From: a virus
Taxonomy: Duplodnaviria > Caudoviricetes
IMG/VR virus record: IMGVR_UViG_2850738089_000001
Coordinates: 5,265-69,264 of that record
Reading direction: 5' to 3' (one strand)
Length of the DNA stretch: 64,000 nt
The position numbers were made by a program, and so were the translations under genes. A model generated the notes under the pieces. It worked only from the letters and a program-made list of their open reading frames with translations. It had not been told where the DNA came from and ran no database searches. Position 1 is the first letter of the stretch. The number at the start of each line of letters is the position of its first letter. Below, one piece after another: positions 1 to 64,000 of this stretch.

Positions 1-2
1 GA

Positions 3-407
3 GGTAAAATCGATAAGCTTGTCAGCTGGGCTGGTGATGTTAAGGACCATATGCACGAGCAGGCTGAGAAGAACGGCGTTCGATATCCCGGATGGAAGTT
101 AGTCGAGGGGAGAAGTAACCGCATCTACTCGGATAAAGAAGCTGTCAAATTCACACTTGAGCAAGCCATTAAGCAAAAGCACTTCGGGCAGCATTTTAAG
201 CCTGAATCGATATTTAAACCGCAGGAGCTTGTTGGCATCGGGGAGATGGAAAAGGTAGTCGGTAAGAAGATGTTCGGGGAGATGCTGTCCGACTTGATCA
301 TTAAGCCGGCAGGCAAGCCAACTCTCGTCGAAGAATCGGACAAGCGGCCTGAGCTATCATCTCTTGCTTCTATTGAATCTGATTTTGCTGAAATGGGAGC
401 TGATTAA
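3..407 (+). CDS. DUF2800-like PD-(D/E)XK nuclease, C-terminal part (5' truncated by window)
   Basis: Frame open from position 3; GWKLVEGRSNR and KPAGKPTLV..SDKRP motifs; sits upstream of DUF2815. Confidence 0.8.
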   Translation, partial: GKIDKLVSWAGDVKDHMHEQAEKNGVRYPGWKLVEGRSNRIYSDKEAVKFTLEQAIKQKHFGQHFKPESIFKPQELVGIGEMEKVVGKKMFGEMLSDLIIKPAGKPTLVEESDKRPELSSLASIESDFAEMGAD

Positions 408-665
408 ATGAATCGGCTATATATCATTGTTCAAACGAATAAAAGCGAATTTAACGATCAACAAATGATTACCAGAAACAGTGAACGTGAAGTCATAGGG
501 CACGCAGGATCGCTTGCAATGCGCGGGGGTCTCGAAGACGACATTGAAATTGACCGCATATTCTCTGTTAATGAATATGGCTCTGTTGATCACCATGAAA
601 TTGAATTTGAAAAAGGTAAGCTGATACTTAAAACGCTTCCTACGCAAACCTTAAAAACCAACTAA
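408..665 (+). CDS. Hypothetical phage protein
   Basis: 85 aa ORF abutting the upstream stop, GGAG RBS. Confidence 0.6.
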   Translation: MNRLYIIVQTNKSEFNDQQMITRNSEREVIGHAGSLAMRGGLEDDIEIDRIFSVNEYGSVDHHEIEFEKGKLILKTLPTQTLKTN

Positions 666-681
666 AAAGGAGCCAAACAAA

Positions 682-1272
682 ATGGCAATTACAAATACAA
701 ATACAAAAGTTGTAACAGGCAAGGTACGTCTCTCTTATACTCATGTCTTCACACCGCAATCCATCGATGGCGGCGATGAGAAATACAGCACAGCAATCTT
801 GATCCCGAAAACGGATAAGGAAACGCTTCGTAAAATCAAAGCGGCTGTTGATACGGCTAAGGAGCAAGGTAAAAGCAAATGGGGCGGTAAGGTTCCAGCT
901 AATATTAAAACGCCTTTGCGTGATGGTGACGAAGAGCGTCCAGACGATGAGACGTATGCGGGTCATTACTTCTTGAATGCTTCCAGCAAAAACAAGCCAG
1001 GTATTGCGAAGCCGATCGGTAAAGATGCTGCAGGCAAGACCAAGTTCGCTGAGATCACGGACACAACCGAGGTGTACAGCGGCTGCTATGCAAAGGTAAG
1101 TCTTAACTTCTATCCGTTTGATATGAAAGGGAATCGCGGAGTCGCTGCTGGTCTTAACAACATCGTTAAAGTGCAGGATGGTGATTTCCTTGGTGGACGC
1201 AGTAGCGTGAATGATGACTTCTCGAATGAGGAATTTGAGGACGATGGTGATGACGAGAGCTATTTGGATTAA
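682..1272 (+). CDS. DUF2815 single-stranded DNA-binding protein
   Basis: VRLSY, PLRDGD, EVYSGCY, GNRGVAAGLNN motifs; acidic C-terminal tail. Confidence 0.88.
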   Translation: MAITNTNTKVVTGKVRLSYTHVFTPQSIDGGDEKYSTAILIPKTDKETLRKIKAAVDTAKEQGKSKWGGKVPANIKTPLRDGDEERPDDETYAGHYFLNASSKNKPGIAKPIGKDAAGKTKFAEITDTTEVYSGCYAKVSLNFYPFDMKGNRGVAAGLNNIVKVQDGDFLGGRSSVNDDFSNEEFEDDGDDESYLD

Positions 1273-1280
1273 TTATTTTA

Positions 1281-1308
1281 GGGGATTCGGCAACGGGTCC
1301 CTTTCTTT
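1281..1308 (+). terminator. Rho-independent terminator-like hairpin
   Basis: GGGATTCG-gcaa-CGGGTCCC followed by TTTCTTT. Confidence 0.55.
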
Positions 1309-1334
1309 ATCTCAAAATTCGGGAGGAAACATAG

Positions 1335-1895
1335 ATGGATTACAAATTTGCTGTGGTTAAGATCACAGATATCGACAACCTACATGGCAAAGAAAAGAAG
1401 ATGATGTATCAGATCCTTAATGCCATCAACGACAAACGGGAGACAGAAGGCAAAAGTATTAACTCCTACCTAGTGATTAATACTGACGAACCATACGCTC
1501 CTGAAGTTATCGAGATCCTCAAACGAAACGGTCATTGGGGTCCTAGTAATGCGGACGCTACAAAGCCTGTAACAATTAACGGCTTGGTCAAGGCGGCCCA
1601 TCAAAACGCCATCGATAAAGGATGGTATGAAGAGCCGCGCAGCTTCGGTGAATGTATTGCACTAATGCACAGTGAGCTTTCGGAAGCGCTGGAAGATCAC
1701 CGTAATGGTCACGGCTTTACGGAAGTGTACTTCGAAGGCGACAAGCCATGTGGCATCCCTACGGAGCTAGCGGATACGGTCATTCGGATATTCGATACTT
1801 GTGGTCATCTCGGTATCGATCTGGAAGCCGCAATAGCTCAGAAGATGACCTATAACGCTACAAGGCCACATCGACATGGCGGTAAGAAGCTATGA
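1335..1895 (+). CDS. MazG-like nucleotide pyrophosphohydrolase with extra N-terminal domain
   Basis: ALMHSELSEALE...ELADTVIRIFD...YNATRPHRHGGK. Confidence 0.8.
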   Translation: MDYKFAVVKITDIDNLHGKEKKMMYQILNAINDKRETEGKSINSYLVINTDEPYAPEVIEILKRNGHWGPSNADATKPVTINGLVKAAHQNAIDKGWYEEPRSFGECIALMHSELSEALEDHRNGHGFTEVYFEGDKPCGIPTELADTVIRIFDTCGHLGIDLEAAIAQKMTYNATRPHRHGGKKL

Positions 1896-2521
1896 GTAAA
1901 ACGCTCTCGAAAGCGGAAATTGTCAGTAAATTTGCCAAACAATTCGCTTCATCTGGAAACACCGGTAGGCCTGTGCTTGAGGGTATTCATTATGGTACTG
2001 ATGGTACCGCCTTTGTTACAAATGCTCATTTTGGACTTCGTGTCTCTAACGTCCATAGCTTTCAGCAGTCAGTTACATTGCATGCAAAATCTGGGCAGCC
2101 AATCGAAGGCATATATCCAGATTTTAGCAAGGTTTTTCCTACAGACTTTCATGAGGAAATTGAAATCCTTCAGGCTGGCGTTCCAGATGCTTTGCTCGCG
2201 GCACAGTGCATTGCCTTGGTAGCGTCCAAACTCAGTAAGAAAGCCCCAATCGCGGGAATGGAGATTATAGATGGGGAAATTAACCTCACAATTGAAAACA
2301 AGCCAAATGGGATGGAAATGACTGCAAAGCTCGGTGAAGCTCCGGTCAGAAGTAGGTCGCTTCGCATGTTCAATGCTGAATACTTCCTAACTGCTCTGTC
2401 CGTATTCGATGCGGCAAATTCATCCGTAACAATTAAATTACGTGGTCCTTTGGATCCAATCGTGCTTTCAAATAACAACGGCATTGATATTTTGATTTTG
2501 CCATTTCGAGTGGCTGCATGA
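1892..2521 (+). CDS. DNA polymerase III beta-clamp-like protein (short, about two domains)
   Basis: RPVLEGI, GIYPDF, FNAEYFLTAL and C-terminal LILPFR resemble DnaN motifs. Confidence 0.65.
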   Translation: MSKTLSKAEIVSKFAKQFASSGNTGRPVLEGIHYGTDGTAFVTNAHFGLRVSNVHSFQQSVTLHAKSGQPIEGIYPDFSKVFPTDFHEEIEILQAGVPDALLAAQCIALVASKLSKKAPIAGMEIIDGEINLTIENKPNGMEMTAKLGEAPVRSRSLRMFNAEYFLTALSVFDAANSSVTIKLRGPLDPIVLSNNNGIDILILPFRVAA

Positions 2522-4458
2522 CCGTTCTCCGGATAGATATTGAAACGTATTCATCTGTCGATCTTATCAAATGCGGTGTTTACAAATACGTCAATTCACC
2601 TGACTTCGAAATCTTGCTATTCGGATATGCCTTTGATGATGAACCGGTTCAAATCATTGATCTGCTAGATTTTGAGGATATTCCTCAGCTTGTCCTAACG
2701 GCTCTTACTGCCCCTGAGATCATCAAGCAGGCGTTTAACGCAGCGTTCGAGCGGACTTGTATAGCCAAGCACTTCGGCATACCGATGCCAGCTGAACAGT
2801 GGCGTTGTACAGCAGTTCATGCACTCTATCTTGGTCTTCCTAACTATCTAGAGGGCGTCGGCAATGTGCTGGACGTTGAAGTCAAGAAGGATACAGCTGG
2901 TAAAGCTCTTATCAAATATTTTTCCGTACCGTGTAAGCCGACCAAGGTCAACGGAGGCCGGTCCCGTAATTATCCGCATCATGCACAGGAGAAATGGGAG
3001 GCTTACAAGGCTTATTGTGGTCAAGACGTTGAATCAGAAAGAGAGATTAGCCGGGTGCTGGACAAGCATCCGGTTCCTGACTCCGAGTGGCAGCTGTGGG
3101 TACTAGATCAACAGATTAACGACCGTGGCGTTCAGCTCGATCCGCAGCTGGTAGAGAACGCAATCGCTTGCGATGAACAGTATAAGAAAAAGCTAATGGC
3201 TGAAGCTGTTGAACTGACCGGGCTATCTAACCCAAATAGTGGAGCTCAAATGAAAGCTTGGTTGCTAGAAGCTGAGGGCATCGAGGTCGAGAGCCTGACT
3301 AAGGATACCGTACCGCTTCTAATGAATGAAGTGGACAGCGATGCGGCTAAACGTGTGCTGGAGCTGAGACAAGAGCTCAGCAAGACGAGTGTTAAAAAGT
3401 ACCAGGCCATGCAGCGGGCTATCTGTAGTGACGGACGAGTGCGGGGGCTGCTTCAGTTCTACGGCGCCGGGCGTACTGGGCGATGGGCAGGGAGACTCGT
3501 TCAGGTGCAGAACTTGCCACGGAATTACCTTTCTGATTTAGGGCTTGCGAGAGAGCTTCTGCTGGAAGGGAATTATGAATTGCTCGAGATGCTATTCGAA
3601 AGCGTGTCAGATGTTCTCTCCCAGTTGATTCGAACAGCTTTCGTAGCATCCGTTTCTAATAGGTTTCGAGTGGCTGACTTCTCGGCTATCGAGGCGCGTG
3701 TTATTGCATGGCTGGCTGATGAAGTATGGAGGCTAGACGTTTTCAATGGACACGGGAAGATATATGAAGCCTCGGCAGCACAAATGTTCAAGATTCCGAT
3801 CGATGAGGTTTCCAAGGATGATCGGCAGCGAGGGAAGGTTGCAGAACTGGCACTCGGTTACGGTGGAGGCCCGAATGCGCTGATCGCAATGGGTGCGCTT
3901 GATAAAGGGATGCAAGAAGAGGAACTGCAGCCGCTTGTTGATGCGTGGAGAGCAGCAAGCCCGAATATCAAGAAGTTCTGGAAGGATGCAGAGCGCACGG
4001 CCATTCAAGCCGTAGAGGTGCCCGGCAAAGAGTGGAAGCTGCATCACGGTATCTCGTTCCAAATGACAGGCGGGACATTGTTCTGTAGGTTGCCCTCTGG
4101 TAGGAAGCTTGCTTACTATAAGCCGCGGCTGGAGCAAGGGACTTATGGCAAGCAGCTTAGCTACGAAGGCGTTAATGATAAGAAGCAATGGGCACGGTTA
4201 CGGACTTACGGCGGAAAGCTGGTGGAGAATATTGTCCAAGCTGTCGCGCGGGATTGTCTGGCTGAGTCTATGATTCGTCTTGATGCAAATAATTACCGAA
4301 TCGTTATGCATGTACATGATGAGGTCATTATCGACGAGCCAAGTGAGTTCGATTCCCTTGAAGAGATATGCGAGATTATGGGGCAGCCGATCGGATGGGC
4401 TCCAGGACTACTGCTTCGAGCTGACGGATTCGAGACTTATTTCTATAAAAAAGATTGA
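2518..4458 (+). CDS. Phage DNA polymerase, family A
   Basis: N-terminal DIET exonuclease motif; TGRWAG, ADFSAIEARV, RQRGKVAELALGY, HVHDEV. Confidence 0.95.
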   Translation: MTVLRIDIETYSSVDLIKCGVYKYVNSPDFEILLFGYAFDDEPVQIIDLLDFEDIPQLVLTALTAPEIIKQAFNAAFERTCIAKHFGIPMPAEQWRCTAVHALYLGLPNYLEGVGNVLDVEVKKDTAGKALIKYFSVPCKPTKVNGGRSRNYPHHAQEKWEAYKAYCGQDVESEREISRVLDKHPVPDSEWQLWVLDQQINDRGVQLDPQLVENAIACDEQYKKKLMAEAVELTGLSNPNSGAQMKAWLLEAEGIEVESLTKDTVPLLMNEVDSDAAKRVLELRQELSKTSVKKYQAMQRAICSDGRVRGLLQFYGAGRTGRWAGRLVQVQNLPRNYLSDLGLARELLLEGNYELLEMLFESVSDVLSQLIRTAFVASVSNRFRVADFSAIEARVIAWLADEVWRLDVFNGHGKIYEASAAQMFKIPIDEVSKDDRQRGKVAELALGYGGGPNALIAMGALDKGMQEEELQPLVDAWRAASPNIKKFWKDAERTAIQAVEVPGKEWKLHHGISFQMTGGTLFCRLPSGRKLAYYKPRLEQGTYGKQLSYEGVNDKKQWARLRTYGGKLVENIVQAVARDCLAESMIRLDANNYRIVMHVHDEVIIDEPSEFDSLEEICEIMGQPIGWAPGLLLRADGFETYFYKKD

Positions 4459-4460
4459 TA

Positions 4461-5333
4461 TTAACTTGCTACTCCAATTTCCTGTAAGACCTTATGCATG
4501 AATTCAATTAAGACGGCATCATCAACAAAATGATTATTTCCAAATTCCCTTTTGACGTATTCTTTTATGTGTCTTAGCAATGCGGACAGATCACCTGAAT
4601 CAACATAGAGCTTTAAATCATTTAGTGAGAGTTTTTGTTTATTTGAGTATTCCACCACGCCAAGTTTAACATGAAACTGGATGTCAGCAAGACTCACTTG
4701 GGATTTATTAGAATTTTGTTCTCTATTAGATGGTCTAGTTTGATATCTCTTTAATACGGAAATTTCTGATTGAATTTCACCTAGCATAGAAATAATTAAA
4801 TTATCTGGAGTGACGGTAGTTTCTTCAAGAGCTGCAACCTTAAATTGTCCGAAATTTTTTAGAAATGTCGAGTGTTCAGGGTCATTAATGGAGTTTTCAT
4901 AGGTGGCGACTATCTTTCTTGCAAGATTCTCTTTAAATTCAACAATCTTACTGAATCGTAAATCTCTTGGATATATAAGATGTTCAATAACTTGGGTATC
5001 AAAGGAAAAGCCTGTCTCCACATCTTTAATAATGATTGTAGGTTTATCAAAAGCTAGCCTCATTCCAAGCTCAAACATTACATTGGCGTTTTTACAGCTT
5101 ACATCACAAACCACCACGTCAGCATTGTAGATATTTTGAACAATACGTTTCTGTATAACACCTACATCTTCTGATTCACTTACGATTTTAGAAGTGCATT
5201 TGTACTTGGTAATGCTTGCGACTGCCTCAGTTATGATGTTACGCACATCTGTCCAGTGTTCAGCAGAACAGCCATCGATAGCAGCAATAGGCATAATGAA
5301 TCCTATTTCAAGAGTTTGTTTTATATCCGTCAT
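4461..5333 (-). CDS. Nucleoside 2-deoxyribosyltransferase-like (NDT fold) moron protein
   Basis: FIMP...ADVVVCDVSCKNANVMFELGMRLAFDKP motif; AT-rich and antisense to flanking genes. Confidence 0.7.
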   Translation of the reverse strand: MTDIKQTLEIGFIMPIAAIDGCSAEHWTDVRNIITEAVASITKYKCTSKIVSESEDVGVIQKRIVQNIYNADVVVCDVSCKNANVMFELGMRLAFDKPTIIIKDVETGFSFDTQVIEHLIYPRDLRFSKIVEFKENLARKIVATYENSINDPEHSTFLKNFGQFKVAALEETTVTPDNLIISMLGEIQSEISVLKRYQTRPSNREQNSNKSQVSLADIQFHVKLGVVEYSNKQKLSLNDLKLYVDSGDLSALLRHIKEYVKREFGNNHFVDDAVLIEFMHKVLQEIGVAS

Positions 5334-5397
5334 AAGAGCCTCCTATTTTCATGAACAATAGGAACATTGTACCAAAATAATAGATTAGTAGAAAGGA

Positions 5398-5649
5398 ATG
5401 ATTCCTTTGACTAAAGACAACGTTAACCATCCAGTTCATTACATGGCTGGCGGTATTGAGTGCATCGATGCCATTGAGGCAGCGACTACCGGATTGGTAG
5501 GAGGCCAAGCGTATAACACAGGTGCGGCGATTAAATACTTGTGGCGTTGGAGTCGGAAAAATGGCATCGAGGATTTGCAAAAGGCACGGTGGTATATCGA
5601 TCGGTTGATTACCGATCTCGCAGGTGAAAGCAATGATAAATCCGTATGA
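5398..5649 (+). CDS. DUF3310 family phage protein
   Basis: VNHPVHY..GGIECIDAI, AIKYLWRW..KNGIEDLQKARWY. Confidence 0.85.
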   Translation: MIPLTKDNVNHPVHYMAGGIECIDAIEAATTGLVGGQAYNTGAAIKYLWRWSRKNGIEDLQKARWYIDRLITDLAGESNDKSV

Positions 5650-6127
5650 CTTCTATATCACTCCGGATGAGTACACCCGGGCAGCGAAGAACGGGGTTAG
5701 CGCTGTAAGGGTAGCCCAGCGGGTAAGGGCGTTGGGCTGGTCGAAGGAGAAGGCGATCACTACCCCTAGCCGAGTTAAGAAGGATCGGAGTCATTGGCGC
5801 AAGGTAGCGGAAGCCAATGGTATTGGGGGACCAACATTCTACGATCGACTACGGCGTGGCTGGACCGAAGAAAGGGCGGCTAAAGAGCCGCTCTGCTCAC
5901 CAGAACGGCAGGTCGAGTTTGCCGCGCAAGCGAGAAAAACCGTACAGGTATATTCCGACGAGATTATCAACCTACGTAAGGCTAACGGAATCAACCGGCA
6001 GACATTCCACTACCGTACCCGCGTTATGAAGTGGTCACCGGAGCGAGCTGCTTCGGAGCCCGTCATGAGTCGGCAGCAGGTTGGACGGTTAGGTGCTCAG
6101 CGGTTACGGTCGCAACGAGTTGAATGA
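5624..6127 (+). CDS. Phage protein with three repeated putative DNA-binding units
   Basis: Three repeats of (A)NG...R...W...A...P. Confidence 0.7.
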   Translation: MKAMINPYDFYITPDEYTRAAKNGVSAVRVAQRVRALGWSKEKAITTPSRVKKDRSHWRKVAEANGIGGPTFYDRLRRGWTEERAAKEPLCSPERQVEFAAQARKTVQVYSDEIINLRKANGINRQTFHYRTRVMKWSPERAASEPVMSRQQVGRLGAQRLRSQRVE

Positions 6128-6155
6128 CATGTATCTGGATGAATAGGGTGAGAAC

Positions 6156-6371
6156 ATGGGGATAAGGCCCAAAGTAGGCTCATGGGTAGAACTAAAAGCT
6201 TGGCAATGTAACATTGGCGAACAAGCGCCGCCGACTCCTTGGAAAGCGGAAGTTTTAGAAATAGAACCACCATTTTCTCATTTTCCTGCCTTATATGTCA
6301 TCGCAAGGAAACATGATGGTAGAATTCTCAAAGCGTTTAGCAGTGAATTCAAAGGTTATGCATCTGAATGA
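6156..6371 (+). CDS. Hypothetical protein
   Basis: 71 aa ORF with GGTG RBS, co-oriented with operon. Confidence 0.5.
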   Translation: MGIRPKVGSWVELKAWQCNIGEQAPPTPWKAEVLEIEPPFSHFPALYVIARKHDGRILKAFSSEFKGYASE

Positions 6372-6392
6372 ATACAGTAATACGTGACAATC

Positions 6393-6418
6393 AAAAAAAG
6401 ACACCTTTGAAAGGTGTC
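6393..6418 (-). terminator. Terminator for the TIR moron (minus strand)
   Basis: Perfect GACACCTT/AAGGTGTC stem preceded by A7 on + strand. Confidence 0.7.
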
Positions 6419-6462
6419 ATGAGAATTTACTTTTAAGGGTACGGAGGGGTGGAGGTAGACAG

Positions 6463-7302
6463 CTATTTAATGATTCCTTCACGTTTTAGAACGCGCTGGA
6501 TTTCATAGAAAGCCTGTTCAATGTTCTCTCCAGAAAATCCAATATATTGCAGACCATCAACATTAGAGAAATCATCAAGTCCATCTTGGCGTAATATCAC
6601 AACCTTATTAAATCCCAGTTTACCTTGAAATAATCCTGCTTCATGAACAACGTTTTGCCGTGCTCTAATTTTACCTTCTGCTGTCTCGTCCTCAGCAGTA
6701 AGTATCAAAATAGCAAATGTAGCTCGTTCTAAAAAGTTTTGAAGAACAGGAATAATAGATTCCCCAACATGAGTTTCAGACTCAAAGGAAAATGAATTGA
6801 TTCCATAATCATCGTGTAGGAAGGTCTTTACTCGTGCCCATAACTTGCTTCTACCATGCCCAATAAATACAGACTGAGGCTTGGGGATTGTAGATATTGA
6901 AACTTGATGAGGGGGTGTAGGGGTGGAAGCGATAGGGAATAGCTCTAACCTGCCTAGAATTGACTCTAAAGTAGAAATTTTTGAATGTAGGTAATCTAGG
7001 AAAATCCTATATTCGTCATGCCAGCTTTGAGAAATAAAAGATATAGATGATGAGGCATCGTATTCATCGGAGATTTCATTAGTAGTAAACAGACTTTTTA
7101 GCAACAAGGTATTATAATCGTTCCATTTCTTAAAAGACGCTTCAGCATGTTTCAATTCATTTTCAGAAAGAACTTCAAATCGAATGAGTATATATCCCTC
7201 ATTTATTCGAGGTTTGATTTTGGAAGCGACCTCTTCCATAGGTGCTTTTAATTCGAGAATATTCTCATCAGAATTATTATTTCTTGCTGGTTTACTTGCC
7301 AC
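6463..7302 (-). CDS. TIR-like nucleotide-binding domain protein (Cap12/PycTIR-type TIR at C-terminus)
   Basis: VFIGHG, FAILILTAED, RARQNVVHEAGLFQGKLG motifs. Confidence 0.85.
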   Translation of the reverse strand: MASKPARNNNSDENILELKAPMEEVASKIKPRINEGYILIRFEVLSENELKHAEASFKKWNDYNTLLLKSLFTTNEISDEYDASSSISFISQSWHDEYRIFLDYLHSKISTLESILGRLELFPIASTPTPPHQVSISTIPKPQSVFIGHGRSKLWARVKTFLHDDYGINSFSFESETHVGESIIPVLQNFLERATFAILILTAEDETAEGKIRARQNVVHEAGLFQGKLGFNKVVILRQDGLDDFSNVDGLQYIGFSGENIEQAFYEIQRVLKREGIIK

Positions 7303-7449
7303 GAGATAACCCCTATTCTCACATGTATTTTTCCAACTCGATCTATAACAAATTTCTACAGAGAGTATTTTTTTTTATCTCTCTGTAATTGCTAGATTCT
7401 ATTATATTTTACAAGGTAAAGTTTTACAAATAGGAGGACGTGAGATTAC

Positions 7450-9819
7450 ATGCATGATGTCGAACTAGCTATCGCGTTCGGTCGGAACCGAAGCGACACG
7501 AATTGGAAAAATGAATACCTCAGCTGGGGCGAGTTTGTGCAGCGTATCAGCAGCGTTCGCCGTACGACCGAAACGATGGCCGAGTACGACATGCTGACTG
7601 TCCCAGCTAAAGGAAAGGTGAAGGATGGGGCTGCTTTCGTTGGTGGCCTTGTCCAAGGGGGGCGTAGGAAGAAAGAGAACGTTGATGCCCGCTGCCTGAT
7701 TACGCTTGACGTGGACCATGCGGACGATGACTTCATGTTTAGCCTTGATCTTATTCTTGGCGGTAACGCGCATATTATTTACTCGACGCACAGCCATCGG
7801 CCGGACAAGCCGAAATATCGTATCGTCATTCCGACAAGCCGAGAGATGAGTCCGGATGAATATGCGGCGAGCTCACGGAAGCTGGCTGCTAACATCGGCA
7901 TGCGGCATTTCGATAAGACGACATTCGACGTACATCGGCTGATGTACCTGCCAAGCTGTTCGAGTGATGCCAGTCCAGTATTTACCGAGATCGAGGGCGA
8001 ACTGGTTGACATAGACGAGCTGCTGGAAGAGTACGAGGATTGGACGGACCCGACGCAATGGGATCGGCATCCGGATGAAGAAGCGCAGCGCCGAACAGCT
8101 TCTAAGATGGAAGATCCACGCGAGAAGAGCGGCGTAATCGGCGCCTTCTGCCGACACTACTCTATCAGCGGAGCAATAGAGACGTTCTTGTCAGAGGCTT
8201 ATGAGCCGACAGCCGTAGAGGATCGATACACCTTTACTGGATCCGCCTCACACGGTGGCCTTGTCATCTACGATCAAGATACCTTTGCTTTCTCTCATCA
8301 TGAGTCGGACCCGATCAGCGGGCGAGAGGTTAACGCGTTCGATCTTGTCAGGCTTCATAAGTTTAAGGACCTTGATGACAATACCAGTGACAAGACAAAC
8401 GTGACTAAGCTGCCTTCGTTCCAAGCTATGATGGAGTTCGCTATGGGCGATGAATCGGTTATGCGTGAGGTTATAGCTGATGAGTTCGGTGATATGGATG
8501 ATCTCGATGAAGGAGCGATCGACTGGATGGCGAAGCTTGAACGTAATAAGAAAAACCCGAAAATCATATTATCTAATGCACGTAATGTTGAACTTATACT
8601 AACTAATGGGGCTTTAAAGGACGTGCTTGCCTACGATGCTTTCAAGAATGCGGAGGTTGTGAAGAATGCCCTGCCTTGGCGCAAGCGTGAGCGGCCCAAT
8701 TCCGATTATGAACCATGGCTTGGGGCCGATGATCGTAGACTGCAGCACTATATTAGTAAGAAGTACAATATCAAGTCAGCAGATACGGTTAAAAATGCAC
8801 TAACGGAAGTCGTACACGGCAACACCTTCCATCCGGTAAAGAGCTATCTTGAAGAACAGCGATGGGATGGAGTGCCGCGACTGGAGCGAATGTTCATCGA
8901 ATATCTTGGGGCCGAGGATACGGCCTATGTAAGAGCAGTGACGCGAAAGATGTTCGTTGCCGCTATCAAGCGAATCTATGAACCTGGTTGCAAATTCGAC
9001 TATATGCTGGTCCTTGTGGGGCCGCAGGGCGTAGGTAAGAGCAGTTTGCTCGCGAAAATGGGGAAGCAGTGGTTCTCTGATTCACTGAAGACCTTTGATA
9101 GCAAAGAGGCGGGGGAACACCTACAAGGCGCATGGGTTATTGAGATCGGTGAGCTGGCGGCTATGAAGAAGGCTGAGGTCGATGAGATCAAGCAGTTCCT
9201 CTCTAAAGAAAGCGATCGATATCGGGTAGCTTACGACCGTATGGTCACGGACTTCCCGCGTAAATGCGTATTCTTCGGAACGACTAATAATAGTAACTTC
9301 CTCCAGGATGCAACGGGTAATCGTCGCTTCTGGCCTGTGACTGTTGATCCTGACAAACGAACCAAGAACCATTTTACGGAGCTTACGGATACTGTTGTTG
9401 GGCAACTATGGGCAGAAGCGCTTTGCTTGTATAAGGACAAGGAGTCGCTTGAGCTTGATAGTGCAATGTATGCGGAGGCACAAGCAATGCAAGAGCGGCA
9501 CATGGACACAGATCCACGGGAAGGACTTATTCAGGAGTATCTCGATACCCTACTGCCGGAAAATTGGGATGAGTTAGATGAGTATGATCGACGGGAATAT
9601 CTGCGGACACCCACGGGCAGTGTGCAACGAACAAAGGTTTGCCCTGCCGAGGTTTGGGTGGAGTGCCTTGAATCCCCACTCAAGCTGTTTAAATCATGGG
9701 AGTCCAAAGCGATATGCGACATCATTAGAAGGATGCCGGAATGGCGTGAGAGGATGCCAGAAAAAACAAGGTTTAAACTATACGGACGGCAAAAAACATT
9801 TGAAAGAAGTGTCACCTAA
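7450..9819 (+). CDS. Primase-helicase, virulence-associated protein E (VapE) family
   Basis: N-terminal LDVD and STHSH primase motifs; Walker A GPQGVGKS, Walker B VIEIGEL, DATGNRRFWP. Confidence 0.92.
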   Translation: MHDVELAIAFGRNRSDTNWKNEYLSWGEFVQRISSVRRTTETMAEYDMLTVPAKGKVKDGAAFVGGLVQGGRRKKENVDARCLITLDVDHADDDFMFSLDLILGGNAHIIYSTHSHRPDKPKYRIVIPTSREMSPDEYAASSRKLAANIGMRHFDKTTFDVHRLMYLPSCSSDASPVFTEIEGELVDIDELLEEYEDWTDPTQWDRHPDEEAQRRTASKMEDPREKSGVIGAFCRHYSISGAIETFLSEAYEPTAVEDRYTFTGSASHGGLVIYDQDTFAFSHHESDPISGREVNAFDLVRLHKFKDLDDNTSDKTNVTKLPSFQAMMEFAMGDESVMREVIADEFGDMDDLDEGAIDWMAKLERNKKNPKIILSNARNVELILTNGALKDVLAYDAFKNAEVVKNALPWRKRERPNSDYEPWLGADDRRLQHYISKKYNIKSADTVKNALTEVVHGNTFHPVKSYLEEQRWDGVPRLERMFIEYLGAEDTAYVRAVTRKMFVAAIKRIYEPGCKFDYMLVLVGPQGVGKSSLLAKMGKQWFSDSLKTFDSKEAGEHLQGAWVIEIGELAAMKKAEVDEIKQFLSKESDRYRVAYDRMVTDFPRKCVFFGTTNNSNFLQDATGNRRFWPVTVDPDKRTKNHFTELTDTVVGQLWAEALCLYKDKESLELDSAMYAEAQAMQERHMDTDPREGLIQEYLDTLLPENWDELDEYDRREYLRTPTGSVQRTKVCPAEVWVECLESPLKLFKSWESKAICDIIRRMPEWRERMPEKTRFKLYGRQKTFERSVT

Positions 9820-10074
9820 AGAAAAGGGGCTGAGTGACAGAGTGACAGTAAATGTCACCGTGTCACCGAGAATGTCACTGTAAAAAAAGTGTTGCAGTGA
9901 CACCTTTAAGCCAAGTACAGCAAGGGTTTGGAAGCTGCTGTCACTACTGTCACTCTAATTATCTTATATATAGAGTAAATGTAATTAGCATAGTAAGCTG
10001 TGCGCCCGTATGTATGCTAAACGCGTATTTCGCCTAATACGCGTATATGTGCGGACATCGGTGACAAAGTGACA
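9810..10074. repeat. Putative replication origin: about 11 TGTCAC/GTGACA iterons in both orientations around an AT-rich core
   Basis: Copies at about 9810, 9834, 9842, 9853, 9861, 9873, 9897, 9939, 9948, 10061, 10069, directly after the primase gene. Confidence 0.8.
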
Positions 10075-10095
10075 AGCTATTTCGGGAGGTAGGCT

Positions 10096-10377
10096 ATGAG
10101 AGAGAGGGCAATTGAAAATAGATTCACGAATGAGGTTGTGAAGCGTGGAGGCAAAGCGCTTAAATTCACGTCCCCAGGACATAATGGTGTGCCGGACCGC
10201 ATCGTGCTTTTACCGGATGGCCGGACGGTGTATGTCGAGCTTAAGGCTCCGGGCAAACCTCTGAAACCTTTACAGGCGAAATGGGCAAGGACGTTAACCG
10301 ACATGGGTCATGTGTTTTACAAAATAGATTCTCACATTGATACCGATCGATTTATAACCGAGGTGTTTGGCTCATGA
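10096..10377 (+). CDS. VRR-NUC domain nuclease
   Basis: GVPDRIV...YVELKAPG...Q. Confidence 0.9.
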   Translation: MRERAIENRFTNEVVKRGGKALKFTSPGHNGVPDRIVLLPDGRTVYVELKAPGKPLKPLQAKWARTLTDMGHVFYKIDSHIDTDRFITEVFGS

Positions 10378-11735
10378 AATTCTCGCCGCATAAATATCAA
10401 GAGTATGCCGTTGATCGGATCATGGCTACCCCAGCGATAGGACTCCTTTTGGAGATGGGTCTTGGGAAAACAATTATCACATTAACAGCCATTGATCGGC
10501 TGTTGTATGACTCCTTCGAAGCAACAAAGGTTCTGATCATCGCACCGCTTCGAGTCGCTGAGGATACCTGGAGCCGTGAGTCAAGCAAGTGGGACCACAC
10601 GAAGCATTTACGGATTAGCAAGATTCTAGGTAACACCAAGAAGCGTGAAGCTGCTTTGAAAGCCGATGCTGACATCTACGTGATCAATCGTGAAAATGTA
10701 CAATGGTTGGTCGGCTTCCTTGGCAGCAAGTGGCCTTTTGATACCGTAGTGATAGACGAGTTATCCAGCTTTAAGAGCAGCAGCGCACAACGCTTCCGGG
10801 CACTTAAGCGAGTGCGGCCGTTGATGAAACGTGTAATCGGATTAACCGGTACGCCAGCGCCGAACGGCCTTCTTGATTTATGGGCGCAGATTTATCTACT
10901 GGATCGAGGTGAACGTTTAGGGACAACGATAAGTGGATACCGTGACCGTTACTTTTCAGCTGGTGCAAAGAGCGGCCATGTCGTATACGAGTGGAAGCAG
11001 AAGAAAGAAGCAGAGGACCGCATCCATGAACAGATCGCAGACATCTGTGTGAGCATGAAAGCTGAGGACTGGCTGGATATGCCGCAGCGTATTGACCGAG
11101 TTGTACCACTGGCGATGAGTGAAAAGGCTAGAGATCAATATGAGCAGCTTGAGAGGGATTTACTTCTACCAATGTCGGGAGCAGACATCGTAGCTAATAC
11201 CGCTGCGGTGTTATCCAATAAGCTGCTTCAGATGGCAAACGGAGCGGTGTATGACGAGGATCGCGGCGTTCGAGAGATCCATGACGTTAAATTGAATGCA
11301 CTAGAGGATTTGATTGAAGCCGCAAACGGGCATCCGGTGTTAGTGTTTTACGCCTATAAGCATGACTTGAGCCGGATCAAGAAGCGCTTCCCACAAGCCC
11401 GCACTTTGAACACAGCTGACGATATAGCAGAATGGAACAATGGCGGCATTCCAATACTTTTAGCTCATCCTGCTTCAGCCGGTCATGGGCTTAACCTTCA
11501 AGAAGGTGGCAACACCATTGTTTGGTTCGGACTCAACTGGAGCCTTGAGCTCTATCAGCAAGCAAACGCCAGATTGTACCGACAAGGACAAACCCGAAGT
11601 GTCATCATTCACCATTTGATAGCAGAAGGTACGATCGACGAGGATGTTATGGCGGCACTGGAGGGCAAAGCTGTTGGACAAGATGCTTTGATGGCAGCCG
11701 TTAAAGCGAGAATAGAACGAATAGGGGGTAACTAG
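10374..11735 (+). CDS. SNF2-like (SF2) helicase
   Basis: MGLGKT, IDELS, LTGTP, GHGLNLQ, QANARLYRQGQ. Confidence 0.92.
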   Translation: MKFSPHKYQEYAVDRIMATPAIGLLLEMGLGKTIITLTAIDRLLYDSFEATKVLIIAPLRVAEDTWSRESSKWDHTKHLRISKILGNTKKREAALKADADIYVINRENVQWLVGFLGSKWPFDTVVIDELSSFKSSSAQRFRALKRVRPLMKRVIGLTGTPAPNGLLDLWAQIYLLDRGERLGTTISGYRDRYFSAGAKSGHVVYEWKQKKEAEDRIHEQIADICVSMKAEDWLDMPQRIDRVVPLAMSEKARDQYEQLERDLLLPMSGADIVANTAAVLSNKLLQMANGAVYDEDRGVREIHDVKLNALEDLIEAANGHPVLVFYAYKHDLSRIKKRFPQARTLNTADDIAEWNNGGIPILLAHPASAGHGLNLQEGGNTIVWFGLNWSLELYQQANARLYRQGQTRSVIIHHLIAEGTIDEDVMAALEGKAVGQDALMAAVKARIERIGGN

Positions 11736-11737
11736 AC

Positions 11738-11992
11738 ATGACCCCAGATCAGCAACGCCGAATGTTCCAGCGCTTAAAAGGGATGAGCAATGAAAGGTTT
11801 TGGAAGCAGATGAACGTATTCCTAACGAAGTCTTATGCGGCAGCAGAGAGGCAGTATGGCGAGGCTATGGACATAGTCCTAACCCCTAAGCAGAAAGAAG
11901 CGGTTATTGCAAAGGCTAAAGAGATCCGTGTCGATTGGGATAAGTTAGACACGATAGATATCGAGAACACAGCGGGGGAGGAATTAGCATGA
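11738..11992 (+). CDS. Hypothetical protein
   Basis: 84 aa ORF, stop overlaps next ATG. Confidence 0.6.
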   Translation: MTPDQQRRMFQRLKGMSNERFWKQMNVFLTKSYAAAERQYGEAMDIVLTPKQKEAVIAKAKEIRVDWDKLDTIDIENTAGEELA

Positions 11993-12601
11993 ATGAACAA
12001 GCAGTCATCGAACAGTTAGCAAAATTTTAAGCGAATTGTAGCGAGAATTAAGATACTCGAAAAGTACCCAATCGGAAACGGTATAACAGTCAGCCGGTTG
12101 AATCAGGATGACCACCTTCAAGAATTGCACCGCCAGCTCCGCGGACTACCGACGTACATGTATCTGAATAAGCGAGAACAACGGCTGGAGACAGCGGCTC
12201 ACGCTTATCTGACAAAGTATCCAGCTGGTACGAAAGCACAACTGGGAGAGGTCATAACTACGTCTGGAGCAGATCCGGAAGATGAGAAACTTTTGCAAGA
12301 GCTGCGTGGAAAGATTGAGAAGGTTATCGAGGCCCGAACGGGTAATATCGGAGACTACGATTCTGTCATCGAACGGATCAGCGAGCTTCAGGATCTGGAG
12401 CAGCAAAAGGAGTACTTCGATAACGTACTGGAAGTGCTTGAAGATTATAAGCCCGGTTACGGTAAGCTTCTTCGACTGAGATACGTAGAGGATCTGCCAG
12501 CAGGTGAAGTGGCGACAGAACTAAAGGTTGTACGCAAGACTTTTGAGCGATGGAGACCTAAAGCTTTGTATGAATATGCAAAGATATCGGGAATGTCGTA
12601 A
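11989..12601 (+). pseudogene. Late-gene transcriptional activator (RinA/ArpU-like position, C-terminal HTH), split by a +1 frameshift at codon 13
   Basis: MNEQAVIEQLAKF* (stop 12028-12030) continues in +1 frame as KRIVARIKILEKYPIGNGITVSRLNQDD, collinear with intact paralog at 48027. Confidence 0.8.
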
Positions 12602-12668
12602 ATCTGTCGTAACGGTGTCGTAATAATGTCCCACATAAGCCATAATATCCGTGTTATTATGTTAGTAT
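12594..12668 (+). promoter_or_regulatory. Late promoter: four TGTC(GTAA) repeats at 11-bp period plus extended -10-like TGtTATTAT
   Basis: Repeats at 12594, 12605, 12616, 12627; TATTATGTTAGTAT shared with the copy at 48717. Confidence 0.7.
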
Positions 12669-12697
12669 CCAACAATATAACGATACGAATTAGAGCT

Positions 12698-12724
12698 AAA
12701 GCCGTCCATCTGGGCGGCTTTTTT
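12698..12724 (+). terminator. Leader terminator/attenuator of late operon
   Basis: AAAGCCGTCCA-tc-TGGGCGGCTTTTTT; near-identical copy at 48764. Confidence 0.75.
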
Positions 12725-12953
12725 CATACCCAAAACAGGAGGCTGTTAGAATGGGGAAAAGAATTACCGAGAAAGATCCGCCGAAGCAGCCTAGTAGATG
12801 CGTCCGCTGTTTATGGGGACGTTGGGCTGGTACGGTGCAAGTTTGCAGCATGCCAAAGTGCCAGAAAAAAGAATAGGCCGCAGGGATGCTTTCCCATGCG
12901 GCTAAATAAAATATTACCAGTTTATAGGTGCTTTGTAAATATGAAAGATCGGT

Positions 12954-13184
12954 TCACTGGTTTTTTCGATGGTACAGGCTTGCTTCTTCTTTGCGCTTGA
13001 GCACATCACTGCGAAAGAATAAGCGTTCCTTACCGGAATCCTTAACCGGAACTAGCTTACCATTCTTCACAAAGAGGTGAATGTTCTGCCGGCTGCAATC
13101 CATGATTTCCATTGCTTCATTTGTACCAATGAGTTCGCGGGAGATCCATTCCGCTAATTCTTCTTTGCTGTTGAATGTGTACAT
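12954..13184 (-). CDS. Excisionase/MerR-like HTH DNA-binding protein
   Basis: IGTNEAMEIMDCSRQNIHLFVKNGKL..RLFFRSDV. Confidence 0.75.
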   Translation of the reverse strand: MYTFNSKEELAEWISRELIGTNEAMEIMDCSRQNIHLFVKNGKLVPVKDSGKERLFFRSDVLKRKEEASLYHRKNQ

Positions 13185-13190
13185 GTGAAA

Positions 13191-13289
13191 TCACCACTTT
13201 ACAATGAGTATAGTCAATGCGGCCAAGCTGATAATAAGGGATGCAATACTCAATATCATTGTTGCCTTTTGCATTCTTTTGCTATTCAT
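13191..13289 (-). CDS. 32-aa single-TM peptide MNSKRMQKATMILSIASLIISLAALTILIVKW
   Basis: AAAGGAG RBS, hydrophobic helix; not in ORF track. Confidence 0.65.
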   Translation of the reverse strand: MNSKRMQKATMILSIASLIISLAALTILIVKW

Positions 13290-13392
13290 ACCGCCAGCTC
13301 CTTTGTGTTATAATCTGAGGTAAGAAAGACGACACCTGATTTCACTTGCCCTTCAACCAAAGCCCCTTTCGGGGCTAAGGTTTCGGGTGACC

Positions 13393-13512
13393 CTAGCGGA
13401 TCAATGTGATGATGAGGATGCTGACTGAGTTTATCAAGGTGATGATGACCGTCACCATCTTGAACATTTCAACTCTTTCCTCTTGTCGTCTTTCTTCTCT
13501 CGTTTTTTCCAA
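13393..13512 (-). CDS. 39-aa single-TM peptide MEKTREERRQEERVEMFKMVTVIITLINSVSILIITLIR
   Basis: AGGAGGTG RBS, TTG start, charged N-terminus plus hydrophobic helix; not in ORF track. Confidence 0.65.
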   Translation of the reverse strand: MEKTREERRQEERVEMFKMVTVIITLINSVSILIITLIR

Positions 13513-13538
13513 TGTGTTCACCTCCTTTCTCTATTTCT

Positions 13539-13567
13539 ATTATAGCAAGATACTTTACGTTCGTCAA
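13539..13567 (-). promoter_or_regulatory. Near-consensus sigma-A promoter for peptide/HTH operon
   Basis: TTGACG-17 bp-TATAAT with extended TG on minus strand. Confidence 0.75.
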
Positions 13568-13653
13568 GTATGTATTTGTATTATTTGAATATATTATTAA
13601 TTATGAGCGCCCATTTCGGGTGCTCTTCCTATTTCGGGGGTGGGTGTTATGAA

Positions 13654-14106
13654 GTGAAACCGATATCTCAAAAACAAAAGGCTTTTGTTGATCGCTATAT
13701 AGAAATCGGCAATGCAACGCAGGCATACATTGATGCTGGATATAGTGTTACTAAACGCAGCGTAGCTGATGCTAATGGACGGAAGCTGTTACATAAACCA
13801 AATGTTAAGAAGTATCTGGACGAGCGGATCACTGTCAAGGATAGTGAGAAGATCGCTAAACAAGATGAGGTCCTTCAGTTCCTATCGAAGGTTATGCGAG
13901 GAGAAGTCCAGGAGAAGTTCCCTCTTGGCCTTGGTATGGGTGAACAGCAGCTCGTAAAGAAGGAGCTGGATGGGAAAGACCGTATCAAAGCCGCTGAGCT
14001 GTTAGGCAAGCGTTATGCACTCTGGACTGATAAGCAACTGCTTGATAGTGTTGTGGGCGTTCAGATCATTGATGATTTGGGGGCTGATGGCGATGATGAA
14101 GGTTAA
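13654..14106 (+). CDS. terS: Terminase small subunit
   Basis: KQKAFVDRYIEIGNATQAYIDAGYS, DRIKAAELLGKR; GTG start chosen. Confidence 0.9.
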   Translation: MKPISQKQKAFVDRYIEIGNATQAYIDAGYSVTKRSVADANGRKLLHKPNVKKYLDERITVKDSEKIAKQDEVLQFLSKVMRGEVQEKFPLGLGMGEQQLVKKELDGKDRIKAAELLGKRYALWTDKQLLDSVVGVQIIDDLGADGDDEG

Positions 14107-15352
14107 GTTATCCAGACTCATCACAACTCGTTTTCAGAAGTTCTGGAGAGCTGCCAACTCACGTCGGTATCTGAGGCATGTCCTCAAAGGCGGTCGGGGG
14201 TCGGCCAAGTCAACTCACATCGCCATGAAATTGATTGTTGATATGATGCGCTATCCAGTGACTACGCTCTGTGTCCGTAAAGTTGGGCGGACGTTGGACG
14301 AATCCGTATTTGAGCAATTAAAAGAAGCGATTGAGATCCTTGGGGTAGGTCAATACTGGCGCACTCTTAAATCACCGCTACAACTGATCTACATACCAAG
14401 AGGAAACAAGATCATATTCCGAGGCGCCGATGACCCAGCAAAGATCAAATCGATTAAAATGAGTAAATTCCCACTCGCTTTCCTATGGATTGAGGAACTG
14501 GCTGAATTTAAAACAGAAGATGAAATCTCGACCATTGAAAACTCCGTGCTTCGCGCCGAGCTGCCTGATGGTCTTTTTTATGCCTTTTATTGTAGCTATA
14601 ACCCACCAAAACGTAAGCAGAGTTGGGTGAATAAGAAATACGATACTGTAGTCGATATACCGACCAACACATGTGTCCATCACTCCACCTACCTGGAGAA
14701 TCCACATATCTCAAGGGCATTTATCGAGGAAGCCGAGAGCGTCAGAGCAAAGAACGAGCAAAAGTATGATTGGGAATACCTCGGGAAGGCGATCGGTAGT
14801 GGCGTGGTACCCTTTGATAACCTCGTCTTCCGTAGAATTACAGACGATGAGTTAAAGAGCTTTGATAACATTCGGCAGGGCAACGACTGGGGTTACGGTG
14901 TGGATCCGGTGGCTTTCGTCCGCTGGCATTACGACAAAACGCGTCGTCGCATCTTTGCTATCGATGAAATATATGGTGTGAAAATATCTAACCGGGAGCT
15001 ATCCGAGAAGATAAAGGTCAAGGGGTACGATCAATTGATGACGATCGCCGATAGCGCAGAGCCGAAATCAATTGACGAACTAAAGCTCCAGCACCATATT
15101 CGTATCAAGGGTGCGAAGAAGGGGCCAGGCAGCGTGGAATACGGAGAGAAGTGGTTGGATGATCTGGAAGAGATAGTTATCGATCCGCAGCGGACACCGA
15201 ATACAGCGAAAGAGTTTGAGAATATCGACTATCAAACGGACGCTGATGGTAATCCGCGTACAAAGTTAGAGGACAAGGATAATCATACGATCGATGCTAC
15301 GAGGTACGCGTTTGAAGGGGATATGAAGCAATCAGGTATATCTTTTGATTAG
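14093..15352 (+). CDS. terL: Terminase large subunit, PBSX (XtmB) family
   Basis: LKGGRGSAKS, WIEE, GNDWGY, DNHTIDATRYA. Confidence 0.95.
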   Translation: MMKVKLSRLITTRFQKFWRAANSRRYLRHVLKGGRGSAKSTHIAMKLIVDMMRYPVTTLCVRKVGRTLDESVFEQLKEAIEILGVGQYWRTLKSPLQLIYIPRGNKIIFRGADDPAKIKSIKMSKFPLAFLWIEELAEFKTEDEISTIENSVLRAELPDGLFYAFYCSYNPPKRKQSWVNKKYDTVVDIPTNTCVHHSTYLENPHISRAFIEEAESVRAKNEQKYDWEYLGKAIGSGVVPFDNLVFRRITDDELKSFDNIRQGNDWGYGVDPVAFVRWHYDKTRRRIFAIDEIYGVKISNRELSEKIKVKGYDQLMTIADSAEPKSIDELKLQHHIRIKGAKKGPGSVEYGEKWLDDLEEIVIDPQRTPNTAKEFENIDYQTDADGNPRTKLEDKDNHTIDATRYAFEGDMKQSGISFD

Positions 15353-15369
15353 GAAGGCGGTGATGTGAA

Positions 15370-16827
15370 TTGACAGCTGCTATGCAAACCATATCAGACA
15401 TTATAAAAGCAGGAGCTCCGATGACACTTGAGCAGATCATTAAGCAAGAGATAGATGATTGGCGTCGTTCACCTGAGTTAAAGCTCATGAAGCTTGGACA
15501 GCAGTATTATGGAGGGGATCATGAGGTCCTCAAGCGTAGACGAGAGGTCATCGGCGAGGGTGGTCGGAAGGTAGAGGATAAGAACCTTGCAAATCGAAGA
15601 CTTGTTCATATGTTTATTCGCAAGCTGGTTGATCAGAAGATAGGCTACTTGCTTTCAAAGCAACCTTCTATCCAAACCAATAATGAGGCTTATGCATCGG
15701 AGCTGTCGGACATATTTGGAAAAGCGTTTCTAAGGCTGCTAAAGAATATCGGCAAAGATGCCATTAACAACGGTATCGGATGGCTGCATGTTTATTACAA
15801 TGACACTGGCGAACTGGCATTCAAGCGCATTTCACCGGATGAAGTGATACCGCTGTGGAAGGATTCAGCCCATACGGAGCTAGACGGAGTGATTCGTACC
15901 TATGAGCTGGATTACTACGAGGGCATGAACAAGAGAGCAATCACCAAAGTCGAGTATTGGGATAACACCGGTGTTCGGAGGTATACGCTTGATGCAATAG
16001 GCTCAGTAGGACTGAAATCGGATGAGGAAGCCGGGGCATTTGGCTCCCACTTTTCAGCCATGGAGGGTGAAGGCAAGGAGACCCCACTGAACTGGGAGCA
16101 AGTACCGTTCATACCGTTTAAATATAATGACGACGAGCTGCCGCTTATCAAGGTGTTACAATCACTCGTTGATGATTACGATGAGCAGAGAAGTGATAAC
16201 AGCAATAACATTGCAGACTTGCCTAATGGGATATACGTCTTGAAGGATTACGACGGTACGGATCTGGGGGAGTTTCGGCACAACCTGTCTAGATACCGAG
16301 CTGTAAAGGTGCAAGGCGATGGAGATGTGAATACACTAACGCTTGATCTTAACCCGGAAGCTTTAAAGCAGCACGTTGAACAGCTGCGTAAAGACATATA
16401 CGAGTTCGGGCGTGGAGTAGATACGCAGTCTGATAAATTTGGGAGCAGCCCAAGCGGGATCGCATTGAGATTCTTGTATGCAGATTTGGATTTGGATGCA
16501 AATGATATTGAAAACGAATTCCAAGCAGGATTAGAACAGCTCCTATGGTTTGTGGACAAACATATTGCAAATACGATCGGCACGGATTATTCCGATGTGT
16601 CGGTCGATTTTATTTTTAACCGCGATATGATGATTAATGAAACGGAAGCTGTCAATAACGTGAAGAGCAGTGTCGGTATTATCTCTGATGAAACCCTAAT
16701 TGCTAATCATCCATTTGTTACCGATCCTGCCGATGAGTTAGCCCGAATGGAGAAACAAAAGGCATTAGAGCCAGCCCCATATAGCGGTTTAAATCCAGAT
16801 AATTCGCCTAATGGAGCTGGGGGCTAA
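15370..16827 (+). CDS. Portal protein, SPP1 family
   Basis: LVDQKIGYL, VPFIPFKYN, SGIALRFLY; follows terL. Confidence 0.92.
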   Translation: MTAAMQTISDIIKAGAPMTLEQIIKQEIDDWRRSPELKLMKLGQQYYGGDHEVLKRRREVIGEGGRKVEDKNLANRRLVHMFIRKLVDQKIGYLLSKQPSIQTNNEAYASELSDIFGKAFLRLLKNIGKDAINNGIGWLHVYYNDTGELAFKRISPDEVIPLWKDSAHTELDGVIRTYELDYYEGMNKRAITKVEYWDNTGVRRYTLDAIGSVGLKSDEEAGAFGSHFSAMEGEGKETPLNWEQVPFIPFKYNDDELPLIKVLQSLVDDYDEQRSDNSNNIADLPNGIYVLKDYDGTDLGEFRHNLSRYRAVKVQGDGDVNTLTLDLNPEALKQHVEQLRKDIYEFGRGVDTQSDKFGSSPSGIALRFLYADLDLDANDIENEFQAGLEQLLWFVDKHIANTIGTDYSDVSVDFIFNRDMMINETEAVNNVKSSVGIISDETLIANHPFVTDPADELARMEKQKALEPAPYSGLNPDNSPNGAGG

Positions 16828-18473
16828 TGAGAACCGATGCATACTGGGCGGGAAGGCTCGAAACGCTAAATGAATCACAACTCAACAAAGGCGAAAAATA
16901 TATTCAGAGCATGAATACCCAGTACGAAAAGGCCATGTCGTCCATACAGCGGGACATTGATTCTTTTTACGGACGCTTTGCAATCAATAACGGTGTAGAC
17001 ATGGCAACCGCTCGACAGATGCTCAAAGCGGGAGAGCTCAAAGAGTTCAAATGGACCGTCGAGGATTACATTAAACGCGGTAAAGAGAACGCAATTGATC
17101 AACGATGGATGAAGGAATTGGAAAACGCCAGTATTCGGGTTCGTATGAGTCGTTTAGAGGCGTTGCAGATACAGATGCAACAGCACGTTGAGGTATTGGC
17201 TGCTTCGCGGCAGGCTGGCGCTCAGGGATTGCTAGGCGGCATATACAAAGATAACTACCACCGGTCTATTTTCGAGTTGCAGAAGGGTGCAGGGATTGGC
17301 TCATCTTTCGCTAAACTAGATAGTATCCAGTTGGACAAGCTGTTATCAACACCTTGGGCGCCGGATGGAACCAATTTCAGTGGGCGGATATGGGCTGATC
17401 GGAAGAAGCTTATCAGCGAGTTAAAGACGGCGTTAACGCAAAATTTAATCCGCGGTGACTCAAAAGATCAAGTCATTTCTGAATTCTCCAAACGAATGGG
17501 CGTTTCTCGTTCTGCTGCTGCACGAATCATCATGACAGAATCGGCCTATATATCAGGGCAGTCTCGCCTTGATGCTTATAAGGAGCTAGGGGTTACTGAA
17601 TATAAGTACATGGCTACCTTGGATTTGCGAACTTCATCTATCTGTAAGAGTATGGACGGTAAAATCATCCCCATTACGGAAGCTCAAGCGGGCGTGAACT
17701 ATCCACCGCTGCATGCACATTGTCGTTCGACGACGATCCCGCATTTTGAGGATAACGTTCAGGAGCGTGCAGCAAGGGGTGATGACGGAAAGACGTATGG
17801 TGTGCCAGGTGATATCACCTACCAGGAGTGGGAGAAAAAGCATTTACCTTCGGAAAAGAATGGGATGCACGGAATTGACGAATTAGTAACTTCTCAATCT
17901 ATTCAACAACCGCTGAATAATGATATAATAAAATCATCCAGTTTTCGGAAATTTTCTACCGCCGAAGAAACACAAGCGTGGATCGATCAAGTTACACCTG
18001 CTTGGATAGGACAATTAACGATCCAAGAGGCAGAAGCGATTAGACGGTATACAGGTAATGATTACTTGGATATTAATAAAAATTTGCGTGCCGGTGGCGG
18101 GATGAAGGTTTATGATAATGTTGCCAAAGATATTAGCTCGGCGCTCTCTAAATTTAATTTGCTAGAGAACATAGTTGTATATCGTGGTCTCGAGCGTAAT
18201 ATCTTTAATATGCCTGTTGAGCAGATGCCAGGGTTAATTATTGAGGAAGCAGCATTTGTTAGTACAACCTTGTTATCGGACAGAGCCTTCTCGGGTACAG
18301 TAAGGCTTGAACTAAGGGTACCGGCTAAATCAACTGGTGCTGCAGTAGTTCCATTAAGTGAATTCGAAGGAGAATATGAATTTCTTCTGGATAAGAAAAC
18401 AAAATATCAAATAGTCGAGGCTAGTGAAATGGCAGGAATACTAATTATTATAGCGGAGGTGCTTCCCAAATGA
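16827..18473 (+). CDS. Minor capsid protein MuF (SPP1 gp7-like) fused to C-terminal VIP2-like ADP-ribosyltransferase
   Basis: PPLHAHCRSTT MuF motif; ART signature YRG...FVSTT...EYE preceded by AIRRYT..YLDINKNLR. Confidence 0.88.
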   Translation: MRTDAYWAGRLETLNESQLNKGEKYIQSMNTQYEKAMSSIQRDIDSFYGRFAINNGVDMATARQMLKAGELKEFKWTVEDYIKRGKENAIDQRWMKELENASIRVRMSRLEALQIQMQQHVEVLAASRQAGAQGLLGGIYKDNYHRSIFELQKGAGIGSSFAKLDSIQLDKLLSTPWAPDGTNFSGRIWADRKKLISELKTALTQNLIRGDSKDQVISEFSKRMGVSRSAAARIIMTESAYISGQSRLDAYKELGVTEYKYMATLDLRTSSICKSMDGKIIPITEAQAGVNYPPLHAHCRSTTIPHFEDNVQERAARGDDGKTYGVPGDITYQEWEKKHLPSEKNGMHGIDELVTSQSIQQPLNNDIIKSSSFRKFSTAEETQAWIDQVTPAWIGQLTIQEAEAIRRYTGNDYLDINKNLRAGGGMKVYDNVAKDISSALSKFNLLENIVVYRGLERNIFNMPVEQMPGLIIEEAAFVSTTLLSDRAFSGTVRLELRVPAKSTGAAVVPLSEFEGEYEFLLDKKTKYQIVEASEMAGILIIIAEVLPK

Positions 18474-18565
18474 CTGAGAATAAGTCAACCTTTAGACCGG
18501 ACCGCTTTACGGCCACAAAAGAAGATGTGAAAATTATTACTCCTAAAAAAGAAGAGAAGAAATAA
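18470..18565 (+). CDS. 31-aa peptide MTENKSTFRPDRFTATKEDVKIITPKKEEKK, candidate immunity protein
   Basis: ATGA overlap with MuF-ART stop, GGAGGT RBS, followed by terminator. Confidence 0.6.
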   Translation: MTENKSTFRPDRFTATKEDVKIITPKKEEKK

Positions 18566-18566
18566 C

Positions 18567-18595
18567 AAGCACTCTCACATATGAGGGTGCTTTTT
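18567..18595 (+). terminator. Terminator after MuF-ART/peptide
   Basis: AAGCACTCTCA-cata-TGAGGGTGCTTTTT. Confidence 0.75.
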
Positions 18596-18599
18596 GTTT

Positions 18600-18684
18600 G
18601 GGCTCTGGCTGAGACTGCCGGGGCCTATTTGCTCGTTTGCCGGAGCATCACGGCTGCCCAAGGCGGGGTTGCGCCATAAAAACC
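18600..18684 (+). ncRNA. Structured leader RNA upstream of scaffold gene (hairpin plus two predicted H-type pseudoknots)
   Basis: GGGCTCTGGC-TGAGACT-GCCGGGGCCT; GCTC/GAGC with GCCG/CGGC; GGCG/CGCC with GGTT/AACC; homologue at 48891. Confidence 0.6.
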
Positions 18685-18701
18685 AATGGGAGTGTGCAGC
18701 A

Positions 18702-19325
18702 ATGGATCTGAAAGAGTTGCTAGGCGAAGATATGTATAACCAGCTGATGGCTAAACTGGGCGATAAACATAAGGTTGCGATTGTCTCCGACGGCAATTGG
18801 ATTCCGAAGGATAAGTTCAATGAAGCAAACACGGCTAAGAAACAAGTCGAGGATACATTAAAGGAACGTGACAAGCAGCTGGAGGAAATAAAAAAGTCAT
18901 CCGGTGACAGTGCGGCCTTACAGGAACAGATTACGAAGCTACAGGCCGAAAATAAAACGGCTTCTGAAAAGTATGCTTCTGACATGAAGGAGCTGCAATT
19001 GAACTCAGCTCTCAAGATGGTTCTTACTTCTGAAGCGCACGATCCAACAATCGTTGCTAGTCTCTTGGACAAATCAAAAATTGAATTGGATGACAGCGGA
19101 GCCGTTAAAGGCGGGCTGGATGATCAAATCAAAAGCCTGCGCGAAAGCAAGGCTTTTTTGTTTGTCAATAAACAAGATACCAAGCCGAGATTTAAAGGTA
19201 CAAATCCACTAGACGGTAAAGATCAAAGCGGCGGCGGTGGAGAAAGTAGCGCAGCTGCAGATTTTGCTAAAGCAGCAAACGAGAGCGGTAAAGCTCCAGC
19301 TTCCGCAAACAATCCATGGGGTTAA
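18702..19325 (+). CDS. Capsid scaffolding protein (GP20-like)
   Basis: MDLKELLG, WIPKDKFNE, coiled coil, LRESKAFLF. Confidence 0.85.
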   Translation: MDLKELLGEDMYNQLMAKLGDKHKVAIVSDGNWIPKDKFNEANTAKKQVEDTLKERDKQLEEIKKSSGDSAALQEQITKLQAENKTASEKYASDMKELQLNSALKMVLTSEAHDPTIVASLLDKSKIELDDSGAVKGGLDDQIKSLRESKAFLFVNKQDTKPRFKGTNPLDGKDQSGGGGESSAAADFAKAANESGKAPASANNPWG

Positions 19326-19343
19326 CGAAAGGGGAACATAATC

Positions 19344-19667
19344 ATGCCATACGTAAAAGATTTCGGTAAACGAGTAGATGTTAACTTTCTAGCAAGTGCT
19401 AAGGTTACGGCCTTCACTTATCAAGTGAGTGATGTGGGTGTAGCAGCTAACGCACAGGGGCGTAAAATCGTTCCAGCAGGCTCTGTATATCCGGCTAATG
19501 ATGCAACAGCAACCGGCATTCTCTATACGGATACGGACGTAACAGAAGGACCTCAACCGGGTTCAGTCATTGTAGATGCTTGGATCTTAGAAGCTCGTTT
19601 ACCTGTCGCACCAGCTGCAGCAGCGAAAACGGCTATGAAGGCCATCAAATTTAAAACAGGGGTTTAA
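19344..19667 (+). CDS. Head decoration/capsid stabilising protein
   Basis: KIVPAGSVYP..ATGIL..D.DVTEG; lies between scaffold and MCP. Confidence 0.7.
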   Translation: MPYVKDFGKRVDVNFLASAKVTAFTYQVSDVGVAANAQGRKIVPAGSVYPANDATATGILYTDTDVTEGPQPGSVIVDAWILEARLPVAPAAAAKTAMKAIKFKTGV

Positions 19668-19685
19668 GAGAGGGGATAGTCAATC

Positions 19686-20705
19686 ATGCCAAATGTACTC
19701 GAATTGTTTAGTCAACCAGAAGTATTGAACTACCTGCAAAACCGACAGTTCCCACCGTTGTTAGGTGAAACTTTGTTTCCTGAAGTGAAACGCGATTCAT
19801 TGGAATTTGAACAAATCAAAGGGGCACGTCGTGTGCCTGTCATTGCAAGCGTTCATGCATTTGATACAGAAGCTGAGATCGGCAGCCGCGAGGCTACCAA
19901 GCAGGCGTTAGAGCTTGCTTTGATTAAACGGAAGATGCAAATGAAGGAGAAAGACATTATTGCACTTGAGAATCCGCGCACACCGGCAGAACAGCAATAT
20001 CTGATGCGAGAAGTGTACAACGATATTGATGTTCTCACAGCAAGCGTGCGTGCTCGGGTAGAGGCCATGCGTATGGAAGCTGCTGCTAACGGTACTGTGA
20101 CGCTTTCAGAGAATAACCTCAGCGCAGTCATTAACTACCAAGTGCCGAATGAACATAAGCAAGTGCTCTCGGGTACGGACCTGTGGACGAATCCGGATAG
20201 TGACCCAATCACACAAATGCTGGGTTGGTATTCGACGCTGGGTACGAAACCTAAACGTGTCCTAACTTCCGGCACTGTACTTGCAACGTTGCTACGTCAT
20301 CCAAAAGTAGTTGGAGCGTTGTTTGGCAATAACGCTGCAAGAATTGCAACTCGTCTTGACCTGAATGCATTGCTCGGTCAACTGGAGCTCCCGACAATTG
20401 CCGTATACGATGATGTTTATCGGAAGCAGAATGCAAACGGAACTTACTCACAAGTTCGTTATTTCCCGCAGAACAAGTTTGTTATGTTACCAGACGGACC
20501 GCTTGGAGAAACCATTTATGGTCCTACAGCTGAGGAAATTCGTCTTGCGCGTGATCCGCAAATCGATATCACTAAAGTCGGTAATGTCCTAGCGATGGTC
20601 TATGAAGGTGGAAAAGATCCAGTAAGCACATGGACGAAGGCTGTTGCTACGGCGCTGCCAAGCTTCCCAGCTGCAGATGAAGTATTCCAAGCGCAGGTTA
20701 TCTAA
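19686..20705 (+). CDS. Major capsid protein (lambda gpE-like)
   Basis: 339 aa; LGETLFP, GETIYGPTAEE, DPVSTWTKA..LPSF. Confidence 0.9.
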   Translation: MPNVLELFSQPEVLNYLQNRQFPPLLGETLFPEVKRDSLEFEQIKGARRVPVIASVHAFDTEAEIGSREATKQALELALIKRKMQMKEKDIIALENPRTPAEQQYLMREVYNDIDVLTASVRARVEAMRMEAAANGTVTLSENNLSAVINYQVPNEHKQVLSGTDLWTNPDSDPITQMLGWYSTLGTKPKRVLTSGTVLATLLRHPKVVGALFGNNAARIATRLDLNALLGQLELPTIAVYDDVYRKQNANGTYSQVRYFPQNKFVMLPDGPLGETIYGPTAEEIRLARDPQIDITKVGNVLAMVYEGGKDPVSTWTKAVATALPSFPAADEVFQAQVI

Positions 20706-20717
20706 GGAGGTCATTCT

Positions 20718-20990
20718 ATGATCGTTGCACCACATACCATACCAGTCCGGCATAACAGCCGGCTGTATGGGCCCGACGAAGAGTTTGAAATTGATCGTGC
20801 GGGTTATGAACGCATTGCAAACCATCTTGACGTTATCGATGATAGTGATGCAAAGTCGTTTGATAAGATGACAGCTCCGGAATTGAAGGAATACGCAGTA
20901 AAGATTTCGCTTGATCTCGGGGAGGCTACAACCAAACCAGACATTCTTGCCAAAATTAAAGCGGCAGTCGGTGAAGGTAATGACGATTAA
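20718..20990 (+). CDS. Head accessory protein with HeH/Rho-N-like C-terminus
   Basis: MTAPELKEYA...TKPDILAKI. Confidence 0.6.
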   Translation: MIVAPHTIPVRHNSRLYGPDEEFEIDRAGYERIANHLDVIDDSDAKSFDKMTAPELKEYAVKISLDLGEATTKPDILAKIKAAVGEGNDD

Positions 20991-21366
20991 TAAGGATGAT
21001 ATCCTTGCCTTGGTCAAAATGAGGCTTCAATTAGATCCGCTGGGAGCAACACACGATCAACTCATCAATATGTACATGGATGAGATTGAACAGCGAATCC
21101 TTTCTTATATTAACCATTCGTCGATACCCGATAGACTGAGATTTACTTGGGCTGCTATGGTAGCAGGAGCATTGGCTGCTGAGCAATCAGCGGCTCTCTT
21201 TCCCACGATTGAGTCATCAGGAACCTTTGAGATTTCAATAGGTGATACATCCATAAAACCTGTTAAAGCTGTTTCAGCGCCACTAACCCCAAGTATCGTT
21301 GTTGTCAATTCTGTTCTATTTGATTATCGGGCAGAGTTGAACGCTTTTCGAAAACTGAGGTGGTAA
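20980..21366 (+). CDS. Head-tail connector (adaptor)
   Basis: ILSYIN..IP, IGDTSI, LNAFRKLRW. Confidence 0.75.
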   Translation: MTINKDDILALVKMRLQLDPLGATHDQLINMYMDEIEQRILSYINHSSIPDRLRFTWAAMVAGALAAEQSAALFPTIESSGTFEISIGDTSIKPVKAVSAPLTPSIVVVNSVLFDYRAELNAFRKLRW

Positions 21367-21367
21367 C

Positions 21368-21760
21368 ATGATCGATTACACGAAGTACCGTGCAGCGCTA
21401 GAACGGATATATGAGGATCGGGTTACGATCAGCCGTCATGTTCCTTTTGTTAAGCCGAATAAGCAAACTGTACTTCAATTGCAAGCGATTTACATGGATC
21501 AACCTTGTCGCCTATCGCAAACTGGACTAGGTAAGAACAGTCAGTCACCTGCTCAGAACGCCATCCAGTATGAATCGAAGCTGTTCCTTGCGCCCGAATT
21601 GGAGTTGAAGCAGGGGGACGAAATTGAGGTCACCCGCGGACGAGTCACGGTTGAGGGATGGATTCTGTTACCCGGGCAGCCTCGAACCTTTACGGCAGGC
21701 GAACCGTTCCTTTATCCTACGCATCAAGAAGTGAGTTTGCAGCGGAAGGAAAAAGCTTAA
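21368..21760 (+). CDS. Head closure protein (XkdH-like)
   Basis: QPCRLSQ, KLFLAP, GDEIEV, YPTHQEV. Confidence 0.75.
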   Translation: MIDYTKYRAALERIYEDRVTISRHVPFVKPNKQTVLQLQAIYMDQPCRLSQTGLGKNSQSPAQNAIQYESKLFLAPELELKQGDEIEVTRGRVTVEGWILLPGQPRTFTAGEPFLYPTHQEVSLQRKEKA

Positions 21761-22161
21761 TGGCTGGATGGGGTACGTTTGAGTTTGGCGAGTGGGTTGG
21801 GCTCAAGGATTCTCTAAAGGCAATGAAACTGGAGTTCGCACACTTCGAGGAAGAATGTATACGTGAGATTGCCGGACGGCTGCTTGCGAAGGTAATCGCC
21901 AGAACGCCGGTGGATACTGGCGAACTACGTCATGGGTGGACGATCGGACAGATTGCGCGAACTGCAAACGGGTACGAGGTTGAGATCATTAACCCAGTTG
22001 AACATGCGATGTATGTCGAGTACGGTCATCGAACCCGTGATCATACCGGATGGGTCAATGGGCGTTTTATGCTGACATACTCCATTCAGGAAATGGAAAG
22101 AGAGCTTCCGGATATTATAGAGCGTAAGCTGCAGCAATTTATTGATAGACATATGGGGTGA
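21760..22161 (+). CDS. HK97 gp10-like neck/tail completion protein
   Basis: RTPVDTGELR, YVEYGHRT, GRFML. Confidence 0.85.
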   Translation: MAGWGTFEFGEWVGLKDSLKAMKLEFAHFEEECIREIAGRLLAKVIARTPVDTGELRHGWTIGQIARTANGYEVEIINPVEHAMYVEYGHRTRDHTGWVNGRFMLTYSIQEMERELPDIIERKLQQFIDRHMG

Positions 22162-22165
22162 TGAG

Positions 22166-22594
22166 ATGAGCGTAACCGTAATCGGTGTACGTGATGCGGT
22201 GATAGGAACGCTTGCTGGCGCATATCCAGCCATGACGATATACGGGGAAGAGATTAAACAGGGACTCATTGAGCCTTGTTTTTTTGTTTTGGACTTCCCT
22301 GTATCCCATTCTCGTATTATGGGGCGTCGATATAAGCGCGTACATGCCTTTGACGTTCATTACTTCCCATCTACCGATCAACCAAACGAAGAGGCTCATA
22401 CAGTCGCTGAGCGCCTTTATGAAGTGCTAGAGTACATTCCGAATGGTTCTGAACAGATGCGTGGAACTGGGATGCATCATGAGATTATCGACGGCGTATT
22501 GCACTTTTTCTTCGGCATTGATCTATATATTATCAAGCAAATTACTCCGCTGCCTTCAATGGGTAAGTTGGGGATGGAGGTTAGAGGTAAATGA
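22166..22594 (+). CDS. Tail terminator (XkdJ-like)
   Basis: IYGEEIKQG..EPCFF, FDVHYFP, DGVLHFF. Confidence 0.75.
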   Translation: MSVTVIGVRDAVIGTLAGAYPAMTIYGEEIKQGLIEPCFFVLDFPVSHSRIMGRRYKRVHAFDVHYFPSTDQPNEEAHTVAERLYEVLEYIPNGSEQMRGTGMHHEIIDGVLHFFFGIDLYIIKQITPLPSMGKLGMEVRGK

Positions 22595-22788
22595 AAAAAG
22601 GTGAACAAGAACCACTACCGGAAACGGTGCAAAACCCGGTGTATGCCAAGCAGCAGATTTTAGAATCTAAGCAGTTTACGCCACTGGAGAAAGACGTATT
22701 GTCGGCATTGTTAGCTGACAACGAGCGATACACGATAGACAAGGCCAAACAGATGATCGAAGAATTTGCGAAAGGGGAGGCGAATTAA
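22591..22788 (+). CDS. Small conserved protein upstream of sheath
   Basis: KQQILESK..DVLSALL; paralog at 49562. Confidence 0.7.
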   Translation: MKKGEQEPLPETVQNPVYAKQQILESKQFTPLEKDVLSALLADNERYTIDKAKQMIEEFAKGEAN

Positions 22789-24105
22789 ATGGCAGGAGGA
22801 ACTTGGGTAGCGCAAAACAAGGTACGTCCAGGCGTCTATATCAACTCCGTAAGCGATGGAGGGACTCTTGGGTCATTAGGAGATCGGGGAATTACCTCAA
22901 TGGCGCTTACGTTATCATGGGGGGCGTCAAAGGAAATTGTTGCAATCCATGCTGGTGACGATGTGAGTCAGGCGTTGGGCTATGATATTACAGCTACGGA
23001 ACTACTGCTAGTCCGTGAGGCGCTGAAGCGTGCGAAGACATTACTATTATATCGGCTCAATACTGGTACGAAAGCAACCAAAACAATTGGAACTCTCACG
23101 GCAACGGCTAAGTTCGGCGGTCTCAGGGGTAATGACTTGACCATTGTCGTACAGACCAATGTTGAAGACAGCGCCAAGTTCGATGTTATCACAATGCTAG
23201 GCGCGAACAAGGTGGATACACAGATTGGCGCTACTATAGCCGACCTGAAAACCAACGCTTGGGTAACATGGTCAGGAACCGGAGCACTAACAACATCGGC
23301 GGGGGCTGCATTAACGGGCGGAGCCAATGGAACAACAACTAACGTTGATCATACGGACTTCTTGGCGGCGCTCGAACTGCAAGACTTCCAAACGGTCGCG
23401 CTACCTTCGACGGACAACACATTGAAAGCTGTGTACGCTGCCTTTACCCGCCGTCTGCGGGATGGCGAAGGGAAGAAAATTCAGGCTGTGCTTGAGAACT
23501 ACCCAACAGCGGACCATGAGGGCGTAATTAGCGTTAAAAACGGTGTCATACTCTCTGATGGTGTAACACTCACTGCAGCTCAGGCGACAGCATGGGTAGC
23601 TGCTGCAACCGCTGCCGCATCAATTGCCGAATCTCTGACTTTTAGGGCTTACGACGATGCCAAGGATGCCGCACCGCGGTATACGAATTCACAGACTATC
23701 TCGGCGCTACAGGCTGGCGAATTGCTCTTCACCGCTACAGGTGGGAAGGCGGTCGTTGAACAAGACATCAACAGCCTGACGAGCTTTACGGTAGATAAGG
23801 GAAAGCAATTCCACAAAAACCGAATCATTCGAGTGCTGGATGGAATCGGCAACGACTTCAAACGGATCTTTGAATCCTACTACCTCGGGAAAATTAACAA
23901 CAACAACGATGGTCGCAATTTGTTGAAGTCAGAAATGATCTCTTATCTTGACACGCTACAGGCAGCTAACGCGATCCAGAACTTTGATTCGCAGGCAGAT
24001 GTCAGTGTCGTGGCCGGCACCGATTCGGATAGCGTTTATGTCGAGCTGAATGTACAGCCAGTGGATGCAGTCGAGAAAATATATATGAAAGTGAAGGTGA
24101 AGTAA
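22789..24105 (+). CDS. xkdK: Contractile tail sheath protein
   Basis: MAGGTW..QNKVRPGVYIN, EQDINSL, KNRIIRVLD, EKIYM. Confidence 0.93.
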   Translation: MAGGTWVAQNKVRPGVYINSVSDGGTLGSLGDRGITSMALTLSWGASKEIVAIHAGDDVSQALGYDITATELLLVREALKRAKTLLLYRLNTGTKATKTIGTLTATAKFGGLRGNDLTIVVQTNVEDSAKFDVITMLGANKVDTQIGATIADLKTNAWVTWSGTGALTTSAGAALTGGANGTTTNVDHTDFLAALELQDFQTVALPSTDNTLKAVYAAFTRRLRDGEGKKIQAVLENYPTADHEGVISVKNGVILSDGVTLTAAQATAWVAAATAAASIAESLTFRAYDDAKDAAPRYTNSQTISALQAGELLFTATGGKAVVEQDINSLTSFTVDKGKQFHKNRIIRVLDGIGNDFKRIFESYYLGKINNNNDGRNLLKSEMISYLDTLQAANAIQNFDSQADVSVVAGTDSDSVYVELNVQPVDAVEKIYMKVKVK

Positions 24106-24106
24106 G

Positions 24107-24574
24107 ATGTCTTACCTGAATGCAAGCGACACAATTAACGGACAAGAAGGTCGTGCATACGCCACAATTAAAGGCCAGGTCGAGGAAATGTTCTACATCA
24201 AAAAGTTGGAAGCTTCGATTGAAAAGAAAAAATCAGAGGTCAAAACGCTTGGGAAGCGCGGCACTCAGCATAAAGCAGCTGGCTGGTCGGGCAGCGGAAG
24301 CATGACCATTTACTACGTTACCACTAAATTTAGAGAATTAATGATTGAATATGTACGGAATGGGATTGATACGTACTTTGATATTCAGATTGTTAATGAT
24401 GATCCAAACTCTAGTATAGGTATGCAGACCATCGCCATCAAAGGTGTCAATCTAAACAAGGTGATCATTGCAAAACTTGATACAGGAAGTGAATCGCTTG
24501 ATGAGGATATCGATTTCACCTTTGAGGACGCTGAAATCATGAATTCTTTTGGACAACCGACACTAGGTCAATAA
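24107..24574 (+). CDS. xkdM: Tail tube protein
   Basis: DTINGQEG, GWSGSGSMTIYYVT, FTFED. Confidence 0.9.
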   Translation: MSYLNASDTINGQEGRAYATIKGQVEEMFYIKKLEASIEKKKSEVKTLGKRGTQHKAAGWSGSGSMTIYYVTTKFRELMIEYVRNGIDTYFDIQIVNDDPNSSIGMQTIAIKGVNLNKVIIAKLDTGSESLDEDIDFTFEDAEIMNSFGQPTLGQ

Positions 24575-24597
24575 AAATATCAGGAGGCTAACTAACC

Positions 24598-25026
24598 ATG
24601 AAAACAAACGACTTAAGCGCATTTTTTGCACAGAACGCAACAGCAGAGGAAACAGAAGATTTCACTGTCTCGGATCGCTTCAAGACAGCTGACGGAAAAC
24701 CTATCTCTTGGAAACTGCGGAGCATCTCTGCTTCGGAAGACGAGGAATGCCGAAGGGCTGCAACTAAAGTAATCAAAGGCAAGAGAGGTCAATCCACAAA
24801 AGAAATAAGTACGGATGAGTACTTGGCCAAGATGGCTGTCGCTTGCGTGGTGCATCCGAATTTGAAAGATGCAGAGTTGCAATCATCATACGGTATCATG
24901 GGCGCAGAGAACTTGCTTCGTAAGATGTTACGCGCTGGTGAGTATGCCACGCTGATCGAGAAAGTCCAAGAAATCAACGGGTATGATAAGGATATGAATG
25001 AGCTCGTTGAAGAGGTAAAAAACTAA
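24598..25026 (+). CDS. xkdN: Tail assembly chaperone; -1 frameshift extension to 25178
   Basis: PNLKDAELQ..YG, GEYA; ends in GTA AAA AAC TAA slippery site. Confidence 0.88.
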   Translation: MKTNDLSAFFAQNATAEETEDFTVSDRFKTADGKPISWKLRSISASEDEECRRAATKVIKGKRGQSTKEISTDEYLAKMAVACVVHPNLKDAELQSSYGIMGAENLLRKMLRAGEYATLIEKVQEINGYDKDMNELVEEVKN

Positions 25027-25256
25027 TTGAGGAGGGCGATAGTGAGGCTAACTTTGCTTACTACGCCCTCCACGAACTTAAAATCTTGCCTCATGATCTC
25101 ATGCGAATGGATCGATTTGAACAAGCTGCTATTTATGCTATGATCAGTATTCGTGTCGAGAAAGAGAGAAAAAAGTAAAAAAAGTAAGTTTATTCCCACA
25201 AAATGCATACTCTGGTATAATGACTAATGTTAAATACGTAAAACATTGGAGGTATT

Positions 25257-25808
25257 TTGTTGTATAAAATATCAGGAATTAGAATGAGGAAATCTATCAA
25301 ATTTTCATTTATGTTATGCCTTATTATTACTACATTTATGATTTCCGCATGTAGTGTCGATGTTAACACAACAGCAACGAAAAACGAAAAAGCTAGCGAA
25401 GTAAAGTTGATAGCTGATGCAACAAAATATTACAGAATTACAGGAAAAGAGCTAATTTCATTCTTAGGAAATCCAGAATCAAAAGAGCCGTGGGATTTCG
25501 CCAGCCCTAATGGTAAAAAGTATAAGGCGATCACTTATACGTATGATGGAGGTAACCAGGAGTTTCTTTCCATTGATGGTAAGATTGTTAGGTTTACTTA
25601 TTACGGGAATGGGATGAAATACAAGAATGACAACGATTTATATAAATCGTTCGGGTTTGTACCTAAAGAGGACATGAAAATCGTTATTAAATCCGATAAC
25701 GCATTAAAGGTCCATTCTGTTACTGAAAAAATACCGGAGTTTTGGGCTGTAATATTAGATAATGAAATAGACACTGTAAAAATCACATATGATTTGAGAT
25801 ACTTTTAA
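25257..25808 (+). CDS. Lipoprotein moron
   Basis: Basic N-terminus, hydrophobic stretch, ISAC lipobox; own TGgTATAAT (25213-25221) and downstream terminator; AT-rich. Confidence 0.75.
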   Translation: MLYKISGIRMRKSIKFSFMLCLIITTFMISACSVDVNTTATKNEKASEVKLIADATKYYRITGKELISFLGNPESKEPWDFASPNGKKYKAITYTYDGGNQEFLSIDGKIVRFTYYGNGMKYKNDNDLYKSFGFVPKEDMKIVIKSDNALKVHSVTEKIPEFWAVILDNEIDTVKITYDLRYF

Positions 25809-25833
25809 CGCCCATAACGGGCGTTTTATTTTT
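25807..25833 (+). terminator. Terminator after lipoprotein
   Basis: AACGCCC-ataac-GGGCGTTTTATTTTT. Confidence 0.7.
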
Positions 25834-25856
25834 GCCTGAAACGAGGTGGTAAATAG

Positions 25857-28415
25857 GTGGCCACAGTCAGCGCAAGTCTAAAAATGTTTGATCAATTCAG
25901 CCAGACTTTAGATAGGGCCAATCAGAGACTAGAACAGGTTCTTGGGATCGCTGAACGCGTGAAAAGAGAGTTGCAGGATCGAATATCGATTGAGGTTGAT
26001 ATGTCCGGTGCGGTTGCTCATATCGAACAGGTAAGGCAGCAACTCACTACTATGGGGCATTCAGTAGCAATACAGGTAATAATTGATGCGGATGGGATTA
26101 CGCAAGAAATAAACCGTATCCAGCAACAGATCAGAAGCGGTGTAGCCTCGGCGGCAATAGAGGTTACAATCAACTCTACTGCTGCTATCCAAGAGGCTGC
26201 TACTGTCCGTACACAGATCGAACAACAATTAGGGACGATCAGCGCAGAAATCCATTTGCAAGTGCCCAATGCTTCCCAGTTACATTCTCAACTCAGAACA
26301 CTTCTACAAGGTATTGGAGGTGCAGCTGTTAACATTCAAGTGCACTTAGACACTGCCCATGCATTGGCTGAAGTACGCACGCTGAATAGCCGTATTATTG
26401 CTGAGATTGGAACTATAAGGGCCCAGATCCAAATTCAATTACCAGCATCTTTAACGATGATGTTCACGAATCTTCAACGCTTAGTTTTAAGGCTTTTGGT
26501 GGCTGTTAGACAACTCAGTGCGGTAAGTGGTAATACCCAGCAACTACAGGCCGCTTTACAACGTATAGCCGCTCTGGAAGCACGAATAAATCAGTTGCAG
26601 GAACAACTTAATGGCCGACTTAGGGAAGGCGGAAATGCATCTAGCGGAATGGCGACTGGCCTTAAAGGTATTGTTGCTGCCTACGTATCGATTGCAACCA
26701 TTCATAAGGCGATTGATTTTGTTAACTGGGCTGATGGTATCGCTAGTACAAATGCTCGTCTTGGTATGATGAATGATGGTACACAGACGCAGCTTGAGCT
26801 GCAACAAAAGGTTATGGCTGTAGCAAACGATACTCGTCAGGCCTATCAAGAGACAGCGAAGATGGTCGCTCAACTCGGATCGTCCACACAGGGTGTATTT
26901 AAAAGTAATAGTGATGTCCTCGCTTTCACTTCTAGGTTCAATAAGTTGCTTGCTACAGGAGGGGCTACTGCAGAAGAGAGCAAAAGTTCGATCTTACAAA
27001 TGTCACAAGCACTCTCCAGTGGAGTTCTACAAGGTGACGAACTCCGTTCATTGAGTGAAAACGCCCCTATGCTTATGAAGGTGTTAGCGGACGGACTCGG
27101 CGTATCGCGGGGGTCCTTGAAGAAACTAGGCGCAGATGGAAAACTAACGTCTGATGCTGTTGTGCAGGCCTTCGCCAAACAGGACAAGTATATTAACACG
27201 ATATTTGAAAAGATGCCTGTTACATTCGGTCAGGCAATGACGGCTGCCAAGAATAAAGCAGTTGGTTGGATCTCGATACTAAATGGGGCAAACGGACCTA
27301 TCCAGAAGTTAACCAAATCTATTATGGGCTTGATTAATTGGATGGACACCAAGGAAGGTCAAGGAATGTTTAACGGACTGACAGCAGGAATAAGAATCGC
27401 ATCCGATTCTATAGCATGGTTTATTGATTTTCTCACTAAACACATGGACATTGTAAAAAATGTATTGTTTGCCGTCGGTGTTGTGGTTCTTGGACTTGCA
27501 GTTTATTGGCTTATTATGTGGGCCTCAGCGGCATGGCCGGTGTTTGCTGTTATAGGAGCTATCGCTTTACTTATATCATTACTAAATTACTTCGGTGTCT
27601 CTACCCAGACTATAGTCGGCTTCGTTGGAGGTGTGTTTTCTGCCTTTTTCGCTTATCTTTGGAACAGTGTTGCTACTGTTTGGAATCTCATTTTAATGTT
27701 CGCTGAGTTCTTTATTAATGTCTTTATTGATCCGGTTTACGCAGTAAAGAAACTATTTTATGATCTTGCACAACTCTTCATGGGGAATTTGTACAACATG
27801 TTACGGAGTGCAGAAGATTTTGCTGGGAACTTTATGAAAGTAGTGCTAGAGGGGATAAATGGGGTTGTTAAAGGGCTGAACTGGATGATCGAGGCAATGA
27901 ACAATCTTCCAGGAGTAGATATCCCAACAGCTAAACTTTTTGACACGGACAATGTTCATGCAATGAGCGATGGCATCAAGAAAATGATGGATAGCATGGA
28001 GGCTCCGACTTCCGATAAAGGTGTTGTCGATCTGTCCAAATACAAAATGAAACCGAAGAATTTGTCCGATGCCTTTGATGTGGGAAACAAATACGGAAAA
28101 GATCTCTTCACCAAAGCTGTAAATGCTGGAGACTCCATAAAGAAAAAGGGTGATGCCTGGTCAGGCAACATTAATAAGGTGAATGAAGTCGGTAAGATCG
28201 GTGGCAAGGTAGATATATCAAGCGAGGATATTAAGCAAATGCGGGAGCTTGCCGAAATGAAAAACATTCAGAATTTCGTTACGCTTACGCCTCAGATCAC
28301 TTTTGGAGATACGCATGTTCGAAATGAAAGCGACATGGGGACAATTATCTCTAAGATAAAAGATCATTTGGAGGGTGAAATTGTTGCTTCCGCAGAAGGA
28401 GTGTATGGTGGCTGA
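25857..28415 (+). CDS. Tape measure protein (852 aa)
   Basis: QMSQALSSGVLQGDELRS motif, TM cluster, position after TAC. Confidence 0.9.
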   Translation: MATVSASLKMFDQFSQTLDRANQRLEQVLGIAERVKRELQDRISIEVDMSGAVAHIEQVRQQLTTMGHSVAIQVIIDADGITQEINRIQQQIRSGVASAAIEVTINSTAAIQEAATVRTQIEQQLGTISAEIHLQVPNASQLHSQLRTLLQGIGGAAVNIQVHLDTAHALAEVRTLNSRIIAEIGTIRAQIQIQLPASLTMMFTNLQRLVLRLLVAVRQLSAVSGNTQQLQAALQRIAALEARINQLQEQLNGRLREGGNASSGMATGLKGIVAAYVSIATIHKAIDFVNWADGIASTNARLGMMNDGTQTQLELQQKVMAVANDTRQAYQETAKMVAQLGSSTQGVFKSNSDVLAFTSRFNKLLATGGATAEESKSSILQMSQALSSGVLQGDELRSLSENAPMLMKVLADGLGVSRGSLKKLGADGKLTSDAVVQAFAKQDKYINTIFEKMPVTFGQAMTAAKNKAVGWISILNGANGPIQKLTKSIMGLINWMDTKEGQGMFNGLTAGIRIASDSIAWFIDFLTKHMDIVKNVLFAVGVVVLGLAVYWLIMWASAAWPVFAVIGAIALLISLLNYFGVSTQTIVGFVGGVFSAFFAYLWNSVATVWNLILMFAEFFINVFIDPVYAVKKLFYDLAQLFMGNLYNMLRSAEDFAGNFMKVVLEGINGVVKGLNWMIEAMNNLPGVDIPTAKLFDTDNVHAMSDGIKKMMDSMEAPTSDKGVVDLSKYKMKPKNLSDAFDVGNKYGKDLFTKAVNAGDSIKKKGDAWSGNINKVNEVGKIGGKVDISSEDIKQMRELAEMKNIQNFVTLTPQITFGDTHVRNESDMGTIISKIKDHLEGEIVASAEGVYGG

Positions 28416-29083
28416 TGGATGCATATGAGATTGAATTGAGCTATAACAGCCACGCGGAGTTTTTTTCACTTCCAGTCTTGCCGGAGACAATTAATGTAAA
28501 GGAAGATGGCAATGGAAAGACGTACACGGTGGCTGGCATCGGAGAAATTAATGTAATCAAGGATCCGAGTTTAAAGGAAATTAGCTTTGAATCGATCTTT
28601 CCAGCGCATAACTATCCGTTCATTCAGGAGGGTGTTGCTTTTCGTCCTCCTGGATCGTACGTCCAGCGAATTGAACATTGGAAGGCAACAAAACATCCAA
28701 TCAGGTTTATTTTTATTGGTGGTTTCGAAATCAATATCCCCGTTAGTATCGAGTCCTTTGAATGGTCGGAGATTGCGGGAAGCGGAGGAGATATTGAATT
28801 TAAACTCTCGCTAAAGGAATATGTCTTTTATGGGGCAAAGAAGATTAAAGTAGTCAAAAAGAAGAGCGGAACGACAACCAAGCAGGATACTCCATCTCGT
28901 CCAAACGAGAAACAGACACCCAAGACGTATACGATGGTAGCAGGAGACACGCTGTCAAAAGTGGCTAAGAAGCTACTGGGAGACGATAGTCGATGGAGAG
29001 AGATTCAAAAGCTCAACGGCCTGAGTGATGCGGATCTTAAGAAGCTACCTATAGGCAAGGTATTAAAGCTGCCCAATAAATAA
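28415..29083 (+). CDS. xkdP: LysM-domain tail tube initiator (XkdP-like)
   Basis: LPVLPE, SFESIFP, C-terminal YTMVAGDTLSKVA LysM. Confidence 0.85.
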   Translation: MDAYEIELSYNSHAEFFSLPVLPETINVKEDGNGKTYTVAGIGEINVIKDPSLKEISFESIFPAHNYPFIQEGVAFRPPGSYVQRIEHWKATKHPIRFIFIGGFEINIPVSIESFEWSEIAGSGGDIEFKLSLKEYVFYGAKKIKVVKKKSGTTTKQDTPSRPNEKQTPKTYTMVAGDTLSKVAKKLLGDDSRWREIQKLNGLSDADLKKLPIGKVLKLPNK

Positions 29084-29097
29084 GGGAGAGGATAGAC

Positions 29098-30081
29098 TTG
29101 GATAAATACCATACCCTTGAAATGTTTCTCGATAATAAGAATGGTGATGTATGGAACATATCGAATATTGCTTCCGATATTGAATGGCAGACAAGTCGTA
29201 TCGGTAAGGCTGGCAGCTTGAGTTTTACGATTGTGACGGGAGGTCTTTACCAGGATAAGAAATTCACCATTAATAACGGAGACATCGTTAGGGTGCGGAA
29301 GGGTGGCACCAATGTCTTTTATGGCTATGTATTTGAGATCGGCAGCGGGATGGATGAGGGCTTTAAGATAAAAGCCTATGATCAGATACGTTATCTAATG
29401 GGTAATGATACTTATGTATTTACTGGTAAGACCGCAACGGAGATCGTTAAAAAAATCGCTGACGATACGGGCCTGAAAACAGGGAATTTGGTTGATACGA
29501 AATATAAGATCCCGTCGATGATTGAGGACGGTAAGAAATTACTGGACACAGTTTGTAAGGCGCTCGATATGACGCTGATCAATGGCTATGGAAATTTCTT
29601 CTTGTACGACGATTTCGGATTGTTGGCGTTGATGAATATCAAGAAGACGCTGCCAGACTTTTATATCGGGGATAAGAGTTTATTGTTCGACTATGACTTT
29701 ACGCAATCCATCGACAGTGAAACGTATAACCGAGTCAAAATCGTTCAGGATAACAAGAAGAAAGCTAACCGGGATGTGTACGTTGCTCAGGATAGTGTAA
29801 ATATCGCGAAGTGGGGTAGGCTGCAGTTGTACCAGTCAGTTGATGAAAAGCTCAATGCCGCCCAAATCAAACAGATGTTGGATACTTTGATCCAATTGAA
29901 GAATAGGCAGTCGGAAAAGTTGAAAATAGATGCAATCGGTGATATTCGGGTTCGAGCTGGTAGTTATGTCCATATCGCCATTAAACGGCTTGGGATAAAT
30001 CAACCGATGCTTGTAGACGAATGCAGCCATAAATTCGATGGAGCAGATCATACCATGTCATTAGAATTGAAGGTGATTTAA
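29098..30081 (+). CDS. xkdQ: Baseplate hub (XkdQ-like)
   Basis: FYGYVF, AYDQIRYL, WGRLQ, HTMSLEL. Confidence 0.85.
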   Translation: MDKYHTLEMFLDNKNGDVWNISNIASDIEWQTSRIGKAGSLSFTIVTGGLYQDKKFTINNGDIVRVRKGGTNVFYGYVFEIGSGMDEGFKIKAYDQIRYLMGNDTYVFTGKTATEIVKKIADDTGLKTGNLVDTKYKIPSMIEDGKKLLDTVCKALDMTLINGYGNFFLYDDFGLLALMNIKKTLPDFYIGDKSLLFDYDFTQSIDSETYNRVKIVQDNKKKANRDVYVAQDSVNIAKWGRLQLYQSVDEKLNAAQIKQMLDTLIQLKNRQSEKLKIDAIGDIRVRAGSYVHIAIKRLGINQPMLVDECSHKFDGADHTMSLELKVI

Positions 30082-30416
30082 TGTCACTTCTTGGTGTTAT
30101 TAAGAAGGCTGGCCTTGGGGCGGTCGAAGCTGGTCAACCTATTACCGTCCAAACTGGTAGTGTAACAAAAGCAGATCCGCTTGAGGTAACCGTCGATCAA
30201 CGGTTCACACTCACAGCGGATTTTTTGATTGTGCCAGAAAGCCTGATGGAGTATAAGATCGATGTTAAGCACGCGCACAGTTACAGCGAAGGCGTGACCG
30301 GAGATGCGCTCAAGGACAAACTTCTGATTCGGCGCGGCCTTGGACAAGGAGACAAACTAATCTTGCTTCGGGTGCAGGGCGGACAACAATATTTAATTTT
30401 GGATCGGGTGATATGA
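30081..30416 (+). CDS. xkdR: Baseplate spike (DUF2577/XkdR-like)
   Basis: PLEV.VDQR, GDKLILLRVQGGQQYLILDR. Confidence 0.8.
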   Translation: MSLLGVIKKAGLGAVEAGQPITVQTGSVTKADPLEVTVDQRFTLTADFLIVPESLMEYKIDVKHAHSYSEGVTGDALKDKLLIRRGLGQGDKLILLRVQGGQQYLILDRVI

Positions 30417-30417
30417 C

Positions 30418-30819
30418 ATGATTCCAACAGGTAGCACCATTGGTACGGATATGCTCGAGGATTCACAAGAGACAAGTCGGACGTATTGGCTGGATTTGAT
30501 CGACAAACGTATAGTCGGCAGTATAGATGGCTTGGAAGCGACAAAGCAGGCCGTGTTTAAAATTTTGCAGTCAGAACGTTTCGAACACTACATCTACAGT
30601 TTCAATTACGGTTCGGAAATGACGGACCTGATGGGGCTGTCATCGTCTGTAATTAAATCAGAGTTGGCTAGGCGTATTCGGGAGGCATTACTGACGGATG
30701 ATCGCATAACCGATGTTACTGACATGAAAATTGAGGTTAGTGGGGACAGTGCGCTTGCCACATTTACGGTCGTGTCTGACTTTGGAAGCTTTACTTCGGG
30801 GGTAACCAACCATGTATGA
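30418..30819 (+). CDS. xkdS: Baseplate sheath initiator (DUF2634/XkdS-like)
   Basis: DGLEATKQAV.KILQSERF..IYS..YG, DDRI. Confidence 0.85.
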   Translation: MIPTGSTIGTDMLEDSQETSRTYWLDLIDKRIVGSIDGLEATKQAVFKILQSERFEHYIYSFNYGSEMTDLMGLSSSVIKSELARRIREALLTDDRITDVTDMKIEVSGDSALATFTVVSDFGSFTSGVTNHV

Positions 30820-31885
30820 GTCTCAAACGTTTAGTGCGATTCTGCAAAGAATGCTGGACAGTGTGCCAAGTGATGTGGATAAACGAGAGGGAAGTATTAT
30901 TTACGATGCTCTTGCACCGGCTGCTCAAATGCTAGCCGAGACTTACATTGAAATGGCTATTAATAATAATCTCTCTCATGCTCAGACTTCCAGTGGAGCG
31001 GAGCTGCGAAAGCGCGGTGAGGATTTCGGCATCACAGCCAAGCTGGCAACTGCAGCGGTTAGGGAAGGATCATTCAAAGACGCTTCAAATGCTTCATTTG
31101 ACGTTCCAATTGGAAGCCGTTTTTCAGCTGGTGAACTCACCTTTGTCGTTTCGGAGAAGATAGCGATTGGTACTTTTAAGCTGGTGTGTGAGACGTCCGG
31201 AGAAGTCGGGAATCTTCCGAGCGGCGCGATGCTCCCGATTGAATATATTTCAGGATTAGCAACAGCCACTCTATTGGGCTTGCTACTTCCCGGTACGAAC
31301 GACGAGACAGATGATGATTACAGGAAACGTTTCTTAGAGCAAGTACGCACGCCGCCTACAAGCGGCAACAGGGCTGCTTATCGAACATGGGCACTTGAGG
31401 TACCGGGAGTGGGCGATGCCTACGTGATCCCGACTTGGAATGGCCCCAACACAGTCAAGGTATTTGTCCTTGGAGTCGATAGACAGCCAGCTACACCAAG
31501 CGTTGTAAAAGCCGTAAAGGACTACATTGATCCAGCTATCGGGCTCGGTGAAGGGATGGGTGAAGGAGTGGCACCTGCTGGTGCTTTGACAACTGTTGTA
31601 GCCGCGCCTGGAGTCCAAGTTAACGTGACAGCTACTGTTGTCTTAAGTGGTTCTCAGACGCTCGCTCAGGTAAAGATGGATTTTGAGAGAGCGTTGACAT
31701 TACATCTAGCAGGCATCGCTTATAGCGAGGATCGGAACGTCAAATACGCTCGTATAGGCACGCTGCTGCTTGATACAACCGGAGTGGCTGATTACGCAGG
31801 GCTTGAGGTAAACGGCGGAACAGGCAATGTGACAGTATCCGAGGGATCGGTAGCCGTCAAAGGGACGGTGATAATCCATGAATGA
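30812..31885 (+). CDS. xkdT: Baseplate J/gp47-like wedge protein
   Basis: DKREGSIIYDALAP, SGNRAAYRTWA, WNGPNTVKV. Confidence 0.9.
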   Translation: MYESQTFSAILQRMLDSVPSDVDKREGSIIYDALAPAAQMLAETYIEMAINNNLSHAQTSSGAELRKRGEDFGITAKLATAAVREGSFKDASNASFDVPIGSRFSAGELTFVVSEKIAIGTFKLVCETSGEVGNLPSGAMLPIEYISGLATATLLGLLLPGTNDETDDDYRKRFLEQVRTPPTSGNRAAYRTWALEVPGVGDAYVIPTWNGPNTVKVFVLGVDRQPATPSVVKAVKDYIDPAIGLGEGMGEGVAPAGALTTVVAAPGVQVNVTATVVLSGSQTLAQVKMDFERALTLHLAGIAYSEDRNVKYARIGTLLLDTTGVADYAGLEVNGGTGNVTVSEGSVAVKGTVIIHE

Positions 31886-32456
31886 TTATCCGGTAACCTC
31901 TGCTGCGGGGCAGGACATGCTTAGTGATCTGCCATCTTATTACGAACCCATATTGGAAATTCGAATCATCGTCCAATCAGAGGGTGCTGAATTTGATAAG
32001 CTGCAGGCCGATCTCGCCGCGCAATTGAATCAGCGGTTTGTCGGAACGGCTACTTGGGATTTAGTGAACTGGGAGGAAGAACTAGGCATCATCCCGTTGG
32101 CTGGTCAGCCAATCGATCAGCGCCGTTCCGTCATCCAATCAAAGATGCGCGGAATCGGCAAGTTTACCGGATCACTGCTCAAGCGTATAGCGGAGGCTTA
32201 CAATAACGGAGAAGTCGATCTTTCATTCGATGCTGGAAAAGGTATGTTCACGGTAACATTTGTGAGTACATTGGGTATTCCACCAAATATGGATGATATA
32301 AAAAATGCTATTCGGGCAGTCATGCCATCGCATTTGATCGTGAAGTTTGTTTTCAGGTACGCCACATTCGGCATGCTGCAAGGTTATGGAAAATCATTTG
32401 GAAATATTGAAACAGTTGGAATAACATTTGGTGCTATAGAAACATGGGGAGGTTAA
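31878..32456 (+). CDS. xkdU: Baseplate wedge (DUF2313/YmfQ/XkdU-like)
   Basis: LPSYY, TATW.L..WE..LGI, PSHL. Confidence 0.85.
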   Translation: MNDYPVTSAAGQDMLSDLPSYYEPILEIRIIVQSEGAEFDKLQADLAAQLNQRFVGTATWDLVNWEEELGIIPLAGQPIDQRRSVIQSKMRGIGKFTGSLLKRIAEAYNNGEVDLSFDAGKGMFTVTFVSTLGIPPNMDDIKNAIRAVMPSHLIVKFVFRYATFGMLQGYGKSFGNIETVGITFGAIETWGG

Positions 32457-32460
32457 TCCA

Positions 32461-34185
32461 TTGCAGACATTGCCAAGCGGCATAAAGAAAGTTGAAGCAT
32501 CAGACAATGCGACTGTTGTGAATTTTAACATAAACGCGGATTTACTAGATGAAAAGATTACGAAGCTCGACGGCGTTGCGGCGGGAGCTGGTGGTGCTGG
32601 ATCCGCAACGGATTCTGTAATTGGCAATCGCGCAATCGATGATTCAATTGTAGCTGCAGCAGGTGCCGATTCGCCTACGCGCCTATGGTCGAAGTTGGCC
32701 TATATAATCAAAGGGATTACAGGTTCAGCCAACTGGTGGACGCTACCATCCATGACGATCAATGTCATAGTCGCGTCGCTTGGACTCAAAGCCCCACTAG
32801 CTTCACCTACATTTACTGGGACCGCATCTGCTCCGTATTTCAAAGCAACAGGTGATACTACCCGTAATCTAGCCGCGGCTGGTTGGGCCGATTTGTCAGC
32901 TAATAGTGGTGGGCAGGCCTTGCTTGCTAATAATGCTTACACTGACGGGAATAACAGTTGGAAATATTCAAATACTCACGCTTCACTTGGCGCCCGCGGT
33001 ATACGTCTATCGGTTAGCGGAGGAATTGAGTGCTTTGACATGGGGGCAGTTGCAACTACAGCGGATGCAGCTTTCACCCCAACATGGGTAAAGATGGCTA
33101 CACTATTATCACCAGCTTTCACTGGCACTCCAACAGCGCCGACGTTTTCCTCTACCATAGCGACCGGGACACCGCCGTTGTCTGTGGAGTCCACGACGAC
33201 GGTACCGAAACTAGGGGCGGACACAGTGGACGGCTGGCACATTTTTTACGACATTACGCAATTAGGATTGACAGCCGGGACGGAAACAATAGAAGACATT
33301 TGTCTCGCAATGCCGATGATGTCGATGCTCGTTTACACGAAAAAAGCATCGAACACTTCAACCGCCTATCCTATAACCGACGGCATTCTAGTAATCAAAA
33401 AATCCGGCGTGTCAAACGTAGCAGACTTGAAATTCTCGTTCTACAATGGCGGCGGCAACGTTCAGCAATGGAGCGGTTACTATAATTGGAACGGAAGCCC
33501 TCCATTTTCGGGTTGGGTCAAGGAGTACAACGGAAGTACAACCGGCATAGACGTTGACACGGTGGACGGATTCCATATGAATCAAGACGTGAGAACAACG
33601 GCAAGCCCTACATTTTCGGGCATAACGTTACCGTCCGCGTCGCTTGCGGTGGCGTCTATCGGTAATCACAACCCATTTGTGGGCAGCATGCCGACATTTA
33701 ATGTGCCCGTTAATTATCCAACGCTTATGGGTAATGTCGCATGGCAGTTGAGCAAAATTATTGGCGGTACTGATTGGACAACACAACCGGCGGTTTCATT
33801 AGCGAATAAAGCAAATAACGCGTCGCCTTCATTCACAGGCACGGCCAACTTTGCCGGACAGATCAACTCCACGGTTGCAACAGGTACGGCCCCGCTACAA
33901 GTGGCGTCTACGACAGTGGTGACAAACCTTAACGCCGATATGGTGGATGGGTTTCACGCCGACAAGGTGGCCACGGCAAACACACTTGTTGCGCGAGATT
34001 CGGCGGGCGGAATAAACGGGGTTGTACTAAACTCATACGCACCGCAGGGTGTAGCCCCGCTTTGGGTCACGTCAACAACCCAAGTCGCCAACCTAAACGC
34101 GGACATGGTTAACGGACACCACGTAACAACATCGTCCACCGCGCCGTCGGGTGGGGTTGACGGGGATATATGGATTCAGTATTAA
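32461..34185 (+). CDS. Tail fibre protein
   Basis: SP.FTG and L.AD.VDG repeats; C-terminal APSGGVDGDIWIQY. Confidence 0.85.
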   Translation: MQTLPSGIKKVEASDNATVVNFNINADLLDEKITKLDGVAAGAGGAGSATDSVIGNRAIDDSIVAAAGADSPTRLWSKLAYIIKGITGSANWWTLPSMTINVIVASLGLKAPLASPTFTGTASAPYFKATGDTTRNLAAAGWADLSANSGGQALLANNAYTDGNNSWKYSNTHASLGARGIRLSVSGGIECFDMGAVATTADAAFTPTWVKMATLLSPAFTGTPTAPTFSSTIATGTPPLSVESTTTVPKLGADTVDGWHIFYDITQLGLTAGTETIEDICLAMPMMSMLVYTKKASNTSTAYPITDGILVIKKSGVSNVADLKFSFYNGGGNVQQWSGYYNWNGSPPFSGWVKEYNGSTTGIDVDTVDGFHMNQDVRTTASPTFSGITLPSASLAVASIGNHNPFVGSMPTFNVPVNYPTLMGNVAWQLSKIIGGTDWTTQPAVSLANKANNASPSFTGTANFAGQINSTVATGTAPLQVASTTVVTNLNADMVDGFHADKVATANTLVARDSAGGINGVVLNSYAPQGVAPLWVTSTTQVANLNADMVNGHHVTTSSTAPSGGVDGDIWIQY

Positions 34186-34198
34186 GGAGGGATGGACG

Positions 34199-35194
34199 AT
34201 GGGAGACCTTAAAGTTAAGGATGCGGGTTTATGGAAGTCTATTAAAGGCGTTTCGGTTAAAGTAGGCGGGGCATGGTCATCTTCTAAGAGTGTATGGGTG
34301 AAGGTTTCCGGTACTTGGGTTGAAGCTTGGAGATTATCGACGTTAGGGGTAATTTGGACTTCGCGAGCAAGTGCGGTGGATAACAATTGGTATTGTGTTT
34401 GCTACGGAAATGGATTGTTTGTAGCTACATCAATTACCGGAACAGGAAATCGTGTTATGACTTCTCCTGATGGTATTACATGGACATCTAGGACTACAAC
34501 GAATAGCGGATGGTATTCCGTCTGCTACGGAAACAATACGTTTGTAGCGGTGGCACAGGATGCCGCAAGCACTTCTGTTATGACATCTCCTAACGGCATT
34601 ACGTGGACGGTCGGAACAACAGCGGCGAGCAGGAATTGGTATGGAGTTTGCTTTGGAAATGGGTTGTTTGTAGCAGTAGCTAATGGTGGCGCTATGACCT
34701 CTACTGACGGGATTACATGGACTTCTAGGACCATCCCGAGTGGCGGATTTAATAGCGTTTGCTACGGAAATGGGTTGTTTGTGGCGGTAGCTAATAGTGG
34801 CACCAACCGTGTTATGACTTCCCCTGATGGTATTACATGGACGCCCAGAACAAGTTCAACCAACGATTGGCTGGCTGTATGTTACGGAAATGGATTATTT
34901 GTAGCGGTAGCGGGCAATGGGAGTGTCGTGACATCTCCTGACGGTATTACGTGGACGTCCAGTACACCTGCGGTGAGTAACAATTGGAGTGGTGTTTGCT
35001 ACGGAAATGGTTTGTTTGTAGCTACATCAATTACCGGAACAGGAAATCGTGTTATGACTTCCCCTGATGGTATTACATGGACGCCCAGAACAAGTGCCAC
35101 CGATAATCAATGGCGTTCTGTCTGCTACGCAAACGGCAAATTTGTAGTGGTAGCTAGTAGTGGTACAGGAGACCGTGTTATGACATCGCAATAA
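34199..35194 (+). CDS. Receptor-binding/adhesin protein, 7-bladed beta-propeller repeats
   Basis: N-terminal (V)K..G.W triple repeat, then seven VC(Y/F)GNG.FVA...SPDGITWT-type units. Confidence 0.75.
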   Translation: MGDLKVKDAGLWKSIKGVSVKVGGAWSSSKSVWVKVSGTWVEAWRLSTLGVIWTSRASAVDNNWYCVCYGNGLFVATSITGTGNRVMTSPDGITWTSRTTTNSGWYSVCYGNNTFVAVAQDAASTSVMTSPNGITWTVGTTAASRNWYGVCFGNGLFVAVANGGAMTSTDGITWTSRTIPSGGFNSVCYGNGLFVAVANSGTNRVMTSPDGITWTPRTSSTNDWLAVCYGNGLFVAVAGNGSVVTSPDGITWTSSTPAVSNNWSGVCYGNGLFVATSITGTGNRVMTSPDGITWTPRTSATDNQWRSVCYANGKFVVVASSGTGDRVMTSQ

Positions 35195-35388
35195 GAATAA
35201 GAGTATTGGGGAGGAGTGGCTACTAAACGTAGTGACTTCTTTTTCGTTAGAGGGATTCCGCGCTACCGATTTTACTCACAGATATGTTCGAGGTTCCGCA
35301 TAAGCGGGGCTTTTACTTTTGATATTTTAAATACAGAATGAGCCTGGCTAAATGCTGGGCTCTTATTTGTGAATAGGAGGGGTTAGTA

Positions 35389-36222
35389 TTGGGAGATTTT
35401 TTAAGAAATCCTATGAGTGTATCACGATATACCCGTGACAATGGAACGGTTGTTAACTTTGCAAATGCCATGAATGAAGATGGCAGTTTAAACGTGAAAT
35501 TAAAGGACGGATCTAACGGAGGAAGTCCGGCAGAAGTAAATGTAACCACGATGAGCAAAGGTACGGTTACATCTGTCATTAGTGATAAATCAGCCAGCTT
35601 CGAATCAACAGAGTTTGAGGCAATCGGCTACAATGCACTTGACTTGAATATCACCATCACAGGCACAGCAGTATTTGCAGTCAAGATTAAAGGCGCTCAG
35701 TTGTCTGGTGGCATCTATACAGATAGGTATGATGTGGGCCTATTCAATGCATCGAGAGGGCTCACTATTCCCCAAGTATCTGATTACTATAAAATCGAGA
35801 TCGTGCTTAAATCCGGCACAGGTAAATGCTTTGTTGATGTCCAGCCATGCAATGTCTACGGTAGCTTACAACGACCATCATATAAAGAATACATTATGGC
35901 GATCAACGAGACATTGGCAGCTAATGCGGAATCAGCGATATTTACTGTGTACAATACGGACTGGGTAAGGGGTATTAAACTGCTGGTGAAAAGTCCAATA
36001 GTTGGTTATCAGCCGAGCTATCGTGATATGGCTTCTAACGGTGATATTAGTGGAGGGAATAATATTGGCAGCGCACAAACTTTGGCTAATTTCTGGCGTT
36101 CCTCTTCCCTCAATCCGGGGAGCTTCGTTCCACCTGCTTATGGGATGCAGTTCAGTTTAAAAAATACAGATGCTGCATTAACTGGACTCGTACAAGCTCA
36201 TATCATTTTGATGGGGGCCTAA
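35389..36222 (+). CDS. Hypothetical beta-rich protein, partner of glycoside hydrolase
   Basis: AGGAGG RBS, 277 aa, 3 bp from next gene. Confidence 0.65.
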   Translation: MGDFLRNPMSVSRYTRDNGTVVNFANAMNEDGSLNVKLKDGSNGGSPAEVNVTTMSKGTVTSVISDKSASFESTEFEAIGYNALDLNITITGTAVFAVKIKGAQLSGGIYTDRYDVGLFNASRGLTIPQVSDYYKIEIVLKSGTGKCFVDVQPCNVYGSLQRPSYKEYIMAINETLAANAESAIFTVYNTDWVRGIKLLVKSPIVGYQPSYRDMASNGDISGGNNIGSAQTLANFWRSSSLNPGSFVPPAYGMQFSLKNTDAALTGLVQAHIILMGA

Positions 36223-36225
36223 GGG

Positions 36226-38838
36226 ATGGCGAACTTTGGAATTAAGGCCCTCGTTACCGACAAATCCAGAACAGAAATCCATGCAGGCAAGATCGTTCTT
36301 GACGCACCGGCAGGCCGACATGGGTTTCTAAAATCCAAAGGTGATAACTTTGTATTTGAAGACGGAACTCCTTTTCGGATGTGGGGAACGAATCTAGTCT
36401 TTAACGGCAATTTGCAGAGTCATGCGGGTTCAGAACAGATGGCTGATAACTTCGCTAAAATCGGATACAACTGCATACGTCTGCATGGATTGGATGCCGC
36501 AGCAGCATCGTCATTTGGTGGCGTGCTGGCTAACACTTCAAGCATGATGTTATTTGATACAGCCGCTATGGATAAGCTGGATTATCTTATTTATCAACTT
36601 AAGATCCGTGGTATCTATACAAAGCTATGTACCCACAATTTCAATGCCTTTAAAATGTCAGACGTGACAGATCAAGCCAACATGATTAAAAACGGCAAGG
36701 TACTGCCGTACTTTGATCCCTTGCTAGAAAATCATTACCGGGAGCTTGTACAAGCGCTGCTGACACACGTTAACCCCTACACGGGACTTGCCTACAAAGA
36801 CGAGCCATCCATTGCTATTGTGGAGCTCGCCAATGAGGACGGTACGCTTGATGGATATTTGGGCGGTAGTTTTAATGGTACTTACACCGGAAAGCTTGTA
36901 CAAGGCATATGGGGACCTATGATCAACCAATCATGGCATCAGTGGTTGACGAAAAAGTATGCATCGAATGCAGGTATTGCCGCTGCTTGGAATGCTCGCG
37001 CAGCTGGCACGAATATGATTGTTAACCCAAGCTATTCGAACAATTTCTCCGGATGGGCGGCATTTGCCCCTAATAGTGGAGCTACAGCAAATCGCACGCT
37101 TGATGGGGCCAAGAATGCGGCGAAGATTTCAATCACGGCACAACCAGCTACACCACAGCCCTATCATATCTTGTTTGCTCAAGTCGGTACGCTGGATCTT
37201 AAGGCAGGAGAGCGCTATGAAGTGTCTTTTGACATTGAGGGGAGTGTTGCTGGGAACATCTCATGTGAACTGGTTTACAACACGGCGATAAACGGGAAGT
37301 ATGGTAATTTCCTTGACTCTGTGGGAACGAATTTCTTTAACAATGTCCCTGTGACGACAACCAAGACAACCAGGAGTGTAGTGTTTAACTGCAAAGAAAC
37401 GGTTGTCGGAGGAAATATCAAATTTGATTTCGCTCTAGGAAAGTTCGGAATCGGAGATGTATGGATCTCAAACGTGGTCTTTCGCAAGGCGGCGCTTAAA
37501 GCGTTGGATGCTGGTGAGGATATAAACTCACTTAACATTGCACGACCTTATTTGTTTGCTCCATTTGATGACTATACGATAGAGCGTCAAGCCGATACAG
37601 TCCGGTTCTATTATGAGCTGGAGTATGATTTTGGAGTCCGGATGATGAGCTTTGCAAGAGGCCTAGGGGTGAGGCAATTATTAACCGTCAATAACTGGTC
37701 AACAGGTGGCAATGCCAGCACTTGCGCGCAGTCGGCTGCAGACGTGATGGATGCACATATCTATTGGGATCACCCATCAAGCAGCAACATTACCAACTTT
37801 ACGATGCATAACAAATCACCAGTCGGTGACGCTGCAATATCCATGCCGCATTTGTTGGTATATAACGCGGTTAAGGATAAGCCGTTTATACTGTCCGAGG
37901 TAGATAATACATTCCCAGCCAAGTATGAGTATGAGTTCTTCCCAATGCTCGTGCCGTATGCCGCGCTGCATAATGTATCTGGCATATTTAAGTTTGCCTA
38001 CACTCATTATGATTTAGATACGCTAGCTCAGCAGTATCCGTACAACTTTTTTAACACGAGCAACAATCCATTGATGAAAATCATGAGCATCGTCTACTCC
38101 ATTGCATTTATAAAAGGGTACATCAGCCAGGCGAATACGGAAGTCGCTCTTGATTATACGCCCGACTACACGATACAAAATCTCAGAAGGTTCTCAGCGA
38201 ATAAAGACTTTAATCTTTATCCGGCAGGTGGCTCTGATTTCCCTATAGCCTTGCCAGCAACGCACAAGATCCGAAAGAGGTTCAATAAAGGGGTGGTAAC
38301 AGATCCCTCAACAGTCCTTCCAGATGAATTGCCTGCTCTTGCTATTCAAACGGCTTATACGAGCGACACGGGTGAGATCACATGGGACAGAACGGCATCG
38401 ACTACAGCTTATATCAAAGTGGATGCTGCTAAGTTTCAGTCATTGACAGGCCGGATAGCGGGCAGATCCCTTGCAACAAGCAACATGTCAATTAATGTGG
38501 ATGTTGATTCTGCGGTATCACTGCTGTCAATGGATGATAGTCCACTTCAGACCTCTAAGAAGATGCTACTCACGTTATTGACTGAGCAGAAGAACACAGG
38601 GCAAGTGAAAAACGACTCGACCGGAAATATGACCAATTGGGGAGCGTATCCGGTGATGTTTAACAAGGTCAGCGGAGTAATTACGATCACGCTTGCTGAC
38701 GCCTCCAAATATGCGGTCTATGTTCTGGATGTTGAGGGCAAGCGATCAACAAAAGCAAAAACAACTAAGACGGCAACGACGATCACTATTGATACGTCCT
38801 TGTATTACACACCTTGGTTTCTAATTGTTCAAAATTAA
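36226..38838 (+). CDS. Clan GH-A (GH5-like) glycoside hydrolase with inserted CBM4/9-like domain
   Basis: WGTN, NCIRLHGLD, HVNPYTG..YKDEP..ELANE (acid/base), KPFILSE (nucleophile); jelly-roll insert ending VWISNV. Confidence 0.8.
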   Translation: MANFGIKALVTDKSRTEIHAGKIVLDAPAGRHGFLKSKGDNFVFEDGTPFRMWGTNLVFNGNLQSHAGSEQMADNFAKIGYNCIRLHGLDAAAASSFGGVLANTSSMMLFDTAAMDKLDYLIYQLKIRGIYTKLCTHNFNAFKMSDVTDQANMIKNGKVLPYFDPLLENHYRELVQALLTHVNPYTGLAYKDEPSIAIVELANEDGTLDGYLGGSFNGTYTGKLVQGIWGPMINQSWHQWLTKKYASNAGIAAAWNARAAGTNMIVNPSYSNNFSGWAAFAPNSGATANRTLDGAKNAAKISITAQPATPQPYHILFAQVGTLDLKAGERYEVSFDIEGSVAGNISCELVYNTAINGKYGNFLDSVGTNFFNNVPVTTTKTTRSVVFNCKETVVGGNIKFDFALGKFGIGDVWISNVVFRKAALKALDAGEDINSLNIARPYLFAPFDDYTIERQADTVRFYYELEYDFGVRMMSFARGLGVRQLLTVNNWSTGGNASTCAQSAADVMDAHIYWDHPSSSNITNFTMHNKSPVGDAAISMPHLLVYNAVKDKPFILSEVDNTFPAKYEYEFFPMLVPYAALHNVSGIFKFAYTHYDLDTLAQQYPYNFFNTSNNPLMKIMSIVYSIAFIKGYISQANTEVALDYTPDYTIQNLRRFSANKDFNLYPAGGSDFPIALPATHKIRKRFNKGVVTDPSTVLPDELPALAIQTAYTSDTGEITWDRTASTTAYIKVDAAKFQSLTGRIAGRSLATSNMSINVDVDSAVSLLSMDDSPLQTSKKMLLTLLTEQKNTGQVKNDSTGNMTNWGAYPVMFNKVSGVITITLADASKYAVYVLDVEGKRSTKAKTTKTATTITIDTSLYYTPWFLIVQN

Positions 38839-38900
38839 AGATGATTGCTCGATGGGCTCCGCTTTTGCGGAGTCTATTTATATTTGATAGGGGGATGGAT

Positions 38901-39377
38901 ATGAATCATTTTAAGGAAATGGGCTTTAACATATTAACGGCATCGGTAGGAACAAATGGAAAAGAAGCAGCTTGGGGCGGAATTGTTGCATCACTGGGTG
39001 TTATTATTACCGATTGGCTCGGCGGATGGGACCAGGCACTTCGAGTGGTCCTTGTTCTAATGTTAGCTGATTATCTAACGGGTGTTCTTGGAGCTATTAA
39101 AAATAAAAAAGTGAACAGTGACATCATGTTCTGGGGTGGTATTCGAAAGATAACAGTCCTCTTTGTAATTGGTTTAGCCTCCATGCTCGACGAGTGGATT
39201 CAACCAGGAGCTCCAATCTTCCGAACAGCGGCTATCTATTTCTATGGTGGTCGCGAGGGGCTATCCGTTGTTGAAAACTTAGGGTCGATTGGTGTACCTC
39301 TTCCAAAGATGATAAGGGAGTTTTTAGTTCAATTGAGTGAGAAAGACGAAACAACCAAAGAGAAGGATGTGGTATAA
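38901..39377 (+). CDS. Holin (toxin secretion/phage lysis, TcdE-like family)
   Basis: LGGWD, DYLTG, EGLSVVENL..GVPLP. Confidence 0.88.
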   Translation: MNHFKEMGFNILTASVGTNGKEAAWGGIVASLGVIITDWLGGWDQALRVVLVLMLADYLTGVLGAIKNKKVNSDIMFWGGIRKITVLFVIGLASMLDEWIQPGAPIFRTAAIYFYGGREGLSVVENLGSIGVPLPKMIREFLVQLSEKDETTKEKDVV

Positions 39378-40298
39378 ATGCAAACTAAAAGTCAGGGTAA
39401 TGTGAAAGTAATCGACGTATCTCATCATCAAGGTTCTATCGCTTGGCCCAAGGTTAAGGCTGACGGTGTTGCAGGTGCGTTTATTAAGGCTACGGAAGGG
39501 AAAACGGGTATTGATTCCAAGTTCTCTTCAAACGCGACAGGAGCCGTTCTCGCGGGTCTGAAAGTGGGATATTACCACTATGCTCGTCCGGAGAATAACA
39601 CAGCCGAGGAAGAAGCAGCTAACTTTGCCAAGACGGTCAAAGGCTTCACGGCAGACTTTCCTCATGTGCTTGACGTAGAAGGGGAAGCGCAGCTTCTAGG
39701 AGTCGCTAAACTGACTGCTTGGTGTGCAACATGGTTGAGGGAAGTCGAACGCCTTACAGGGCATTCAGTGATGATTTATACCGGTGCAAGCTTTGCCAGA
39801 TCATACTTAGGTAAGGACTTAAATAAGTGGCCACTTTGGATTGCTCATTACGGAGCTGCTAAGCCAATGGATAACAGCACCTGGGGTGTATGGTCCGTGT
39901 TTCAGTATGCAGACAACGGCAAGGTAAATGGAATCACCGGCAGCGTAGATATGAACGTGATGGAAAAGGCGTTCTATGATAAATGTACGGTTAAGCTTCC
40001 AATTCCTGAGCCAACACTTACCGATAGTATTAAAGTCATTGTTAATGATAAGTTGGTTGCATATGGACGCGCAATTGAAGGTCATGTCTATTTACCGATC
40101 CGTAAGCTAGGCGAGGCGCTAGGGTATTCAGTAGAATGGAACGCGAGGGACGCAAAGCCGTACATTGATGGCAAGGCCATTCAAGCGTTTCAACTGATTG
40201 AAGGTGTGACATACATCGGAGTTCGGGCTGCAGCTGAGTTGCTTGGTGGCGAGGTATCTTGGAACGGAGGAGTAAAAAAAGTGTTTTTCTACAAATAG
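39378..40298 (+). CDS. Endolysin: GH25 muramidase with copper-amine-oxidase-N-like C-terminal domain
   Basis: IDVSHHQG, IKATEG, LDVE, LWIAHY, VDMN. Confidence 0.92.
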   Translation: MQTKSQGNVKVIDVSHHQGSIAWPKVKADGVAGAFIKATEGKTGIDSKFSSNATGAVLAGLKVGYYHYARPENNTAEEEAANFAKTVKGFTADFPHVLDVEGEAQLLGVAKLTAWCATWLREVERLTGHSVMIYTGASFARSYLGKDLNKWPLWIAHYGAAKPMDNSTWGVWSVFQYADNGKVNGITGSVDMNVMEKAFYDKCTVKLPIPEPTLTDSIKVIVNDKLVAYGRAIEGHVYLPIRKLGEALGYSVEWNARDAKPYIDGKAIQAFQLIEGVTYIGVRAAAELLGGEVSWNGGVKKVFFYK

Positions 40299-40415
40299 AT
40301 TATATGCGGGAAGATTCTTTGAATTTAGTTTTGTGAACTAATCTCTGAACCATACGATATGGTATTGCATTTCCGAGGAAAATGAGAGATTATTACATTA
40401 CGTGATTTAGACGTA

Positions 40416-40892
40416 GTGGCGCGGGCTACCAAGCCCGTGTCTTTTTATGACAAGGAGGAAGTTAAGTTGCCGAGAATGTTTAATTTTATTTATAGTGAAA
40501 GTGTTCAAACTGAGATTACACCCACGGGTCAAAAACCTATTATAATCGGGCCAATGATGAATTTTAAACCTGCTTTCATTCCTGGTAACTTCTCATTTGC
40601 GGTTACTTTTTCAATCAGCGGAGTTACTTTTAATCAGGATCACAAAATACAATATTTATTTTTTGCTCCGGGTGAGAATCAACCTCTAATTGATTCAGGC
40701 GAAATTTTAGTTAATGTTCAAATCTCATCGGACCAAGAACGTCTTCCTGAGTATGCCAGAGGTATACAAATTAACATGGATTTCCGTAATATCATCTTTA
40801 GAAAGGAAGGAGACTATGAATCCGAAATCATGTTTAACGGAGATAGTCTAGGTAGATTCCCAATTCCTGTATACGGAATTGAAGTAATATGA
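40416..40892 (+). CDS. Hypothetical beta-sandwich protein (DUF6941-like); likely start TTG 40467
   Basis: AAGGAGG RBS before TTG; C-terminal F.KEGDY..I.FNG..LG.FPI; AT-rich. Confidence 0.55.
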   Translation: MARATKPVSFYDKEEVKLPRMFNFIYSESVQTEITPTGQKPIIIGPMMNFKPAFIPGNFSFAVTFSISGVTFNQDHKIQYLFFAPGENQPLIDSGEILVNVQISSDQERLPEYARGIQINMDFRNIIFRKEGDYESEIMFNGDSLGRFPIPVYGIEVI

Positions 40893-41920
40893 GGCACACA
40901 ATAGAATTTGTTGGTGAGAATTCTATAAAAATTGTGTTTTCAACATTTGAAACAGAGGACGTTTTTTGTGAATCTGTAGATTCACAGTTAGAAAGAGAGA
41001 TGACCTCAACATCCACAGTAATAAAATCTTTGTTCGTAGTCGGTGCGTTGATGAGCTCCTTGTTTTCCGCAGGAACTGGTGTTCAAGCTAAGCCGGTAAA
41101 TCAGAATGGAGTTTCATCGTTTATTGTACCAACCGGTACTAATCCATCTGAGGGAAGATTTTATTCAATTGGAAATAGGAATAGTGTGAATGGAGATTTA
41201 CGGAGACGAGTTTTGTCTACCGGTGCTGTACAGAATAACACATCTCAATTAAGATCAAGTGAACCTCATACTTTCTTTGAAAATTCTTCTTTTACATATT
41301 CATCAATTGAAAAAATGGTTAAGGATCCTACGAGCACTTTAAATCTTTCTGAACAGGTATCTATCCATATTCAGTCCGCATATGTTAGTCTTAAGAAACC
41401 CGAATTGAATAATCTAAAGTCAAAAGGTGGCTTTCTTATGTCGGATAGAGCTCCAACATATTTTCAACTATACGCAGAAGAGCTAGCAACATCATTAAAA
41501 AACCAACCACTTAAGTTGACATTAAGTGCAATTGGTACTGCTGTTTTAACTTGGTTAGGAGTTCCCTTTGTATCCCTAATAACAGGATTGCTGGTGATTG
41601 CAGTATTAGATTTAATACTAGGGCTTATTCCGGGGAATTCGAAACCAGGTACTGAGAGTGACCAAAAAATTCAAGCGAAATTTATATCCTTTACAACGAA
41701 CTTTCTGGCACTTCTTGCTTTTACTAAAGGCGGAGAATACTTGAAGGAATTTACAGACGGGAATTTCTACGGATTCATTTCTAATAACCTTCACTATTTT
41801 GCTGCCGTCTGGATTTTTTCAATCTATTCTTGGAGACTGGTCGGTTATGTTGCTCGTGCAAATAAAACTAAAATTCCAAAGGCAATTAAAAAATTATTTG
41901 ATAATGATGTAGCCAGTTAG
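40889..41920 (+). CDS. Hypothetical membrane protein (several C-terminal TM helices)
   Basis: Overlaps upstream stop; hydrophobic C-terminal third; AT-rich. Confidence 0.6.
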   Translation: MRHTIEFVGENSIKIVFSTFETEDVFCESVDSQLEREMTSTSTVIKSLFVVGALMSSLFSAGTGVQAKPVNQNGVSSFIVPTGTNPSEGRFYSIGNRNSVNGDLRRRVLSTGAVQNNTSQLRSSEPHTFFENSSFTYSSIEKMVKDPTSTLNLSEQVSIHIQSAYVSLKKPELNNLKSKGGFLMSDRAPTYFQLYAEELATSLKNQPLKLTLSAIGTAVLTWLGVPFVSLITGLLVIAVLDLILGLIPGNSKPGTESDQKIQAKFISFTTNFLALLAFTKGGEYLKEFTDGNFYGFISNNLHYFAAVWIFSIYSWRLVGYVARANKTKIPKAIKKLFDNDVAS

Positions 41921-42087
41921 AAACCTTCATATATTCTTATGAAGGTTTTTTTATTATTAACCTTCACATTTAAAGACGCGACCGCGGTTGAATTAGCTTA
42001 TTTCGCACACGCTTCACGTTTCACTTTCGAAAATAAGACCCCACTGACAAATTCCCAAGCGCTTGGGAATATCAGTGGGGTCTTATT

Positions 42088-42291
42088 TTATTTGAACAAC
42101 TTCCCAATAACTTTGAATATGTCAAACGAAGTCCGGTTGTAAACCTTGTTATAGGCTGCCTTCTTGGGGTTTCTTAGGAAACCATATCCGCGAGGCATCT
42201 TGAGTCCTAGCCGGTGAACGAGTTGGCGCTTAACACTGGTTCGAGCAGCAATTCGTTTTCTGAGACTTGGAGTGCGAAACCCGAATTTCAT
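42088..42291 (-). CDS. Small basic conserved prophage protein
   Basis: MKFG.RTPSL.KRIAARTS...PKKAAYNKVYNRTS pattern familiar from Bacillota prophages. Confidence 0.75.
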   Translation of the reverse strand: MKFGFRTPSLRKRIAARTSVKRQLVHRLGLKMPRGYGFLRNPKKAAYNKVYNRTSFDIFKVIGKLFK

Positions 42292-42334
42292 AGTTTTAAA
42301 TTTCCTCTCAAATTTAGATTCCCTTGAATCTATC

Positions 42335-42703
42335 TTAATTGATCATACCCATTTGACGAAGTCGGTCTTCAATAGTTTTCAATTTTTCTTCTCTCTTTTT
42401 TATAACTATTAATTCCTCGTCTTTTCTATATTCCTCAATCACGCTATTCACATAAGTTAATTTCTTCATTTTCGCTTCCGGTAGTTGTTCATTTGTTGGC
42501 TTGGGTTTGGAATACGCTTTAATGATTTCAGGATTCTCAGATCCCTTTTTTAGCAGTTTAAAAAGAAGGGTTTGGCTATGCTTACCTATTAGCCTAATTC
42601 TATCGATATTATTCCATGAAGTATTCAATACATCCCCAATGCTTGTGTATCCATACCTCATCGTAAAGGGAAACTGACACAGCGTCGTATAGCAGTAAGA
42701 CAA
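42335..42703 (-). CDS. Hypothetical protein (start uncertain)
   Basis: ORF co-oriented with 42088-42291. Confidence 0.4.
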   Translation of the reverse strand: MSYCYTTLCQFPFTMRYGYTSIGDVLNTSWNNIDRIRLIGKHSQTLLFKLLKKGSENPEIIKAYSKPKPTNEQLPEAKMKKLTYVNSVIEEYRKDEELIVIKKREEKLKTIEDRLRQMGMIN

Positions 42704-42821
42704 GTTACAGGTGGGCGCGTTAAAGCGTTTTGCCAGGAAGCAAAGGCGCTGCGGTTATTTTCTATTGAGAATATATTAGCGGTATTACCGATTAAACAAT
42801 ATGCGTAAAGGCGGATGAGCA

Positions 42822-43064
42822 ATGAAGTTGACAGAGAAAAATAAAGAAGTGGGAATAGCGATCCAGAAATTCATGTCCAAACATGGCCAAGCACCGACAG
42901 TGCGTGAGATAGGTAAAATGCTAAGAATTAACGTAGGTCCTGTCTATGTTCACCTGACTAGGCTTAAAGAGATGGACATTATTGAGTGGGATCCTGAGCA
43001 GTCCAGAACATTTAGGATACTGCAACCTGAACAATTAGTACTTGCGCCACCTATGGAATTCTAA
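42822..43064 (+). CDS. LexA DNA-binding-domain-only protein
   Basis: LTEK..IQKF..HGQAPTVREIG..VYVHLTRLK..SRT; no peptidase domain. Confidence 0.8.
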   Translation: MKLTEKNKEVGIAIQKFMSKHGQAPTVREIGKMLRINVGPVYVHLTRLKEMDIIEWDPEQSRTFRILQPEQLVLAPPMEF

Positions 43065-43117
43065 TTTTTCTATAAATGGTGAACTCTAACCCTGAACAGG
43101 TTAGAGCTTTTTCTTTT

Positions 43118-43149
43118 GCCCACAAAAGCGCCCACAAAACGCCCACAAA
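43118..43149. repeat. Three GCCCACAAA direct repeats, putative integrase arm-type sites
   Basis: Copies at 43118, 43130, 43141, about 100 bp from the att core. Confidence 0.6.
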
Positions 43150-43254
43150 CTTTTAAAAAGAAATGAAATGATATGAAAAGGCGATAATGAAAAGTCAGCA
43201 TTTTAGGCATATATAATGAAGAAAAAAAAGCGTTTGAAAGCCACAAACTTAAAC

Positions 43255-43305
43255 CGTACACAAGTTCACCAATGGGAACGTGATCAGTACTTGACGTTGT
43301 TCTAA
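43255..43305 (+). other. glnA: attR region: displaced 3' end of glutamine synthetase gene
   Basis: Translates RTQVHQWERDQYLTLF*, matching the Bacillales GlnA C-terminus; no upstream glnA sequence; strong terminator follows. Confidence 0.8.
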
Positions 43306-43310
43306 ACGAG

Positions 43311-43348
43311 GAATCCCATGACGCTTGAGCGTCATGGGATTCTTTTTT
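43311..43348 (+). terminator. Original glnA terminator
   Basis: Perfect stem GAATCCCATGACGC/GCGTCATGGGATTC plus T6. Confidence 0.85.
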
Positions 43349-43379
43349 GAGTGGGATGAGGATGTCTCTTACTGATCGA

Positions 43380-43391
43380 GAACGTATGTTC
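43380..43391. promoter_or_regulatory. LexA (Cheo/SOS) box
   Basis: GAAC-GTAT-GTTC matches Gram-positive GAAC-N4-GTTC. Confidence 0.75.
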
Positions 43392-43437
43392 TAAATAATC
43401 GCATGGAAAGCCTTCACGCTGCGGTGAAAGCGCAAGT

Positions 43438-43899
43438 TTAGAAGGATATGAATGATTGCTCGTCCCACCAAAAACCTTTTCTTGCAGGAGGGGTTTTAAG
43501 GTGGGCAACTTCTAGCGGAACGCCGCAAATCGCTGATGCTGAATCGAGTGTGTGCTCGAGTAATAATTCATCAGGTATCAGCAATTCGGCTGCAAATTGA
43601 TTAGCCTCGCGCTCGATGCGATCAACACTTACAAGCGTATGCTGTCGAAGGAAAGGTGTATTTACTTTTGGATGCAGCATGGCGTGTCCAAGCTCATGCG
43701 CGCATGTGAATCGCTGTTTTGCATCGTCGAGTCCGTCATTTACATGGATGAAACGACTACGTTTATATGAATTGTAATAGCCATAGATATCCGCTAGGTA
43801 TTCGTTAATAACAATGATGTTTAGTCTGGATGCAAGGTCAAAGGGATCACTTGTACCGTATTTACGAACAAGCTTTCTGACCGTCTGTTTAATACGCAT
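43438..43899 (-). CDS. immA: ImmA/IrrE family metallopeptidase (anti-repressor)
   Basis: FTCAHELGH, EREANQFAAELL. Confidence 0.92.
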   Translation of the reverse strand: MRIKQTVRKLVRKYGTSDPFDLASRLNIIVINEYLADIYGYYNSYKRSRFIHVNDGLDDAKQRFTCAHELGHAMLHPKVNTPFLRQHTLVSVDRIEREANQFAAELLIPDELLLEHTLDSASAICGVPLEVAHLKTPPARKGFWWDEQSFISF

Positions 43900-43917
43900 C
43901 CGATACCCCCACGATGT

Positions 43918-44427
43918 TTATTTTTTATATTTGTTTGGCGTGTACTTTTGTTTTGCAAACTGCTTTGCTAGTTTCATGGAGCTCTCTAGAGAAATACGGA
44001 GGGCTTCTTTTGTTTCTTCATTGATTGGCTCACCATGAAAGGCGAGCGCTTCGTTTGAGTCGAGATCAGACATAATACGCTCCAAATCAAGTGCGATATC
44101 CCGTTCTTCTTTTTTGGATAAAGCGTTTTGTAAATTGTTATCCATATCATCCAAAATACTTTCATCTGTATTTCCATCAGTATCGTGGTCATTATTTAAA
44201 AGTAAGTGATCTGAATGATGGGGCAGACCAAGTAGGATCTCTAATGTTACATCAAATATCTTTGCAAGCTGCAATGCTTTATCGGCACTTAGATTTTTCT
44301 TTCCTCGCTCGATATCGTAATAGTACTGTGGAGAGATCCCTAGTTTTGTAGCAACTTCCACTCCGCTCATCTTCCTCATTTTTCTTGTACCTCTAATACG
44401 ATAGGCTTGCGAATCCAATTTGAACAA
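43918..44427 (-). CDS. immR: XRE-family repressor (ImmR-like)
   Basis: N-terminal HTH VATKLGISPQYYYDIERG; C-terminal KYTPNKY; adjacent to immA. Confidence 0.88.
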   Translation of the reverse strand: MFKLDSQAYRIRGTRKMRKMSGVEVATKLGISPQYYYDIERGKKNLSADKALQLAKIFDVTLEILLGLPHHSDHLLLNNDHDTDGNTDESILDDMDNNLQNALSKKEERDIALDLERIMSDLDSNEALAFHGEPINEETKEALRISLESSMKLAKQFAKQKYTPNKYKK

Positions 44428-44531
44428 CTCCTAACGATTAATGTTGATGATAATATATCATCTAATGGCTTAAAAAACAATAATCAATTCACGCCATTCA
44501 AGAGCGATTTTAAGCTATAAAGCGCATTTCG

Positions 44532-44622
44532 GTTAAACTATTAGATTAATGCTTGTTAATGCTTCTATTTTAATCAAATTGATTAAATATGACATTTGTT
44601 ATAGTTAAACTAATAGATTAAT
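44532..44622. promoter_or_regulatory. Repressor operators TTAA-N9-TTAA in divergent switch region
   Basis: GTTAAACTATTAGATTAAT (44532), palindrome TTAATCAAATTGATTAA (44570), GTTAAACTAATAGATTAAT (44604). Confidence 0.65.
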
Positions 44623-44646
44623 ATTTTAACAGGAGGTGACAGTTCA

Positions 44647-44850
44647 ATGAGCTTCTCAAAAATGGTCCAAGGAGCTTTGGCTAACAGAGTAATGATCCCT
44701 TCAGAAGTGGCCAGACATAAAGGTTATTCACCACAATATATCCAGTATCTAATTAAAATTGCTCGCACTTCCACTCAAGTCAGTTGGGGCAGCATACTCG
44801 TTCATTTATTCGTTCATTTATTCGTTCAGTTTCATCTCACATTTAAATAG
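44647..44850 (+). CDS. Cro-like HTH protein, C-terminus probably degenerate
   Basis: SEVARHKGYSPQYIQYLIK; AGGAGGTG RBS; 12-bp tandem repeat near 3' end. Confidence 0.6.
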   Translation: MSFSKMVQGALANRVMIPSEVARHKGYSPQYIQYLIKIARTSTQVSWGSILVHLFVHLFVQFHLTFK

Positions 44851-44862
44851 GAGGTTTCATCA

Positions 44863-45174
44863 ATGTCTGTTCAAATTCAAATTAACGGAGAAAACGCTGC
44901 AGAAGCAGCCAAAGAGCTAATCATCCTTGCTTCTTATTTCACAGGTAGTTTGGCTCCTAATTTTGCTCCTTCATCTGGAGAAGCTGCTTTTAAGGATGAT
45001 CGGATTCCAACGGTTGAGGAACTTCGGGCGAAAGCTACTGAGATTGTTAAGGCTGGTCATCAAGCTGAGGTTAAGTCACTAATGAATGGTTTTACTGTTA
45101 GCGCGATTCCAGAAGATCAAAGAGCTGGTTTCCTAGCTGCGCTTGAGAACTTGGGTGGCTGTCCACGGGGATGA
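44863..45174 (+). CDS. Phage protein of the type that usually precedes DUF2800/DUF2815
   Basis: PTVEELRAKA...EVKSL...VSAIPEDQ. Confidence 0.6.
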   Translation: MSVQIQINGENAAEAAKELIILASYFTGSLAPNFAPSSGEAAFKDDRIPTVEELRAKATEIVKAGHQAEVKSLMNGFTVSAIPEDQRAGFLAALENLGGCPRG

Positions 45175-45274
45175 ATGCAGTCTGAATGTTGGTACTCAAA
45201 ACTGATGTTTGAACAACCATTCGATGAACATTTGCTGCAAGTTGAAGTGCACCACGAAAGGAGGAGTGGGCCGC

Positions 45275-47716
45275 ATGCATGAGATCGATCTAGCCATTTC
45301 CTTTGGTCAAAACCGCAGTGAAACGAACTGGAAAAATGAATATCTCAGCTGGAGTGAATTGGTCGATCGACTGCGGGTCGTGCGGCGTACTGCAGAGACG
45401 ATGGCCGAATACGACGAGCTTTCGGTCGCTGATAAAGGTAAAGTCAAGGACGGCCCCGCTTTTGTTGGCGGTCTTGTCCAGGACGGTCGCCGGAAGAAAG
45501 AGAATGTCGACTCTCGCAGCCTAATTACATTAGATGCCGACCATGCAGACGAAAATTTCTTGTTTATGGTGGATCTGGTTCTCGGGGGAAACGCACATAT
45601 CATCTATACCACTCATAGTCATCGAAATGACAAGCCGAAATATCGAATTGTAGCGCCTTCCAATCGGGAGATGTCACCGGACGAATACGCAGCTGCTTCC
45701 AGGAAGCTTGCTGCTAATATTGGTATGGATTATATCGACAAGACTACGTTTGATATTCATCGGCTGATGTACCTGCCAAGTTGTTCAGCTGACGCTAAGC
45801 CACAATTCATAGAGGTAGAGGGTGATCCGGTCAATATTGAGACTGTCTTAGGAGAATATGAGGATTGGAGAGATCGATCGCAATGGGCACAGCATTCAGG
45901 AGAAAAGGTGCAATGGTTTACTGCTGAGAAAATCAACGGGCTGAGTGCAAAGTACGGCGTTAACGGCTCGAAGATGACTGATCCAGTGGAAGAGTACGGC
46001 GTTAACGGCTCGAAGATGGCCGATCCAAGAGCAAAGCACGGTGTAATCGGCGCTTTTTGCCGGCAGTACAGCATAAGCGAAGCAATCGCAACCTTTCTAT
46101 TTGACGAGTATGAGCCGACGACCTACAAGGATAGATACACATTTACGGGTTCTTCTTCTTTTGACGGGCTTGTCGTATACGACAATGATACATTCGCTTA
46201 TAGCCATCATGAGTCTGACCCAATAAGTGGGATCGGGGTGAATGCATTTGATCTCGTGCGACTGCACAAGTTTAAAGATCTCGATGACAACATTCCAGAC
46301 AGCATGAATATGACAGAGCTGCCGTCTTACTTGGCCATGATTGATTTTGGAAGGCGAGATCCAGCGGTAATGCGGGAAATGGCTGAGGGAGAAATCAGCG
46401 ATGACATCATGAATAAGGATTTTGATTGGATGGACAAGCTGCTGCGAAACAAGAAAGATCTCAATATCGTTCTACCCAATGCCTCTAATATAGAGCTGAT
46501 TTTAACAAATGGTGCGTTTGACGGTGTGCTTGCTTACGATGCATTCAAGAATTCAGAGGTTATTCGTGGATCACTGCCATGGCGGCAGCGTGAGCGGGCT
46601 CAGTTGGAATATGAACCATGGCTAGGAGCGGATGATCGTCGTTTGCAGCATTATTTTGCCAAGACCTATAATATTAAGTCTTCGGAAACGATTAAAAATG
46701 CACTTACTGAAGTCATCCATCATAACAGCTTTCATCCAGTTAAAGCTTATCTGGAGGAACAGCGATGGGATGGCTGTGCACGATTGGAGATGATTTTTAT
46801 AGAATACTTAGGTGCAGAAGATACGCCATACGTTAGAGCGGTAACACGAAAGATGTTCGTCGCTGCAATAAAGCGTATCTATGAGCCGGGTTGTAAATTT
46901 GACAATATGCTTGTCCTCGTTGGGCCGCAGGGTGCAGGTAAGAGCAGCTTGCTCGCCAAGATGGGAAGGCAATGGTTCTCAGATTCTCTCAAGACATTTG
47001 ATAGTAAGGAGGCGGGAGAACATCTACAAGGGGCATGGATTATTGAGGTTGGGGAGTTAGCTGCGATGAAGAAAGCCGAGGTAGAGGAGATCAAACAGTT
47101 TCTGTCTAAGCAGAGTGATCGTTACCGTGTAGCCTATGATCGTATGGTAACAGACTTCCCGCGTAAGTGTGTGTTCTTTGGGACTACCAATAATAGCAGC
47201 TTCCTTCAAGATACAACGGGTAATCGAAGGTTCTGGCCTGTCGTCGTTGATCCGAATAAACGCTGTAAGAATCATTTTAATGAACTCACAGATGAAGGAG
47301 TTAGCAAGTTATGGGCCGAGGCATTGCAGCTTTATTTGAGCGGAGAACCGTTAGAGCTAGATGCAGGTGTATATGCAGATGCTCAAAAGGTGCAGGAGAG
47401 GCATATGGACAGCGATCCTAGAGAGGGCTTGATCATGGAGTACCTGGAGACGGATCTTCCAGAGAAATGGGATGAGATGGACGAATATGAGCGGCGGGAG
47501 TATTTGAAAACACCAACGGGTGTAATCAAAAGAAGCCGAGTCTGTGCTGCGGAGATATGGGTAGAGTGTTTGGGTTCACCACTTAAACTGTTAAAGCCTT
47601 GGGAAGCCAAATCGATTTGTGATATTATCCGAAGAATCCCTAGCTGGAGAGAACGTAACCCGGATAAGACACGATTTAAAATATATGGGCAGCAGAAAAC
47701 TTTTGAGAGGGTGTAA
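45275..47716 (+). CDS. Primase-helicase, VapE family (paralog of 7450-9819)
   Basis: LDAD, TTHSH, GPQGAGKS, IIEVGEL, DTTGNRRFWP; uninterrupted; ATG after AGGAGG. Confidence 0.92.
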   Translation: MHEIDLAISFGQNRSETNWKNEYLSWSELVDRLRVVRRTAETMAEYDELSVADKGKVKDGPAFVGGLVQDGRRKKENVDSRSLITLDADHADENFLFMVDLVLGGNAHIIYTTHSHRNDKPKYRIVAPSNREMSPDEYAAASRKLAANIGMDYIDKTTFDIHRLMYLPSCSADAKPQFIEVEGDPVNIETVLGEYEDWRDRSQWAQHSGEKVQWFTAEKINGLSAKYGVNGSKMTDPVEEYGVNGSKMADPRAKHGVIGAFCRQYSISEAIATFLFDEYEPTTYKDRYTFTGSSSFDGLVVYDNDTFAYSHHESDPISGIGVNAFDLVRLHKFKDLDDNIPDSMNMTELPSYLAMIDFGRRDPAVMREMAEGEISDDIMNKDFDWMDKLLRNKKDLNIVLPNASNIELILTNGAFDGVLAYDAFKNSEVIRGSLPWRQRERAQLEYEPWLGADDRRLQHYFAKTYNIKSSETIKNALTEVIHHNSFHPVKAYLEEQRWDGCARLEMIFIEYLGAEDTPYVRAVTRKMFVAAIKRIYEPGCKFDNMLVLVGPQGAGKSSLLAKMGRQWFSDSLKTFDSKEAGEHLQGAWIIEVGELAAMKKAEVEEIKQFLSKQSDRYRVAYDRMVTDFPRKCVFFGTTNNSSFLQDTTGNRRFWPVVVDPNKRCKNHFNELTDEGVSKLWAEALQLYLSGEPLELDAGVYADAQKVQERHMDSDPREGLIMEYLETDLPEKWDEMDEYERREYLKTPTGVIKRSRVCAAEIWVECLGSPLKLLKPWEAKSICDIIRRIPSWRERNPDKTRFKIYGQQKTFERV

Positions 47717-47922
47717 CTGTGAATGCGATAAACGATTACAGTTACGGTTACACCTTGAAGGCCAGTATGGTAGGCTGTTCAACTCATCCGTGTCCTGTGT
47801 AACTGTTTCTATTATAAATAAAGAAAAAGAACTACTTTACATAGAGTCTACACACAAGCAGCTAATTAATCCCATTAGAGGTCATTATTCTGAACCGCAC
47901 ATGTAACAGATACACAGTTACA
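47712..47922. repeat. Putative origin with TGTAAC/GTTACA iterons
   Basis: Copies at 47712, 47741 (variant), 47747, 47798, 47902, 47917 flanking an AT-rich core. Confidence 0.65.
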
Positions 47923-48026
47923 CATGATCTTGCGAGTCCGTAGAGCTAATCCCACAATAGAAAGGTGAAAATTATATGAATCCTGCTAAACATGAAGCAC
48001 GTGTAGAAACGAAAGAGGGCCAAGAG

Positions 48027-48647
48027 ATGAACGAACAAGATGTCATTCATCAGCTAACCAGCTACAAACGGATCATTGCGCGAATAAAGCTTCTCGAGAA
48101 TTATTCCATTGGCAATGGGATAACTGTGAGTCGATTAAATCAAGACGATCACCTCCAAGAGCTTCACCGCAAACTTAAAGGAATGCCTTCCTATATGTAT
48201 CTGAGTAAGCGAGAACAGCGTTTGGAGACTACGGCTCATGCCTATTTGACGCAATACCCGGCCGGAGTCAAAGCTCAACTGGCAGCTATTCCTCACCATG
48301 CCGATGATCAAGAAGATGAGAAGCTGTTACGTGAATTAAGACAGAAGGTTGAGAAGGTTGTAGAAGCTAGAACAGGAGATAAAGATAACTTCAATGCTGT
48401 TATTGAACGGATCAGTGAGCTGCAGGATTTAGAGCGAAAAAGGGAATATTATGAATATGCATTTGAGGTGCTGGACGGGTATAAATCGGGCTATGGTAGA
48501 ATGCTTCAGAAAGAATATGGGGAGGGAGCGAAGCCAGCAGATATTATTCAAGAGTTCGGGTATACATTAACAACCTATTATCGTCATCGGCGTGCTGCGT
48601 TAGCTGAATACTGCCTGCTCACTAGAGGACTTGGGATCGATAAGTGA
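48027..48647 (+). CDS. Late-gene transcriptional activator (intact paralog); ORF can extend to 47976
   Basis: Collinear with 11989-12601; divergent C-terminal HTH. Confidence 0.8.
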   Translation: MNEQDVIHQLTSYKRIIARIKLLENYSIGNGITVSRLNQDDHLQELHRKLKGMPSYMYLSKREQRLETTAHAYLTQYPAGVKAQLAAIPHHADDQEDEKLLRELRQKVEKVVEARTGDKDNFNAVIERISELQDLERKREYYEYAFEVLDGYKSGYGRMLQKEYGEGAKPADIIQEFGYTLTTYYRHRRAALAEYCLLTRGLGIDK

Positions 48648-48730
48648 TAAATAAATGATAAAAAGACGGTAATAAATTGATAGCAAAAAGGTTAACAAAT
48701 CCCTGTTTTTATGTGCTATTATGTTAGTAT
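48645..48730 (+). promoter_or_regulatory. Late promoter: TGATAA-type repeats at 11-bp period plus TGcTATTAT
   Basis: Repeats at 48645, 48656, 48667, 48678; TATTATGTTAGTAT at 48717. Confidence 0.7.
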
Positions 48731-48763
48731 AGCAATAATAAATAAGAGCCGAAAACGCTTAGT

Positions 48764-48791
48764 AAAGCCGTCCATTGTTGGGCGGCTTTTT
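48764..48791 (+). terminator. Leader terminator/attenuator
   Basis: AAAGCCGTCCA-ttgt-TGGGCGGCTTTTT. Confidence 0.75.
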
Positions 48792-48856
48792 GTATGTGCT
48801 TTGGGGATTTTCAACGTTTGCATAAGAGCTAAAGAGTTTTAATAAAACATCGTTCG

Positions 48857-48888
48857 AGCACTCTCAACTTAAGAGAGTGCTTTTTTTT
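48857..48888 (+). terminator. Terminator homologous to 18567
   Basis: AGCACTCTC...GAGAGTGC-T8. Confidence 0.75.
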
Positions 48889-48890
48889 GC

Positions 48891-48970
48891 GGGCCGCGGC
48901 TGAGACTGCCGGGGCCCTTATTAACTCTTTTGACGGAGCATGACGGCTAACTTAGGCGCAGTTATTGCCA
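48891..48970 (+). ncRNA. Retained copy of scaffold-leader structured RNA
   Basis: GGGCCGCGGC-TGAGACT-GCCGGGGCCC and downstream GGAGCAT.ACGGC. Confidence 0.55.
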
Positions 48971-49057
48971 TGAAGAGGAAGGGAGAGTGTGCGAGCATGA
49001 AACTGCATGTAGGGCAGTAAACACTAACCACATGGAAGTATAGGGTGGTGATGAGCA

Positions 49058-49144
49058 TTGGCAAGCACAGTAGATATCAGGAGAGAGCTGCCAGCAATAA
49101 TGAATCGCAGGCTGCAGCAATTTCTTGACCAGTACATGAGGTGA
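49058..49144 (+). pseudogene. Relic of HK97 gp10-like gene 3' end
   Basis: RELPAIMNRRLQQFLDQYMR* versus RELPDIIERKLQQFIDRHMG* at the end of 21760-22161. Confidence 0.75.
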
Positions 49145-49148
49145 CAAA

Positions 49149-49565
49149 ATGGAAGAGATACGCAGTGCAATCGTGAATAAGCTGTCACTTTCGTTTCCGG
49201 ATTATCCGGTTTTCGACGAACAAGTGACAGAGGGGTCTCAGGTACCGTACTTTATGGTTGTTGAGACTAGCAATGGACAGAAAAAGGCTGGTAATCGACG
49301 TGTGATTCGTTCATCGACCTTTAATGTTCATTTCTTCCCAGGGCTATTAAATCCGAGATCTGAGTGTCGGATCATGAACGAATGGTGTTACGAGCATCTA
49401 TCTAACATCAGTTTTGAGGGGAACACGTATCAGGGGCGCGATCTTCATGCCGAGATTGTTGATAAGGTGCTGCATTTCTTCATTAACTTTGACGTGCACC
49501 TGCTGCTCCCGAGAGAGCCCGTTGTTATTATGGAAAACATTGTACAGGAGGAACATATCAAATGA
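49149..49565 (+). CDS. Tail terminator (XkdJ-like)
   Basis: FNVHFFP, VLHFF; paralog of 22166. Confidence 0.75.
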   Translation: MEEIRSAIVNKLSLSFPDYPVFDEQVTEGSQVPYFMVVETSNGQKKAGNRRVIRSSTFNVHFFPGLLNPRSECRIMNEWCYEHLSNISFEGNTYQGRDLHAEIVDKVLHFFINFDVHLLLPREPVVIMENIVQEEHIK

Positions 49566-49765
49566 GCAAAAAGACAAAAGGTGAACAGACGCCTTTATCA
49601 TTAGAAACGAATGCTGACCTATTCACGAAGGAACAGGTGGTTGGCTCCAAAAGTTATGAGGCTCAGCGGGATGTTTTGACAGCTCTGCTGGATAATAACA
49701 AGCTTTATACCCATGATCAAATTACGGAAATGCTGCATGCATTTTTAAATAAGGAGGCGAAGTAA
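49562..49765 (+). CDS. Small conserved protein upstream of sheath
   Basis: Paralog of 22591. Confidence 0.7.
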   Translation: MSKKTKGEQTPLSLETNADLFTKEQVVGSKSYEAQRDVLTALLDNNKLYTHDQITEMLHAFLNKEAK

Positions 49766-49768
49766 GCG

Positions 49769-51085
49769 ATGGCAGGTGGAACCTTTACAGCACAAAACAA
49801 AGTACGTCCAGGTGTTTATATCGATATTATTAGTGAGCCGGCTTCACTAGGAGCAGTTGGAGAACGAGGTATTACTTCTTTGGCCTTATCTCTCCCATGG
49901 GGGGTCAGCGGAACGATCATTACGATTCAGGCAGGGGACGATACTAAAGCAGTGCTCGGTTACGATCTGAATGACCCGGAGATGCTGCTTATTCGTGAGG
50001 CGCTTAAACGTGCGAAGACACTGCAGCTTTATCGACTTAATACAGGCGTCAAAGCGACAGCAGCGAGTGGGAATTTGACTGCGACGGCTGTCTATGGAGG
50101 AATCCGAGGCAACGATATTCGTATCGTCATCCAGACGAATATCGATAACAGTGCGATGTTTGATGTTATTACTTATTTTGCTGGTGATATCGTACAAACC
50201 CAGACGGTTGCGAATATCGCAGGACTTGTTAGTAATGCATGGGTTGTATTTAGCGGCACAGGTACACTCGCTGTCACGGCTGGTGTGCCATTGATCGGTG
50301 GTGCGAATGGAACGATCACAAATGCCAATTATACTGCTTATTTAGCTTTGCTTGAGTTAATCGACTTTGATACTTTGGCTTACACGGGCACAGATGCTTC
50401 CTTAAAGGCAATCTACGCTGCATTTGTTCGTCGTCTACGGGAGAATGAAGGGAAGAAAGTTCAGGTTGTGATGGAGAATTACCCTTCAGCAGACTACGAA
50501 GGTGTTATTAGTATTAAGAATGGGGTCAAATTGTTTGATGGAACGGTGCTAACTGCGGCACAAGCAAGTGCTTGGGTAGCTGCAGCCACTGCAGCTGCTG
50601 GTGCTAACCAATCTCTTACTTATCAAGCCTATGATGATGCCATTGATGCAGGTACACGCTACACGAATGCTCAAATCGAAGCGGCCCTTACAGCTGGTGA
50701 GTTCCTATTCGTGCTGAACAGTGGTAAAGCGGTGATTGAGCAGGACATCAACAGCTTGACTAGCTTTACACCGCAGTATTCGAGGGTTTTTGCGAAAAAT
50801 CGCGTGATTCGAGTATTTGATGGACTAGCAAATGATATTCAACGTATTTTCCAGCAGTCCTATATCGGTAAGATATCGAACAATGCAAACGGACGCAGTT
50901 TACTTCAAGGTGAAATTATTTCTTACCTGCGAAGCATGCAGAATATGAATGCCATTCAGAATTTTGATGCGCAAACGGATGTCATTGTATCTGCTGGCGA
51001 ACAGTCGGATTCCGTATATGTTGAAGTTTTTGCACAACCGATTGATTCTATTGAGAAAATCTACATGAAAGTGAGGGTCAGCTAA
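49769..51085 (+). CDS. xkdK: Contractile tail sheath protein
   Basis: 438 aa, collinear with 22789. Confidence 0.93.
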   Translation: MAGGTFTAQNKVRPGVYIDIISEPASLGAVGERGITSLALSLPWGVSGTIITIQAGDDTKAVLGYDLNDPEMLLIREALKRAKTLQLYRLNTGVKATAASGNLTATAVYGGIRGNDIRIVIQTNIDNSAMFDVITYFAGDIVQTQTVANIAGLVSNAWVVFSGTGTLAVTAGVPLIGGANGTITNANYTAYLALLELIDFDTLAYTGTDASLKAIYAAFVRRLRENEGKKVQVVMENYPSADYEGVISIKNGVKLFDGTVLTAAQASAWVAAATAAAGANQSLTYQAYDDAIDAGTRYTNAQIEAALTAGEFLFVLNSGKAVIEQDINSLTSFTPQYSRVFAKNRVIRVFDGLANDIQRIFQQSYIGKISNNANGRSLLQGEIISYLRSMQNMNAIQNFDAQTDVIVSAGEQSDSVYVEVFAQPIDSIEKIYMKVRVS

Positions 51086-51555
51086 TGACATATCTACACG
51101 CTAAAGACACCATCTCAGGACAAGAAGGAACGGCTTACGCGATCATTAATGGCTTATCCGAAGAAATGTTCTATATCAAAAAGCTCGAAGCGAAAGTGGA
51201 GAAAACAAAAGCCGAAGTGAAGACCCTCGGCCGTCGAGGAACGCAGCATAAGGCAAGCGGTTGGAATGGCAGCGGCACGATGACGATCTATTATGTCACG
51301 TCTCGCTTTAGAGAAATGATGCTGAAGTATATTAATGAAGGTAAGGATACTTACTTTGATATTATGGTGACCAATGAAGATAAAAGCTCAACCATTGGTA
51401 AGCAAATCGTTCGATTAACAGGAGTTAACCTAGACAGTGTTATTATGGCCTCTCTTGATATTGAGAGTGATGTACTCGAAGAAGAGGTGGCCTTTACCTT
51501 CGAGGGTGTTGAGATGGTCAAGAAGGATATGTTTAATGCTCCAACCAGTCTCTAA
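51085..51555 (+). CDS. xkdM: Tail tube protein
   Basis: Collinear with 24107. Confidence 0.9.
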   Translation: MTYLHAKDTISGQEGTAYAIINGLSEEMFYIKKLEAKVEKTKAEVKTLGRRGTQHKASGWNGSGTMTIYYVTSRFREMMLKYINEGKDTYFDIMVTNEDKSSTIGKQIVRLTGVNLDSVIMASLDIESDVLEEEVAFTFEGVEMVKKDMFNAPTSL

Positions 51556-51579
51556 ACGATAATTAGGAGGGAAAAATAA

Positions 51580-52002
51580 ATGAGTGAATTAAGCGCATTT
51601 TTTGCACAAAATGTTCAAACGGATGTAATGGAAGAATTCGTAGTCTCCACACGTTTCAAGGGTGCTGATGGTCAGCCGGTGGCATGGAAGCTGCGAACAA
51701 TGGATGAGGATGAGAACGAGTACTGCCGTAAAGCCGCAACGAAGCATATTAAGAACAAAGGCGGACAGCGGATCCCGGAGACGGATTATAATGAATATAT
51801 TACAAAGCTGATCGCGACATCCGTTGTTTTCCCCAATCTTAAGGATGCAGAGCTGCAGAAATCCTATGGCATTTTGGGAGAATGCGCTCTACTCAAGAAG
51901 ATGCTCCTGCCAGGCGAGTACGCGACATTAACGCAAAAAATTCAAGAGATGAACGGTTTCGATCGTGATATGTCGGAGCTTGTTGAAGACGTAAAAAACT
52001 AA
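51580..52002 (+). CDS. xkdN: Tail assembly chaperone; -1 frameshift extension to 52172
   Basis: Same GTA AAA AAC TAA site and conserved downstream frame. Confidence 0.88.
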   Translation: MSELSAFFAQNVQTDVMEEFVVSTRFKGADGQPVAWKLRTMDEDENEYCRKAATKHIKNKGGQRIPETDYNEYITKLIATSVVFPNLKDAELQKSYGILGECALLKKMLLPGEYATLTQKIQEMNGFDRDMSELVEDVKN

Positions 52003-52184
52003 TCAAGGAGGGCGATGGTGAGGCGAATTACGCTTACTACGCTCTCCATGAGCTTCGCATTCTGCCACATGATTTCGTGCAAATGGGCCGTTATGAAAAA
52101 GCGGCCATTTACGCCATGATTGATGTCCGAATTGAAGCCGAGAAACAAGCAAAGAAATCAAAAGGAAAATAGAAGCTATCAGTT

Positions 52185-52211
52185 AAGCGTCCTTTCACAG
52201 GGCGCTTTTTT
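52185..52211 (+). terminator. Hairpin between TAC and TMP
   Basis: AAGCGTCCT-ttcac-AGGGCGCTTTTTT. Confidence 0.6.
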
Positions 52212-52235
52212 ACATGTCTTGAAGGAGGTGGATAC

Positions 52236-53927
52236 ATGCCATCAATACAAGCAAGTATGGTGCTGTACGATAATTTCAGCCGAAAGCTGAATGCAGTCAA
52301 CCGTGCCATTGATCGAACCGTTAAACGAATGGGACGATTGCGTTCAGAGATGAGTAAGGGCTTCACGATTAAAGTGAATGCGTCCTCTCTAGATGGACAA
52401 ATCTCGTCTTTTCAAAAGGTTTTGGATGGCGTAAGCACTGGAGTGACCATTCGTGCTGAGCTTGACACGGCAAGTGCTGTCAATCAAGTCAATGCACTGC
52501 GATCACAAATCATCTCGAAAATAGGGGCGATTCCCGGTCAAATCAATTTAACGCTTTCTCCTACTTTTGAGAATTTGTCTACTTTGATGTTCTCTGCAGT
52601 TAATGCGATTAATACGCAAGTGGAGCAATTGCTGCGAACGGTGAGCGGCATTGCGTCGGTTACAAGTGGAGCATCAGCAGCGTCTGTGACGCCAACTGTG
52701 CCCATGGCGCAAGCAGCGGGACCAGGTGCTAGTGGTGCAAGTGGTGCTGGTGTAGGAGGAGATTGGGGTGGAATTGCTCAACTTGCAATTGATAGTTCAA
52801 AGCCATTAAAGGAATTGGTAGATCAAGCTACTGCTGTTTTTAATATATTTCAACAAATATCAAACTTATTAACGACAAGTGATCTTGCCTATCTTGAACC
52901 TGTTCTTTGGGGGATCGTAGGCGCTTATTATGGTTGGCAGCTTGCATCACTAGCGGTAGCTGCAGCTCAAGGTTATGCAATTGTCACGAATGCGATATCT
53001 ATTATACAAACCGTTATAGGGACATTTGCAACGTTGGGATTATCTCAAGCTTGGAGAATACTGAATGCAGCGATGAACGCTAATGTATTTATGTTGATTA
53101 TTTCTGTCGTTATTGGTCTTATCGCGATGTTTATTTATCTTTGGAATACGAATGATGCTTTTGCTGGATTCTTTATGCGAGCATGGAATGAACTTTTGAA
53201 TTTCTTTGATCAAGTACCTGTATTCTTTTGGCAGGTTGTCAGTTGGATAGCCCAAGCCTTCGTTTGGCTTGGGGACAGTGTTGGAAAGATCTATGATTTG
53301 ATGATTAACGGCATTATTGATGGAGTAAATATGCTACTGGGTGTATTTAATATGCTAACAAACAGCAACTATAAAATTGAAGGGAAATTTAGTTTTAAAG
53401 GCATTGCTCAGGATGCGGTTGATTTTGCGAATTCAAAGAAAGAGGATGCAGCGTCAAAGGCAGCAGCAAATGCAGCAAATCGTGAAGCGAGTGTTCAGAA
53501 TACCTTGCAAAAACGAAAAGATGATAGAGCTTTGAAAGCTGCCCAAAAGGATCAAGCTAAGCAGAATAAACAAGTGCCCGCTTTAACCAAAATGGATCCT
53601 ACCTATAATGCCAGCTTGAATGATCCGGGTCGAAACTTAAAATCGCAGCCAGCAGCTCCCTTCGCTCAAGGAAATCAAACCCTTGATCGGGTGAACACAG
53701 TTGGTAAAATCGACGATACCGTGGAAATTTCCGGTGAGGATTTGAAAATTATACGTGATCTTGCTGAAGTTAAAGCGATTCAGAACTACGTGACGCTGAC
53801 ACCTACTGTACAAGTGACTACGGGTCCTATTTCGAAGCATGTGGATGCAGATGAATTGATCAGGAATATTGTTGCAAGGGTAGATAGTGAGGTTCGGGAG
53901 TCGGGAAAGGCGGTGAGTAATGCCTAG
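52236..53927 (+). CDS. Tape measure protein, short (563 aa)
   Basis: N- and C-termini homologous to 25857 (IQNYVTLTP); TM cluster. Confidence 0.85.
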   Translation: MPSIQASMVLYDNFSRKLNAVNRAIDRTVKRMGRLRSEMSKGFTIKVNASSLDGQISSFQKVLDGVSTGVTIRAELDTASAVNQVNALRSQIISKIGAIPGQINLTLSPTFENLSTLMFSAVNAINTQVEQLLRTVSGIASVTSGASAASVTPTVPMAQAAGPGASGASGAGVGGDWGGIAQLAIDSSKPLKELVDQATAVFNIFQQISNLLTTSDLAYLEPVLWGIVGAYYGWQLASLAVAAAQGYAIVTNAISIIQTVIGTFATLGLSQAWRILNAAMNANVFMLIISVVIGLIAMFIYLWNTNDAFAGFFMRAWNELLNFFDQVPVFFWQVVSWIAQAFVWLGDSVGKIYDLMINGIIDGVNMLLGVFNMLTNSNYKIEGKFSFKGIAQDAVDFANSKKEDAASKAAANAANREASVQNTLQKRKDDRALKAAQKDQAKQNKQVPALTKMDPTYNASLNDPGRNLKSQPAAPFAQGNQTLDRVNTVGKIDDTVEISGEDLKIIRDLAEVKAIQNYVTLTPTVQVTTGPISKHVDADELIRNIVARVDSEVRESGKAVSNA

Positions 53928-54702
53928 TTTATGGAGGCTGAAGCGAGATGAATATAATATCTACCTGTCTTGGAATAACAACGCTGAAGCGATCCGAATT
54001 CCAGTAATGCCTGAGAAAATGCAGCTCAAGCGAAAAGGCAATGGAAAAGTCTATGACATCGTTGGCCTTGGACAAATTAATGCCATTCAAGCACGAGACT
54101 TGGCAGAAATCAGCTTTGAAAGCTTTTTTCCTAGGGTTGATCAGAGCAACCCGAAATTAATAGATGTAAACCCCAAGTTATTTCCAGTAGCACATTTCGT
54201 TGATTCAGGACATTTTCAGAAATTTAAACTGCCTTTCGTAAAGGCTAAAAAGATGACGCCAAGTCAATATATTCATTATCTGACCAAATGGCAGGATTCC
54301 AAGTATCCGATCCGATTTATTTACACGAGTCCTGAGATGTCCATTAATCTCCCTGTTAGTATCGAAAGTTTTGATCGCTGGGAGTCTGCTGGATCGGAAG
54401 GAGACGTCTACTATCAGATGACGCTTAAGGAGTTTGTGTTTCATGCTGCTCGTAGGATTGACAAGGGTAAAGATACTAACGGGAACGATGTACTTAAGGA
54501 TAAAGGCAAATCACGCCTTGATGAGCGGGTGCCTCCCAATACGTACACACTTAAGTCCGGAGATAGCTTGATTCTTGTTGCACGCAAGCAGCTTGGCGAC
54601 TCCGGTCGGTGGAAAGAAATCCAGAAGCTCAATGAGATCAGCGATGCCCAGCTCAAGAAACTACCCATTGGTAAAGTGCTCAAATTACCGAAGAGGAAGT
54701 GA
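53920..54702 (+). CDS. xkdP: LysM-domain protein (XkdP-like)
   Basis: IPVMPE, SFESFFP, C-terminal LysM. Confidence 0.85.
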   Translation: MPSLWRLKRDEYNIYLSWNNNAEAIRIPVMPEKMQLKRKGNGKVYDIVGLGQINAIQARDLAEISFESFFPRVDQSNPKLIDVNPKLFPVAHFVDSGHFQKFKLPFVKAKKMTPSQYIHYLTKWQDSKYPIRFIYTSPEMSINLPVSIESFDRWESAGSEGDVYYQMTLKEFVFHAARRIDKGKDTNGNDVLKDKGKSRLDERVPPNTYTLKSGDSLILVARKQLGDSGRWKEIQKLNEISDAQLKKLPIGKVLKLPKRK

Positions 54703-54705
54703 ACT

Positions 54706-55683
54706 ATGTTTGAAATTATCCTCGACAATAAGAATGGTACGCTGTGGAATATCACGGAGCTGGTGACCAGCGCCACATGGCAAACGAGCAGGCTCGGAAA
54801 AGCAGGAAGCTTGGAAATCACTTTCGTCGATGATCTCTATCAGCGGAATCCTGATTTTATCTATGAGGTAGGCAATGTGATACGTGTTCGAAGAGAAAAC
54901 AAGGGTATCTTCTATGGCTATATATTTGAAGTGAATGAGGAAGCAAGTCGGGAAATTAAGCTGAAGGCATACGATCAAATTCGCTACCTGCTCAATAGTG
55001 AATCGTATGTGTTTGTTAATAAAACCGCAACAGAGATTATTAAAACGATTATCAGTGATACCCAGCTTACGCTGGATAGTTCGAATTTTGCAGACACCTT
55101 GAAGCCAATTCCCAAAATGTCTGCAGAATCTCAACAAATGCTGGATACAGTCTTCAAAGCACTTTCTGAGACCACGGCTATTTCAAAAAAGATTTATATC
55201 TTTTATGACGATTTTGGTCAGCTTAAGCTTACTCCTTTGGAGGATATGAAGCTGGATCTGATACTTGGTGATAATAGCCTCGTAACGAACTTCAGTCGAT
55301 CTTATTCGATTGACAGTGATACGTATAACTATGTGGTTATGACCCAGAAGAACGAAGAGTCAGGTGCCACCAAGAAGTACATTGCTATGGATTCGGGCAC
55401 TATTGCAAAGTGGGGAAAACTGCAGCTTAACCGTACTGCCGACGAGAAGCTGAATAAAGCCCAAATCAACGAAATTCTGGATGCAGCATTAGCCCTCAAA
55501 AATCGTCCAGTGAGTACATTGAAAATTGAGGTACTAGGCGATATTCAGGTAAGGGCAGGTTCTATGATTCAGGTTGAGATCAAGGAGATCGAGTTGAATG
55601 GGATTTTTATTGTGAAGGAATGCCAGCATAAATTCACTGGGGACGAGCATACGATGTCACTCGAGCTGGAGGGGAAACTATGA
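54706..55683 (+). CDS. xkdQ: Baseplate hub (XkdQ-like)
   Basis: AYDQIRYL, WGKLQ. Confidence 0.85.
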   Translation: MFEIILDNKNGTLWNITELVTSATWQTSRLGKAGSLEITFVDDLYQRNPDFIYEVGNVIRVRRENKGIFYGYIFEVNEEASREIKLKAYDQIRYLLNSESYVFVNKTATEIIKTIISDTQLTLDSSNFADTLKPIPKMSAESQQMLDTVFKALSETTAISKKIYIFYDDFGQLKLTPLEDMKLDLILGDNSLVTNFSRSYSIDSDTYNYVVMTQKNEESGATKKYIAMDSGTIAKWGKLQLNRTADEKLNKAQINEILDAALALKNRPVSTLKIEVLGDIQVRAGSMIQVEIKEIELNGIFIVKECQHKFTGDEHTMSLELEGKL

Positions 55684-55976
55684 GCTTAGTCGAATTAATG
55701 AAGAAAATTAGTGTTGGAGCCGTGGATGCTTCAAGTCCTGTAGCTGTGTATTTTGGGATCATAAGTGCCATACATCCTTTGGAGGTAGCCGTCAATCAGC
55801 GGTTCATTCTTCCGGAGGATTTTTTAGTTGTACCTGAAAATTTATCCGAGTTTAAGTTGAACATTGGTGGTCAGGAAACGGTTATCCGGCGCGGGCTAGA
55901 GGTTGGGGATAAAATTGTTATGCTGCGAATTAAAGGCGGAGAGCAGTATGTTATTTTGGATCGGGTGGTGGGGTGA
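55680..55976 (+). CDS. xkdR: Baseplate spike (DUF2577)
   Basis: Paralog of 30081. Confidence 0.8.
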   Translation: MSLVELMKKISVGAVDASSPVAVYFGIISAIHPLEVAVNQRFILPEDFLVVPENLSEFKLNIGGQETVIRRGLEVGDKIVMLRIKGGEQYVILDRVVG

Positions 55977-56371
55977 TGGTTCTCCCGATAGGCGGAATAT
56001 CCGCGGCATTACAGGAAGTCGTAAGTGAGCCCAGTCTGACTTATCGGTTGGATCCAACTCTCGGGCGAATCGTCGGTTTAATTGATGGCCTTGAGGCTGT
56101 GAAGCAGTCCGTTTACAAAATATTGCAAACGGAACGATTTGTTTACCCCATTTATTCGAGCAATTATGGGTGTGAGCTGATTCGAAATGATAACATTACG
56201 ATTGAGTTTGAGAGATGGATTACGGATGCATTAACCCAGGATGATCGGATTGAAGGTATATCAGACTTTGAATACACACAGTCGGGCGATACAGCTACGT
56301 TATCTTTTTCGGTTGAATCTACTTTTGGCAAATTTAATGTTTCGACAGGAGGTGGGAATACAAATGTATGA
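55973..56371 (+). CDS. xkdS: DUF2634/XkdS-like
   Basis: Paralog of 30418. Confidence 0.85.
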   Translation: MMVLPIGGISAALQEVVSEPSLTYRLDPTLGRIVGLIDGLEAVKQSVYKILQTERFVYPIYSSNYGCELIRNDNITIEFERWITDALTQDDRIEGISDFEYTQSGDTATLSFSVESTFGKFNVSTGGGNTNV

Positions 56372-57419
56372 GAGTCAAACCTATGAGCTCATTTTACATC
56401 GCATGCTGGACCGGGTACCTACAGAAGTAGACAAACGAGAAGGCAGCATTATCTATGATGCACTTGCGCCAGCGGCTCTTGAGTTGTCAATTGCTTATGC
56501 TTCGCTGGATATAAATTTAAATCTTGGATCTGGGCAGACAGCCACCGGCAGCTATTTGGATCTACGGACGATGGACTACGGAATTACACGAAGAGAAGCG
56601 ACAAAGGCTGTTCATGAGGGGATCTTCTTGAATACAGTGGGGAGTTTATTTGATATCCCTATCGGGAGTCGGTTTGCTTCTGGGAGCGTTACATTAATGG
56701 TTTCCTCTCGATTATCGTTGGGACATTTTGAGCTGACAGCAGAAATGCCTGGGTCGGAAGCCAACTTAACAACAAATACACTGCTGCCAATCGATTATAT
56801 TACCAATCTTGGTACTGCGCAGTTGGGCGGATTGCTTGTACCGGGTACGGATATCGAGTCCGATGATAAGTTACGTGAACGTTATTTGCAGACTGTACGC
56901 ACACCTTCAACGAGTGGGAATAAAGCAGATTACCGGAAATGGGCGCTAGAGGTTAACGGAATTGGGGATGCAGCTGTTCTTCCGCTCTGGAATGGTCCTG
57001 GTACGGTCAAAGTCATATTGCTGGATGCAAATAAACTGCCGGCTTCCTCAACATTGGTGGATGATGTTCAAGCCTATATCGCGCCTACGAATGCAGGAGA
57101 GGGGAAGGCACCTATCGGGGCAACGGTTAATGTTGTGTCTGCAGTTGGCATTTCTATCAACGTAACGGCAGCTCTAATCATGGACGGTACGAGAACTGCT
57201 GGAGAGATTATCAATGATTTCAAAGCCTCCCTTACCGCTTATTTGAAAAGCATAGCCTATGCCATCGACCCCTCTGTTAAGTATGTACGTGTCGGTTCCT
57301 TGCTGCTAGATACAGATGGTGTGAAAGATTATTCCGGATTGCTCGTTAATGGCGGGAGCAGTAACGTGACGGTAGCTTCTGGCTCTGTGGCTGTTCTTGG
57401 GAAGGTGAGCTTAAGCTAA
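56364..57419 (+). CDS. xkdT: Baseplate J-like protein
   Basis: MYESQT..DKREGSIIYDALAP. Confidence 0.9.
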   Translation: MYESQTYELILHRMLDRVPTEVDKREGSIIYDALAPAALELSIAYASLDINLNLGSGQTATGSYLDLRTMDYGITRREATKAVHEGIFLNTVGSLFDIPIGSRFASGSVTLMVSSRLSLGHFELTAEMPGSEANLTTNTLLPIDYITNLGTAQLGGLLVPGTDIESDDKLRERYLQTVRTPSTSGNKADYRKWALEVNGIGDAAVLPLWNGPGTVKVILLDANKLPASSTLVDDVQAYIAPTNAGEGKAPIGATVNVVSAVGISINVTAALIMDGTRTAGEIINDFKASLTAYLKSIAYAIDPSVKYVRVGSLLLDTDGVKDYSGLLVNGGSSNVTVASGSVAVLGKVSLS

Positions 57420-57997
57420 TGGGTGATTACACATTAACGTCTTTGAAGGGTCAGGATATGCTGGAGGCGCTGCCTTCTTATTACCAGACGGTAAGAGAGA
57501 GCCGATTGCTTGCACAAACAGAAGGTCTTGAGCTAGACGATTTGACAACCAAGATTGACGGCGTACTGGATCAGGCTTTTATTGAGACAGCCACATGGGG
57601 CTTAACTCGGTGGGAAACCGAATTTGGGATCACTCCACCAGCGGGACAGCCTATCGAGCAGCGTCGATCAGTGGTTCGCTCTCGTATACGGGGTACGGGA
57701 ACTGTGACCGAGGATCTGATCAAGCGTGTGGCTGAGTCTTATCTCAACGGAGAGGTAGCGGTAACTCAGCATACGAACCTTTATACCGTAACGGTGACTT
57801 TTATGAGTGAGCTCGGTATTCCGCCGAACATTGATGATATTAAACAAGCTGTACGCAGTATCCTTCCCGCACATTTGGATGTGGAATATGCTTTTTCCTA
57901 TGTTTCCTTTGGCATGTTGGAAGGTTACGGTAAATCGTTTGGAAATATTGAAGCAGCCGGATTAACATTCGGCGATTTAGAAGTATGGGGAGGTTAA
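57419..57997 (+). CDS. xkdU: DUF2313/XkdU-like
   Basis: Paralog of 31878. Confidence 0.85.
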   Translation: MGDYTLTSLKGQDMLEALPSYYQTVRESRLLAQTEGLELDDLTTKIDGVLDQAFIETATWGLTRWETEFGITPPAGQPIEQRRSVVRSRIRGTGTVTEDLIKRVAESYLNGEVAVTQHTNLYTVTVTFMSELGIPPNIDDIKQAVRSILPAHLDVEYAFSYVSFGMLEGYGKSFGNIEAAGLTFGDLEVWGG

Positions 57998-58000
57998 TGG

Positions 58001-59167
58001 ATGCAGACTCTACCTAGTGGAATAAAGAAAGTTGAAGCTTCAGATAACGCGACAGTCGCGAATTTTAATGTGAATGTGGATTTGCTAGATGCAAAGATTG
58101 CGGAGTTAAATACGCACGAAACGGCAACTACTGGGATACACGGTGCAACGTCAGCAGGCACTGCCAATAAGTTGATGATTCGTGATGCTAACGGGCGTGC
58201 AAAGGTAGCCGCGCCGAGTTCAGCTGATGACATCGCTCGTAAGGATACGGTAGATGCTTTACTCATATCTCCGGTATTTACTGGTATGCCAACCGTCCCG
58301 ACAGCAGCTGCAGATACCAATACAACACAAGTGGCATCAACGGCTTTTGTAATCGGCCAAGGTTCCAACACATTACCGGCAATGGACGGAGCGGTCACTA
58401 TTGGAACGTCCGCACGCTTTGCTAAAGCGGATCATGTCCATCCAGCAGATACTTCAAAAGCCCCACTAGCATCACCTATATTTACTGGAATTGCAACTGC
58501 GCCGTATTTCAAAGCGACTGGTGATACTACCCGAAATCTAGTCGCAGCTACTTGGGCTGATTTGTCGGCGAATACTGGAGGTCAAGCATTATTAGCTAAT
58601 AATGCTTACACTGATGGAAACAACAGTTGGAAGTATTCCAATACTCACGCATCGCTTGGCGCTCGAGGTATACGTCTATCAGTTAGTGGAGGAATTGAGA
58701 GTTTTGATACGGGGGCAGTCGCAACTACTGCAGATGCGGCTTTTACTCCTACATGGGTAAAGATGGCTTCACTACTATCACCAGCTTTTACAGGTACACC
58801 AACCGTCCCGACAGCAGCGGCAGATACTAATACGGCACAAGCGGCATCGACTGCTTTTGTAATAGGCCAAAATTATATGAAGAAGTCTGACGCTATTCCT
58901 GCAGGATCTATGAATTCAGATATATCCAATATCATGACGCTACTCAACGAAGTAGATACACGAGGTGTATTTGTAACTCGCGTTGACGGTTCGATAACAA
59001 AGATCGAAGAAAAGGACGGCTCAACCGTCGTCAGAACCACGGTACTTAATAGGGTTAACGGGTTGCTCTCTACTATAGTTCAAACGGTAGGCGGTAAGGT
59101 TATAACCTATACAATCGTAAGAGACAGCAGTAACTTAATTAAAAATCTTGCAAAATCAGTAGTCTAG
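58001..59167 (+). CDS. Tail fibre protein
   Basis: Same N-terminus as 32461; SP.FTG.PTVPTAAADTNT repeats. Confidence 0.85.
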   Translation: MQTLPSGIKKVEASDNATVANFNVNVDLLDAKIAELNTHETATTGIHGATSAGTANKLMIRDANGRAKVAAPSSADDIARKDTVDALLISPVFTGMPTVPTAAADTNTTQVASTAFVIGQGSNTLPAMDGAVTIGTSARFAKADHVHPADTSKAPLASPIFTGIATAPYFKATGDTTRNLVAATWADLSANTGGQALLANNAYTDGNNSWKYSNTHASLGARGIRLSVSGGIESFDTGAVATTADAAFTPTWVKMASLLSPAFTGTPTVPTAAADTNTAQAASTAFVIGQNYMKKSDAIPAGSMNSDISNIMTLLNEVDTRGVFVTRVDGSITKIEEKDGSTVVRTTVLNRVNGLLSTIVQTVGGKVITYTIVRDSSNLIKNLAKSVV

Positions 59168-59178
59168 GAGGTTATATT

Positions 59179-60864
59179 GTGGCTGACATGGTTTCTTTGG
59201 CTTTAATGGATGATATCCTGCGACAAACGACAGTTGTAGAAAAGTCTTACCCTCTATGGGGAGGTATGCCGCTTACTAAGGGCAATGTATCACGCGTACT
59301 GTCAGATGGCAAGGCTGCCGACCTTCCTGTCGGAGTATTCGGATCAAGGAAGGTATCTGCGCCATCAGGGCTTACATTGGCTTCTCAATCTTCCTTTGTA
59401 CTTATGAGTTCTCTGCCGGTAAACTCTACTCAAGCAATCGTTGTTTATTATGACGGTACATCTGTATACGCTTGTGTAGTAACAGAAATCAATTACGTGG
59501 TTAGTTATGGAACCGCTGTTGTAATAGCAACCACTGCATCAGGTCAAAATCCTCTGAACGGTTTTATTGATGGTAACATAGTATCGCTGGGCGGCGGTAA
59601 GTTTTTAACTTGGTATACATCCTCAGGTAACACAATGGGAGTAGTGTTAACCGTTTCAGGTTCTGCAGTGTCTGTAGGCTCTGTGTACAGTTTGGCTACC
59701 GGAGTTACTACTATGTTCTTCTCTATAGGTGTGCTGACGGTTGGATCTAAATACGTTGCTATGTACAGCGACGGATCAACCGTAAAAGCTGTTGTATTAA
59801 CAATAACAGGTACTACGATTGCGCTAGGCTCTGTTGCTACTCTTGTTACGGCTGCTGTGTACGGGTCATATATGAGCGGGTGCGGATTGAGTGCAACACT
59901 AGGGGTTGTAACGTATTCTACAGCTTCTGCAACATTCATTATAGCCTTCTCGGTATCAGGAACGACGATAACCGCAGGTACGGCGCTGAACGCGACATCG
60001 TCAGCCAATAATAACTCGCTTAGGATATTCCCTCTGTCCGCCACGACTTGCGTAGTATTCTATGGAGGCTCTAGCAACTATGCAGGAGGTTTCACTTGTT
60101 CTATAAGCGGGACAGTTGTTACTAAACTTGCAGGATTAACGCTTATGTCTCCAGGGAGCCAGGTAAACTATTTGTGGGTTATGCCTATAGACGGAATTGG
60201 AGCGTTTGCTGTGTTTACCAACTCTTCGAGCAGTTCGTACTTATAAGTATGCGTAGTAAACTGCTCGACAGATGGCACTACTGCAATCCAGTCCGCCTTA
60301 TCGAATATATTCGGTTCTTCGTCACCATCGTCTAATATGTATTCAAGTAACTTTACAGCTACTTCTGACATCGTTAACAAACGCGTCACTTTTGCTTACG
60401 CGGGCACATTGAATTCTGGACTTAGTATTGTAAAGACAGGCAGCGTTAGTTGGCTCGGCGGAATTAATTTCAACCTAGTCGATAGCGGCACAGTTCAAAA
60501 TCTACCGATCAGCGCAACAATTAATATAACCCCAGCAAGCTCGGTTTTCCTATCGGCAGACAAGGTTTTGTGCTTATTCTTAGGAACAATAGGAGGGGTT
60601 GCACAAAGCGCGGTAGTACTGCTAACGCCTGAAACTGCTCTGAGTTACGCCGGAGCCGCTTATGATATGGCGGTAGGGATAGCCACTGGAGATGCTAAGG
60701 TAGCCCTAAAAGGTATTGTAACAATAGCTGCCGGAGGGCTTATGGCGGGGGCACAGTATTACTACGACTCCAATGGCGTTATCACCCTAGTAGCTACAGG
60801 TAACACATCTCTAGGCAAAGCGGTATCAACAACAGAAATAGTCTTGAAAGACTATATATTCTAA
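59179..60864 (+). pseudogene. Putative receptor-binding protein interrupted by one in-frame TAA (60244-60246)
   Basis: ORFs 59179-60246 and 60337-60864 share a frame, with 30 open codons between; same S/T/G/V-rich repeats. Confidence 0.7.
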
Positions 60865-60869
60865 TTAAT

Positions 60870-61166
60870 GAGGAGTTGTTAACAAAGTACATTGCGGGTG
60901 TAGTTGTATTAATAGGAGAGCAAGCAGAAGAGGTTGAGTGAGGTATCTACGTAGGCGACTGCCTATACTCAGAACCTAACTTAACTATCCACGACGTATC
61001 CAATATAGAGGGTATATAACCCCTCAAATTCTGCTACAAACCATAGCAAGGATTCTCTCAAAATCTTAACTACCTTCCATCTGATTCAGACAAAGTAGTA
61101 AGTCTGAGAAAAGAGCTCGAAGCTGTTCAAGAAGCCGTTATTGCTATAATGGATCTCTTGATGTAG
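60870..61166 (+). pseudogene. Degraded fibre-assembly/XkdW-like gene
   Basis: Frame reads ..IEGI*PLKFCYKP*QGFSQN..LRKELEAVQEAVIAIMDLLM*; precedes XkdX-like peptide. Confidence 0.5.
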
Positions 61167-61195
61167 CTAACAAGCTAATGAAGGGAGGTGATACA

Positions 61196-61321
61196 ATGTA
61201 CGCATTCATTCTTAGCATGTGGGTGGCAAAAAAGATCATAGAAGGAAAAGTAAGAAGCTATTCACCTAAATTCATTTCACCAGAAGAAGCTGATTTGGTT
61301 CTAGCAACGCCGCAACTATAA
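61196..61321 (+). CDS. 41-aa XkdX-like small protein
   Basis: GGGAGGTG RBS; MYAFILSMW...FISPEEADLVLATPQL. Confidence 0.65.
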   Translation: MYAFILSMWVAKKIIEGKVRSYSPKFISPEEADLVLATPQL

Positions 61322-61480
61322 GATAACCTGCTGAGCTGATTAATAGTTTCATATTCGACACGGTAGACTTCGCATAGGCGGGGCTATTTTTAATTTCTGC
61401 AGGTTTAATACGAAGATTCTTATATACAGAATGAAGCCTCGCCTAGTGCGAGGCTTTTCCTTTTGGAGAGGGGGGATCAA

Positions 61481-61774
61481 GTGGCTGAGATGCAGATATT
61501 GAATGATATTGCTGTGAAAGTAGGGAAGCTCGAAGCGCTCCAAGAGACAAATGCTAAAGCCATTAGTGATTTGACTTCGAGCGTCAATAGACTTGTAGAT
61601 CGGTTGGGGCAATCAGATGACCTTGCTCGAGAAGCAGATCAACGAGCGCGATCTGCTCATCATCGACTTGATAAGATAGATAAAATCATTTTCTGGTGTG
61701 GATCAACTGTAATCGGTGGAATTATTGTAACCATTGTTGCTTATGGCATGAAGGGCGGATTTACTACGCCTTAA
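61481..61774 (+). CDS. xhlA: XhlA/haemolysin-like membrane lysis protein
   Basis: Coiled coil, ARSAHHRLD, C-terminal TM helix. Confidence 0.7.
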   Translation: MAEMQILNDIAVKVGKLEALQETNAKAISDLTSSVNRLVDRLGQSDDLAREADQRARSAHHRLDKIDKIIFWCGSTVIGGIIVTIVAYGMKGGFTTP

Positions 61775-61793
61775 GAAGAGAGGATGATAGTTC

Positions 61794-62069
61794 ATGGAAT
61801 GGAATGTGATTTCGCAATTGCTCGATCCAAAGTTAGCAATTGTTCTAGCAGTTTGTTGGGTGCTTGGATTTATCTTGAAACAAACTCCAAAGGTACCGAA
61901 TTGGAGCATTGTTTATATTGTCACAGTCTTCGCTATAGTCTTTGCTGTGTGGATTATGGGAATTAGTGCCTTATCATTCTTGCAAGGCTTCTTATGCGGA
62001 GCTGTGAGCGTGTACGGCTATCAGATGGTAAAGCAAGCTAAAGAAGGAGCTGAAAAGAATGCAAACTAA
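61794..62069 (+). CDS. Holin (three TM helices)
   Basis: VLGFILKQTPKVPNW, LQGFLCGA.SVYGYQ; directly before endolysin. Confidence 0.8.
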   Translation: MEWNVISQLLDPKLAIVLAVCWVLGFILKQTPKVPNWSIVYIVTVFAIVFAVWIMGISALSFLQGFLCGAVSVYGYQMVKQAKEGAEKNAN

Positions 62070-62979
62070 AAGCCCTAGTAATTTGAAGGTTATCGACGTA
62101 TCCCACCATCAAGGCTCTATCAACTGGCCCAAGGTTAAGTCAGACGGCGTTGATGGTGCCTTTATCAAGGCGACAGAAGGGAAAACGGGTATTGATTCCA
62201 AGTTCTCATCCAACGCTACAGGAGCCATCCTAGCGGGGCTGAAAGTAGGGTATTACCACTATGCACATCCAGAGAATAACCCTGCTGAGGTTGAAGCAGC
62301 TAACTTTGTAAACAAGGCTAATGGCTTCGCAGCCGACTTTCCGCATGTACTGGATGTTGAAGGGAAAGCGGACAGTCTAGGAGCCGTGAAGTTGACAGCT
62401 TGGTGTGTAGCGTGGTTGAAGGAAGTGGAACGCCTTACAGGGCATTCTGTGATGATTTATACGGGGGCGAGCTTCGCTAGATCATACTTAGGCAAGGAAT
62501 TGAGCAAGTGGCCTCTTTGGATTGCTCATTACGGAGCAGCTAAGCCAATGGAAAATAACATATGGTCTGAATGGTCCGTGTTTCAATATGCGGACAATGT
62601 TAAGGTAAGTGGAATCACTGGTAGTGTCGATATGAACGTGATGGAGAAAGCTTTTTACGATAAGCACACCATTAAGCTACCGGCTCCAGAACCAACGCCA
62701 ACAGAAAACATTAAAGTCATCGTTGACGACAAGCTGACTGCCTACGGACGTATAATCAAAGGACACGTATATCTGCCGATTTGCAAACTAGGTGAGGAGT
62801 TAGGGTATGTGGTTGACTGGAATGCTAGAGCCGCAACGCCCTACATTAACGGCAAGCCAATAACGTTTTACGAAGCTATCGATGGCTTGACCTATATTGG
62901 TGTACGTGCTGTAGCCGAATTGCTTGGCGGTACTGTATCATGGAACGTAGAAGAGAAGAAGGTATTTTTCTATAAGTAA
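62059..62979 (+). CDS. Endolysin, GH25 muramidase
   Basis: 306 aa, highly similar to 39378. Confidence 0.92.
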   Translation: MQTKSPSNLKVIDVSHHQGSINWPKVKSDGVDGAFIKATEGKTGIDSKFSSNATGAILAGLKVGYYHYAHPENNPAEVEAANFVNKANGFAADFPHVLDVEGKADSLGAVKLTAWCVAWLKEVERLTGHSVMIYTGASFARSYLGKELSKWPLWIAHYGAAKPMENNIWSEWSVFQYADNVKVSGITGSVDMNVMEKAFYDKHTIKLPAPEPTPTENIKVIVDDKLTAYGRIIKGHVYLPICKLGEELGYVVDWNARAATPYINGKPITFYEAIDGLTYIGVRAVAELLGGTVSWNVEEKKVFFYK

Positions 62980-63064
62980 TACAATACCCCACTGGTTTAT
63001 TATGCTGGCGGGGTATTATATTGTTTGTCATGGAAATTAGCGTCCAATCATAATTTTAAATGAG

Positions 63065-63253
63065 GTGATAAAAATGAACTTAAATCAAAACGGAGCATTT
63101 ATTTTTATTTCTGAATCCCCAAACGGTAAATATGTTATGCTGATTCCAGTTGGAGATAAAGAAGAACAAATTGTAATACCCAAACATTCGTTTGATAAAG
63201 ATTACGAACTTGTAACAAATAACACTTACAGAAAAAAGCCGCTAAGCGGTTAG
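63065..63253 (+). CDS. Hypothetical small protein
   Basis: GAGGTG RBS; 62 aa. Confidence 0.4.
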   Translation: MIKMNLNQNGAFIFISESPNGKYVMLIPVGDKEEQIVIPKHSFDKDYELVTNNTYRKKPLSG

Positions 63254-64000
63254 CGGCTTTTTAGTAGGGAGAGCAAAGCTTTGAATTGTGTACCAAAGCG
63301 TTTCGAGTTCCTCATTCCATAAGCCTTCTGATTTTAAAATATCAATCACTTCTACGAATAACTGATTATTAATAATTTCTGTCGCAACTGTACCTGCGTA
63401 TGCTTCGGGAGCAGTACCTTCCTCCATTATATTTGAGGCAGACTGAACAATTTGGTTTCTCCTACGTGTTGTTTTTTCATCGTTGTAGGTTCTACATTTT
63501 TTTACTAGAGATTCTATTTCTTTGTGAACAGCTTGTGAGACTTCAAACCTTGGAAAGACAACTTTTCTCGAGTCATTGAGTTGTAATAATTCGATTGTTT
63601 CTTCCCCTACAGAGGTCAAACCAATAAACCTGTAACTATTTAAAGCTAAATGTTCTCTTGGATCCATAAGTGCTGGATTAACAATAGGATGAACCAGAGT
63701 ATCATGATTTGACTTTTTACCATTACATCTTTTGCAACTAGGTAAAAGATTATCCCATACTACTACTAGGTCAGGGTTACTAGATTTATCTTGGAAATGT
63801 TCGACTTCCATATACTTAGATTCAATGTTCAGCTTACACTCGCAGTATGCACATTTTGAATGAGAACTCTCTAAAAGTGCACGCTCAATATATGTTTGCT
63901 TCCAAACAGGTTTTCCTGTTAATTTAAATTCTTCAGTTAGTCTCGAAATTACTTCATCTGTAAGTTCAGTCGGTTTTGGTAGTTTTTTAATTTTTATCAT
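63242..64000 (-). CDS. HNH endonuclease (PtuB-like)
   Basis: KCAYCE...EVEHF..K...WDNLLPSCKRCNGKK...IVNP. Confidence 0.85.
   Translation of the reverse strand: MIKIKKLPKPTELTDEVISRLTEEFKLTGKPVWKQTYIERALLESSHSKCAYCECKLNIESKYMEVEHFQDKSSNPDLVVVWDNLLPSCKRCNGKKSNHDTLVHPIVNPALMDPREHLALNSYRFIGLTSVGEETIELLQLNDSRKVVFPRFEVSQAVHKEIESLVKKCRTYNDEKTTRRRNQIVQSASNIMEEGTAPEAYAGTVATEIINNQLFVEVIDILKSEGLWNEELETLWYTIQSFALPTKKPLTA

Follow-up and report, generated by a model that had tools for sequence, protein, structure and literature searches.

The analysed window, a stretch of 64,000 nucleotides, carries a prophage (prophage 1, P1) and, to the right of it, a head-less element (element 2, E2). E2 is 23 kb long and extends from the glnA terminator (43350) to approximately 66.6 kb, past the end of the window. 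Sequence comparison identified its left border, which is at the same time the right attachment site of P1, as a copy of the 3' end of glnA (43253..43325, + strand), whose 73 nt are 96% identical to L033:12175-12247, where glnA ends. The GC-rich hairpin with a T-run at 43311..43349 was read from the sequence as the glnA terminator used before the insertion of P1. The first-pass annotation had placed the end of the element at 63016, which was wrong: the Septu gene ptuB (63242..64000, − strand, cut by the window end; PADLOC 8.8e-93), the adjacent ptuA (L034:1599-2864; PADLOC 2.1e-146) and a 60-aa ORF whose DNA is 81% identical to the right arm of P1 come after the lysis genes, and host DNA starts from ~66640 (window-equivalent). 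The host gene on this side is truncated, with its first ~100 codons gone and the remnant located at 66641-66856 (window-equivalent). A search for a third att copy, the right-hand att of E2, did not find one.

The LexA box of the Cheo type (GAAC-N4-GTTC) is located at 43380..43391. The motif occurs twice in the window vs 0.81 expected, which is not significant by count; the identical 14-mer AGAACGTATGTTCT lies in P1 46 nt past the ImmA stop, directly before the integrase ribosome-binding site, and its distance past ImmA is equal in both elements. The homology between E2 and P1 stops at this ribosome-binding site. The SOS box annotated earlier is thus real by position, but it is best described as a relic of the deleted integrase promoter, because the integrase gene is gone while its LexA-box promoter stays. 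The integrase of P1, which had not been seen before, was found 4-5 kb upstream of the window. The ImmA-type metalloprotease (43438..43899, − strand; Pfam Peptidase_M78 1.5e-21; HELGH motif), a predicted anti-repressor protease, and the ImmR/Xre-type HTH repressor (43918..44427, − strand; Pfam HTH_3 1.1e-13) were both confirmed, with 55% and 44% identity to the ImmA and the repressor of P1, respectively. The divergent switch region (44532..44622) contains two 19-nt direct repeats, GTTAAACTAWTAGATTAAT, at 44532-44550 and 44604-44622, which were read from the sequence as putative operators. Next come two short early ORFs, encoding 67 and 103 aa (44647..45174, + strand). Neither has a Pfam match, and the 103-aa ORF matches PHROG 18562 (unknown function) and shows 41% identity to an early ORF of P1.

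The next gene encodes an uninterrupted VapE-type primase-helicase (45275..47716, + strand; ORF 45209-47716, likely start 45275; PF05272 1.2e-80) with the Walker A motif GPQGAGKS. Its N-terminal 400 aa match the PHROG families 'DNA primase' and 'DNA helicase', while residues 402-754 match PDB 7pds (2.1e-80), a Rep of the SaPI type that loads itself and depends on host polymerases only. The protein is 72% identical to the VapE of P1 (814 aa), and compared with the outgroups G215 and G173, it shows no excess divergence (59-60% for E2, 61% for P1). Right behind the gene, a cluster of five iteron-like TGTAAC/GTTACA hexamers together with an AT-rich stretch forms a putative origin (47711..47927). 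The sequence GTGTAACTGT (with at most one mismatch) has eight matches in the window vs 2.78 expected, a number reached in 0 of 100 shuffles, and five of the eight fall within 47711-47923. P1 carries a similar cluster, TGTCAC/GTGACA, in the equivalent position (9810-10074), with eleven copies vs five and a core hexamer one base apart. Both the intact primase and its own iteron cluster, as annotated at first, were therefore upheld. However, the 93-aa gene and the SNF2 helicase that come after vapE in P1 and in all six nearest relatives are not present in E2, nor are a family-A polymerase, an Enc34-type SSB or DUF2800. The distance between vapE and the sheath gene is 2.05 kb in E2 vs 11.5-14.2 kb in P1 and the eight other genomes with vapE and a listed sheath on a shared contig.

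The putative late regulator (47976..48647, + strand) is predicted from its position and from a weak, sub-threshold DUF1492/sigma-70 region-4 likeness. Its ORF is intact, as had been stated for a late activator, and is 57-60% identical to the P1 counterpart. In relatives, whether full or head-less, homologues of this gene always directly precede the structural operon. Two terminator-like hairpins (48764..48882, + strand; 48764-48789 and 48856-48882) separate it from the tail genes of E2, and a late promoter was not identified; both observations weigh against the tailocin-like reading given below. The second hairpin is the homologue of the terminator behind the MuF gene of P1. It is followed by a conserved hairpin with the loop TGAGACT (48884..48925, + strand; covariance-model match 52.6 bits), which in full phages stands just 5' of the scaffold gene and is regarded here as a scar of the head module. 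In the alignment of this hairpin, 95% of cells are paired and four pairs have compensatory changes; the E2 copy has one G-G mismatch. The whole scar (48857-48997) shares 76.6% DNA identity with P1 18568-18701. A second remnant (49064..49138, + strand) is what remains of a gp10-like neck gene, its final 25 codons, and aligns by tblastn to residues 143-167 of the 168 encoded at P1 21655-22158 (52% identity, E 9.6e-5). One deletion ends 10 nt 5' of the start codon of the tail terminator gene. Pfam revealed no integrase, terS, terL, portal, MuF, scaffold, capsid or gp10-like neck gene among the E2 ORFs, and P1 carries terS, terL, portal, MuF, scaffold, capsid and gp10-like neck genes as well as DUF2800, the Enc34-type SSB and the family-A polymerase. 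The list of missing genes given in the first-pass annotation is thus correct for its members, absent from E2 and present in P1, but it omitted SNF2 and the 93-aa gene.

The contractile tail module is complete and of the Xkd type (49149..60864, + strand; Pfam, PHROG and comparison with P1). The tail terminator (49149-49565) is the first structural gene of E2 and is followed by a 67-aa ORF, the sheath (49769-51085), the tube and the XkdN chaperone, the last with a -1 frame extension (51987-52142) that is conserved relative to P1 (71% over 52 aa). The genes for LysM, YqbQ, DUF2577, the sheath initiator, baseplate J and gp48 (Mu gp48) lie between the tape measure (52236-53927; PHROG) and the fibre (58001-59167), all on the + strand. 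Two distal tail ORFs of 355 and 175 aa had no relatives in the libraries searched. The lysis cassette (61463..62979, + strand; Pfam) consists of an XhlA-like protein, a Hol44-type holin and a GH25 endolysin, which carries a Cu_amine_oxidN1 wall-binding domain and is 79% identical to the P1 endolysin. Pfam and PHROG thus agree with the earlier assignment of contractile tail genes and a lysis cassette. All tail, lysis and regulatory ORFs are open, each falls in the length class of its P1 homologue, the tail genes are closely packed, and the ~13.8 kb of tail and lysis genes (49149-62979) contain zero stops or frameshifts. According to the rule of ~1.5 angstrom per tape-measure residue, the predicted tail length is ~85 nm for E2 vs ~130 nm for P1.

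The proteins of the two elements share 29-79% identity: 60-63% for sheath and tube, 39% for the 67-aa ORF behind the tail terminator and 29% for the terminator itself. The proportion of synonymous differences is 0.62-0.87 and dS is not estimable for most genes, so the divergence is too old to inform on selection. The term 'sister' prophage used for P1 at first is accordingly loose, given this range of identity and the saturation of synonymous sites in most genes.

Of the 28 genus relatives with glnA and lexA on one contig, 26 have 0.7-2.6 kb between the two genes. The gap reaches 43.8 kb in G024, where a P1-like integrase and early genes lie inside, and 72.4 kb in the source genome of E2. Judged by these genomes, the 3' end of glnA is an integration hot spot at which the ancestor of E2 would have sat. 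E2 itself was not found in any of the 29 genus genomes, nor in other genomes or sequencing runs, and its junction is present only in the source assembly. All four E2 proteins tested form singleton clusters at 90% identity, and among 29 other genomes of the genus and 400 of the family, no sheath exceeded 67% identity.

A sample of 40 sheath-upstream loci from the bacterial family was screened for P1-type packaging and capsid genes. Twenty loci were full, with portal, MuF and scaffold, and 16 were head-less, without any P1-type packaging or capsid gene, although head genes unlike those of P1 would escape the screen in the six of the head-less class that have no regulators adjoining the sheath. 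In the remaining ten of these 16, ImmA/ImmR, the regulator or both directly precede the tail genes, no more than 2.6 kb from the sheath. All seven head-less loci examined downstream carry the genes from tube through baseplate J, and the TGAGACT-loop hairpin is present in two of the 16 (L084 and L096). The sheath most similar to that of E2 (67%) comes from G011, at a head-less locus that carries ImmA/ImmR along with a sigma region-4 protein. A quick sheath tree implies at least seven changes between full and head-less states among 35 rows, or six under stricter labelling. No VapE was present in the stretch examined of the 16 other loci of the head-less class, and the seven large ORFs inspected at the flanks of five such loci were host-type, with no replication gene among them. 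Taken together, E2, the 16 head-less loci out of 40 and at least six or seven independent losses of the head on the quick tree suggest that R-type loci lacking head genes but equipped with an ImmA/ImmR switch occur commonly in this Gram-positive family, and many relatives appear able to make tail-only killing particles.

The scars described above make it clear that E2 arose from a complete phage through several deletions. We hold with moderate confidence that it is a newly derived R-type tailocin-like locus, descended from a temperate myophage of the P1 group and now head-less and unable to move. The ancestor phage would have integrated at the glnA 3' end, and separate deletions would then have removed the integrase coding sequence, leaving the LexA-box promoter, the right attachment site with the beginning of the neighbouring host gene, the region from terS to MuF and the region from scaffold to neck. 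E2 likewise lacks the replication partners SNF2, polymerase A, the SSB-like gene and DUF2800. As the integrase and head genes are lost while the switch, the full contractile tail and the lysis genes are kept, E2 probably makes tail-only killing particles. By homology, ImmA would cleave ImmR upon DNA damage, the early operon reading rightward (the two small ORFs, VapE and the regulator) would then be turned on, and the regulator would activate the tail and lysis genes. Head-less contractile tails would be built and freed by lysis of the producer through XhlA, holin and endolysin, and would act on related strains. The VapE gene and the iterons are most simply seen as a leftover, the part not yet lost, and E2 is one deletion short of the compact ImmA-ImmR-regulator-tail form of its relatives. 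Two options of the first-pass annotation, a tailocin locus and a decaying prophage, are thereby supported, the former by the match of the surviving genes to the head-less ImmA/ImmR-regulator-tail-lysis loci of the family and the latter by the several deletions; they are two views of one thing.

It is unlikely, though well worth weighing, that E2 is an inert prophage on its way to loss that makes no useful particles, with ORFs still open as the deletions are recent. At least five separate losses, one of them into a host gene, the relics left behind (the integrase promoter with its box, 25 neck codons and a mismatched scaffold-leader hairpin), the reduction to five iteron hexamers vs eleven in P1 and the confinement to a single genome, with sheaths of at most 67% identity in the 29 genus and 400 family genomes, are all consistent with such decay. 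However, these losses spared ~13.8 kb of tail and lysis genes, in which all frames are free of stops and frameshifts, one of them halted just 10 nt short of the tail terminator gene, and the surviving gene set is the recurrent head-less architecture of the relatives, all of which speaks against an inert remnant.

The retained VapE could also be under selection together with its iterons, so that induction fires in-situ replication and yields more copies of the tail and lysis genes, but we consider this improbable. E2 would then be an SOS-inducible, chromosome-locked element in which VapE fires at the TGTAAC iterons with host polymerases, a scenario to which we give little credence; as E2 is unable to excise, any firing would be in situ. 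If true, onion-skin replication would multiply the tail and lysis genes along with Septu, glnA and lexA before lysis, and the one-base iteron difference from P1 (TGTAAC vs TGTCAC) would keep both replicons separate. The full-length VapE with its Walker A motif, its 72% identity to P1 without excess divergence from the outgroups, the homology of its helicase part to 7pds and the iteron cluster in the P1-equivalent position with one core base changed agree with this proposal of the first-pass annotation. Against it, E2 is a single case, with VapE in none of the 16 other head-less-class loci and no vapE-sheath pair closer than 11.5 kb elsewhere, its partner genes are lost and its iterons are fewer than in P1. 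The donation of E2 tails to P1 heads or to tail-less capsids of other elements, giving chimeric particles, is highly improbable: the two elements are adjacent with related ImmA/ImmR switches (55% and 44%), which makes co-induction plausible, their tail modules are homologous, and capsid-forming islands using foreign tails are described in the literature, but the E2 neck gene is deleted to 25 codons, the head-proximal parts are the least like P1 (terminator 29% and 67-aa ORF 39%, against 60-63% for tube and sheath), P1 encodes a complete tail set of its own, and E2, having no integrase, att site or packaging gene, would gain no transfer.

Among known systems, the head-less loci of the same bacterial family share with E2 the order of parts, the tail terminator as the first structural gene, the regulator (44-58%) and homologous tail genes; these loci differ in having no VapE, no iterons, mostly no head scars and host-type genes directly at their flanks. 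E2 resembles the R-type tailocins, i.e., R-pyocins and diffocins, in its complete contractile tail set, lysis cassette and regulators (ImmA/ImmR, by homology), and in the lack of capsid, portal, terminase and other packaging genes and of mobility. To our knowledge, R-type tailocins have no replication initiator or origin. R-pyocins and diffocins are conserved chromosomal loci, whereas E2 is known from one genome and has visible deletion scars. An intact temperate prophage differs from it by the integrase, attR, packaging and head modules. With PBSX of Bacillus subtilis, E2 has in common XkdN, a YqbQ/XkdQ-like protein, DUF2577, the sheath initiator, baseplate J, gp48 and the XhlA-holin-endolysin set. 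PBSX is controlled by a repressor of the Xre type together with an ImmA-like protease and a sigma-like factor. It has retained the terminase, the portal and the capsid, and its particles contain host DNA, while E2 has no head or packaging genes and its replication gene is a VapE primase-helicase. The Pri-Rep replicon of SaPI/PICI satellites is comparable in its helicase (7pds, 2.1e-80) and in the iterons directly 3' of the gene, found in E2 by homology and repeat count, but E2 lacks an integrase, att sites and capsid-redirecting or small-terminase genes, and its 23 kb consist mostly of tail genes.

Brevibacillus laterosporus, a related bacterium, produces a mitomycin C-inducible phage tail-like bacteriocin from a PBSX-like locus with an XkdK sheath and Xpf nearby, and terminase genes and an integrase, both missing from E2, are reported for this region (PMC9406221). 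Both bacteria have an XkdK-type sheath locus, and the sheaths of Brevibacillus phages are 51% identical to that of E2. According to a review, no R-type tailocins of Gram-positive bacteria other than diffocins are widely recognised, and Gram-positive tailocin prophages appear to retain capsid genes (PMC10538166). The same source describes R-type tailocin prophages of solventogenic clostridia that keep replication genes (primase, helicase and origins), an Xre-type switch, a full head module and an integration gene (PMC10538166), the last two of which are absent from E2. E2 may offer a snapshot of the passage from temperate phage to tail-only weapon, with its scars legible and one replication gene still aboard, and, if VapE is functional, a tractable system in which to ask whether in-situ replication boosts tailocin yield.

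The window lies at positions 1300602-1364601 of G000:C1, the single contig of the 7.26-Mb source genome. Upstream of it are a gene for a MerR-type regulator (a sub-threshold TnrA-family match) and glnA (TIGR00653, 3.6e-179), after which follow, on the minus strand, a tyrosine recombinase gene, an ImmA-like gene and an HTH repressor gene. Positions 43253-43325 of the window are a second copy of the final 73 nt of glnA (identity 96%), and because of this copy the complete prophage P1 is taken to span the interval from the glnA 3' end to 43325, approximately 48.7 kb. Both arms of P1 bear GCCCACAAAA-type repeats. The head-less tail-and-lysis element E2 starts after a hairpin with a T-run at 43311-43349, where the first-pass annotation had placed its left border.

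The right border set at 63016 by that annotation was not borne out. The region 3' of the endolysin contains PtuB and PtuA on the minus strand (window 63242-64000 and L034:844-2864, L034 being the DNA directly right of the window; PADLOC 8.8e-93 and 2.1e-146), a 60-aa ORF whose DNA is 81% identical to the P1 right arm, about 1.1 kb without long ORFs, a host gene reduced to its ~75 C-terminal codons, and lexA (TIGR00498, 1.7e-77). The truncated host gene is complete in five relatives (174-217 aa), in which it lies between glnA and lexA; therefore, E2 reaches ~66640 in window-equivalent numbering and is ~23.3 kb long. A blastn-short search for a third att copy at the right end found none (best unrelated matches 8-12 nt, E >=0.36), and the right junction has been deleted into host DNA, with loss of the att site and half of the adjacent host gene. 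The PtuA/PtuB pair is a Septu defence system in the right arm of E2; at the equivalent position P1 has unrelated cargo (40416-43250).

Pfam and PHROG profile matches confirmed the gene list first drawn up for E2. The P1 modules absent from it are DUF2800, an Enc34-type SSB, a beta-clamp-like ORF (weak match), polymerase A and SNF2 on the early side, and terS, terL, an SPP1-type portal, a MuF-ADP-ribosyltransferase fusion, scaffold, capsid E and a gp10-like neck on the head side. The homologous pairs of E2 and P1 are 29-79% identical. As dS was inestimable for 8 of 12 genes, dN/dS between the two is uninformative; the proportion of synonymous differences was 0.62-0.87 for most genes, and with synonymous sites saturated P1 is an old relative of E2, not a recent sister. 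No Rfam family reached its gathering threshold in the window and L034. Within P1, the replication module carries on the opposite strand a TIR-domain protein of the CAP12/Pycsar type (6463-7302, minus strand; PADLOC candidate PDC-S35, 8.7e-24) and another ORF that matches TIR weakly (4461-5333, minus strand), and the MuF head protein (16827-18473, plus strand) carries a fused ADP-ribosyltransferase exoenzyme domain (PF03496, 1.6e-29).

E2 is a deletion derivative, and several scars mark the losses. In P1, AGAACGTATGTTCT lies 46 nt past the ImmA stop, directly 5' of the ribosome-binding site and ATG of the integrase gene. The identical 14-mer lies 47 nt past the ImmA stop of E2, where the homology to P1 tails off in a degenerate ribosome-binding site, with the glnA terminator next to it. 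The SOS box noted earlier in E2 is thus present, not as an input to the switch of the element but as the operator that a deleted integrase gene has left behind. The left scar of the head module (E2 48857-48997 against P1 18568-18701, 76.6% identity) contains the terminator that follows MuF, a conserved hairpin and the first codons of the scaffold gene. In the right scar (E2 49064-49138), the 25 C-terminal residues of a gp10-like neck protein are still encoded (52% to P1), and the scar stops 10 nt short of the tail-terminator start; therefore, at least two deletions took out terS-MuF and scaffold-neck. On the early side, a 93-aa gene and SNF2 come directly after VapE in P1 and in all six of the nearest VapE relatives, whereas E2 has just the iteron region there.

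The right arm of P1 also encodes an 80-aa protein (42822-43064, plus strand) consisting of the LexA DNA-binding domain alone (PF01726, 4.2e-11), without the cleavage domain. It is not a fragment of host lexA, as it shares just 30% identity with the host LexA N-terminus. Since the P1 integrase promoter carries a LexA box, such a non-cleavable mimic could hold this promoter shut.

glnA and lexA were found on one contig in 28 of the 29 other genomes of the genus, and the gap between them was 0.7-2.6 kb in 26 of these; it was larger in G013 (24.4 kb) and in G024 (43.8 kb). The G024 insert (L115-L117) is a 43.8-kb prophage with an integrase 58% identical to that of P1 and early genes homologous to DUF2800, the SSB-like gene, polymerase A, VapE and SNF2; its structural module differs from that of P1. 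The 24.4-kb insert of G013 (L113 and L114) showed no similarity to P1 or E2. The comparison of synteny downstream of glnA, proposed in the first-pass annotation, thus points to an insertion hot spot of the genus. No match to the E2 sheath exceeded 67% identity in the 29 genus genomes or in 400 genomes of the family. All four E2 proteins tested formed singleton clusters at 90% identity, a sequencing-run search found the junction 47600-49800 in the source assembly only (the other run listed shares 0.05 of words, and neither was an RNA run), and a sheath-based search of genome contigs returned just five distant Clostridia loci (35-38% identity). E2 is not ancient.

Sheaths of the Xkd (PBSX-like) type are common in the family, with matches at E <= 1e-120 in 178 of 400 genomes. 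We sampled 40 sheath loci with up to 20 kb upstream of each, comprising the best-scoring ones, members of the genus and a small number from two genera whose matches were uniform. Half of them (20) were full, with P1-type portal, MuF and scaffold; 16 were head-less, i.e., had no P1-type packaging or capsid homologue, and four had no head or regulator query match near the sheath. ImmA/ImmR and/or the regulator lie within 2.6 kb of the sheath in 10 of the 16 head-less loci, which leaves no space for heads. Two of the 16 (L084 and L101) retain just a scaffold-like remnant beside the tail terminator, in L099 a Calx-beta gene is inserted between regulator and tails, and L068, from G011, carries an ABC transporter and an ECF sigma pair besides ImmA, ImmR and a sigma region-4 protein. 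Tube through baseplate J were present downstream in all seven head-less loci checked, and the seven large ORFs scanned beside five head-less loci were all host-type. In a quick tree of 35 sheath rows (three rows without architecture label excluded; the careful search is unfinished), the full and head-less states changed at least seven times, or six with strict labels, and the E2 sheath pairs with that of head-less G011 (SH-aLRT 94).

Three of the four loci without query matches, the fourth being L104, have a second, distant contractile-tail cluster directly 5'. In these three (L102 and L103 of genus g22, L107 of genus g29; sheath match ~54-55% identity) it reaches from sheath or tube to baseplate and fibre and looks like part of tandem tail clusters. 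The sheath matches are uniform in score in g22 (27/59 species) and g29 (39/59), and look vertically kept.

The hairpin of the left scar (18593-18634 in P1, 48884-48925 in E2) has 10 GC-rich base pairs and an invariant TGAGACT loop, lies just 5' of the scaffold gene in the phage group and also occurs in L070, L073, L076, L078, L079, L081, L082, L084, L085, L086, L089, L095, L096, L097 and L115. In the alignment 95% of cells are paired, four pairs show compensatory changes, the covariation score was met by 1 of 500 shuffles, and no Rfam family matched. A requirement for tail expression was rejected, as the hairpin occurs in 2/16 head-less loci (E2 aside) versus 12/20 full loci, and in the full loci bearing it the scaffold gene follows. 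Possible roles are as a stabiliser of the mRNA 5' end, as a processing site or as an operator that governs scaffold and capsid expression.

The regulator of E2 (47976-48647) gave top sigma matches of E 0.16-0.25 in a profile search of PDB sequences; only the P1 copy matched NCBIfam sigma70-ECF (25 bits, cut-off 42.9), and hhalign with the G011 sigma region-4 protein gave E 0.02 and a probability of 2.4%. These matches suggest a sigma factor only weakly, and the Atlas look-alikes count as no more than leads. Two terminator-like hairpins separate the regulator from the tail genes, and no late promoter was found. The stretch 3' of the regulator gene (48703-48846) contains two tandem ~80-nt units, each with a TTTTTRTATGTGCT box and an ATAAGAGC box and each followed by a terminator-like hairpin.

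The VapE of E2, which probably starts at 45275, is full length and has a Walker A motif and PHROG matches to primase and helicase families; it matches PDB 7pds, a Rep helicase of a staphylococcal island, at 2.1e-80. It contains a 42-nt tandem repeat (45944-46041, 2.3 copies) encoding a repeated 14-residue motif in the primase-helicase linker, where P1 VapE has a gap. Five TGTAAC/GTTACA hexamers lie within 47712-47922, and the corresponding stretch of P1 (9810-10074) has 11 hexamers of the form TGTCAC/GTGACA. The shared position supports a putative origin, and the one-base difference suggests separate specificities. VapE was absent from all 16 head-less loci within the stretch examined; among the matches listed, it lies 11.5-14.2 kb from the sheath on the same contig in eight other genomes and P1, versus 2.05 kb in E2 (the pairing covered the best 150 sheath matches and left 51 unpaired).

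What survived the deletions in E2 are the parts of compact head-less loci plus VapE with its origin and the defence pair, which argues for a tail-only particle, putatively inducible and released by lysis. VapE is then the odd part out, and most simply would be one not yet lost. It is as near to the outgroups G215 and G173 (59-60% identity) as is P1 VapE (61%), a similarity that gives no hint of accelerated decay; the data fit both a functional, selected element and a recent one that has not yet decayed. The donation of E2 tails to P1 heads, also considered initially, is unlikely, as the E2 neck gene is lost, its tail terminator is just 29% identical to that of P1, and P1 has tails of its own.

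Literature searches (supplementary files aside) on Paenibacillus tailocins, tailocins with a primase or in-situ replication, and tail-encoding satellites returned nothing like E2; neither a primase-helicase in a head-less tail locus nor a tail-encoding satellite was described there. Clostridium phage Makh22 (23 kb) was rejected as a head-less record, being a partial genome with head genes. A Brevibacillus tail-like bacteriocin is PBSX-like (PMC9406221). [quoted passage not shown]
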